Origin: Candidatus Aenigmatarchaeota archaeon
GTDB taxonomy: Archaea; Aenigmatarchaeota; Aenigmatarchaeia; GW2011-AR5; GCA-2688965
Direction: 5' to 3'
Assembly (NCBI GenBank): GCA_043813745.1
Contig: JBDRKV010000068.1
Span: 1-39,255 of the forward strand
Length of the DNA stretch: 39,255 bases
Part shown: positions 1-39,255 of the stretch, piece by piece
How positions within the stretch are numbered: the first letter of the stretch is position 1
Layout: each line of letters opens with the position of its first letter
Made by a program: the position numbers and the translations under genes
Notes under the pieces: generated by a model
What the model saw: only the letters and a program-made list of their open reading frames with translations
Databases searched by the model: none
Told to the model about the DNA's origin: nothing

Positions 1-494
1 ATCATCACTGTCGTCATTGCTCCCATTAGTCCTCCCATTAAACCTGCCATCAGGCCTTCCAGGATTGACATTATTCCGCAACATCTTGTGCACCATGCGC
101 CTATGAACATACCGAGCAACATGCCATAAACCGAGCCCATAAACATACCATTGGTTGCTCCTATGATTGCTCCCAGCAAGAAACCTGACAGCATACCTAT
201 GGTCATTCCAGCCATCATGCCCAGAGAGCAGTCAAACGTGTGGCGATATGCCTTGATATGCCACACGCCCATACCGATAACAACAACCGATATCATGATA
301 TAATACGTGTACATATCGTACCTCAGTGCAAAGTCCGGAATGCTGTTTGAAAAACCGAATGAGAGCATCTTTATCGCGAAAAATATTATCGCAAACGAGA
401 TTGCCCCCAGTTGCAGCATCTGGTTCTCCACGTAAAGCCTGCCTGCGCTTGATACGGGTTGCCTGGTAATATTTGGTTTAGCATCATCAGCCAT
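1..494 (-). CDS. Met/Gly-rich multi-pass membrane protein, 3'-truncated by window edge (possibly metal/copper-related)
   Basis: Not in the ORF track. Manual translation from ATG at 494 (GTGA RBS upstream): MADDAKPNIT...CSLGMMAGMTIGMLSGFLLGAIIGATNGMFMGSVYGMLLGMFIGAWCTRCCGIMSILEGLMAGLMGGLMGAMTTVM; the frame stays open to position 1. Confidence 0.8.
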   Translation of the reverse strand, partial: MADDAKPNITRQPVSSAGRLYVENQMLQLGAISFAIIFFAIKMLSFGFSNSIPDFALRYDMYTYYIMISVVVIGMGVWHIKAYRHTFDCSLGMMAGMTIGMLSGFLLGAIIGATNGMFMGSVYGMLLGMFIGAWCTRCCGIMSILEGLMAGLMGGLMGAMTTVM

Positions 495-553
495 CTTATC
501 ACTTCATTATCCATGGGATGAAACAACATATATCCTATAGCATGAAACTAGTT

Positions 554-1078
554 TCATTGAGAATTTGGGTGATTACTTTTCAACATGACGACATTGGACA
601 TTCCCCTGCGCCTTCTCTCGATTACGCCCTGGACTTCCAGCCTGTCCAGAATCCTCGTAATCTTGACTTTTGGAAATCCTGTACTGCCCACCAGCTCTGA
701 CTGGAATATCGTGCCTTTTGATTCTATTATTTTTTCCAGCACGAGCTTTTCTTCGTTACCGAGTTTTTTCATTATTTCCTGGTAATTTTCTTTGGTGATT
801 TCCCTGGGTTCGAGCTGCTTGTGCACGGTCTTTATCCTTGTAATTATTTTTTTCTCCTCGCCGAAGAAAACCAGGTACAATCCGATTACTATTACAAATA
901 TCATAATTGCTATGCTCATATTTGTCTGAAAATCAATGCTGCCCCACATCGGGCATGTCTGCCCGTGCGAGCATGTTGCCTCAATTATACTGGACATTGT
1001 TATGTTGAATGAAAAAATTATAAAGCCTATCAGAATTGCGATGCCGATTATCAGTAATCCGACAATACGATTTCTCAT
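554..1078 (-). CDS. Membrane-anchored winged-HTH protein (2 TM + C-terminal MarR-like wHTH, COG2512-like)
   Basis: Two hydrophobic segments flank the loop TCSHGQTCPM; C-terminal IFQSELVGSTGFPKVKITRILDRLEVQGVIERRRRGMSN is a wHTH. Likely start MRNR at 1078 (track start 1096). Confidence 0.75.
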   Translation of the reverse strand: MRNRIVGLLIIGIAILIGFIIFSFNITMSSIIEATCSHGQTCPMWGSIDFQTNMSIAIMIFVIVIGLYLVFFGEEKKIITRIKTVHKQLEPREITKENYQEIMKKLGNEEKLVLEKIIESKGTIFQSELVGSTGFPKVKITRILDRLEVQGVIERRRRGMSNVVMLKSNHPNSQ

Positions 1079-1130
1079 GCATATAAACCGATACAACTAC
1101 TTTTAAGCGTTATAATTAATGTCGTTAAAA

Positions 1131-1712
1131 TTAGTATTCCTCGCATTTCAGCTGGTAGAAGCCGCGCTCGTGGTCGCATGAAGGGCATTTTTCAGGCGGT
1201 TCCTTGCCGAAATGCATGTAGCCGCATTCGCGGCATACCCACCATACTTCTTTGTCTTTCTTGAACGCGCGTCCGTCCTCGACTACTTTCAATAATTTCT
1301 TGAAGCGCTCTTCGTGGTGCTTTTCTGCCATGGCTATTGCACGAAACTTTGCAGCGATTGCCTGCAGCTTCTCGCCTTCGGCTATGTTCGCAAACTCCGG
1401 GTACATCTTGGTTGTTTCATAGTTTTCTCCAGCTGCGGCTGCTGAAAGATTTTCTTTAGTCGTACCGAGGACAGCGGGCACGTCTGCATCTATTTTTATC
1501 TCGTCAGTGAATTTTCCTTTCTTTTTGAGGTCGATTATCATTTTGAAAATCTTGCTGGCGTGCTCGCGCTCGTTGTCTGCTGTTATGAGGAATATCTCGG
1601 CTATCTGCTCAAAGCCTTCTTTCTTGGCGATCTTGGCATACATTGTATATCTATTGCGGGCTTGCGATTCGCCTACGAATGCCTTGGCTAGATTTTGAAT
1701 TGTGAGCTCCAT
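1131..1712 (-). CDS. rbr: Rubrerythrin
   Basis: [19 protein letters not shown] and AEKHH diiron motifs; C-terminal rubredoxin-like CRECG...CPSC. Confidence 0.96.
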
Positions 1713-1760
1713 GAAAACACCTGTTATATCCTATATATTAGGATTTTTAAATTTGAAAAC

Positions 1761-2159
1761 TTAGAACGGTATCATGCTGGCGATCATGAACGGGACACCG
1801 AAATAGTTCATGACAGCGTATATCGCGAATGCTATGATAGCGATGACGGCTTTTTTCTTTGCATCGGCTTTCAGCAAAAGTTCTCCAAGTATTATCCAAA
1901 CCACAAGCGGGATGACGTACAACGCCACTAGTCGGTCAAAATATCCGGCAAGACCTATGGCGCTTATAATAAGCGGGGTCAAGAAATACGCGCCGAATGC
2001 CATTATGGCAGAGTGCTTGATGTTCGTGTTATGTGATATTATATAATCAGCAATGACTATTGCGATTATCATGAGAATAGCTGTTATTGCAAGCGAGATA
2101 GCGCCACCAATAGTGAGCGGTATGGGCAGCATGTATGCGATCGATACCAAATCAACCAT
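1761..2159 (-). CDS. Small multi-pass membrane protein, unknown function
   Basis: 132 aa with about four hydrophobic segments. Confidence 0.7.
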   Translation of the reverse strand: MVDLVSIAYMLPIPLTIGGAISLAITAILMIIAIVIADYIISHNTNIKHSAIMAFGAYFLTPLIISAIGLAGYFDRLVALYVIPLVVWIILGELLLKADAKKKAVIAIIAFAIYAVMNYFGVPFMIASMIPF

Positions 2160-2217
2160 AATTAATAGTTGAAAATGGCAGTATATAAAATTAAAAATCA
2201 GCTATTTTAAAAAATGG

Positions 2218-4026
2218 CTATTTCTTTTTCTTCTTTTCAAGCTTCTTTTTTATGAATTCGGCTGCCTTCTTCGCATGCACGCGGCCGTTAGTCTGCTTCA
2301 TGAGCATGCCCATTATTGCAGACACGGACTTCGTAGACGCGCTCTCGAAGACTTTATCAACGAGCTTTTCTATCTGGCTGTCGGTCATTGCATATATTTT
2401 CTTCGCATTTATCTGCCTGCCCTGAGCCAGGTCTTTTAGGACGTCAGGTACCATGTTCTTGGATATTCGCTGCTCTTTGACCATCCTAAAGATGTCATCT
2501 AACTGTTCTTTTGTTATCCTGCTTACATCCATGTGCTCGCGCTTGAGCCTCTTCATCGTAGATAGCAGGGTGTTTGCAACTAGTATCGGGTCGTAGCCTA
2601 CTATGGTCTTGAACATGTCATAGTACTCGGACGTGAGCATCTGGTGGGCTAGCTCCTTTGGCAGCTTGCTCTCCAGGAATTCTTTTCTTTCTTCCAGTGT
2701 TTCAGGCTTTTCCACAACATCCAGGTCTTTTTCCGTTATTGCTATAGGTTTTACGTCTGTTTCAGGATACATCCGGTCCGAGCCAGGCAATGGCCGTGCA
2801 TACTTACTTGTTGTGTCTGGCATGGCTATGCGGGTTTCCTTGGGCACGCCTAACAAACAGTGCAGACATCGCTCCTTGATTGCATGCATGGCTTTGTCAG
2901 CGCCGTGGCCTGCCACTATAACCACGACATCGTCTTTTCCGGCATTCATTTCATCACGCAAACTTTCAAATTCTTTTTCCAGCTTGTATTTTGAAAGATC
3001 TTCGTCTGTGTGTATGATTCCTTTCGGGCCGTATGCCTCTGCATAATAAGCAAGCTCTTTGCCGAACGTGTGGCCTCCACAATGCTTCTTTAATAAACCA
3101 GCAAACTTGGGCAGGACCATTGCAAAGACGTGTTCATTATTCTTTATCGTGTCAGCCAGGAACTTGCATTCGGTTTTTTCAAAGATGTGCGTAACGTTCT
3201 TGTGCACACTGATTTCCTTGAATCCGCGCTTTTCCAGTTCGCTTTTTATTTCCAGCAATGACAATTGCCTGGCAACTTCTTTTTCAACAAGCTCTGGCAT
3301 CTGCTTAATTTCCTGGAAGCCCTTTATCTCCACGCGGCTGCCGCGGGTGATTGAGACATTCACGTCCTGCCTGATTGAGCCAATGCCGCGCTGTATTTTC
3401 GTCGTTCTCAATGCATTGCCAAGCTTGTATGCAAGCTCCAATGCTTCGTCTGGCGTGCTTGCTATCGCGCTGGTCGTAATCTCAACCAGTGGTATTGCCA
3501 GACCGTTGAGCTTGTAAATAACCTTGTTGTTTTCATGGTTCTCTATGCGTGATGCCTCTTCTTCCAAGCATATTGTTGGTATCGAAACTTTGCCAAAAGA
3601 TGTTTCAATTAATCCGTTCATGCCTACAATTGCCGTGCGCTGAAATCCGCCTGTATTGCTGCCGTCTATCACGGTCTTGCGCATGAAGTGTATCTCATCA
3701 ACAACGTTTGCATTAAGCAATTTGCATATCTGCAAGACAACATTCAATGCCTCTCTATTGACGTCGTGCGGCGGCTCCTCGTCTTCTTCGACAAGGCAGG
3801 ATTCATTGGGATATAATTTGTAAACAAAAGAACGGTTTTTGAAATATTCATGCAGCGCTGCCGGATCAATTGCGCCCAGCTCGCCTGCTACAGGGCGTAG
3901 CTTGCGATTAATTTCTCCGCTTTCGCTATCTTGCTGACTACTGCTGCAGTCGCAAAAAAGTTACTTTGTATTTAATCTTTGGTGGATTTCTATTCCAACT
4001 TTAAGCCCAAGTTTCTTGTATTCCAT
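2218..4026 (-). pseudogene. gatE: Glu-tRNA(Gln) amidotransferase subunit E, full-length frame (602 codons) interrupted by one in-frame TAA at 3961-3963
   Basis: ATG at 4026 reads [26 protein letters not shown]...SCLVEEDEEPPH and continues in frame into the 509-aa track ORF (RKTVIDGSNTGGFQRT, IRQDVNVS, RPLPGSDRMYPETD). Identity is secure; pseudogene status is uncertain and may be a sequence error. Confidence 0.8.
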
Positions 4027-4039
4027 ATAAGACACTACC

Positions 4040-4123
4040 CTGATTTCTGATGAAATCAGTCTCTACAAAGGCATTCATAATAATGCCTTTGAGATGCCAA
4101 AGGAACTTAGTTCCTTTGAGCAT
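4040..4123. repeat. Three back-to-back inverted repeats between gatD and gatE
   Basis: CTGATTTC-tgat-GAAATCAG (4040-4059); CAAAGGCATT-cataat-AATGCCTTTG (4066-4091); CAAAGGAAC-tta-GTTCCTTTG (4098-4118, extendable by ATGC/GCAT). Confidence 0.85.
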
Positions 4124-4190
4124 AGACCATATTATTTCTCATCCACTTCCTATAATCATCTTTTCCAAACAATTGTCGTCAAGATATTAT

Positions 4191-5543
4191 TCAGTACAAA
4201 AATGTATCCGGCAAACTGCGCGGACTGATTTCTCCAGCAATGTTCGTTAACATCATCTGCTTTACTTTCTCTATATCTTTCGCTACGTCTTTGTGACCCA
4301 GAACCCAGCCCAGCTTGACGTACGCTGTTTCCGGGAGCATGTCCTCAAGCGGGACGACGCCCGCTTGGATCAGGATGCGGCCACTGGAATATACGTTCAT
4401 GTTGAGGCGGCCGTATAGTGTCTGTGGCACGAAGAATACAGGGATTCCTTTTTTTGTCGCTGAGCTAATCGCGCTTAGCCAGCTGTTTTTTCCACTAACA
4501 TTTACGTGGCCTAAACCTGTAGCTTCAATAACAAAGCCCTTGCAGCTATTTTTTATGTAATGGTCGATAATGTTTGGGTTTGAGCCTGGATAAAACTTGA
4601 TGAGTGCAATGTTTTCTTCAAACACATCATCTAAAACAACTTTTTCATCGCTGCGTCTCCTGTAATTACCTAAAAATTCTGTTTTTCCATCTGGAAAAAC
4701 TTTTGCAATAGGCAAGTCGTTAATAGGCCTGAATGCGTCCCTGCGGGACGCGTGCATTTTACGTACCTTGCTGCCCCTGCTGAAGATACAATAGTCATCT
4801 GACGAAGACGAGTGCATGCAAATACCAACTTCGGCTGCGTCGCTTATGGCAATGCGCGCTGCACAAATGAGATTCATTGATGCATCGCTGCTCGGGCGGT
4901 CTGTTGAGCGCTGGCTGCCTACGAGAACGACTGGTTTATTGAGATTTTTCAGGAAAAACGAGAGCGCTGCTGATGTGTAATGTAGGATATCTGTGCCGTG
5001 CGTGACGATGACGCCTTTTATCTCGTCTTTGTTGAGCTCTTTGGCCACTGTTTTAGCCAGTTCGATCCAGTCCGAGGGGGTCATGTTTTCGCTCATCTTC
5101 CGAAAGGGAGAAACAATGCTTACGACATTAACAAAATCCGCGAGTTCCGGCGCTGTGACAAGCAATTCTGCTGGATCCATCAAGCTGACCACGCCGCCGG
5201 TTGCGTAATCCACCTTGGATGTGATGGTTCCGCCTGTTGTCACTAACGACACTGCTGGCTTGGACTCGTCAAAATGCAATGCTGATGCTTTATGCGTGCC
5301 GACTTCCACGGCCCTTTTTTCCAGGAGCTGGATTTCAGCGCCTTTTTCATAATGCACTCCGACGTTATAGCCGTTTTCCAGCTTAACGACGATTGCGTCT
5401 GGGTTGCCGGCTGATTTTGGCATGAGAAAGCCGACAAACGCCTTTCCGTTTTTGGAAAAGCCTATTTTATCGCCTATTTTGGCGGTTTTAAGGGCTTTCT
5501 GCACGGCTTCGCTGTAGCCATCCGGGCTGCTTGGAGAAGGCAT
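4191..5543 (-). CDS. gatD: Glu-tRNA(Gln) amidotransferase subunit D
   Basis: N-terminal VVKLENGYNVG; asparaginase-like TTGGTITSKVDY, THGTDILHY, GSQRSTDRPSSD, KMHASRRDAF; adjacent to gatE. Confidence 0.97.
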   Translation of the reverse strand: MPSPSSPDGYSEAVQKALKTAKIGDKIGFSKNGKAFVGFLMPKSAGNPDAIVVKLENGYNVGVHYEKGAEIQLLEKRAVEVGTHKASALHFDESKPAVSLVTTGGTITSKVDYATGGVVSLMDPAELLVTAPELADFVNVVSIVSPFRKMSENMTPSDWIELAKTVAKELNKDEIKGVIVTHGTDILHYTSAALSFFLKNLNKPVVLVGSQRSTDRPSSDASMNLICAARIAISDAAEVGICMHSSSSDDYCIFSRGSKVRKMHASRRDAFRPINDLPIAKVFPDGKTEFLGNYRRRSDEKVVLDDVFEENIALIKFYPGSNPNIIDHYIKNSCKGFVIEATGLGHVNVSGKNSWLSAISSATKKGIPVFFVPQTLYGRLNMNVYSSGRILIQAGVVPLEDMLPETAYVKLGWVLGHKDVAKDIEKVKQMMLTNIAGEISPRSLPDTFLY

Positions 5544-5582
5544 AGTATATCATAGATAGCTTGAATTAAAAAAGCATCTGCA

Positions 5583-5846
5583 TTAGTGATAGGCTTCATC
5601 ATGATGTGCCAGATTCTGAAGAATCACGGTTTTGTTTTTCTCATCGATTGAAAATATCAAAACAAAACTCTTCAGAATATGAACCCTTCTCATATGTTCC
5701 ATGGGGCTGCGAAGCGGTTTGTAATGATATGGGTTCTGTAATATTTCTTCGACCTTACTGTTAAGCGCTTCTGCGAGAGGCTTGTTCTTCTTTGCAAGCT
5801 TCTCCGTTTTCTTTTGCATGAGAGGCGATAGAAGAGGCGAGTACAT
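5583..5846 (-). CDS. Type II toxin, RelE/YafQ-like mRNA interferase
   Basis: 87 aa, basic; NPYHYKPLRSPMEHMRRVHILKSFVLIF and terminal HHDEAY; immediately downstream of the antitoxin. Confidence 0.85.
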   Translation of the reverse strand: MYSPLLSPLMQKKTEKLAKKNKPLAEALNSKVEEILQNPYHYKPLRSPMEHMRRVHILKSFVLIFSIDEKNKTVILQNLAHHDEAYH

Positions 5847-5850
5847 GCGC

Positions 5851-6087
5851 TCAATCCTCTAATCCGAGATGCTTTGCAAAATTCTTTACGCGAATAGGCT
5901 TTTCTTTTTCTATTTTCTTTAGCTTCTCAATGAACTCCGGCTTGAACTCTGGTTCAAGAATCTCCTCTTCATACTGCATTGCCATAAGGTTAATGGCCTG
6001 GGATTTATCCTGCAGGCTGAACTTGGCTTTTACCACGTTTAGCACTCTATTTGCGTGCTCGTCTATGTCCACCATTGCTTTTACCAT
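5851..6087 (-). CDS. Antitoxin, DUF2683-like (putative ribbon-helix-helix)
   Basis: MVKAMVDIDEHANRVLNVVKAKFSLQDKSQAIN...EEEILEPEFKPEFIEKLKKI; likely start at 6087. Confidence 0.8.
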   Translation of the reverse strand: MVKAMVDIDEHANRVLNVVKAKFSLQDKSQAINLMAMQYEEEILEPEFKPEFIEKLKKIEKEKPIRVKNFAKHLGLED

Positions 6088-6107
6088 ACGCAACACCAAA
6101 TATATAT

Positions 6108-6140
6108 CATATATATAACATATATATAACATATATATAA
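6108..6140. promoter_or_regulatory. Three tandem 11-bp CATATATATAA repeats over the TA promoter (putative operator/TATA)
   Basis: Exact copies at 6108-6118, 6119-6129 and 6130-6140, 21-53 nt upstream of the antitoxin start. Confidence 0.6.
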
Positions 6141-6238
6141 AGCTTTCGATGACTATTTCTGACTAAAAATATAGACGCTGCACAATAGAAATCTTTAAAA
6201 GGCATTATTTACTAAGTAGTAGTAACTAAGTGATAATT

Positions 6239-7003
6239 ATGGGAAAAAGAAACGAGCGCGTGGAATACGTTGGCAGAAGCATAGCAAAAGCCCAGAGTGA
6301 TACTGGTGGAAAGGTGAAACTCGCCAGATGGGCTGGCGCGCAATTACTCAAATTTCTATATTCTGGTGTGGAAGACGTCATGCGCGGAGGCGCGGGCGCA
6401 ATGCTGAACTATGAAACATTTGACGTGCCTCAGTTGGAAAAACAACAGACTAATTTGACACAAGATTATGAAAGGCTAGAAAGAGATATGCATGCATATG
6501 AGACTGCTTATATCATCAATCCGATACCAGAGACAAAGATGCAGATAGAAAGCACAATAAGAAGGATGCAGAGCGTTGAGAAAAAGATTGAAGCCCTTCA
6601 AGCGAGAATAAACAGGTACAGACAAAAGCCTGAAGGCAAGGGCCTTCGCGCTGATTTCATCGGAAGCGACGGGGCTTCGCTGCTTGACGGACGATATATG
6701 GAAATGTACAAAGGCGTGCCTGTTGAGTATGTGACTGAATTGAGAAACAGCAAAGGACAAAGGCTTGCTGGCAGGCGCCTGCCTGACAGGATCCAGATAA
6801 AGCCTGGGCTGGATGAGATGCGCGAAGATTTTGAAGCGTATACGTTAGAGCACGAATTCCAGCACGGTGATGATGAGGCAAGCGAACTAGATGTTATTTT
6901 AAGGACGCTTGGACACTTTAGGGAAACTGGAGACGAAAGACTTGAAAAAATAGCAAAAGATGTGTATGAAAATTATATGGATGATACTACTAGCATGAAT
7001 TAG
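6239..7003 (+). CDS. Hypothetical protein with coiled coil and C-terminal HExxH (zincin-like) motif
   Basis: Heptad-rich middle region; YTLEHEFQHGDDEASE; ATG at 6239 after GTGAT. Confidence 0.6.
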   Translation: MGKRNERVEYVGRSIAKAQSDTGGKVKLARWAGAQLLKFLYSGVEDVMRGGAGAMLNYETFDVPQLEKQQTNLTQDYERLERDMHAYETAYIINPIPETKMQIESTIRRMQSVEKKIEALQARINRYRQKPEGKGLRADFIGSDGASLLDGRYMEMYKGVPVEYVTELRNSKGQRLAGRRLPDRIQIKPGLDEMREDFEAYTLEHEFQHGDDEASELDVILRTLGHFRETGDERLEKIAKDVYENYMDDTTSMN

Positions 7004-7011
7004 GTGATGAT

Positions 7012-7566
7012 ATGCACAAATACGTAAGTGCGGGATTGAAGGTTCTTGGCGGCTCGGCCGCAGCCGGCGCGCTGTGGTTCGGCCTTGGAGAGAGCGGGCT
7101 GGATGTGATGAACAAACATTATCTTGCACGGATACTTCCGGATGCAGCTTTCGCAACTGGTGTTGGCACTGCATATGTTGGTTTGCAAAGAGAACGCGCA
7201 CGCGTAGAAGGCCGTGTGTATGGATTTCTGGAAGGCGTAAAGGATTTTGCATTGTCTGCGCTTGCAGGCGCGACTGCATACGAGATGTGGGAGTGCGTAG
7301 GACTAATACCGTCTATGCATGAAGCATTGCGTGATAAGGTTATAGGCGACCTTGCAAAAGAAACATTCAAAGGCCAGGGAAGCGTGTTAGATGCTGTGGG
7401 CGCGACTGCATTGGCGACTGCAACAAAAGGCGTAATCCGTACAGCTGGTCCTTTTAAAAATTTTGTGGACTCGTTTGTAGGCATTGATGACAGGCCTGTC
7501 AGCGAGCGAGAGATGCGCGAAATGGAAGCAATGGTGCAATTCGACAGCGAGCATCCACCATTTTGA
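7012..7566 (+). CDS. Hypothetical Gly/Ala-rich membrane-associated protein
   Basis: GGTGA RBS; several small-residue hydrophobic segments. Confidence 0.65.
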   Translation: MHKYVSAGLKVLGGSAAAGALWFGLGESGLDVMNKHYLARILPDAAFATGVGTAYVGLQRERARVEGRVYGFLEGVKDFALSALAGATAYEMWECVGLIPSMHEALRDKVIGDLAKETFKGQGSVLDAVGATALATATKGVIRTAGPFKNFVDSFVGIDDRPVSEREMREMEAMVQFDSEHPPF

Positions 7567-7589
7567 TTAGGTGATACTAAGGTGATAAT

Positions 7590-8495
7590 ATGCTTGTGGA
7601 TAAAGAACTCCAAAAAGATATGTTGAGAAGTGCTCTTGAACCAATAGAATCAATGGTAAGAAGTGGATCTATAGACCCGCAAACAGCCATTGGTTTGGTA
7701 ATTAAAGCTGTTGGTCAGTTTTCTGATGAGAATTACAAACCAGAATATAAGAGATTTAGAGAAAATATGGGTAAAATTTTCGAAAATGAATTATTTTTTG
7801 ATGCGGGTTATCGTTCTGGTTCAGCAATAGGTTTTAAATATAGAGAATCTTCTCATACAGATTCTCACTTCCTCTTTAAATTATATGAACATTTGAGAGG
7901 AAGAGAATATGATTCACCAGAACAGCTAAAAAAAGCAATGCAAGAACTTTTAGAAAATAAGAGATTGTTAGAAGTTGGCTGTGGCCCTGGATTTGGATTA
8001 AAAGTTTTCCAAAATTTGGGCGCAAAGGCAACAGGGATAGAACTAAGAGGCGATTATGGAGGAAGGATTCCAAATCTCGATATTCGCTATGGAAATGCAA
8101 TAAATCTTGATAAACTATGTAAAGATGAAGAATTTGATATAATCTATTCACAGGACTTTTTTGCTCAAGCTTGCATTGATGAAAGGGATGCCAATAGAGT
8201 AGCCAAAGCCATGTATAACAGAACTAAAGATGGTGGACAGGGTATTCATCTAGTAACCTACGAACAAATTCATCCTTTTGTGGCTGAGTTTGGTGGTTGG
8301 TTAGACGCGTTTCAGAAAGGGCAAGATCTAGAACGATGGCAGAGATTGTATGATAATTTAAGCGATGAAGAAAGAGAAGAAGAGCTATGGACTAATAGAG
8401 CATCGCTTGATCCACAATATTTAGCAAGGCAGGGGTTCAAAATCATAGAGTATGGAATTGAAGACGGGGATTTAGTTATAGTTACGAAAAAATAA
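7590..8495 (+). CDS. Class I SAM-dependent methyltransferase
   Basis: Motif I LLEVGCGPG, GIE motif II, GNA, FDIIYS; GGTGA RBS; visibly AT-richer than neighbours. Confidence 0.85.
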   Translation: MLVDKELQKDMLRSALEPIESMVRSGSIDPQTAIGLVIKAVGQFSDENYKPEYKRFRENMGKIFENELFFDAGYRSGSAIGFKYRESSHTDSHFLFKLYEHLRGREYDSPEQLKKAMQELLENKRLLEVGCGPGFGLKVFQNLGAKATGIELRGDYGGRIPNLDIRYGNAINLDKLCKDEEFDIIYSQDFFAQACIDERDANRVAKAMYNRTKDGGQGIHLVTYEQIHPFVAEFGGWLDAFQKGQDLERWQRLYDNLSDEEREEELWTNRASLDPQYLARQGFKIIEYGIEDGDLVIVTKK

Positions 8496-8563
8496 ATTTC
8501 TGAGGCGAATACGCAACAAAAAGCGCTAATTAATCTTTTTATTCAGCCATTCAAATAATAATC

Positions 8564-9163
8564 ATGGCATTTGAGATAACGCAGCTATTGTTCGGCGATA
8601 TACTGCGCTGCGACTGGTGCCTTGCGCACCAGACTGGAAATATAATGGAAGACGTTGTGATGCTGTTTCTGCTTCCGACCATAATACTCATACTCTTTGT
8701 ATATGTTTTGCTGAAGGACCTGAAGATAATCCCGAACAAGATGATGAGGCTGCTGCTCGGGTTTGCAGTTTACATGTTCGTGATATTCGGCGGGTATTAC
8801 AACATGTTCGCGGAATTAGCAAAAACGTATTTCGTAATACTGATATTTGTACTGGGAATAATGTATTTCGTTGTTGGACATTTCATCAAAGGTCCTGCAA
8901 CTGCTGAGGGCGCTCCTGGCGGAGGCGGCGAGCCCGGGCTAGTACAGAAATACATGGAAAGCGGGCGTGTGAAGCACGACCAGAAGAAGGAGCTGTTGCT
9001 CGTGCGCGACGAGATTAACCATGTCCAGGGCGCGATGTCACACATAAACCCCGGAGACATCAATTCCAATGCAGTGCGCGCGCAGTTTGAATTGCAATTA
9101 AACCAGCTGAAGAGAAAAGAAAAGGAGCTTCTCATTGAGATGGGCAAGATACGCGTACATTGA
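8564..9163 (+). CDS. Membrane protein (about 3 TM) with C-terminal coiled coil
   Basis: Hydrophobic N-half with FLLPTII; Gly/Pro linker; helical tail. Confidence 0.7.
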   Translation: MAFEITQLLFGDILRCDWCLAHQTGNIMEDVVMLFLLPTIILILFVYVLLKDLKIIPNKMMRLLLGFAVYMFVIFGGYYNMFAELAKTYFVILIFVLGIMYFVVGHFIKGPATAEGAPGGGGEPGLVQKYMESGRVKHDQKKELLLVRDEINHVQGAMSHINPGDINSNAVRAQFELQLNQLKRKEKELLIEMGKIRVH

Positions 9164-9175
9164 CGAGGGTTTATT

Positions 9176-9742
9176 ATGCCGCTTGAAATACTTTCGATGG
9201 ATTTGTTCCCGTTCGCAGCCACATTCTTGTTTGTTTTTGCCATTGTTTACGGGGTGCTGAGCATAACGAACGTGTTCGGGATAAAGAAAACTGTTTCTGC
9301 TCGTGTGAGGAAAGGCAGTGAATACACTGAACAGTCAACTTCGGAGATAAGCGGGCACCGTAAAGTCAATGGGCTTGTTGCAATCGTGTTCGGCTTTTTC
9401 GCTGCGAGCTATCCGCCGACTGTCGCGTTTGTGCAGGAATTCCTACCCATAGCAACCATACTGCTTATCATAATATTTTTCCTGGCATTGGTCAAAAAAC
9501 TAGTAATTGGTGATACGTCTAAATCTGGCGGAACCAATCGTGATCCAGTGCCGGTATTGGCCTTGCTGGCGTGCCTGATAATCTTCATAGCTGCTGCGCA
9601 ATCAAGCGGATGGATAACAAAACTGATACCAGGCGTGCCTGGGCTTGAACTGGAGACAATTTTGTGGGTATTTGGCGCGTTAGCTGTTGTCCTGATAATA
9701 TGGACAGCATACCGGTATGCTGATAAAAAGCAAACGCATTAA
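9176..9742 (+). CDS. Multi-pass membrane protein (paralog 1 of the 'PF..xFAIVxG.L' family)
   Basis: LFPFAATFLFVFAIVYGVL...RKVNGLVAIVFGFF. Confidence 0.8.
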   Translation: MPLEILSMDLFPFAATFLFVFAIVYGVLSITNVFGIKKTVSARVRKGSEYTEQSTSEISGHRKVNGLVAIVFGFFAASYPPTVAFVQEFLPIATILLIIIFFLALVKKLVIGDTSKSGGTNRDPVPVLALLACLIIFIAAAQSSGWITKLIPGVPGLELETILWVFGALAVVLIIWTAYRYADKKQTH

Positions 9743-9790
9743 TGAAGAGCGTAATTAAGTATAAATACATCTTTTTACAATATTCTTAAT

Positions 9791-10318
9791 ATGTGGTGGG
9801 AATGGATAATAGAGGAATGGAGCAATCTTGGCTTTTATGAATTCCTGCTGCCATGGCTTCTCACGTTTGCAATTGTATTCGGATTACTTACTAAAGCAAA
9901 ACTCTTTGGCGATGCCAACAAAAAAGTTTCCGGCGTAATCGCTCTTGTAGTGGCGTTTTTTGTAACGCCTTATGCCGGGCCGCAAATAGCTGCGTACTTC
10001 TCAACGCTATTCGCTGGCGCGGCTGTAGTATTATCAGCCCTGCTTGTCGGCGTGCTGCTTGTTGCCATGGTTGGCATAGAGATAAAATGGGGCAGCGAGA
10101 AGAAATGGATTAAATACTCGTCTGTGATGGTGCTCATCCTAATCAGCGTCGTGATATTCGTTGTTGCAGCAGGGGCTGCCATGTTTGGATTGGTTTGGAT
10201 TGACCTGCCTATATCATTGATATTCCTGGTGTTGCTCGTTGCCATAGCCATTGCTGTTGTCATGAGCAGCGAAGAAAAAGAGTCTGGCGGCGGTGGCGGA
10301 ACAACCAAGCCAGTATAG
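9791..10318 (+). CDS. Multi-pass membrane protein (paralog 2)
   Basis: LGFYEFLLPWLLTFAIVFGLL...KKVSGVIALVVAFFVT; TATAAATA about 30 nt upstream. Confidence 0.8.
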   Translation: MWWEWIIEEWSNLGFYEFLLPWLLTFAIVFGLLTKAKLFGDANKKVSGVIALVVAFFVTPYAGPQIAAYFSTLFAGAAVVLSALLVGVLLVAMVGIEIKWGSEKKWIKYSSVMVLILISVVIFVVAAGAAMFGLVWIDLPISLIFLVLLVAIAIAVVMSSEEKESGGGGGTTKPV

Positions 10319-10361
10319 TTTTCTTTTATAAATACATTTCTTCATATTATAACTGATTGAT

Positions 10362-10847
10362 ATGGCTGACCCATTCTCAGTACTTGTCGCCAATTTGCAT
10401 CAGCTCGGATTCTATGGGTTCATACTGCCGTTCATACTGATGTTTGCAATAGTTTTTGGACTTTTGCTAAAATACAAGACGCTTGGAGAGGACAAGCGCT
10501 TGATAGGCGTGATGTCGCTTGTTGTCGCATTTTTTGTAACGGGCTACCTGGCTGCGCCGCTTGGCGTGATACTAAGCAACCTGTTCGGTGCTGCCATCGT
10601 GGTATTGGCCGCGATACTTATTGTAGTATTGTTTGCCAACATGGCGGGATACGAGACAAAGGCGCTTACTGACAAGAAGGTTATGCTCGCTGTGCTCATA
10701 ATTGTTGCCATCGTTCTTTTCATTGCTTCTGGCGCGCTTGCAATATTCAACGTGGGCGCGATTGCGAACAACGCTGCTGTAGCTGCCATATTCATCATAG
10801 CAGTGATGGCTGTTGCCATATGGCTGATAGGCGGCGGGGATAAGTAA
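10362..10847 (+). CDS. Multi-pass membrane protein (paralog 3)
   Basis: LGFYGFILPFILMFAIVFGLL...KRLIGVMSLVVAFFVT; TTTATAAATA upstream. Confidence 0.8.
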   Translation: MADPFSVLVANLHQLGFYGFILPFILMFAIVFGLLLKYKTLGEDKRLIGVMSLVVAFFVTGYLAAPLGVILSNLFGAAIVVLAAILIVVLFANMAGYETKALTDKKVMLAVLIIVAIVLFIASGALAIFNVGAIANNAAVAAIFIIAVMAVAIWLIGGGDK

Positions 10848-10896
10848 GCCCGTTGCTGAGCTTGCGCGCAATGGGTTTCGCTTTGCTCAAGCCCAT
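10846..10896. terminator. Overlapping hairpins between convergent genes
   Basis: ATGGGTTT (10871-10878) can pair with AAGCCCGT (10846-10853) or AAGCCCAT (10889-10896); T-rich tract follows. Confidence 0.45.
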
Positions 10897-10932
10897 AATC
10901 CCTTGGAAACCCTTTTTCTTTAGAAAAATAAT

Positions 10933-11604
10933 TTAGCTTTGCTTTGACATGCGCGATAATTCTTCGATATTTTTCATCAATGACGGGAGAACTTGCTTGA
11001 ATGCGCGCTCTAAGCTTGCCATGCGCACATCAAGGTCTTCTAGTTTTTCATCAATATGAGTAGGCGTGTTCTCTGCCTGGCTGGGCTTGGATGCCAGGCG
11101 CTCCAGCTTGTTGTTCAACAAACGTAGTTCAGTGCGTAATTCTTGGACGTATGACTCAGAGCGCTCGATGCGTTTGACGAATCCATCCCACTTTTCATCA
11201 ACAACGCCCTCGACAAGCTCTTCAATCGCGACTTCTGGAGAGAGCTCGTCCGCGGACGGCATTGACGGTGATGTCAGTTCTGACTCTTCGCCTGTGATTT
11301 CGCTGGCAGTCGGCAGGTTTGTCTGGTACTGACTTAATACATCCTGATTGTTCTGCATTGGCGGAGCGTATGCAGTCGCTGGCTCTGGCTCATCAGAAAC
11401 AACCATTGGCGGAGCTTCTTCCTCACTGGCGCCTTCTTTCACAGCCTGCAGCATGGCCTTTTCAATATCAGCGTATGGATAGCCTTCTTCTTTTAGCCTG
11501 CGAATGATGTCACGGTCAGACATGCCGCTCTGCGACAGGCGCCTTACTTCGTCAACAGGCATGCCTGTGGAAGCATCTTCCTTCTTTTTCTTGAGACCGA
11601 ACAC
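10933..11604 (-). CDS. Hypothetical cytoplasmic protein (small helical N-domain, acidic/Pro linker, C-terminal coiled coil)
   Basis: GTG start; PVDEVRRLSQSGMSDRDIIRRLKEEGY, IEELVEGVVDEKW and heptad tail. Confidence 0.75.
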   Translation of the reverse strand: MFGLKKKKEDASTGMPVDEVRRLSQSGMSDRDIIRRLKEEGYPYADIEKAMLQAVKEGASEEEAPPMVVSDEPEPATAYAPPMQNNQDVLSQYQTNLPTASEITGEESELTSPSMPSADELSPEVAIEELVEGVVDEKWDGFVKRIERSESYVQELRTELRLLNNKLERLASKPSQAENTPTHIDEKLEDLDVRMASLERAFKQVLPSLMKNIEELSRMSKQS

Positions 11605-11652
11605 AACAAACCCTCTAATATGTTTAAAATATTATGTTTTTCACTATATAAA

Positions 11653-12066
11653 TTATTCATTTCCAACTGACATCTGTTTTTCCCTGAGCTCTGTGAGCTT
11701 GTTCTCTAGCTCGTCTTTGGTTACAAATTTTCCCGAGAGCGGGCTGAATAGATCGAACATGTGCTCAAGCTCCTTGATATCGCGACGCATGGCAAACTTC
11801 TCAACCTGCTTGTTAAACTTGTCAAAAACATTCTGGAAATTTATCAGGCGCTCTTCCATACCGTGAATGGTTGCTTCGAGCTCGGCAAGTTTTGTATCCG
11901 TGTCTTTTGTCTTGCGAAGCACGGTTGTCTCGACTGTTTTTGTGCGGTTGTCGAGCGCTTCCATTCTTTGCTCAAGTTCTTTCAGCCTGCGACTGTCGTT
12001 ATTGGAACGCCTTACAAGCTCTTGCAAAACGAGCTTTTCCTGTACAAATGGCTGGGCAGTTGGCAT
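11653..12066 (-). CDS. Coiled-coil protein, weakly ArlC/FlaC-like
   Basis: Likely start MPTAQ at 12066; long heptad repeat ending KELEHMFDLFSPL. Confidence 0.7.
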   Translation of the reverse strand: MPTAQPFVQEKLVLQELVRRSNNDSRRLKELEQRMEALDNRTKTVETTVLRKTKDTDTKLAELEATIHGMEERLINFQNVFDKFNKQVEKFAMRRDIKELEHMFDLFSPLSGKFVTKDELENKLTELREKQMSVGNE

Positions 12067-12139
12067 TATTATATTTTCTGAGAGCCTTGTATTAATAGGT
12101 TTCAGATTCCTTTGTTTCTTTGGAAATTTCAAATATATC

Positions 12140-12200
12140 TAAACAGCCTTTGAGGTTGTTTAACATATCTAATTTAGCTTTGCTAAATTAAATATATATT
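12140..12200. promoter_or_regulatory. Two tandem palindromes plus TATA-like element in the divergent pilus promoter region
   Basis: TAAACAGCCT-ttg-AGGTTGTTTA (12140-12162) and TAATTTAGC-ttt-GCTAAATTA (12170-12190), then AATATATATT. Confidence 0.5.
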
Positions 12201-12250
12201 AAGAGCGTATAATAGGTTTCAGGGAATATGGATGTAATAGAGGTTAGCAT

Positions 12251-14506
12251 ATGGTTTGTGATTATGCATACAATGAAGAGAAGAATGAAGTAAGGATAAA
12301 CTGTCTGAACTGCATCTACGGTTCTAGTATAGAGGACTTTGAAATATGCATGTCAAGGACAATAGATAAACTTTTGGAGATAAAGAAGCCTGCCACCATA
12401 GTCTTTGCAAAAGAGCGCGAATACGAGTATGGCCAGGATGATGCAGCAATGCTGCTTGAAATCGGCAATGCTGTCGAGCGCAGCCGCAATGTGCATCGCG
12501 TGATGTCCTTGAAGAATCTGAGCACGCCTGAATGCGACCATCAGGTCCCGGAGCGCATGGTATTCATACAGCGAATCCTGAAAGAAATAAAAATGGATCC
12601 CATAGTTGCTTACCGCCGCGTGCTGAGAGAGGTCCGGCATATACGCATGCTCGTGGAAAAGATGGATGATGTTGAATACAAATGCCATGATAATTTCGTA
12701 AAGAATTCATTGCTGCCCATAAAAACCGAGCTGGAAGCAACGCGTATAATACAACTCGCAATACCAACGCTCACGCAGATAAAAGGCCGGGAATTTTACA
12801 GAAAGCTGTTCCACCCGACCATAAGGCCGAACTTCATGTACACGCGATACATGGCAATGCCGCCCATGGGCGCAGAGCCTGTTGACTCGTATTCATTAGG
12901 CGACACGGATGTTGAAATATATTCATTGCCTGGAAAATTAAGAAAATTGTATCACATGATTCCGCCTGAATTCCGATTAACAGACGAAGAGTATATTATA
13001 TTGGACAAGGCGCGCAGCTATCTCATAGAACACCAGCCAAAGGAGAATGAGCTCACTGATCCTGACAAGATAAGGGAAAACATATACAACATCGGGCTTG
13101 ACATGCTGCGAGAGCTCGCGAGCGAGCGCGTTACTGAAGAACGACTGCGCATGCTTGCCGACATACTGACGAGATATACGGCCGGCTTGGGTATGCTTGA
13201 GTTGCTGCTCAAAGACAGTAAAATCCAGGACATCTCTATAAATTCTCCAATCGGGCAGATGCCTGCGTTCATATTTCATTCAGATTACATGGAATGCGAG
13301 ACGAACATAGTGCCGAGCATGGAAGATGCAAACAGCTGGGCAACAAAGTTCAAGTTGCGCTCAGGACGTCCGCTGGACGAGGCTAACCCTGTGCTGGACA
13401 CAGAAATATATGTTGCCGGAGGCAGCGCGCGTGTTGCAGCAATAACGCGAACGCTATCGCCGGAAGGACTTGGGTTTGCTTTCAGGCGACATCGTGACAA
13501 GCCGTGGACATATCCTCTGTTTATTCAAAATAACATGATTGATGCGTTCTCTGCTGGATTGATGTGGTTCCTTGTGGACGGTTCGAGGACGCTCTTGATA
13601 GCAGGCACGCGTTCGTCCGGTAAAACTGCATTCTTGGGTGCAACCATGATTCAGATAATGCCGAAGATAAGGATGATTACAGTAGAAGATACGCTGGAAC
13701 TTCCGGTTGCTAAAATGCGCGAGCTTGGTTACGATATTGAAAGATTGAAGAGTCGTTCAGTGATAACGCGCGTTGAAACCGAAGTGCCTGCAGACGAGGC
13801 ATTGCGCACGGCGTTGCGTCTGGGCGACTCTGCATTGATAATCGGCGAAGTCCGCTCGGTCGAAGCAAAGGCATTATACGAGGCAATGAGAATAGGTGCA
13901 CTGGCTAACGTTGTTGCTGGAACAATACACGGCGAGTCTGCTTACGGCGTATTCGATAGGGTAGTAAATGATTTAGGCGTGCCTCCGACTTCATTCAAAG
14001 CCACGGATGCGATTTTGATATGCAACATGCTGCGTTCGTCGGACGGCTTACGATCGTTTAGGCGCTGCGTTGAGTTGACCGAGGTCAGAAAACACTGGAA
14101 GAATGATCCTGTAGATGAAGGCGGATTTGTAAATCTATTGCAATATTCATCCAAAGAAGACAAGCTGAAGCCGACAGAAACATTGCTTGTCGGTGAATCC
14201 ACCATACTGAATAGCATTGCGGAGCGCGTGCGCGAATGGAGAGGGCAGTGGGAAAGCGTGTGGAACAATATAAAACTGCGCGAAAAAATTTTGCAAACGA
14301 TTGTTGATGTTGCCAACAAAACCGGCCGTCAAGAGTTGATGGAAGCCGATGTCATAATGCAGTCGAACAATCAGTTCCATCTCATATCAGGAAAGGTCAA
14401 GGACGAAGTGGGCTCGTTGGATAGCGAGATGATATACGACCAGTGGCTGAAATGGCTGAAGGATTACGCGGGCGGGAAAGAGGATATACTGTGGGAAAAA
14501 ATCTAA
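12251..14506 (+). CDS. Type IV pilus/type II-IV secretion assembly ATPase (VirB11/PilB/ArlI family)
   Basis: Walker A GTRSSGKT, Asp box ITVEDTLEL, Walker B ALIIGEVR, GTIHG; long N-terminal extension with CLNC. Confidence 0.95.
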   Translation: MVCDYAYNEEKNEVRINCLNCIYGSSIEDFEICMSRTIDKLLEIKKPATIVFAKEREYEYGQDDAAMLLEIGNAVERSRNVHRVMSLKNLSTPECDHQVPERMVFIQRILKEIKMDPIVAYRRVLREVRHIRMLVEKMDDVEYKCHDNFVKNSLLPIKTELEATRIIQLAIPTLTQIKGREFYRKLFHPTIRPNFMYTRYMAMPPMGAEPVDSYSLGDTDVEIYSLPGKLRKLYHMIPPEFRLTDEEYIILDKARSYLIEHQPKENELTDPDKIRENIYNIGLDMLRELASERVTEERLRMLADILTRYTAGLGMLELLLKDSKIQDISINSPIGQMPAFIFHSDYMECETNIVPSMEDANSWATKFKLRSGRPLDEANPVLDTEIYVAGGSARVAAITRTLSPEGLGFAFRRHRDKPWTYPLFIQNNMIDAFSAGLMWFLVDGSRTLLIAGTRSSGKTAFLGATMIQIMPKIRMITVEDTLELPVAKMRELGYDIERLKSRSVITRVETEVPADEALRTALRLGDSALIIGEVRSVEAKALYEAMRIGALANVVAGTIHGESAYGVFDRVVNDLGVPPTSFKATDAILICNMLRSSDGLRSFRRCVELTEVRKHWKNDPVDEGGFVNLLQYSSKEDKLKPTETLLVGESTILNSIAERVREWRGQWESVWNNIKLREKILQTIVDVANKTGRQELMEADVIMQSNNQFHLISGKVKDEVGSLDSEMIYDQWLKWLKDYAGGKEDILWEKI

Positions 14507-14516
14507 GGTGTGAAAA

Positions 14517-16541
14517 GTGTTTGATATCATAAAGAAAAAAAAGCCTATCGTGGTTGCGAAGAAGATAAAGGGAACGATAACAAGCCGCGAGTACAAAATA
14601 TACATGGGTGAGGAGCAGTGGGCCGGACGGACCGCGACGCTGTATGAAAAACTGGCCAAGAAGAGCCGCAAGATAATCGAGATCAAGCCAAACAAGGACC
14701 TGGCACTGAAACTACAGAAGGCGATTGACTTTGCACACCTGAACATGGAACCGACTGATGCGATGTCCTTTGCATTTGGCGTGGGCTTCTTCGGATCGTT
14801 GCTTTTGATATTACTCATGGTCCTTGGAGCACTTGGACTGCCGGGGCTTGATGTTACACTAGGGGTACTCGCCATAGCGATGATTGTCCCGCTTGCTTAT
14901 TTCCTAATGGTCTATCCTGTGCACCTGAAAAAAAAATTCGAGGTCAGGACAGGCTCGGAAATCGTGACCATGATACTGTACATGGCCATATACATGCGCG
15001 ATACGCCGAACATGGAGGGCGCGCTGCGTTTTGCCGCGGACAACCTCACTGGACCATTGGCTTATGAATTAAGAAAGCTGATATGGGACATCGAAATCGG
15101 GACGTTTGCTTCTGTGGATACGGCGCTGATGGACTATGCGCAGAAGTGGTCCGATAACAAGGCGTTCATGGAATCCCTGCAGGCCATGCGCGAGAGCCTG
15201 ACGCAGGTAGAAGAAAAACGCATGCGCATGCTTGATGAAGCTGTCAGCTTGATATTAAATGATACTGTTGAAAAGGCGGACAAATACGCGCGCGACCTGA
15301 AGATGCCCATAACAGTCATACACGCGTTGGGCGTTGTCCTGCCGGTGATGGGACTGGTACTCTTTCCGATGATAGCAATATTTTTGAACGTACCGCCCAT
15401 GGCACTCTTCATCGGCTACGACATAATACTGCCTGCTATACTTCTGTTCATCGTGATGAATGTCTTGCAGACTAGGCCACCGACATTTTCAAGCATAGAT
15501 GTCAGCACGAATCCGAACGCGCCGCCCCGCGGGAAATTCGCAATTTATGGAAAGACAAAGAAAAGATTTGTTTCTGCGCTTCCGTTCGGCATACTGATAG
15601 GGCTCATAATAGTAGGACTTGGCACGTACATGTTCCTCACTGTTCCCGAGGATAGTATTGAGGACACACTGATGCCATCCATAATAATCGTTGCCGGCAT
15701 TGCATCAGGGTTCGCCGTGTATTACCTTGCGTCGTCCCAACAAAACTTGAAGATAAGGAAAGATACGCGCAACATAGAGGATGAATTTCGCGAGGCGTTA
15801 TTCAGGCTGGGCAACCAGGTCTCTAGCGGCAGGCCAATAGAGAGTGCACTGGAACGGAGCCTTGACCAGATGGGCGAGCTTTCCATAAGGGAGATGTTCA
15901 AGAAGGCAATGGACAATATAAAAAATCTTGGAATGACTTTCGAAGCATCGTTCTTTGACAAAACATATGGCGCCATAAGATACTATCCTTCAAAACTTGT
16001 TAATTCTGTGATGAAAACTGTTGTGCGCTCCACGCAAAGAGGTCTTGCGACTGCATCCCAGGCCATGATATCCATCTCGTTGTTCCTGAGACGCGTGCAC
16101 GACACGCAGACAAAGGTGGAGGAAAACATGTCTGACGTGACATCATCCATGCAGTTCCAGGCATATTTCCTTTCTCCCATGGTCGCGGGCATTGTTGTCA
16201 CAATGGCCATAATGGTCATACGTATAGTGAAGCAGATCGGGCCTTCGCTTACCGGCATACAGGATGTTGCTGGCGGCGCCAGCGGGCTTTTCGGATTCAT
16301 GGGCGGCATGTGGGACCAGATGCCAATAACGTCCGGCGTGTTCCAACTCATCGTGGGTATTTATATGATAGAGAGCGGAATTATATTGTCCAGGTTCGTC
16401 AACGGCATACAAAATGGAGAAGATGAAACCGGATTGCAAGATTTGACTGGCAGCGTGCTGCTCATAGGAACAATAGTATATATTGTCTCGCTGTTGATAA
16501 CGCTGCTTATATTCGGCCCGATGACCGAGGGCATTGTGTGA
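14517..16541 (+). CDS. Pilus membrane platform protein (TadB/TadC/ArlJ-like, two GspF-type domains)
   Basis: Follows the ATPase; alternating TM clusters and cytoplasmic domains (PNMEGALRFAA...LAYELRK; LGNQVSSGRPIESAL). Confidence 0.88.
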   Translation: MFDIIKKKKPIVVAKKIKGTITSREYKIYMGEEQWAGRTATLYEKLAKKSRKIIEIKPNKDLALKLQKAIDFAHLNMEPTDAMSFAFGVGFFGSLLLILLMVLGALGLPGLDVTLGVLAIAMIVPLAYFLMVYPVHLKKKFEVRTGSEIVTMILYMAIYMRDTPNMEGALRFAADNLTGPLAYELRKLIWDIEIGTFASVDTALMDYAQKWSDNKAFMESLQAMRESLTQVEEKRMRMLDEAVSLILNDTVEKADKYARDLKMPITVIHALGVVLPVMGLVLFPMIAIFLNVPPMALFIGYDIILPAILLFIVMNVLQTRPPTFSSIDVSTNPNAPPRGKFAIYGKTKKRFVSALPFGILIGLIIVGLGTYMFLTVPEDSIEDTLMPSIIIVAGIASGFAVYYLASSQQNLKIRKDTRNIEDEFREALFRLGNQVSSGRPIESALERSLDQMGELSIREMFKKAMDNIKNLGMTFEASFFDKTYGAIRYYPSKLVNSVMKTVVRSTQRGLATASQAMISISLFLRRVHDTQTKVEENMSDVTSSMQFQAYFLSPMVAGIVVTMAIMVIRIVKQIGPSLTGIQDVAGGASGLFGFMGGMWDQMPITSGVFQLIVGIYMIESGIILSRFVNGIQNGEDETGLQDLTGSVLLIGTIVYIVSLLITLLIFGPMTEGIV

Positions 16542-16545
16542 TCAT

Positions 16546-16680
16546 ATGGAACTGACCGAAATGATGCCGAAGGCGTGGATAGCCGTCCTGATAACGGTAA
16601 TCATCTTCATGGTGCTGATGCTGATTGCATCAAACGCGATTAGCGCGGCTACAGAACAGTTTGGAGTTGTTGGTGTATGA
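16546..16680 (+). CDS. 44-aa single-TM pilin-like microprotein
   Basis: MELTEMMPKAWIAVLITVIIFMVLMLIASNAISAATEQFGVVGV*; fills the gap after the platform gene; ATGA overlap with next ORF. Confidence 0.7.
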   Translation: MELTEMMPKAWIAVLITVIIFMVLMLIASNAISAATEQFGVVGV

Positions 16681-16853
16681 AAGGTAAAAAAGGTATTTTG
16701 ACGACCATGCCCGCATTACTCGTGACTATTATTTTTGTAGCACTTGTCGCGCTAATCATTGTTACTGTTGTTCTGCCTGCACTAAGCGGCGCAAAAACCG
16801 CGGGCGGAAATATTTTTGCTAAATTTGCTAGCTTGATTTTCGGTGGCTCCTGA
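16677..16853 (+). CDS. 58-aa pilin-like protein with class III signal peptide
   Basis: MKGKKG|ILTTMPALLVTIIFVALVALIIVTVVLPALSGAKTAGGNIFAKFASLIFGGS*; ATGA and TGATG coupling on either side. Confidence 0.8.
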   Translation: MKGKKGILTTMPALLVTIIFVALVALIIVTVVLPALSGAKTAGGNIFAKFASLIFGGS

Positions 16854-17956
16854 TGCAAAATGAAATGCTTATCACAATAGTAATCCTGGCAGTAACTGTT
16901 ATTGTAATCATTCTAATGACCAACAGCAGCGGGCTTTTTCAGGAGGAAAATAAGCTGACTGACAAGAAAACGCCGCCATACGTGAAGCTCGTTGACGCTG
17001 AATTGAAAATAAGCTGGGAGGGTCCTTTTTCTGACGAGAAATCAAAATCCGTTGTTGAGGAACTGCTTGGGCTGAAGCGCCAGTGGTACAGGTACCATGT
17101 TGAAATCAACAACATGAAATTAAGATACGAAGGCACGAAACTGCCGATGCACGACATACATCCTGTGCTCGAGGTAAAGGGCACAGAGTTAAAGGACGTT
17201 GACGTGAACGGCGATAGCGATTCGTTCAAGCTGACGCAGGAGATGCTAAGGGACGGCATATTCACGATAGATAACATAAAGCTGCGCAGCGACGTGGACA
17301 GCTTTATCGCGCCGCAGACCATTGAGGCCGATAATAATATCATAATAAAAGAAAATGTAATGGTGAGCTTCTGGGAAGAGACCGAGCGATTCATCCAGAA
17401 CTACAAGGAGAATAGCCAAATCAATTTATTGAGCATTGGCTGCCCGGACTTTGATGATTGCGACTGGCTGGGCGCGATATCCGTGCCGTCCATAGGCTAC
17501 AGGTACACAGCGGGCTCAAGCTCGCTCACCGGAAAAATAGAATTCACATCACCGGTCTCCACTGACATAAAGCAAGGAGATGAAACATCCCTGCGCTTCA
17601 AAATAATAAACACCGGCAGCCTGGACTGGACGCGGAATGACAACACATTGAGCGACGACAAGATAGCCGTGTTCATACGCGGGTGCGCAAATGGCGTTAT
17701 TGCTAAAAAAATATTCAAGCTAGAAGACACCACTATCGTGAGAAAGGGCGAGTCAATACTGTCGGATAATTTCCTTGGCGATACAAAATGTAAAATACCC
17801 TCGAACTATAATGATATATTGGTAATGGTAATCGCCAACTGTAATTTAAATAATGATCTGGGAGGCGACATACCGTGCAGCAACACTGCCGGAGCAGACG
17901 ATGATCCTACAAAGGCTTTTGCCATAGACCAGATGTTTCCATTCAGGACCGAATAG
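16853..17956 (+). CDS. Minor pilin-like/exported protein, N-terminal TM, Ig-like C-terminal region
   Basis: MQNEMLITIVILAVTVIVIILM; C-terminal IKQGDETSLRFKIINTGSLDW resembles CARDB/Ig strands. Confidence 0.7.
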   Translation: MQNEMLITIVILAVTVIVIILMTNSSGLFQEENKLTDKKTPPYVKLVDAELKISWEGPFSDEKSKSVVEELLGLKRQWYRYHVEINNMKLRYEGTKLPMHDIHPVLEVKGTELKDVDVNGDSDSFKLTQEMLRDGIFTIDNIKLRSDVDSFIAPQTIEADNNIIIKENVMVSFWEETERFIQNYKENSQINLLSIGCPDFDDCDWLGAISVPSIGYRYTAGSSSLTGKIEFTSPVSTDIKQGDETSLRFKIINTGSLDWTRNDNTLSDDKIAVFIRGCANGVIAKKIFKLEDTTIVRKGESILSDNFLGDTKCKIPSNYNDILVMVIANCNLNNDLGGDIPCSNTAGADDDPTKAFAIDQMFPFRTE

Positions 17957-17968
17957 TTGTGTGATGAC

Positions 17969-19654
17969 ATGCAAAATCTTATTATGGTGATGGTTGTTGC
18001 CATGGGTATAACCCTGCTAGTGGGCGGGATGATAATATACTCGTATGGCGGAAATATCAGGGAAGAATATGGAGACATAGAAGGACTGCTCGGCATGAGC
18101 CTTGTCAAGCTGAAGTCAGCGGACATAACTCTGGACTGTGCTTCTGGAAGTAATTATCAGCTGAAGATAAAAAATTTCCTTGTGAATTATTACGGCCCGG
18201 ACAGGACGAAGATGGATGTAAAGATAAGAATTTTCGGCAGCGAAGAAACCGTACTCAGCAACAACCAGGTAAACCTGCCCATGCGAAGTCCCATCACACA
18301 GCTGGCGAGCGTGTCTGTCACGCTTCCGACAGAGGAAAAGATAAACAAAGACAAGGGAGTTGTGTTAACGCTGATGTATTGGATGGACGAGCTGGAAACA
18401 GGCTGCTACCATCAAAATCGCGGGCTGACGCTGCTGGACATCGCGAGCAAGTGCCCGGGATCGTATCTTGGCAGCGACGACGTGTTCATACCCAAGGAGA
18501 ATATAAAATTCTCTAGCCCGGATAATCAAGAGTGCGCGACTGACTGGGTATTTAGAAATCCTGTGCCAGACACATATGGAAAAGAAAAAGAAGTTGACCT
18601 TGGCGATGCCTACGATTATTTGATTTTAAGTGATAAACATTATATCCACAAGGTTCGCATAAAACTAGTTGACGTTGAAAGAACAGATAGTAGCTTGGTC
18701 ATGAAGATATCTGGAACGTATTATTACAAATATGATAATGAGCAGGAACAAAGTGCTGAGCTGGATTGCAATATTGCGATGCCTGGTTTAATCGGAACTG
18801 TGTCATTGAATGCCGGCTCGGTGATTGCCTGCGATGTGCAGGGTATTAGAAATGATCCAAGTTTATATGAGGATGTACGAATAAAAGTGCTGTCGGTTAG
18901 CGAGAACCGGGCGATTGACATAGATGTCATACCTACATTTTCGACAGGCAAAAAATTTGGTTGGGACATTGACGGTGCTTCGGCTGGATTCAAGGCTTTT
19001 CCTGTAACAATCGCTGACGAAGATCTGGGAGATATTGTAATAGGTTTGAATGAAGTTTTGATTTCTCCTGCACAAAATTATATCTTCAAATTTGAGATTT
19101 ACAAAAGAGTCAGGCTTTATGAAACCGCTAACGACTATCAAAATAGGCGCCTTATAAAAATCGGGGAGGCTGGTACTATAACACTTTCAGAGAATGGTAT
19201 TGCATATCTCGGTGACCGAAGCAAAGTTGGCGATAGTGTTGAAGATGGCATGGCTTATGTTTATACAATAAAACTGGATGATATCAACACAGAGAATAGG
19301 ATGTTGCGGCTTTCGCTCGACATGAACCCAAAGATCAAGGAGCTGCAAAAAGGCAGCGCGAGATTCTGCTGGGACAGGAATGCCGCGGGCTTTGACAAAT
19401 GCGATTTGGGCATGGGAGACTGTGATGAATTGTTTGGTGATGAATGTGACACGAGCAAATCTTATAGTTATGGCACTGGTCTCAGCGGAGCATTGGATTG
19501 CAGGGACGTTGATGCTGCTGTTGATGTATGCTGTCCTAGCGGCGCAAGCGATGAACAGTGCAGGGCAGCGTACATGGCGTGGAGCCGTAGCGGCGATGAA
19601 CAGAGGATAAGAAACGCGCTTATCGCCGGCGTTGATCCGCCTCCCCAGAACTGA
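17969..19654 (+). CDS. Minor pilin-like/adhesin with C-terminal Cys-rich GxGDCD module
   Basis: Likely start MQNLIMVMVVAMGITLLVGG at 17969 (GTGATG RBS); tail KCDLGMGDCDELFGDEC...LDC...DVCC. Confidence 0.7.
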   Translation: MQNLIMVMVVAMGITLLVGGMIIYSYGGNIREEYGDIEGLLGMSLVKLKSADITLDCASGSNYQLKIKNFLVNYYGPDRTKMDVKIRIFGSEETVLSNNQVNLPMRSPITQLASVSVTLPTEEKINKDKGVVLTLMYWMDELETGCYHQNRGLTLLDIASKCPGSYLGSDDVFIPKENIKFSSPDNQECATDWVFRNPVPDTYGKEKEVDLGDAYDYLILSDKHYIHKVRIKLVDVERTDSSLVMKISGTYYYKYDNEQEQSAELDCNIAMPGLIGTVSLNAGSVIACDVQGIRNDPSLYEDVRIKVLSVSENRAIDIDVIPTFSTGKKFGWDIDGASAGFKAFPVTIADEDLGDIVIGLNEVLISPAQNYIFKFEIYKRVRLYETANDYQNRRLIKIGEAGTITLSENGIAYLGDRSKVGDSVEDGMAYVYTIKLDDINTENRMLRLSLDMNPKIKELQKGSARFCWDRNAAGFDKCDLGMGDCDELFGDECDTSKSYSYGTGLSGALDCRDVDAAVDVCCPSGASDEQCRAAYMAWSRSGDEQRIRNALIAGVDPPPQN

Positions 19655-19728
19655 TTCTAATTTATATATAGCACGGCTACAAAATTAATCAGAGAAGAAA
19701 ATGATTTGTATTAGTTGGAGATGTTGAA

Positions 19729-19881
19729 ATGCAGGTTTCTGGAACGATGATGCTCATAGTCGTGTTGATGGCTTTCATAGTCGTCGTCGGGGTCATGCTG
19801 CTTGTATCGCCCAGGGCCTTTATTTCCAATGCAATAAATGGCATTGGCTCATTTTTCGCTATTTTAGGAGGTGGCGTGTGA
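19729..19881 (+). CDS. 50-aa pilin-like microprotein
   Basis: MQVSGTMMLIVVLMAFIVVVGVMLLVSPRAFISNAINGIGSFFAILGGGV*; GGAG RBS; TTTATATA at about 19661. Confidence 0.72.
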   Translation: MQVSGTMMLIVVLMAFIVVVGVMLLVSPRAFISNAINGIGSFFAILGGGV

Positions 19882-20003
19882 TGCATGCGCCGTACCTCAT
19901 AGTCGGCATAATAATCGCCCTGGTGGTGCTTGCGCTGTTGATTTTCCTGGCAGGCGGACTGCCGGGCGCGGCCGAGGGTATAATAAACCTATTCAGGGGT
20001 TGA
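19881..20003 (+). CDS. 40-aa pilin-like microprotein
   Basis: MHAPYLIVGIIIALVVLALLIFLAGGLPGAAEGIINLFRG*; GGAGGTG RBS and TGATG overlap. Confidence 0.72.
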   Translation: MHAPYLIVGIIIALVVLALLIFLAGGLPGAAEGIINLFRG

Positions 20004-20007
20004 TGCA

Positions 20008-21318
20008 GTGAAAAGAAAAGCAGTAATCGACATGCCAATATTCCTTGCAATAGATGCAATAATCCTGCTGTTTGCTCTCGGGCTCGTGCTAAGCTTTGTC
20101 GCATTCAAGCCATATGACCAGATTGCAGTAGCCGGCTTTGAGTCCCTGGCTTCTGCCATACAGAAAACCTGCTTGGAAGGGAAAGCAGTAACTGTTGATT
20201 TCGAGATGGCGCAGAGCAAGCCCATCACGGTCGGCGGCACGCTGAATGTATTGAGAAAGGTCATGCTGGATATATCCGGAGATCCGGACTACCTTATATA
20301 TTATGAAGCATATCCGCCAGGGGATGCCTGGGCATGGGAAGAGCTGATGGGCCTGCCGAAAAGGAATGTTGTTTATTACAAGCCTGATTTATGTGAAATG
20401 ACGAGCGATGAAAAATGCATAGTAAGGGATTTCGCGAAAATAAAATTCCCTGAGTTTGTCAAGCAGCTCTCTGACCCGCAAAGCACTGAAACTGTTCCGT
20501 TTGTTGTCGCAAACATAATACTTGATGACGAAGAAAATAATGTGCAGTACAAAGACAGGTTATTGCGCGGGACTGTCGGCAAATGGGACACCACAAATCC
20601 CAACACAAAGGCGTCGTACAATTTCATGGATTACTTTTCTATCAACACCATAGAAAAAACAATGGTGAAATATCGCGCATGCGGAGAAAATTCTTTGTGC
20701 TTGAAGACGAAAAAAGGCGTGTATAAAATACCATTGACCGGATGCGAAAGCATCAATGAGAACGACAAACTGGTTGTGGTGAGCAAGAAGGCTGGTACAT
20801 ATCCATCTACAATAGAAATACTTTTGCGTATGGCTAAAAACCTTGTTGGCATCAATGCTGGCGTTTCGGCTGAATTTATTCAAAGACGGCCACTAAGCCT
20901 GGCTAGCCCGTGCTCAAGGTCCACGCTGAGCATTGTGCGGACGCAATGCTCGTGCAAGGAAAAAAGGACGTATCCTATTTTCGAATACAGCTCCAAGGAC
21001 GACACGCTGACCCAGGTCGGGACACATATTGATTGTCTGGATTTCATAATAGGCGGACAGGCCGGAACTGGCGAAACTTTCGACTGCATTTCCATAGGCA
21101 TAGAGAATTTGAATTTGAATGACAATTATTGCATAACCCTGCCTGGCACTTCTAAATCTGCAAAGCAAGGCGATGGCCCTGTCTCAGCAGTGTATAAATA
21201 TGATAATATCGAGCGCGGCGTGACGCTCATGGAATCCGGAGGAGACGTTAGTCTCCTAAGCAAGGCTGTTGAGCTTGTAACTCCAGGTTTCCTGCCCATG
21301 TGGCCAAGGGCGAGGTGA
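20008..21318 (+). CDS. Large minor pilin with class III signal peptide
   Basis: GTG start, MKRKA|VIDMPIFLAIDAIILLFALGLVLSF; multiple Cys. Confidence 0.75.
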   Translation: MKRKAVIDMPIFLAIDAIILLFALGLVLSFVAFKPYDQIAVAGFESLASAIQKTCLEGKAVTVDFEMAQSKPITVGGTLNVLRKVMLDISGDPDYLIYYEAYPPGDAWAWEELMGLPKRNVVYYKPDLCEMTSDEKCIVRDFAKIKFPEFVKQLSDPQSTETVPFVVANIILDDEENNVQYKDRLLRGTVGKWDTTNPNTKASYNFMDYFSINTIEKTMVKYRACGENSLCLKTKKGVYKIPLTGCESINENDKLVVVSKKAGTYPSTIEILLRMAKNLVGINAGVSAEFIQRRPLSLASPCSRSTLSIVRTQCSCKEKRTYPIFEYSSKDDTLTQVGTHIDCLDFIIGGQAGTGETFDCISIGIENLNLNDNYCITLPGTSKSAKQGDGPVSAVYKYDNIERGVTLMESGGDVSLLSKAVELVTPGFLPMWPRAR

Positions 21319-21322
21319 GTGA

Positions 21323-21760
21323 ATGGATAACTCACTGACTGTTGTTTTGTTTCTCGTAATCACGCTTATGATGACGCTTGTATTGAGCGCGTTTGGAACA
21401 ACTCCATACAAGGCCGCGGTGGACAATCTGGTGCGCGAGAACGCTCGTTTGACTGCGCTGAATGTCGCGGGCGTGATAAACCTGATGGAGAATCCTATAC
21501 CTGACGGCGAATATTATCTCAAGATACCCATAAAGGACTGCAGGCTGACTGTGCTGCCTACAATGGTGATAATGGAAACTAACATAAAAGAGGCTTCGAA
21601 AAAAGTGGGCAGGGCTTCGCTGTTCGTCGGCATAAACATGATAAAGCCCTCTGAGATAACGTGCAATGAAAAAACCGAGACCAATATAATGATATCAAAG
21701 GCCAACAGCACTATTGAGGTCAAGAAAATAGACAATGACGGAGGGAATGCGAATGTTTAA
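21323..21760 (+). CDS. Minor pilin-like protein
   Basis: N-terminal TM then amphipathic helix (ENARLTALNVAGVINLM) and beta strands; GAGGTGA RBS. Confidence 0.7.
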   Translation: MDNSLTVVLFLVITLMMTLVLSAFGTTPYKAAVDNLVRENARLTALNVAGVINLMENPIPDGEYYLKIPIKDCRLTVLPTMVIMETNIKEASKKVGRASLFVGINMIKPSEITCNEKTETNIMISKANSTIEVKKIDNDGGNANV

Positions 21761-22595
21761 AATGACGGATGCTTTCATGATCGTCATATGCATTATTGCA
21801 TTCATAGGTTTCATCGTTGTGAACATACGACTTTTTGCTGATTACAACATAAACGTTGTCATAGACGAAGAGGCCCGCATGCGGGCCGAGATACACGAGG
21901 CTTTGCTGTCTGCGCCCGGACTGACTGTGAGATATTCGGTATTCAACAAAAGCGTTATAGACGAGCTGCACGAGGAAACATTGATAGATTTTAAGAGCAT
22001 CGAGCCTGTGAGGCATTGCGATTACAGCTATAGCGTGGTATTCACTGTAAAGGAAACAAACGAAAACATAATAAAGCGCGGGTTTGGATATCTCGGCATT
22101 GGTTCTGAGTTGTTGGACGAGCTGGATCCGGACAAACATACGCTGCCGCCGAGCCAGCAGGAAATGATTGACGAAAGGGCTGAAACTATCTTTACGTCAG
22201 TACAATATCCAGATGGAACGATATTGCCTGCTGCGCTGAGGGTGCGCATATACAATGACATGCTCACGCGGATAACCTGCGCAGTGGAAAGGGCCATCAT
22301 ATTCGACTCAGAACAAGAGGTTGCAATACCGTTCCCTGCATATGACGCATCGTATCCTGCTAGATTTAGCTTGTATCAAAACGCCAATGAAGAGATGTGC
22401 CTTGGCGACGAGAACGGAAAGCACTTCTGCAGGAGCACGCTCGGCATACTGCTGCAATCATCACTTAACACGGACGACTCAGAAGGCATGTATGTTAAGA
22501 TAGCAAAAGCCAGCGACAAGTCTGTCAGCGCATCGCTGATAAGGAAGACTGTTCCAAAATCTGACACAGCTCAAGAAAATGGTAAGATTGAGTAA
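21753..22595 (+). CDS. Minor pilin-like protein
   Basis: Probable start MFKMTDAFMIVICIIAFIGFIVV after GGAGG (track start 21735). Confidence 0.68.
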   Translation: MFKMTDAFMIVICIIAFIGFIVVNIRLFADYNINVVIDEEARMRAEIHEALLSAPGLTVRYSVFNKSVIDELHEETLIDFKSIEPVRHCDYSYSVVFTVKETNENIIKRGFGYLGIGSELLDELDPDKHTLPPSQQEMIDERAETIFTSVQYPDGTILPAALRVRIYNDMLTRITCAVERAIIFDSEQEVAIPFPAYDASYPARFSLYQNANEEMCLGDENGKHFCRSTLGILLQSSLNTDDSEGMYVKIAKASDKSVSASLIRKTVPKSDTAQENGKIE

Positions 22596-22644
22596 AGCTC
22601 ATCTACATTTTCCCGATGAGGATGCGAGAAAATGGATGATAATC

Positions 22645-23436
22645 ATGTCAAGTAGAAAAGGGCAGCTGCCCATATCCGGAACGTTCATGACATACGTGTT
22701 TCTACTTATAGTAGTAGCCCTGCTTTTTGCCGAGGTGATGATATTTTTCATAGCATTCGAATATCCAAAAGCGCTCAATAACATGCTGAAGACTTTTCCA
22801 ACCAACATGGTCGGCAAGGAGCAGCTGAAATACGAGATTGATTTTGTGCAGATGTCCACGAAACCGTTTGCAATGACCGGCGCGATAACGTATGTATACG
22901 ACAGGAGGCTAATAGAAGAATCCATCATGACCTACATCACAAACGACAAGAAATATTTCAATCCGATGTTCGCGCTGGGCTTTGCCAGCTTCAACCCGTC
23001 GGCATTGAGCTTTGTGCTGAAGGCCGAGCTGCTGAATTACAAGGACCCGTCACAAAAAATTCTGCTCATGAAGCGCGTCAGCTTCGCAATCATCAATGGC
23101 AGGCCTGTGAATTATTGCGGGTTTGATTCAGAAGGCGTGTGCGAGTCCTCGTGCAGCACTGGTAGAAAAGAGGAAAGCGAACTGGATATGTTCTGCAGTG
23201 AGGGCAGCAAATGCTGCGTCGAAGATGATGGCAGCGGAACGAGGTGCGGCCTTGGCATCTGCCTGGACCCGGATGGCGACATACCGGCTGGCAGGGAGCC
23301 ATCGATAGAACACAGGTGCTCTGGCAATCTGAAATGCTACGTGACTGCCGACCCTACGAAATATATGATGCTGGAAGATGTCGAGGTGCCGATATATTTC
23401 AAGGGAAACCTCGGCTATCTGAGGGTGACATCATGA
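22645..23436 (+). CDS. Minor pilin with class III signal peptide and inserted Cys-rich modules
   Basis: MSSRKG|QLPISGTFMTYVFLLIVVALLF; CGFDSEGVCESSC...CSEGSKCC. Confidence 0.78.
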   Translation: MSSRKGQLPISGTFMTYVFLLIVVALLFAEVMIFFIAFEYPKALNNMLKTFPTNMVGKEQLKYEIDFVQMSTKPFAMTGAITYVYDRRLIEESIMTYITNDKKYFNPMFALGFASFNPSALSFVLKAELLNYKDPSQKILLMKRVSFAIINGRPVNYCGFDSEGVCESSCSTGRKEESELDMFCSEGSKCCVEDDGSGTRCGLGICLDPDGDIPAGREPSIEHRCSGNLKCYVTADPTKYMMLEDVEVPIYFKGNLGYLRVTS

Positions 23437-25985
23437 AAGGGCAAATACTCCAGCTGGCTCTGATATTGATAACAGCGGGCATAGCGCTCATGTTTATATT
23501 ATCTGTCATACAGGCCAAGAACTTCAAGGAAAAGATAAACCTTCAGGAGGTGGAGGTCATGGAAGCGAAGAATGGTATATTTCTCACCGAGAACTCCATG
23601 GATGCTTCCTGGCACATGTCGTCTGTGCAGTCCACGTTCCACACTGGAGAAGATGGCGTGGGCAGGCAGTACTGGTTTGACCTGGACAACAAGAAACAAC
23701 TCAGTGAGCTGAAAGTCATTGGCCAGACAACCAGCGAGGGCGAAGAAATGTGCAATAAACTTCCTGGAGGCCATTGCGTTGAGAATTTTGGATGCAGCAA
23801 AAATGAAGTTCCTGATGATAGCTTGTGCGGCTCTGAAGCGCGTTGCTGCTACAAAGGACAGTCTACTAACGAACCGCAGGACCAGATGTGCAGTACGAAG
23901 AACGGCATGTGTGTAGACGATTTTTTCAGTTGTCAGTTAAACGAAAACGATAATACAGAAATGTGCGGGCAAGGTTTTCATTGCTGCTATCCAATGACTG
24001 CTGCTACTGGCGCTGTCACTGACGAGCAGAATGCAGAAAATGGAAATCAATTATTGGACGAATTCCTAAAATCCATCACCGGAGACGCTTCTGCACTCAA
24101 TCCTGTGATATACGAGCCGAACAGCGCTGCGTTTTCAAAATACGTGAATTATCTCATGCATCGCGACTACATACCAAAGGAAAATCTGCTTTATTACATA
24201 CGCGGTGTGCGCACTGACATAGGCGGGTTTGTTTCCGGACCGTATGAACTGATTATGGGAAACCTGTTGGGAAGGGTTGCACAAGATATACGCGGGACAG
24301 GAGACAAGATTGTATTCCAGCAATCAAAATATTCCAGCCCGATAAAACTGATAACATTCATGCTCAAGGTTGTGCAGTCTGCGAACGGATTCGTAGAGGC
24401 AAACAAAGAGCTTGCGATGAAGACGCCGACCATACCTACAAGCGACAAGCAGTTTTGGTACACAACCGCGACCGCTAGCGCCGGGGCTTTCATTGACAGC
24501 GTGAACGGATTCATCACTGAAAAAAAACAGAAAGCCGCTGAAGACTGCAAAATCGACGGCAATGCTATAGCAGAAGTTACATTCACTGACGCAGTTGTTC
24601 CGAAGCTTGTCGTGCCTGATTATGATAGTGACAAGTTCGTAGGGAACCAGGGCGGACTGGAGCTTTCCTATAAAATAGATTCCAAATTCGTAGAAACTGT
24701 GCTGAAAGACGACACGAGGTACTGGTATTACAATGACGCAGACAGCAAAAACGAGTTCTACAAAAAGGAATTTCAATTAAACTTTACTGTTAAGAGCCAG
24801 CCCGCTGTTTTGAAGTGCGCGGACAGTAATGACAACCTGTTCAATTTCGAAACGCCAAAAGATATGCTTTGCTTGAACAACGAGATGTGGACTTGCAACA
24901 CGCCTATAGATGGGCTTGCTAACGAGCACAAGAAAACAGACCATCAAACTGTTGCGCAGACAGTGGCGCCGACAACATCGACATCCTCGACATCAACAAC
25001 TTCTACGACTACGACAAGCACGACGACGATATCAACTGGCTCGTCGTCAAGCACGACAACAAGCATACAGGAAAACACTTATGATAATTATGATAGTTGC
25101 ATCAGCTGCTTTAACAACGACCTAACGAGCAGGTGGTGCCTTGACTCGACTCCACCGTGCTTGCCTTTGACAAGCACTCAAGGTTGGCTGATACCATGCG
25201 ACACAGGCATAAAGACTTCGCTCTACGAAAGCACGTCTGACTCGTGCGCTGCAGTGAATTATAAAACATGCAGTGAATGCACGTCGCACGGAAAGACGTG
25301 GTGCATAACCGCGACTTCTTCTGTGTGCTCAAACATGTGCGGCGGCACTGCTATAACAAGCTCGAGCGACTGCTCCAGCGCAAGCGGGGCTGTTACTGGC
25401 ATGACCACTGCAATTACAGGAAACGTTTTAGGATACTCGTCTGAGGTTGTTTATGGATGTGTTGAGCATGGCGGGGCGCGCAGATTTTGCAAGTTATACC
25501 GCGACACGCGCGACATAGAGCAGTGCTGCAAATACTGGCCAGCAGACCACAGCTGGGTCTTCAAAGCCGGGACGTTCTGTATAGGAGACGGCTCGTGCGA
25601 CAATGGGGTTGACAATAAAGTTGATGCTAATATACGCGACCGCGGGGAACGATGCATTGTTGACGGAACAAATAATCGTCCTGATTGCCCATCTGACAAG
25701 CCAAACGGGTGCTGCGATCCAAACGAGAACGGAGCAAGCAAGCGCGGCTGGGTAGAAGCCGGACATGTAAAAAGCGGAACAGAGTGCAAGGTATGCCGAA
25801 ATGACGGGTACTTTGACGACAATTCAAAATGCACGGAAACGCACACGTGCGTAAACAGGGTGTTTAATGGATTTGACCCTGTGACAGGCTTTCCTGCCTA
25901 CTACGAGGAAACAGAGCAGGTACGTGAAACGTGCGTGAACGGCGATTGCAGGTATTCGCAGGCAGGATACGATTATTGCTATTAA
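23433..25985 (+). CDS. 850-aa pilin-anchored Cys-rich adhesin with Thr/Ser stalk
   Basis: True start MKG|QILQLALILITAGIALMF at 23433 (GGGTGA RBS, ATGA overlap); two C..C..C..C..CC modules, PTTSTSSTSTTSTTTTSTTTISTGSSSSTTTS linker, PSI-like modules. Confidence 0.8.
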   Translation: MKGQILQLALILITAGIALMFILSVIQAKNFKEKINLQEVEVMEAKNGIFLTENSMDASWHMSSVQSTFHTGEDGVGRQYWFDLDNKKQLSELKVIGQTTSEGEEMCNKLPGGHCVENFGCSKNEVPDDSLCGSEARCCYKGQSTNEPQDQMCSTKNGMCVDDFFSCQLNENDNTEMCGQGFHCCYPMTAATGAVTDEQNAENGNQLLDEFLKSITGDASALNPVIYEPNSAAFSKYVNYLMHRDYIPKENLLYYIRGVRTDIGGFVSGPYELIMGNLLGRVAQDIRGTGDKIVFQQSKYSSPIKLITFMLKVVQSANGFVEANKELAMKTPTIPTSDKQFWYTTATASAGAFIDSVNGFITEKKQKAAEDCKIDGNAIAEVTFTDAVVPKLVVPDYDSDKFVGNQGGLELSYKIDSKFVETVLKDDTRYWYYNDADSKNEFYKKEFQLNFTVKSQPAVLKCADSNDNLFNFETPKDMLCLNNEMWTCNTPIDGLANEHKKTDHQTVAQTVAPTTSTSSTSTTSTTTTSTTTISTGSSSSTTTSIQENTYDNYDSCISCFNNDLTSRWCLDSTPPCLPLTSTQGWLIPCDTGIKTSLYESTSDSCAAVNYKTCSECTSHGKTWCITATSSVCSNMCGGTAITSSSDCSSASGAVTGMTTAITGNVLGYSSEVVYGCVEHGGARRFCKLYRDTRDIEQCCKYWPADHSWVFKAGTFCIGDGSCDNGVDNKVDANIRDRGERCIVDGTNNRPDCPSDKPNGCCDPNENGASKRGWVEAGHVKSGTECKVCRNDGYFDDNSKCTETHTCVNRVFNGFDPVTGFPAYYEETEQVRETCVNGDCRYSQAGYDYCY

Positions 25986-26020
25986 GCAATTATTTATATC
26001 TCGGAAAATAATTTAGATGC

Positions 26021-26398
26021 ATGAAAGCCCTTTCGCTCTCCATAGAAACCGTGATAGTGTTAATAATCGCTGTCATCATACTCGGCATACTGACGTATTT
26101 CATAATGAACATGGCAAAACCAGGCCTGGACAAGATGAAATGGCAGCAGGATGCCAGCCTGGCATGCGGCAGGTACATAAAATTCGATGAAACGTGCACA
26201 GATGTGCCTAGCCCTAGCGACTGCACTGCTAACGAGCAGAACGCGCTCAAGCTGGACGCGTGCGCCGCAATCAATATACTAAAAGACGTGTGCAACAAGC
26301 TGGAGTATAGTTCGTGTACTGGCGGGACGCCGAGCGTGAATTGCATAAAACAGTGCTGCTCCGTGGTCTGCCCAAAGACAAACGTCCAAACGTCGTAA
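26021..26398 (+). CDS. Archaeal type IV pilin, Cys-rich head
   Basis: MKA|LSLSIETVIVLIIAVIILG; own TATA-like element at about 25993. Confidence 0.82.
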   Translation: MKALSLSIETVIVLIIAVIILGILTYFIMNMAKPGLDKMKWQQDASLACGRYIKFDETCTDVPSPSDCTANEQNALKLDACAAINILKDVCNKLEYSSCTGGTPSVNCIKQCCSVVCPKTNVQTS

Positions 26399-26487
26399 TT
26401 CTAAAGCCTTTTAAAAATTATGGTATAATCTTAATTAACATCCAAGAGACTTGCTAGAAACTTTAACATTACGAACGAGGCGATGAA

Positions 26488-26805
26488 ATGGAAACAACAA
26501 AAAACAGCGGAATGAAAAACAACAGGAGAGACGAGAACGACGGCACAATCTTCATAGGGCAAAAACCGCCTATGATATACGTGATATCAGCCATAGCGCA
26601 GTTCGGTCGCGGAAAAAAAGAAATCCGCATAAAGGCACGCGGAAAGATGATAGCAAAAGCCGTGGACGTGGCGGAAATCATAAAAAACAGGTTCTTCAAT
26701 GACTGTAAAATTGAAAACGTCAGGACTGGCACTGAATCCGTGGAATCGATAAAATTTAACAGGCGATTAAACGTGTCGACGATTGAATTGACTGTCAGGA
26801 AATAA
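26488..26805 (+). CDS. albA: DNA/RNA-binding protein Alba
   Basis: IFIGQKPPMIYV, IKARGKMIAKAVDVAE, VSTIELTV; GAGGCG RBS. Confidence 0.95.
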   Translation: METTKNSGMKNNRRDENDGTIFIGQKPPMIYVISAIAQFGRGKKEIRIKARGKMIAKAVDVAEIIKNRFFNDCKIENVRTGTESVESIKFNRRLNVSTIELTVRK

Positions 26806-26818
26806 ATTTTCTATTTTA

Positions 26819-27319
26819 CTATGGCTTGCAGCATATTTTCCCAGTATCGCAAGTGCCTGAAACGCGCGCTCTATTATTTGGACACGTTGCCCTGCTGCTT
26901 GTGGTAACAGGTGTTTCACATTTATTCGGCAGATCACAGGTTCCTGTAGTACCGCCGCCAGAAGACCCGCTGCTGCCACTGCTGCCGCCCCGGCAGCAGT
27001 AATCAAAGCATGTGGCTGGGACTCTTGTATTAAGAACTTTTTCGCATGCGTCCAGCAAGGTTCCTTCTGCTGCGCCGCCTGGATGATAATTTGTTATCTT
27101 GAACAAATTTTTGTCGTTGACTTTTGGAGCGTCAGTAATCACGCAGCCCTTGTTCATCAGAATCTGGCAGCCGCGCGACAATGCGGCTGTGTCGCCTATG
27201 GAACTTATTCCTCCGCCGCCGCTAAACAGGAAGAATGCAGCAACAGCTGCTAGAACAACAATGGCTATGATGATTACTATAACAACCTCTACTGGCATTG
27301 AGAGGGCTTTGCGATGCAT
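26819..27319 (-). CDS. Archaeal type IV pilin with C-terminal defensin-like module
   Basis: MHRKA|LSMPVEVVIVIIIAIVVLAAVAAFF; Gly/Ser linker; tail ...SGTCDTGKICCKP. Confidence 0.82.
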   Translation of the reverse strand: MHRKALSMPVEVVIVIIIAIVVLAAVAAFFLFSGGGGISSIGDTAALSRGCQILMNKGCVITDAPKVNDKNLFKITNYHPGGAAEGTLLDACEKVLNTRVPATCFDYCCRGGSSGSSGSSGGGTTGTCDLPNKCETPVTTSSRATCPNNRARVSGTCDTGKICCKP

Positions 27320-27395
27320 GAACTATTTTTAGAGATTTCAATATATAAAGGTTTGTCAAGAAATTTTTAATGAAATAAACGAAAAAGAATTAAAC

Positions 27396-27770
27396 TTATC
27401 TTGGTGTTCTGGCCGACCTGTCTGCTGTCGGGGTTGTTCGCGAGCTGCTAGTACTGCCGCAGCATACTGAGCGACACTCAGCTGCGGTTATGTAGCCGAA
27501 AACTTTCTCGCATGCGACCATGATGCCGTCAGCCTGGCCGTTTCCATCTGGGTCATAACCATCCAGTTTTATTTTTATATTATTAAAATCTAATGTCTGG
27601 CATCCGCGCTGTGTTGCCTGCCCACACATGGTGTTCCAGGCTGCGCGATCGCCTATGCCGCCGGCTGGACTCAGCCAACCCGTGGTAAAGAATGCGGCTG
27701 CGGCAAGCAGAACTATGACAGCCAATGCAATTATCACGATCATTTCTACTGGCATGGATATTGCTTTCAT
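27396..27770 (-). CDS. Archaeal type IV pilin (paralog of 26819-27319)
   Basis: MKA|ISMPVEMIVIIALAVIVLLAAAAFF; shared IGD.AA...C....GC...ACEKV.....A.C...CC pattern. Confidence 0.82.
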   Translation of the reverse strand: MKAISMPVEMIVIIALAVIVLLAAAAFFTTGWLSPAGGIGDRAAWNTMCGQATQRGCQTLDFNNIKIKLDGYDPDGNGQADGIMVACEKVFGYITAAECRSVCCGSTSSSRTTPTADRSARTPR

Positions 27771-27888
27771 ATTTTCACTATAATTTTATTCACAATACTG
27801 GTATAAATAGTTTTCTAATTGGTTGGCAGTTGATTTCACATACCTAATAACATATTTATACAAGGAAAACAATTTAATTTCTGATTGT

Positions 27889-30800
27889 ATGCAGAATAAA
27901 CTAGTAGTTGTTGCTATTATTTCTATGTTGCTGCTTATTAGCGGTGCTTATGCGCTTGATTTGAACAATGTGCTTTATAAAGCAACTGGAAAGGCGTCAC
28001 TGATAACCGGACATCTCTATTATGAAGAAAACGACGACTGCATAGACAACCAATACTATGAGGAATGTGTTGGCGATGACTTATACTATTGCGATGATGA
28101 TTATTATGTGTCAGTTGTATACGGCGGATGCGCTTCTTCTGGCGTTGATTGCAACGGTATAACAGACGCGGGTTTATGCGATAACGATGGTGAAGGATAC
28201 CAGTGGTGTGATTATGGGACGCTTAGACATCACGACTGCGGTGCAGGGACTACATGCCAGAGAGATAGTACTGGGTGGTCTGATTGTGTTAGTACAGGCG
28301 GAGGAGGCGGAATGAGCGAGCCTGGCATCACAAGAACTCCGGGCTGCGGAAATATAGATGGTTATGGATTTTGTTATTCTGCTGCTATATTGAAATATTG
28401 TGATGAAGGACTTGATGAGATTGTGACTGAGGAGTGCGCGGTATCTAGGGGCACGGGTTATGTTTGCTATAAAAATGAACAGGGCACAATGGCGGAGTGC
28501 GTTAAACAACAAAGCGGCATGGACTGCGCTGGAATAACCTATGAAGGAACATGCGAAGCTGACACGCTGAAATGGTGCGATGATAGCTCATATCCTGGGG
28601 AGCTTGTCATTGAAAATTGCGCATCTGATGAAAGGGTTTGTAATATTTACGGCGGTCTTGCCAATTGTGTTCTGGAGTATGGCACAGGCACCTGCTATAG
28701 AGACGAGGAATGCGATACTGGATTGTCCTGCTCGCCGATGTATGATAGTGTTAATTATGGCGGCGTGTGCTGCAGCCCTGGTGAAGAGGTTTATTATTTA
28801 CAAGGCAGCTATTACTGCAACATGCCGAGCTATGATGACATTCCTGACTATTCTGCGTCGCGCGGGGATATATGCTTCACTGACATTGATTGCGTCGATG
28901 ACCTTGTGTGCAAGACGGATTTGACATACACAGATGAAAGCGCATGCTGCCAGTCAAATGAGGAGCCTGTCATGGGCTCTTGCAGAACCATACCATATTA
29001 TACAGCAGGGCCGCGACCTTTTGCAGATAATTATTGCACGCGTAAAATCAATGAGCTGAACCAAAAGTGCGCTTGGGGCGAAGGCGACTGCGACAGCAAC
29101 AGCCAATGCCAAAACAATCTTATTTGCGTGGATGCGCCCAGCTCATCCATTACAGGCATTGAGGGTGCGGACTTGTGCTGTAATAGGAATGAGATTGTCA
29201 GCAAAGGGAAATGTCTGAGCACGAATACTTTCTATCCAGCGAATTACGACGGCGGGACTGACGCTGTTCCTGATGTTGCGGGAGGAGACAGTGACACAAT
29301 GTCGCTTGGTCCGTATTCTAACGGCGATCCATGCACGCAAACTGATGCTAATATGCGCGGGAAGTGCGAGAACAATAATGTCATCTATTGCAATACGAAT
29401 GACCAGTGGAACAATTATGATTGCGGAAGCGGTGGCTGCGGATTTGATTTTGTTAATGATTACTATGACTGCGTTGGTGGAACAGGCGGCGATACAGGTG
29501 GAACAGGCGAAGGCATGGACCCATTTACGTACGAAGGTGGTGACTGCGACATGCTCAATGACGATAATATGTACGGGACTTGCGATGGTAATACGGCGAT
29601 ATACTGCTATGTTGGCTCGTGGGTTGCGGATGCGTGCACAGGGGGTAAGAGCTGCGGTTATGCTGATTATGGCGCGGATTGTTTGAGTGGCGGGACTGAT
29701 AAGCATGGAATCTCATGCCCTAGCGTAGCAGCATGTGGCACGGACCAAGGTCTTGTTTGCAAAGTCAATGATAATCTTGATTCACGATGTTGTTACAGTA
29801 ATGAGGAAGTAAGCAGCGATGGTACGAAATGTGTTCCAAGTTCTGGCGGCGGTACAACAGGCAGCACTGGCACTTTCAATGGGCAGACTGTTTATGTGGG
29901 TGCTGAATGCGATCCTGGTGATGACGCGCAGTGGGATGGGGTATGCAATGGCAACAATAAATTAGTATATTGTTCTGCTGGTGCTGAATGGGCTGTGGAA
30001 ACATGTTCTGGCGGTAAAACATGTACTGTTACTAACGGCTATGCGGATTGCACATTACCAAGTTCTGGTGACGAGACTAATGCTTGCGAAGATACTGGCG
30101 GGGTTTGCTCAACGCCAGCCATGTGCTCAAGTTGGAGCGGCACTCCTGTACCGTCTCTAAAGAGCGCCTGCAACGTTGCCAATGCTTATGGAAATGACGT
30201 TTGTTGTGGGCTACCGGTTGCAGGCGGATACGAGGAAGGCGATGACTGCACGGCAACTCCGGATTACAGGGCATGCGATAATAATGTTTTGGAATGGTGC
30301 GGATCGTCAAAAACAATTCTGATTCAGGATTGTGGGAGCGGCGGATGCGGAATGGGAAGCGATGGTGTCTATGACTGCCTCGCCCTTCCAGACGCGATTG
30401 ACATGGATCCCGGACCATATACTGACGGTAGTTCATGTGATTCTACCAATCATGCCAATGTTGCTGGAAAGTGCGAGGGTAATAATGTAATCTATTGCAA
30501 TGAAGATAATAGGTGGACTAATTATGATTGCGGGGCTAGTGGATGTGAATTAGGATCGAATGGGTATTATGATTGCATTCCAAGCGGGACAGGCGGTGGA
30601 GATGAAGGCATGGATACATTTACGTACGAAGGTGATGATTGCGACATGCTCAATGACGATAATATGTACGGAACGTGTGATGGCAACACAGCGATATACT
30701 GTTATGCTGGCTCGTGGGTTGCGGATGAATGCGTAGGGGGAACGAGCTGTGATTATGCTGATTACGGCGCGGATTGTTTGGCTGGCGGGGCAACAACCAC

Positions 30801-33800
30801 AGTTAGTGGCGGTGGCACGATGTCGCCAGGACCATATGTTGACGGCGGAACATGCACACAAACTCAGGCAAACGTATATGGAAAGTGCGAGAATAACAAA
30901 GCAATATACTGTGGGGCTAATGAGTGGGTCGTAGATGACTGTATGGCTCTTGGTGGGAAAAGCTGCGGTTATTCTACTTATGGCGCGGTTTGCAAAGCTG
31001 TTAGCGGAACAACAGGTTGTGATTCGTGCGGCAGCACTTCTGGCAGCTGCGCACAGGACGAATGCATTGGACTCGGGAGCACGTGCGTGTATAATAACGA
31101 TACAAATACTTGCGTGTCTGGCGGGATAACAGGCGTCCAAGGAACTTTCAATGGACAGACTATTTATGCAGGCACTGAATGCGATCCTGGTGATGACGCG
31201 CAGTGGGATGGGGTATGCAATGGCAACAATAAATTAGTATATTGTTCTGCTGGTGCTGAATGGGCCGTGGAATCGTGCTCTGGTGGTAAAACCTGTACTG
31301 TTACTGATGGCTATGCGGATTGTACATTACCGAGTTCTGGTTGCGGGGATATAAAATTCGCCGGCAAATGCGATGCAGATGGCAATGGATATAATTGGTG
31401 TTATGAAGAAACTGATACGCTTCAGCCTGAGAGTTGTAATAGTGACGAGGTTTGTGAACAGAATCCCGGCGAACTTGCTACATGCGTGCCAAAGACGCAA
31501 ACTACAGGCTGCGGTTCTATAACTGTTGCTGGTAAATGCGATGATGGTAATAAAGGATACCAGTGGTGCCAGACGAATACGATAAAACATGAAGTTTGTG
31601 ATGGAGATACAACCTGCCAGTCAATGACTTCAGGGTGGGTTGATTGTCTTCCATCCAGTGGAACAACAGGCGGAACAGGCGATGAAATTCCGCCTGACGA
31701 GACGTGTGATTCCCTTGGTGGGTATTGTTGGGACTTTTACGACTATTGTTTGGATGACCAGGATACTGACATGTTCTTATGCGGCGGCATAGATTCGGGC
31801 TACATGTGTTGCTACCCGAAAGGCGATGCCATAGCGCTGCCTGCAGGCGGCAGTGCGATATACTTTTCAAGCTCATGCACACTTGGAATACAAGCGCAGG
31901 AAACGGCATGCAAAAACTGTGTGACTGGGACCAGTAAAAAATGGTGCGTTGAGGTAGGACAGTGTAAAAATATGAATGAAAATTGTCCTGCGCCATCTAC
32001 TGGAAGCACAACACCGGGCCAGACTATCGGCAATGCACAGGTTGGTGGGCCGTGCGGAGCTGTGCCTAGCAGTGGCACATGCATCGGAAACGTTCTGGAA
32101 TGGTGTGGCGTTGATAATACACTGCGTATCGTTAACTGCGCTGCGCAGAATGTCAATAAACTGTGCGGACCTGATGCCAGTAGTGGCCAGCACAAATGCT
32201 ATGATTCGGCTGCTACGGCTGCGAGCAATGTTTATAATACAAACCTTGGCAGTTGTGATGACAAATGCGGCTCGTTCCTGAACCCGTGCGACAAGGTCGA
32301 GTGCCTGGCGCTCACGGATGAAAGCAACAGGCAATGCCAGTTCCTGCCAGGCAGCATGTGGGGAGACACGTGGGGAACGTGCTTCTCTGTATCATCTGGG
32401 AATGCCGCGACTGTAGGCTTGCACTCCACTGGAAAGGTTGGTACTGTCCTAGGACGATGCCAGCAGGTGTGCAATGCGCTTGGATTTGGGGGTTGTTCAA
32501 GGAAAACATGCGAGAATACATTTGATGAATATGGCAGGCCATGTGTGTGTGATACGTGCCCGATACTTGGTAGTAATTATTGTAGTACGTGCAAATCTGG
32601 CAGTACTCCACAATCTGTTAGCAATAGCATGCAGCAGGCTGCAACTGGGATTAATGTGCCGCTCAATCAAAGGGTATTGATAGACCAAGCCAGTTGGCTC
32701 AATGCCGAGCAGAAAGCGAAATGCAAGAGCTATGCAGGCGATACTATATGCGACGGCCCAACAGGCGCGGGCGGGACAGGTATAAACTGTGTGCCAGGAA
32801 CCACTGTCAGCAACTCATTGCCAGACTGCCGTGAATGCGAAACAAAGTATGTAGACTCACGCACAGGAACAGAAAAAATAAGCTATGACTGCTTGAATCC
32901 TTGCAACATGGTAAACAGGCTAAATAATGATTACTTGTGCGACAGCGTGCAGCAGGAATGCGACGTGCTGAAGAACAATGGATTAATAATCAGCAGCGTG
33001 CTGTCGTTCTATAGCGCGCAATATTCCATAGCAGGTTGCGCTGAATCGCGATACCCAACCAATGGCTTTAGTGCACTGGACCCTTGCGAGATGTTCAACC
33101 AGGCGTCTGACAAATATTGCGACGACACGCAGGCGAACTGCGCTGCGCATTCAACCAAGATATATAGAGCAGGCATATCAGTGCCTGAATGCAGGGAAAC
33201 CAGCGACAAGATACCAACATACAAATCAGATCCTAACGGGAACTGGCAAAAGTTGTCTACTTGTCTTCAAGCAAACAATAATAATTTCAGTCAATGCTTA
33301 GACGCACAGGGAAAGATAAAGGGCGCGACTGCTATTCCACAAGGTGGAAACGCGCAGGTGGCTTGCGCTCAGGTTAATTGCGCGCCAGGCTGCCAAGGCG
33401 GAACACAGCAGGTTGCAAAGACGTGCGCAAGCGGGGTTTGCTGCGAATGTCCTGCTGGCAAAACACTTGACAGTTCTGGGAATTGTGTTGATTCAAGTAG
33501 TAGCAACACGGGTAGTTCTGGGACGTGTGCAAGTAATGGCGGCACATGCATACTTAATACTTTATCATGCAGTAATGGTACATATCATACTGAGACCGGA
33601 TATTCGTGTTCAGTCGGACAAAGCTGCTGTGTATGCGGTTCTGGCAAAACACTTGACAGTACTGGGAATTGTGTTACTCAGGGGAGTTCGAACGCTCCTA
33701 GCGGCGTAGATGCTGATGCATGTTATAAATTGAATGGTTTTTGCGTGCCTGGTTCTTATGACTGCATGATAGTTCTTACAAATAAAAAAGTTATAGAAGA

Positions 33801-33867
33801 TACCAGCAATCCAGCATATATACTTTGCGCGAGCTATGGAAAGGTGTGCTGCGTGCCTTCTTCCTAG
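27889..33867 (+). CDS. Giant (~1992 aa) secreted Cys/Gly/Asp-rich multi-module surface protein
   Basis: Sec-type signal MQNKLVVVAIISMLLLISGAYA at 27889; about 14 six-Cys repeats plus other Cys modules; no C-terminal TM. Confidence 0.85.
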   Translation: MQNKLVVVAIISMLLLISGAYALDLNNVLYKATGKASLITGHLYYEENDDCIDNQYYEECVGDDLYYCDDDYYVSVVYGGCASSGVDCNGITDAGLCDNDGEGYQWCDYGTLRHHDCGAGTTCQRDSTGWSDCVSTGGGGGMSEPGITRTPGCGNIDGYGFCYSAAILKYCDEGLDEIVTEECAVSRGTGYVCYKNEQGTMAECVKQQSGMDCAGITYEGTCEADTLKWCDDSSYPGELVIENCASDERVCNIYGGLANCVLEYGTGTCYRDEECDTGLSCSPMYDSVNYGGVCCSPGEEVYYLQGSYYCNMPSYDDIPDYSASRGDICFTDIDCVDDLVCKTDLTYTDESACCQSNEEPVMGSCRTIPYYTAGPRPFADNYCTRKINELNQKCAWGEGDCDSNSQCQNNLICVDAPSSSITGIEGADLCCNRNEIVSKGKCLSTNTFYPANYDGGTDAVPDVAGGDSDTMSLGPYSNGDPCTQTDANMRGKCENNNVIYCNTNDQWNNYDCGSGGCGFDFVNDYYDCVGGTGGDTGGTGEGMDPFTYEGGDCDMLNDDNMYGTCDGNTAIYCYVGSWVADACTGGKSCGYADYGADCLSGGTDKHGISCPSVAACGTDQGLVCKVNDNLDSRCCYSNEEVSSDGTKCVPSSGGGTTGSTGTFNGQTVYVGAECDPGDDAQWDGVCNGNNKLVYCSAGAEWAVETCSGGKTCTVTNGYADCTLPSSGDETNACEDTGGVCSTPAMCSSWSGTPVPSLKSACNVANAYGNDVCCGLPVAGGYEEGDDCTATPDYRACDNNVLEWCGSSKTILIQDCGSGGCGMGSDGVYDCLALPDAIDMDPGPYTDGSSCDSTNHANVAGKCEGNNVIYCNEDNRWTNYDCGASGCELGSNGYYDCIPSGTGGGDEGMDTFTYEGDDCDMLNDDNMYGTCDGNTAIYCYAGSWVADECVGGTSCDYADYGADCLAGGATTTVSGGGTMSPGPYVDGGTCTQTQANVYGKCENNKAIYCGANEWVVDDCMALGGKSCGYSTYGAVCKAVSGTTGCDSCGSTSGSCAQDECIGLGSTCVYNNDTNTCVSGGITGVQGTFNGQTIYAGTECDPGDDAQWDGVCNGNNKLVYCSAGAEWAVESCSGGKTCTVTDGYADCTLPSSGCGDIKFAGKCDADGNGYNWCYEETDTLQPESCNSDEVCEQNPGELATCVPKTQTTGCGSITVAGKCDDGNKGYQWCQTNTIKHEVCDGDTTCQSMTSGWVDCLPSSGTTGGTGDEIPPDETCDSLGGYCWDFYDYCLDDQDTDMFLCGGIDSGYMCCYPKGDAIALPAGGSAIYFSSSCTLGIQAQETACKNCVTGTSKKWCVEVGQCKNMNENCPAPSTGSTTPGQTIGNAQVGGPCGAVPSSGTCIGNVLEWCGVDNTLRIVNCAAQNVNKLCGPDASSGQHKCYDSAATAASNVYNTNLGSCDDKCGSFLNPCDKVECLALTDESNRQCQFLPGSMWGDTWGTCFSVSSGNAATVGLHSTGKVGTVLGRCQQVCNALGFGGCSRKTCENTFDEYGRPCVCDTCPILGSNYCSTCKSGSTPQSVSNSMQQAATGINVPLNQRVLIDQASWLNAEQKAKCKSYAGDTICDGPTGAGGTGINCVPGTTVSNSLPDCRECETKYVDSRTGTEKISYDCLNPCNMVNRLNNDYLCDSVQQECDVLKNNGLIISSVLSFYSAQYSIAGCAESRYPTNGFSALDPCEMFNQASDKYCDDTQANCAAHSTKIYRAGISVPECRETSDKIPTYKSDPNGNWQKLSTCLQANNNNFSQCLDAQGKIKGATAIPQGGNAQVACAQVNCAPGCQGGTQQVAKTCASGVCCECPAGKTLDSSGNCVDSSSSNTGSSGTCASNGGTCILNTLSCSNGTYHTETGYSCSVGQSCCVCGSGKTLDSTGNCVTQGSSNAPSGVDADACYKLNGFCVPGSYDCMIVLTNKKVIEDTSNPAYILCASYGKVCCVPSS
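29509..30780 (+). repeat. Intragenic 177-bp direct repeat (29509-29685 and 30604-30780)
   Basis: Both encode EGMD.FTYEG.DCDMLNDDNMYGTCDGNTAIYCY.GSWVAD.C.GG.SC.YADYGADCL. Confidence 0.9.
29869..31341 (+). repeat. Intragenic 201-bp direct repeat (29869-30069 and 31141-31341) with a 91-bp identical core
   Basis: 29903-29993 is identical to 31175-31265; both encode ECDPGDDAQWDGVCNGNNKLVYCSAGAEWAVE. Confidence 0.92.
33455..33675 (+). repeat. 35-bp direct repeat (33455-33489 and 33641-33675), one mismatch
   Basis: CTGGCAAAACACTTGACAGTwCTGGGAATTGTGTT, encoding GKTLDS(S/T)GNCV. Confidence 0.85.
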
Positions 33868-33892
33868 ACTAATGAATAATATCTCAGACAAT

Positions 33893-34429
33893 TCAGAACT
33901 GATTGATTTTGTCCAGCGAGAAAACGATCTGCTGCATGCCGTCCACGACTTTTTCCATAAGCACGTAGATTTTCTTGTCCAAATCCTTCTTCAGCAATGA
34001 CTCGCGCATGGCTCTGATTTTCTTGATTGTTTCTGATGTGTCTGGCACGGACGTGAAGTCAATGCTCTGGGCTGCGACAGAGATGTCTGAAATAATATCA
34101 TTAATCTTTACTTGGAATTCCTCTGAGAAGCCGATGCTTTCTATGGCGAGTATGCCGGATATGTTTGTCGCGATGTTAGATATTTTGTAGAGCTCATGAA
34201 GAAATATATACTTATCTGTGCGTGCTTCGAATATAGCATCCCGCGTGTTCAATAACGAGTTACCTGCGCGCTTGACTGATTCGCGCGTGTTAAGGATCTT
34301 TTCAAAAAGCAGGCGTCGTTCATCGCCTTTCTTAGAAGCAATATTCTCCAGCAGAACAACTGACTGGACTGTATTATGCAGTGCTAGTATCAATTCGCGT
34401 TTGTCTTTTGACACTGGGACTTCTGGCAT
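33893..34429 (-). CDS. Hypothetical helical protein (possibly PhoU/DUF47-like)
   Basis: 178 aa, all-helical amphipathic pattern; the family guess is weak. Confidence 0.55.
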   Translation of the reverse strand: MPEVPVSKDKRELILALHNTVQSVVLLENIASKKGDERRLLFEKILNTRESVKRAGNSLLNTRDAIFEARTDKYIFLHELYKISNIATNISGILAIESIGFSEEFQVKINDIISDISVAAQSIDFTSVPDTSETIKKIRAMRESLLKKDLDKKIYVLMEKVVDGMQQIVFSLDKINQF

Positions 34430-34633
34430 GGCTAATTATAGTACACTAAAACTTAAATGGGCTTTTGGTAGCCATGCTTATTTTCAATCGAGCAAAGCTC
34501 ATTGAGATATTGCCGCACATGAAAAATATTAGTGCGACATTATTTGCATAAATTTTAAGTAAGAAATATTGGGCTGGGTTTTCTGTTTGTTCCAAACGCT
34601 TGCTGGCTTAACTATGCTTTAATAAAAATAATT

Positions 34634-35650
34634 TTATTTTTTCATCCATGACGCTAGCGACGACTGTTTTGGCCGCTCGCTTATCTTTTGCAGTGCACTG
34701 TCCACGCGCTCTTCTGAAAAGTCATGTTCGTCGCACAAAATGGCTTTCAGGCGCTTTTCATTGATTTCCATGAAATTGATTTCTTTGTCGCCAATCTGCT
34801 CAGGGTTTCTGAAAAAGTTGAAGATTTCCTTTGGCGAGTAATCAAATTGCCAATCTATTCCTTCCATTATTTCTGAAAATGTCTTTTTCTTTTTCACTAG
34901 CTCTAACGCTTTCTTAGGACCTATGCCGCGCACGCCGCCTGGGTTGAAGTCCGTGCCCACGAGAATGCCTAAGCAGATTAACTGGTTCTGGTTCACGCCC
35001 AAATCTGCAAGTATGTCTTTCAGTATGATAATCTCCGGCTCTATTATAATATAATCATTGCCACGCTTCTTCCTGCCGGTTATGGATAGATTACGGACGA
35101 GTCTTGGACAGCCGAACAATAATGTATCATAGTCCTGCGATGCTGCTGCATACGCCTTGCTATCGCGGACGAGAGACGAACATAATGCTTCACCCTCGCT
35201 CTCTGCCTGCAAAACAGGGATGCCTAATGCATCTAACAGTTTTTTGCTGGATTCAATGACTTCTCCGGTTATCTGCGTTGAGCGCATGGCCTGCTTGCGC
35301 GCTTCCTCAATGTTGCCGGCCTTGAGAGCGCTCTGCCAGGCTTTCCTTGCTTCTTCGCGCGCATCACGACGCTCTACCACGGTCACTTCTTTCATATCAG
35401 GTTTCTTGCCGTCAAAAACATACATGGGCTTTATGCCTGCCTGCATTAATTTCGACGTGCGGTAAAACAATCCTGAAAGATGGGACGTCACACGGCCTTT
35501 GCTGTCCTTGAGCGGCGTGCCGTCTGACTGGCGTATTATGGCCAAAAACTGGTATATCCAGTTGAACGCGTCTATTGCTATAGTCTTGCCTAACAAGGAC
35601 GAAATATCCGTACTGCGAGACTTGATTATGTCTGTAAGCTGCACACCCAT
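34634..35650 (-). CDS. fen: Flap endonuclease 1
   Basis: MGV start, AIDAFNWIYQFL, TSHLSGLFYR, VFDG, EGEA, SQDYDTLLFG, GTDFNPGG, C-terminal PIP box QSSLASW. Confidence 0.97.
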   Translation of the reverse strand: MGVQLTDIIKSRSTDISSLLGKTIAIDAFNWIYQFLAIIRQSDGTPLKDSKGRVTSHLSGLFYRTSKLMQAGIKPMYVFDGKKPDMKEVTVVERRDAREEARKAWQSALKAGNIEEARKQAMRSTQITGEVIESSKKLLDALGIPVLQAESEGEALCSSLVRDSKAYAAASQDYDTLLFGCPRLVRNLSITGRKKRGNDYIIIEPEIIILKDILADLGVNQNQLICLGILVGTDFNPGGVRGIGPKKALELVKKKKTFSEIMEGIDWQFDYSPKEIFNFFRNPEQIGDKEINFMEINEKRLKAILCDEHDFSEERVDSALQKISERPKQSSLASWMKK

Positions 35651-35689
35651 AATATCACAATAAAATAGAGAATTCTATAGGTTATAAAA

Positions 35690-37282
35690 CTAATTTTTTG
35701 TTTGGTTCACAAACCCCTCGTACGTTTGTTGATACAGCGGCGATGCTTCCAGTTCTTTGACATTGCGCTTGTACAAGATGTCTTTCAAACGAACGTTATT
35801 TTCTTTTTCCCATTTCCTTATTGAAATGCCCTGGGCTTTCTGGCTTTTATCACGATACCATTCGGGTATTACGTTGAACGCGCAGAACGGAATGATGCGA
35901 CCGTCTGTCATCGCGTAATGTATGCAACAGCGCTTTACGCGCTCTATGTCGTAGTTCCACTGGTCCATGAAATGCATCATGCCTATGAACATGGACTTGC
36001 TATGGAACGCGCCCAATGAGCGGTAGTCGTGCTTTGTCAGCGCGTTGTATATAATTTTTCCAATGTTAAATCCATCGGGTTGTTTATCCTCGTCTATGAA
36101 ACTGCCTATTTTCCACAATAGCTTCAGGCTGGCAATGTATTTGTTCTTGCCGTTGCGGAGCTTAACTGAAACGCTGTTTAGGTATTCCATCAAGCCCTCT
36201 ACGTCGACGAATCGCGTTATAGGAATCATTTTACCGTTATCGTTGAACACGTACGTGCCCATGCCGCATGCAAAGTGCGAAGAAAGATGATACGAAGACT
36301 CACCGGTCATCGCCTCCACAAAATCGGTTATTGCCGAGACCGTGGGCACGGGATAAAAGTCGTCCTTGCTTATTTCACCGTTTGTCTGCTCTTCCAGGCG
36401 CTGTATCACGTCTGGTATTGTTATACGATATTTCTTCAAATCGCTTTTGGGCATCCTACCAACGAGCGAAACCGGCTGGAGGTTCACTGAGCGCACGATA
36501 TCAGAATGCTTGAAACCGAATTTGACGATGCTGCCGATTTCATGATCGTTGATTGAATTTATTATTGTCGGTACAAGAACAATGCCAACGCCTGCCTGGC
36601 GAGCCGTATCAAATATCTGTGGAATCTCCCAATGATTCTTGGGGTTTGTTTTCGGAGAAACGCCGTCAAAGCTGAGATAAAGTGTGTTTATGCCGGCTTG
36701 CCGAATATTTTTTGTAAGCTCAAGATTTTTTCCAAGTATGATTCCGTTCGTATTTAGCTGAATGTGGTCTATGCCGTGCTTCTTGACAATTTTAACAATA
36801 TCTACGAGATCGTTCCGTATGCATGGCTCGCCGCCTGTCAACTGAACGGCGTTGCACGCGACCGGCTTTTCATTAGCCAACATCCCAACCATTTTGTCTA
36901 TCTGTTCCAGCGTGGGCTCGTAAACATAACCAACACGTCCGGCATAGAAGAAACAATACCAGCAGTTCAGGTCGCAGCGGTTCGTGACTGCTATGTTCGC
37001 CAATGCTGTGTGGCTTTTGTGCATATTACATAATCCACAGTCTTTCGGGCAAATCGGGCTTTCTTTTGTAACATTCGGGTTTTCTACGCCCTTGCCATCG
37101 CACGCGAAGCGCTCGGCTTTTTTGTACATCTCGTAAGAGCCGTAATACAAATCGCTAAACTTGCCGTGTTTTTTGCATGACTTCTCTATGAAGACCTTTC
37201 CGTTCTTTTCAAAAATAGTCGCACCAATAATGGCCTGGCATTTTGGACATATACTGGACGTCTTTGACAAAACGTTTTTCAT
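35690..37282 (-). CDS. tes: Radical SAM tetraether lipid synthase family (Tes/GDGT-MAS, MJ0619-like)
   Basis: Start MKNVLSKT at 37282; CPKC...CKKH, CPKDCGLCNMH, CDLNCWYC, QLTGGEP, HFACG, MHFMD, RCCIHY, PFC. Confidence 0.85.
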   Translation of the reverse strand: MKNVLSKTSSICPKCQAIIGATIFEKNGKVFIEKSCKKHGKFSDLYYGSYEMYKKAERFACDGKGVENPNVTKESPICPKDCGLCNMHKSHTALANIAVTNRCDLNCWYCFFYAGRVGYVYEPTLEQIDKMVGMLANEKPVACNAVQLTGGEPCIRNDLVDIVKIVKKHGIDHIQLNTNGIILGKNLELTKNIRQAGINTLYLSFDGVSPKTNPKNHWEIPQIFDTARQAGVGIVLVPTIINSINDHEIGSIVKFGFKHSDIVRSVNLQPVSLVGRMPKSDLKKYRITIPDVIQRLEEQTNGEISKDDFYPVPTVSAITDFVEAMTGESSYHLSSHFACGMGTYVFNDNGKMIPITRFVDVEGLMEYLNSVSVKLRNGKNKYIASLKLLWKIGSFIDEDKQPDGFNIGKIIYNALTKHDYRSLGAFHSKSMFIGMMHFMDQWNYDIERVKRCCIHYAMTDGRIIPFCAFNVIPEWYRDKSQKAQGISIRKWEKENNVRLKDILYKRNVKELEASPLYQQTYEGFVNQTKN

Positions 37283-37397
37283 AGTTACAGATATAAATGA
37301 TAAACTTTTAATGAATAAAAAATGCCCCCGCCGCTGAACCGCGGAGAACATTAGTTCTCCCCAGTTTGAAGGTCCTCCTGACCCTCTTTAAAAGGAA

Positions 37398-37503
37398 CGC
37401 CCCCGCCGGGATTCGAACCCGGGTCCTAAGCTCCGCAAGCTCATATTCTATACGGCGTTCGCTCTTGAAAAGAGCGGACGAATCCAGGCTAAACTACAGG
37501 GGC
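37398..37503 (-). tRNA. tRNA-Arg(GCG) with a 32-nt intron in the D-loop (intron 37450-37481)
   Basis: Acceptor GCCCCTG/CGGGGGC, D stem GTTT/GAAT, anticodon arm TGAGC-TTGCGGA-GCTTA, T arm CCGGG-TTCGAAT-CCCGG; no encoded CCA. Confidence 0.92.
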
Positions 37504-37685
37504 CAAGATTCTTGCCCCTTTTCTCGAACCTCTGGTTCAAGATACAGGGACCTGATACTACGTTTTTAAATGTAATTAAACAACCAGAGATTGTTTAATA
37601 CATTAAATAGCATTAGGTATGCTATTTGAATGTAATTGAAGAAGAGAGTATAAAATCTTTTAAACGAAGGCATTAAGTGATATAT

Positions 37686-37850
37686 ATGGTATTGAAATGC
37701 ACGTCATGCAACAAAACGTTGATCTCAGAAGAGAAGTTCTCCCAGTTCAATTGCCCGAAATGCGGCGAGTGTGAGATAGTGAGATGCAGGAATTGCAGAC
37801 ACCAGTCCATACTCTACGTCTGCCCGAAATGCAAATTCGAAGGGCCATGA
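37686..37850 (+). CDS. Zn-ribbon protein (DUF1610/HVO_2753 family)
   Basis: Below track cutoff: MVLKCTSCNKTLISEEKFSQFNCPKCGECEIVRCRNCRHQSILYVCPKCKFEGP*; four CxxC, conserved position upstream of ef1b. Confidence 0.92.
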   Translation: MVLKCTSCNKTLISEEKFSQFNCPKCGECEIVRCRNCRHQSILYVCPKCKFEGP

Positions 37851-37863
37851 AATCGGTGATTTG

Positions 37864-38121
37864 ATGGGTAATGTAGCATTGACTATGACGATTAATCCGG
37901 AATCCCCTGAGACTGATCTGGGTAAAATAAAGTCAGAATTGGAAAAACTAGACGGGTTTAAGAGCGTTCAAGAACGCCCGATAGCATTTGGAATGAAGCA
38001 GCTTATCGTAATGTTTGTTTTTAATGACCGCGCTGGCGCGGACACGGATAAAATAGAAAATGTGATAGCAAAAATCAACGGCGTGGCAAGCGTTGAAACA
38101 GGCGATATAACACTGATTTGA
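37864..38121 (+). CDS. ef1b: Translation elongation factor aEF-1beta
   Basis: INPESPETDL, ERPIAFGMKQL, INGVASVE; GGTGA RBS. Confidence 0.93.
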   Translation: MGNVALTMTINPESPETDLGKIKSELEKLDGFKSVQERPIAFGMKQLIVMFVFNDRAGADTDKIENVIAKINGVASVETGDITLI

Positions 38122-38169
38122 AATCCTAATAACTTTAAATTCTAACCAACCAAAATTTATCTGATACGA

Positions 38170-38538
38170 ATGAAAATTACCACCACTCTGGCTGTACTTG
38201 CTGTTATGATAGTCGCGGCTGTGGCTATGAGTAATGGTAATGTGATCAGCGGAACGGTTACGCTCAATATAGATGTGGTAAGCGCGCAGAACGAATTCAA
38301 CGCGGACACGATCTCTGTCAAGAACACAGACAGTTTTGACTGGAACCACGTAAGAGTAACGGTCGTGGATGCAAATGATAGGGCGTACAACTGTCCTAAT
38401 ATGCTTATTCTCGGCAGCGGCTCCAAGGCGACCATACAAAAGGATTACTGCTTTAATGACGCGAATGCGCCTTTGAGAACGCCTGTTGCAAAAGTCAGAA
38501 TAATTACAGACGAAGGCGAAGCTGCTTTTGTTTATTGA
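38170..38538 (+). CDS. Small exported beta-rich protein
   Basis: Signal/TM MKITTTLAVLAVMIVAAVAM; ISVKNTDSFDW; two Cys. Confidence 0.65.
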   Translation: MKITTTLAVLAVMIVAAVAMSNGNVISGTVTLNIDVVSAQNEFNADTISVKNTDSFDWNHVRVTVVDANDRAYNCPNMLILGSGSKATIQKDYCFNDANAPLRTPVAKVRIITDEGEAAFVY

Positions 38539-38544
38539 TTTTAG

Positions 38545-39255
38545 CTATACTTTGAACTCCTTTACCACTGTGCTCAGCTTGTCCTTCCAGATGAACATGA
38601 AGCCCAGGAGTATCATGAACCAAAATGATATGAAGCGGTCCAGTATTATGCCGCTTCCTGCAAGCGAATTGCTCAATCCGAATGCTATGAACGCTGATAT
38701 GCCGCCTACTTCCACCAGACCCAGGTTTCCAGGCAAGCCGGGCACGAGCCCGAGCAGCATGGTTATGCTCCATATGAATATGATGATTTCAAAGGGCACG
38801 AACGCCCCAAGCGCGAGGAAGATAATCCAGGTCCTGATAAATTCAACAATCTTCTCTAAAAATGTTATTGTCACGAGCTTGGACACGAACTTGTTGTCTT
38901 TTGTAAGATTTTCCAGCGCGTTCTGGAAAAGCGCGGCATAATCCTTTTTTCTCGCTTTTACCAGCAGATGGGACTTGCTGAATTTTGCAGCAAACCTCAT
39001 TATGAAATTGATGAGCCTTCTCAGCAATGTACGGTTGAATATGACTGCGAATATTGCAAGGAACAGCACGACTGCCAGTGCCAGTGCCATCAGTATGGGA
39101 ACAAGCAGGCTGAAAGACGGGCCTTTTACTATGGTCATGGCTATCATGGATAGAAATATTATAACGAAAATTGACACAACCTCAAGTATCGTGTCTGTTG
39201 CTACGATTGCGCTGGCTCTGTAGCCTGGTATGCCGTTCTTGTTCAGCATGTATAT
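38545..39255 (-). CDS. UPF0104/LPG-synthase-TM flippase-like membrane protein, 5'-truncated
   Basis: VPGLPGNLGLVE and ILDRFISFW motifs; frame open to the window end. Confidence 0.85.
   Translation of the reverse strand: MYMLNKNGIPGYRASAIVATDTILEVVSIFVIIFLSMIAMTIVKGPSFSLLVPILMALALAVVLFLAIFAVIFNRTLLRRLINFIMRFAAKFSKSHLLVKARKKDYAALFQNALENLTKDNKFVSKLVTITFLEKIVEFIRTWIIFLALGAFVPFEIIIFIWSITMLLGLVPGLPGNLGLVEVGGISAFIAFGLSNSLAGSGIILDRFISFWFMILLGFMFIWKDKLSTVVKEFKV

What the first reader, a model, noticed from the sequence alone, without database searches (positions are those of the whole stretch)
12251..33867. Elaborate DPANN-type IV pilus/adhesin system with ~14 pilin-like genes and a shared disulfide-module toolkit
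Seen: ATPase and platform followed by 11 closely packed or overlapping N-terminally hydrophobic ORFs (40-850 aa), three stand-alone paralogous pilins and a 6-kb secreted Cys-rich gene. The same Cys module types recur in different genes. No archaellin, ArlH or prepilin peptidase is recognisable in the window. Known: DPANN archaea are often episymbionts and type IV pili mediate adhesion. Inference: a modular host-recognition and attachment apparatus whose tips are diversified by module shuffling. This is the strongest candidate for an undescribed system here.
Basis: partly seen in the sequence, partly recalled or inferred. Interest (0 to 1): 0.8.

Follow-up and report, generated by a model that had tools for sequence, protein, structure and literature searches.

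The report
Aenigmarchaeota pilus operon, swappable cysteine-rich heads
This is a real type IV pilus-like gene cluster of a tiny DPANN archaeon; its motor is of a kind already described, but the ten unannotated genes behind it form a conserved scaffold set onto which different cysteine-rich or enzymatic heads are grafted in different lineages.

Summary
Window 12251-26398 is one tight + strand operon. It has a FlaI/GspE-type ATPase, a fused TadC/FlaJ-type platform and 11 ORFs with hydrophobic N-termini. Two more small pilins lie on the - strand, followed by a 6-kb cysteine-rich secreted gene. I count 13 such ORFs; 7 pass a strict class III (prepilin) signal motif.

The genome is Aenigmarchaeota-like (0.66 Mb). 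It holds a prepilin peptidase on another contig, and no archaellin was found.

The ATPase has orthologs in 34 of 40 relatives at 47-74% identity. Six downstream families (p58, p436, p145, p286, p285, p850), two small cysteine pilin families and two upstream coiled-coil genes are syntenic across the order.

Orthologous scaffolds carry different inserts:
- the 6-Cys "module A" occurs in 0 to 4 copies in p285 orthologs;
- p850 orthologs carry a Peptidase_M23 domain in 3 of 8 relatives, where the window copy has cysteine modules instead.

The 2014-aa protein is an orphan, and its link to the machine is unproven.

The motor plus coiled-coil locus type is already in print (Hamm et al. 2024), and DPANN "dark-matter pilin" islands were noted in 2019. 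Verdict: a lineage-specific variant of a known kind. Adhesion is inferred, not shown.

The parts
8564..9742 (+). Two small polytopic membrane proteins (199 and 188 aa). They are candidate accessory genes and their link to the system is weak.
   Evidence: Translations are, with no Pfam family. A row of four comparable small membrane-protein ORFs stands at the same place upstream of the ATPase in L019. Homology of these two was not tested.
9791..10847 (+). Two tandem paralogous small membrane proteins (175 and 161 aa, the 'u161 family'), often linked to the ATPase.
   Evidence: The two are 42% identical. By comparing positions, a family member lies on the same contig within about 5 kb of the ATPase ortholog in 18 of the 34 relatives that have the ortholog. 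No Pfam family was found.
10933..11604 (-). Coiled-coil protein u223 (223 aa): a short N-terminal domain plus a C-terminal coiled coil. It is a candidate cytoplasmic accessory protein of the CCP type.
   Evidence: Only weak coiled-coil Pfam hits were found. It is syntenic upstream of the ATPase in 6 of 12 relatives' loci and in L019.
11653..12132 (-). Coiled-coil protein u159 (159 aa), divergent from the ATPase. It is a candidate cytoplasmic accessory protein of the CCP type.
   Evidence: It is syntenic in 8 of 12 relatives' loci. It is 32% identical (E 2e-21) to the gene at the same position in L020, whose ATPase is only 56% identical. No match was found to the Micrarchaeota neighbour.
12251..14506 (+). 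Assembly ATPase (751 aa) of the FlaI/GspE2/TadA superfamily, with a long N-terminal extension. Walker A is at residues 452-459, the Asp box at 476-481, Walker B at 527-533 and the His box near 556-562.
   Evidence: Family matches are, and the motifs were read. Orthologs at 47-74% identity occur in 34 of 40 relatives.
14517..16541 (+). Single fused platform protein (674 aa, TadC/FlaJ/PilC type, two T2SSF-like halves).
   Evidence: Evidence is. Orthologs at 41-49% identity occur in 12 of 12 relatives' loci.
16546..16680 (+). p48, a tiny single-helix protein with a loose K-A site. It is specific to this lineage in sequence.
   Evidence: The iterative HMM search found no homolog. Tiny hydrophobic ORFs stand at the same position in relatives.
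16677..16853 (+). p58, a tiny 'headless' class III signal protein (mature length about 52 aa). It is a candidate filament subunit of the Flp/Epd type.
   Evidence: It passes the strict motif. The iterative HMM search found five further matches in the relatives' loci at E <= 1e-3, two of them strong (E 1.6e-25 and 3.8e-33).
16853..17956 (+). p367, a protein anchored by an N-terminal helix with no K/R-G/A site. Its sequence evolves fast.
   Evidence: Positional equivalents of 290-366 aa occur in relatives.
17969..19654 (+). p565, a protein anchored by an N-terminal helix, with a Cys-rich C-terminus that includes one module A-like copy (19400-19534).
19729..19881 (+). p50, a tiny single-helix protein.
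   Evidence: Tiny ORFs stand at the same position in relatives.
20008..21318 (+). p436, the signature class III protein of the system. The model shows a long N-terminal helix plus a large alpha/beta domain. Five Cys are invariant and six more are nearly invariant. A GDPxYVLYYExFP motif is conserved.
   Evidence: The family has 155 representatives at E <= 1e-3 among 1.84 billion proteins. The AlphaFold2 model has pLDDT 84.6 and pTM 0.87. No structural match was found. The family was found in 96 of 301 genomes sampled from the phylum.
21323..21760 (+). p145, a conserved small pilin-like protein. The window copy lacks the K-G site that most orthologs have.
   Evidence: Nine family members were found counting the window copy. 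The alignment is and the motif test.
21735..22595 (+). p286, a conserved scaffold protein. Three of 8 orthologs carry an extra Cys-rich insert that the window copy lacks.
22579..23436 (+). p285 (probable start at 22645), a class III protein whose conserved scaffold carries one clear module A cassette (23116-23217) and a degenerate second one.
   Evidence: The alignment shows cassette copy number of 0 in two orthologs (L040, L036), two in four, no clear copy in one (L026) and extra copies in L030.
23433..25985 (+). p850, a class III modular protein. It has a scaffold (about residues 1-100 and 408-500), two module A copies (23751-23849, 23889-23987), a Thr/Ser-rich linker, two PSI-like motifs (25098-25160, 25269-25328) and a Cys-rich C-terminal domain.
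   Evidence: Only the scaffold is shared with orthologs. Orthologs of 243-643 aa carry Peptidase_M23 in 3 of 8.
26021..26398 (+). p125, a small class III pilin of type 1. Six Cys are invariant across the family, and most members have eight.
   Evidence: Orthologs occur in 8 of 12 relatives' loci.
26819..27319 (-). p166, a small class III pilin of type 2 with a Gly/Ser linker and a module A graft at its C-terminus (26828-26938).
   Evidence: The AlphaFold2 model has pLDDT 75.8, with an N-terminal helix and an all-helical head.
27396..27770 (-). p124, a small class III pilin of type 2 with six conserved Cys.
   Evidence: The family was found in 66 of 70 genomes of the order, with 1-7 listed copies each.
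27889..33867 (+). p2014, a giant secreted Cys-rich orphan with a Sec-type signal and no anchor seen. It holds six module C copies (29359-31323), 4-5 module A copies (30085-30207, 31705-31812, 33526-33630, 33721-33852; weaker at 33364-33444) and one PSI-like motif (31909-31965). Its membership of the machine is unproven.
   Evidence: Internal DNA repeats of 222 and 206 nt are 89% and 85% identical. No relative was found.

Best explanation
The locus is a lineage-specific type IV filament (pilus-like) system of an Aenigmarchaeota-type DPANN archaeon.

Shown:
- It has a secretion ATPase and a fused TadC/FlaJ-type platform.
- A prepilin peptidase is encoded elsewhere in the genome.
- Seven to eight proteins in the locus carry prepilin-type (class III) signals.
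- The gene order is conserved across the order.

Inferred mechanism:
- The peptidase trims the class III proteins.
- The ATPase and platform lift them out of the membrane.
- The fibre is built from the tiny headless p58 and/or the small disulfide-locked pilins (p125, p124, p166).
- The five conserved genes p436-p145-p286-p285-p850 form a priming or tip complex.
- The last members of that block act as scaffolds for exchangeable heads. Here the heads are cysteine-knot modules, a Thr-rich stalk and PSI-like motifs. In some relatives the head is a Peptidase_M23 domain.
- These heads would contact another cell.

Other parts:
- The two upstream coiled-coil proteins and the small membrane proteins are probable accessory parts.
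- The 2014-aa secreted protein draws on the same module types but is a strain-specific addition whose physical link to the fibre is not shown.
For: Core machine: ATPase, platform; Peptidase_A24 on contig C33. The operon is tight. The class III motif is passed strictly by 7 of 13 ORFs.

Conservation:
- ATPase orthologs occur in 34 of 40 relatives.
- The platform occurs in 12 of 12 fetched loci. p436 and p125 each occur in 8 of 12.
- By iterative HMM, p145, p286 and p850 have 9 members each, p285 has 9 plus one doubtful hit, and p58 has 6, counting the window copy each time.
- The type-2 pilin family occurs in 66 of 70 genomes of the order.

Structure: the p436 model is confident (pLDDT 84.6) and begins with a helix of about 50 residues, as pilins do. 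The p166 model has the N-terminal helix.

Exchangeable heads:
- Module A is absent from two p285 orthologs, duplicated in four, unclear in one and multiplied in L030.
- Module A is grafted on a type-1 pilin in one relative (L026) but on a type-2 pilin here.
- M23 occurs in 3 of 8 p850 orthologs, and only the scaffold is shared with the window copy.
- Module A also occurs in two other Cys-rich ORFs of this genome.

Accessory genes: u159 in 8 of 12 loci, u223 in 6 of 12, u159 in L020, and the u161 family near the ATPase in 18 of 34 relatives.

Literature: Hamm et al. 2024 describe such ATPase, TadC and coiled-coil loci in cluster-2 DPANN and report that several proteins of the Nanohaloarchaeum loci were detected by proteomics (passages).
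Against: - No filament, cleavage or expression has been observed for this organism.
- Five of the 13 ORFs (p367, p565, p50, p145, p286) lack a K/R-G/A site here.
- The head of the small pilin is predicted as all-helical, and neither it nor p436 resembles any solved pilin. These searches cannot prove a new fold.
- Several p436 orthologs contain internal hydrophobic stretches that look like extra membrane segments (read). That is odd for a subunit that must leave the membrane.
- p48, p367, p565 and p50 have no detectable homologs even in close relatives.
- p2014 has a Sec-type signal, no anchor and no relatives.
- An HMM of module A built from the window's own copies finds only those copies in 70 genomes. 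Module identity across genomes therefore rests on the Cys pattern and on alignment A8.
Confidence: 0.65

Rival explanations
1. A surface-display or pseudopilus system rather than a long pilus. The ATPase and platform would insert and organise class III signal and helix-anchored proteins in the cell envelope, as the Sulfolobus bindosome system does for its binding proteins or as a type II secretion pseudopilus does. The large Cys-rich proteins would stay cell-bound as a contact patch.
For: - Most products are large (285-850 aa) and are not typical fibre subunits.
- Five of 13 lack a cleavage motif.
- Some p436 orthologs carry internal hydrophobic segments.
- No solved pilin fold was recovered.
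- The BasE model gives a weak hit to the ATPase (49 bits against a cut-off of 1000).
Against: - Small pilins of 100-125 aa are conserved in 66 of 70 genomes of the order, with 1-7 copies each, and a headless p58 is present. Together with a dedicated motor, these are what a fibre needs.
- No binding-protein or ABC-transporter genes lie in the locus.
- The BasE hit is far below its cut-off.
Confidence: 0.2
2. A reduced archaellum (a swimming organelle). Aenigmarchaeota genomes have been annotated in print with 'FlaG, FlaI, FlaJ and adjacent archaellum homologs' (PMC8407114, passage).
For: - Public sources name several orthologs of the ATPase FlaI.
- The best NCBIfam hit is the FlaI model (E 1.5e-36).
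- The platform is a single FlaJ-like fused protein.
Against: - The FlaI equivalog scores 126 bits against a cut-off of 550.
- Archaellin PF01917 was not found in the genome, which is 69% complete.
- None of the downstream genes hits an archaellum family in Pfam or NCBIfam.
- The closest solved relative is the non-archaellar GspE of 2OAP (110 bits against 70 for FlaI).
Confidence: 0.03
3. On the boundary only: the 6-kb gene (27889-33867) is not part of the machine. It would be an independent, strain-specific secreted Cys-rich protein inserted between the pilin genes and FEN1, sharing only a genome-wide stock of Cys modules.
For: - It has no relative in the other 69 genomes of the order, the same-genus genome included, or in the 5.8-billion-protein search at near length.
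- In relatives, FEN1 follows the small pilins directly.
- It has a Sec-type rather than class III signal.
- Module A also occurs in ORFs on contigs C27 and C64, away from this locus.
Against: - It lies directly beside the pilin genes.
- It shares module A and the PSI-like motif with p285, p850 and p166.
- The same-genus assembly is only 68% complete.
Confidence: 0.5

Closest known systems
Conserved type IV pilus-like loci with coiled-coil proteins (CCPs) of cluster-2 DPANN archaea (Hamm et al. 2024, Nat Commun, PMC11291902; passages read)
   Same: - An adjacent CpaF/FlaI-type ATPase and TadC-type platform with coiled-coil protein genes beside them, in a lineage (Aenigmarchaeota) that the paper names.
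- This genome also has a second locus on contig C9 with a thermosome, a coiled-coil protein, recognisable pilin-like DUF7266/7287/7289 proteins, an ATPase and two platform genes. That fits the paper's Locus 1.
- By exclusion the window would be its Locus 2. This is my inference.
   Different: - In the passages I saw, the paper lists filament proteins (FlaF, PilA) for Locus 1 only.
- The 11-gene block behind the platform, the two Cys-pilin families, module A and the head swapping are not mentioned there.
- I could not compare u159 and u223 with the paper's CCP profiles. Its Figure 4 and supplementary datasets were not available to me and may show more.
Epd pilus of Methanococcus maripaludis (archaeal T4F 'system 1'; as summarised in PMC13705601 section 11)
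   Same: - A multi-gene operon read as one unit, with an ATPase, a platform, several minor pilin-like proteins needed for assembly, a main pilin without a globular head (compare p58) and adhesin-like domains on class III signal proteins.
- Its role is adhesion.
   Different: - System 1 is characterised there by two platform genes and a dedicated peptidase. The window has one fused 674-aa platform and no peptidase in the locus.
- None of the downstream families hits any Pfam or NCBIfam pilin model.
- The ATPase is 751 aa with a long N-terminal extension.
Modular type IV pilins of bacteria, such as PilB of Streptococcus sanguinis (PMC8179133; abstract start only)
   Same: A pilin module with a functional module grafted to its C-terminus. 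Compare p166 (pilin, Gly/Ser linker, module A), p850, and the M23-bearing orthologs.
   Different: The organisms are archaeal, the families are unrelated and the grafted modules are tiny Cys knots or M23 rather than vWA or lectin modules. No function has been tested.
DPANN 'dark matter' type IV pilus islands (Makarova, Wolf and Koonin 2019, PMC6393860; passages) and Cys-rich T4P components of Thermoproteales (Makarova, Koonin and Albers 2016, PMC4858521; passages)
   Same: - An ATPase and TadC next to signal-peptide proteins with no detectable similarity, read as diverse pilins.
- Multiple conserved cysteines in nearly all components of some archaeal T4P loci.
- Large signal-peptide 'adhesin or minor pilin' genes in such loci.
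   Different: Those papers give a general statement. Figure 2A is not held, so I cannot tell whether it shows this locus type. No family-level description of p436 through p850, the two pilin families or the cassette variation was seen.

Membership tests
Archaeal type IV filament (T4P-like) system | Secretion ATPase of the VirB11/T2SSE superfamily | tested here: met
   PF00437 scores 49.8 bits against a cut-off of 24.9. 2OAP gives E 9.2e-31 and FlaI gives E 1.2e-18. The Walker A, Asp, Walker B and His boxes are intact.
Archaeal type IV filament (T4P-like) system | Polytopic platform protein with T2SSF domains (TadC/FlaJ/PilC) | tested here: met
   The window protein scores 24.2 bits against 25.2, with two stretches, so it is just under the cut-off. 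Orthologs at 41-49% identity pass the cut-off in 6 of 8 tested, with one below and one without a hit.
Archaeal type IV filament (T4P-like) system | Class III signal (prepilin) peptidase in the genome | tested here: met
   There is one Peptidase_A24 match on contig C33 (29.3 bits against 26.5; 26.7 bits plus a weak Arc_PepC hit). It is not in the window.
Archaeal type IV filament (T4P-like) system | Filament subunits with a class III signal peptide followed by a hydrophobic helix | tested here: met
   Seven of 13 ORFs pass strictly and one more passes loosely. The rule itself is recalled from FlaFind and was not run as that program. The K-G/A site is conserved in alignments A2, A3 and A5.
Archaeal type IV filament (T4P-like) system | Pilin fold of the subunits (N-terminal helix packed on a globular head as in solved pilins) | tested here: inconclusive
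   The N-terminal helices are predicted. The heads match no solved structure: Foldseek gave no hit at E <= 0.001, and VIA gave a best Z of 3.6 for p166 and none at Z >= 2 for p436.
Archaellum | Archaellin (PF01917) genes | tested here: not met
   There was no match in the genome, which is 69% complete. The control found the family in 4 archaeal model genomes.
Archaellum | ArlI/FlaI equivalog-level ATPase | tested here: not met
   NF058587 scores 126.2 bits against a cut-off of 550.
Archaellum | ArlH, ArlF/G and ArlCDE/X accessory proteins | not tested
   No dedicated search was run. No ORF of the locus hit such a family in the Pfam or NCBIfam scans.
Epd pilus / T4F system 1 | Two separate platform genes | tested here: not met
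   The window has one fused 674-aa platform. The two-gene form occurs in this genome's other loci on C9 and C3. The definition is taken from PMC13705601 section 11.
Epd pilus / T4F system 1 | Main pilin without a globular head | tested here: inconclusive
   p58 (58 aa, strict class III motif) fits by size. No homology to the Epd pilin was tested because no reference sequence was available to me.
Cluster-2 DPANN T4P-like loci with CCPs (Hamm et al. 2024) | ATPase and TadC adjacent, with coiled-coil protein genes beside them | tested here: met
   The ATPase and platform are 10 nt apart. u159 and u223 give only coiled-coil-type weak hits and are syntenic in 8 and 6 of 12 relatives' loci.
Cluster-2 DPANN T4P-like loci with CCPs (Hamm et al. 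2024) | Homology of the coiled-coil proteins to the published CCP profiles | not testable with these tools
   The profiles and datasets are in supplements and an outside repository that I could not open.
ATPase clade in the Makarova 2016 / T4F 2026 classification (systems 1, 2, 4A-I) | Placement of the ATPase in a tree with reference ATPases | not testable with these tools
   I could not obtain named reference sequences as usable sequence. I only know that 2OAP scores higher than FlaI and that this genome's other T4F ATPases are 27-28% identical to the window's.
Beta-defensin-like six-cysteine knot (resemblance of module A) | Six Cys spaced roughly C-x5-C-x5-C-x12-C-x5-CC, and the fold that goes with that spacing | tested here: inconclusive
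   The spacing is read. The likeness to defensin spacing is recalled. The module part of the p166 model has low confidence (pLDDT 48-77). A defensin chimera appeared in Foldseek only at E 7.4 over 23 columns, which is not significant.

The most novel reading that the evidence does not exclude
The conserved five-gene block p436-p145-p286-p285-p850 builds the tip of an Aenigmarchaeota contact organelle, and its last subunits are scaffolds for swappable effector heads. The head is a peptidoglycan-type M23 peptidase in some lineages and cysteine-knot or PSI-like binding modules in this one. On this reading the head repertoire decides which cells, possibly including bacteria, each lineage can grip or breach. 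The small, all-helical, triple-disulfide pilins would be a new structural class of type IV pilin.
Probability: 0.25. Interest if true: 0.8.

Novelty: new variant of a known kind. Interest (0 to 1): 0.5.

Why it matters
DPANN archaea are thought to depend on contact with other cells, yet the parts that make contact are almost unknown. This locus gives an order-wide, syntenic parts list behind a motor type that has already been linked to DPANN-host interaction. The list comprises six conserved unannotated families, two families of small disulfide-rich pilins, two coiled-coil proteins and linked small membrane proteins.

The locus also shows that orthologous scaffolds carry different heads in different lineages. 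That makes a concrete question testable: do head swaps (Cys modules against M23 peptidase) track host or prey range? It also supplies families for which profile models could be built, so that surveys which now report DPANN pilus genes as "scattered" could find the missing pilins.

Tried and rejected
- Complex prediction of p145, p286 and p285 gave no verdict (score 0.14 against a mark of 0.32; controls were not run). It counts neither way.
- For sequencing runs, none was listed as holding 16500-26450 and no RNA holder was listed.
- The ESM Atlas gave no usable hit for p2014.
- Word-based homolog searches found only the query itself for p125 and for p2014 at near length. Longer and shorter forms were not searched.
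- p2014 was not found with this query in the other 69 genomes of the order.
- Fold searches found nothing clear. Foldseek against PDB gave no hit at E <= 0.001 for p436 or p166. VIA wide gave no chain at Z >= 2 for p436, a model of more than 400 residues, which makes the blank uninformative. It gave a best Z of 3.6 for p166. The first VIA attempt met a busy machine and was repeated after the stated wait.
- A module A HMM built from the window's nine copies found only eight of those copies at E <= 0.001 in 70 genomes. I read this as a short, over-fitted model, because alignment A8 shows the module in orthologs.
- "Unusually conserved ATPase" was rejected as a claim. The C9-type paralog is 50-64% identical over its core across the same relatives, against 47-74% for the window type.
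- Placing the ATPase in the published clades was not possible, because I had no usable reference sequences.
- No homology was found between u159 and this genome's C9 coiled-coil protein (E 0.24) or the Micrarchaeota neighbour.
- Iterative HMM searches gave no homologs for p48, p367, p565 or p50.

Full report
WHAT IS THERE

The window is contig C68 of a 0.66-Mb, 68-contig genome that is 69% complete. The nearest public contigs found with the ATPase are titled Candidatus Aenigmarchaeota or Aenigmatarchaeota at 74% and 65% identity. An unclassified archaeon follows at 56% and a Micrarchaeota contig at 41%. The flanks are archaeal housekeeping genes, read (GatD/GatE-like, FEN1-like, a radical-SAM protein). 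Alba was confirmed by Pfam at E 1.4e-15.

From 12251 to 26398 thirteen + strand genes follow one another at distances of -26 to +126 nt:
- The ATPase is 751 aa. T2SSE gives E 2.6e-13, 2OAP gives E 9.2e-31 and FlaI gives E 1.2e-18, and all NCBIfam equivalog cut-offs are missed. The catalytic boxes are intact.
- The platform is one fused 674-aa protein with two T2SSF-like halves. It scores 24.2 bits against a cut-off of 25.2. Six of 8 orthologs tested are over the cut-off.
- Then come p48, p58, p367, p565, p50, p436, p145, p286, p285, p850 and p125.

After Alba come p166 and p124 on the - strand, then the 6-kb gene p2014. None of the genes behind the platform hits Pfam or NCBIfam.

IS IT A PILUS SYSTEM?

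All four core features of an archaeal type IV filament system are present. The ATPase and platform are in the window. One Peptidase_A24 gene lies on contig C33. Proteins with prepilin-type signals are in the locus.

I applied a FlaFind-like rule, which is recalled and not the program itself. Seven of the 13 ORFs with hydrophobic N-termini pass strictly (p58, p436, p285, p850, p125, p166, p124). p48 passes loosely. Five have only an N-terminal helix. For p145 the K-G site is present in most orthologs and lost here.

No archaellin was found in the genome, and the FlaI equivalog model scores 126 bits against 550. The printed annotation of Aenigmarchaeota genomes as holding "FlaG, FlaI, FlaJ and adjacent archaellum homologs" (PMC8407114, passage) is therefore better read as pilus-like.

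The genome has two further T4F loci. One is on C9, with a thermosome, a coiled-coil protein, DUF7289/7266/7287 pilin-like proteins, an ATPase and two platform genes. The other is on C3, with an ATPase and two platform genes. A PIN-type ATPase on C13 is unrelated to pili.

CONSERVATION

An ortholog of the ATPase (47-74% identity, E <= 1e-130) is present in 34 of 40 relatives of the same order. The six without one have only paralog-level hits.

I fetched 12 loci. Within them:
- The platform is found in 12 of 12, p436 in 8, p125 in 8, p124 in 6, Alba in 5 and FEN1 in 8.
- Iterative HMM searches give 9 members each for p145, p286 and p850, counting the window copy. p285 gives 9 plus one doubtful hit, and p58 gives 6. 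p48, p367, p565 and p50 give none.
- For those four, relatives have ORFs of similar size and hydrophobic N-termini at the same positions.
- In family f7 the ATPase-platform pair stands without the block (G007, G022).

Wider distribution:
- p436 has 155 representatives at E <= 1e-3 among 1.84 billion proteins.
- It was found in 96 of 301 genomes sampled from the phylum. That includes 12 of 12 in family f13, where it forms part of proteins of about 1000 aa.
- The type-2 small pilin family is in 66 of 70 genomes of the order, with 1-7 listed copies each.

Upstream genes:
- The coiled-coil genes u159 and u223 are syntenic in 8 and 6 of the 12 loci. u159 recurs beside the 56%-identical ATPase of L020 (E 2e-21).
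- The tandem small membrane proteins of the u161 family lie within about 5 kb of the ATPase ortholog in 18 of 34 relatives (positions compared).

STRUCTURES

The p436 model, from a 95-row alignment, has pLDDT 84.6 and pTM 0.87. It shows a helix over residues 8-57 and then a large alpha/beta domain. Five cysteines are invariant and six more are nearly so.

The p166 model, from 37 rows, has pLDDT 75.8. It shows a helix over residues 10-34 and a head of three helices. The module A tail has low confidence.

Neither model has a clear match among solved structures. These blanks do not prove new folds, but the classical pilin head was not recovered.

THE CYSTEINE MODULES AND HEAD SWAPPING

Module A is about 35 aa with six Cys and ends in CC.
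- In the window it occurs in p565, p285, p850 (two copies), p166 and p2014 (4-5 copies). In this genome it also occurs in ORFs on C27 and C64.
- In the p285 family the conserved scaffold carries no module in two orthologs (L040, L036). It carries two copies in four orthologs, no clear copy in L026, extra copies in L030, and one clear plus one degenerate copy here.
- Module A is appended to a type-1 pilin in one relative (L026) and to a type-2 pilin (p166) here. The other family members lack it.

Other variable inserts:
- p286 has a Cys-rich insert in 3 of 8 orthologs.
- p850 shares only about its first 80 residues and a block near residues 408-500 with its orthologs.
- Three of 8 p850 orthologs hold a Peptidase_M23 domain (82-90 bits against a cut-off of 28.7). 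Two are short forms of 243-245 aa.
- The window copy instead has two module A copies, a Thr/Ser-rich linker, two PSI-like motifs and a Cys-rich end domain.

An HMM built from the window's own copies found only those copies in 70 genomes. I attribute that to a short, over-fitted model.

THE 6-KB GENE

- p2014 has a Sec-type signal and 9.5% Cys.
- It holds six copies of a 36-38-aa module C that no other gene here has.
- Internal DNA repeats of 222 and 206 nt are 89% and 85% identical, which points to recent internal duplication.
- It has no relatives.
- In relatives, FEN1 follows the pilins directly.
- Its membership of the machine rests only on adjacency and shared module types.

WHAT IS KNOWN

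- Hamm et al. 2024 (PMC11291902, passages) report two conserved type IV pilus-like loci with coiled-coil proteins across cluster-2 DPANN, Aenigmarchaeota included. Both have CpaF and TadC. FlaF and PilA are listed only for Locus 1, which also has GroEL and GatE nearby. Several proteins of the Nanohaloarchaeum loci were seen by proteomics. This genome's C9 locus fits Locus 1, so I infer the window is the Locus 2 type.
- Makarova, Wolf and Koonin 2019 (PMC6393860, passages) already said that DPANN islands beside the ATPase and TadC hold unrecognisable pilins. Their figure is not held.
- The 2026 T4F survey (PMC13705601; passages, sections 6, 8 and 11) finds DPANN T4F genes mostly scattered and hard to assign. 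The ordered 13-gene operon here shows that the missing pilins can sit in one locus but escape arCOG-based models.
- My searches for Aenigmarchaeota with pili or pilin terms and the passages read gave no description of the p436-p850 block, the two Cys-pilin families, module A or the M23-bearing pilin-like proteins.
- Earlier notes of this scan report look-alike loci in 45 other windows and reach similar verdicts. I used them as leads. I checked the coiled-coil linkage, the intein and the cell-wall enzyme claim myself.

VERDICT

This is a real, conserved type IV filament locus. The motor type is already described. The subunit set is undescribed as far as I could search, and there is clear evidence of exchangeable heads. 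The function (attachment or contact) is inferred. It is a new variant of a known kind, with interest 0.5.

Noticed in passing
Relatives G003, G033, G028, G025, G027 and G024; proteins P0044, P0057, P0082 and others: In six relatives the ATPase ortholog is an open frame of 1253-1380 aa that splits at about residues 476-482 of the window protein, which is the Asp box (ITVEDT). The long forms carry intein and LAGLIDADG Pfam domains (PF14890, PF14528). The window copy has no intein.
   Followed up: partly
L032:4970-6823:-, L022:14129-15973:+ and L030:4133-6061:-: The p850 orthologs of three relatives are class III signal proteins carrying a Peptidase_M23 domain (82-90 bits). That is a peptidoglycan-type endopeptidase on a pilin-like scaffold in an archaeon, and it hints at contact with bacteria.
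   Followed up: partly
Own genome, contig C9:9218-17977 (L072): A second T4F locus holds a thermosome, a 141-aa coiled-coil protein, DUF7289/DUF7266/DUF7287 pilin-like proteins, a 674-aa ATPase and two separate T2SSF platform genes. A third locus on C3 has an ATPase and two platform genes beside MoxR-type AAA and vWA genes.
   Followed up: partly
Own genome, C27:42005-43522(-) and C64:2630-4888(-): Two further Cys-rich ORFs carry module A-like copies (C27 at E 3.5e-4 with the window HMM; C64 by pattern only). The C27 ORF lies next to a small class III pilin-like gene (C27:41546-41944).
   Followed up: no
Relatives' p436 orthologs (L022:9870-11558, L024:7832-9715, L030:8764-10377, L032:9067-10647, L038:10164-11849): Several orthologs have a Gly/Ala/Val-rich hydrophobic insert of about 60-120 aa in the middle that looks like extra membrane segments. 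It is absent from the window copy and from the two shortest orthologs.
   Followed up: no
window 5583-6132 (-): Two small adjacent - strand genes (87 and 93 aa) look by eye like a toxin-antitoxin-type pair. They were not searched.
   Followed up: no
window 6230-8495 (+): Three + strand genes have no Pfam family at the thresholds used for the first two. The third (7590-8495) has a methyltransferase-like glycine motif by eye. They lie between GatD and the small membrane proteins.
   Followed up: no
L020:14284-21994: In the unclassified archaeon whose ATPase is 56% identical, the pilin-like block lies inverted on the opposite strand behind the platform. It holds Cys-rich proteins of 313-543 aa, a p286-like gene (E 6e-18) and a type-2 pilin (E 3e-26).
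   Followed up: no
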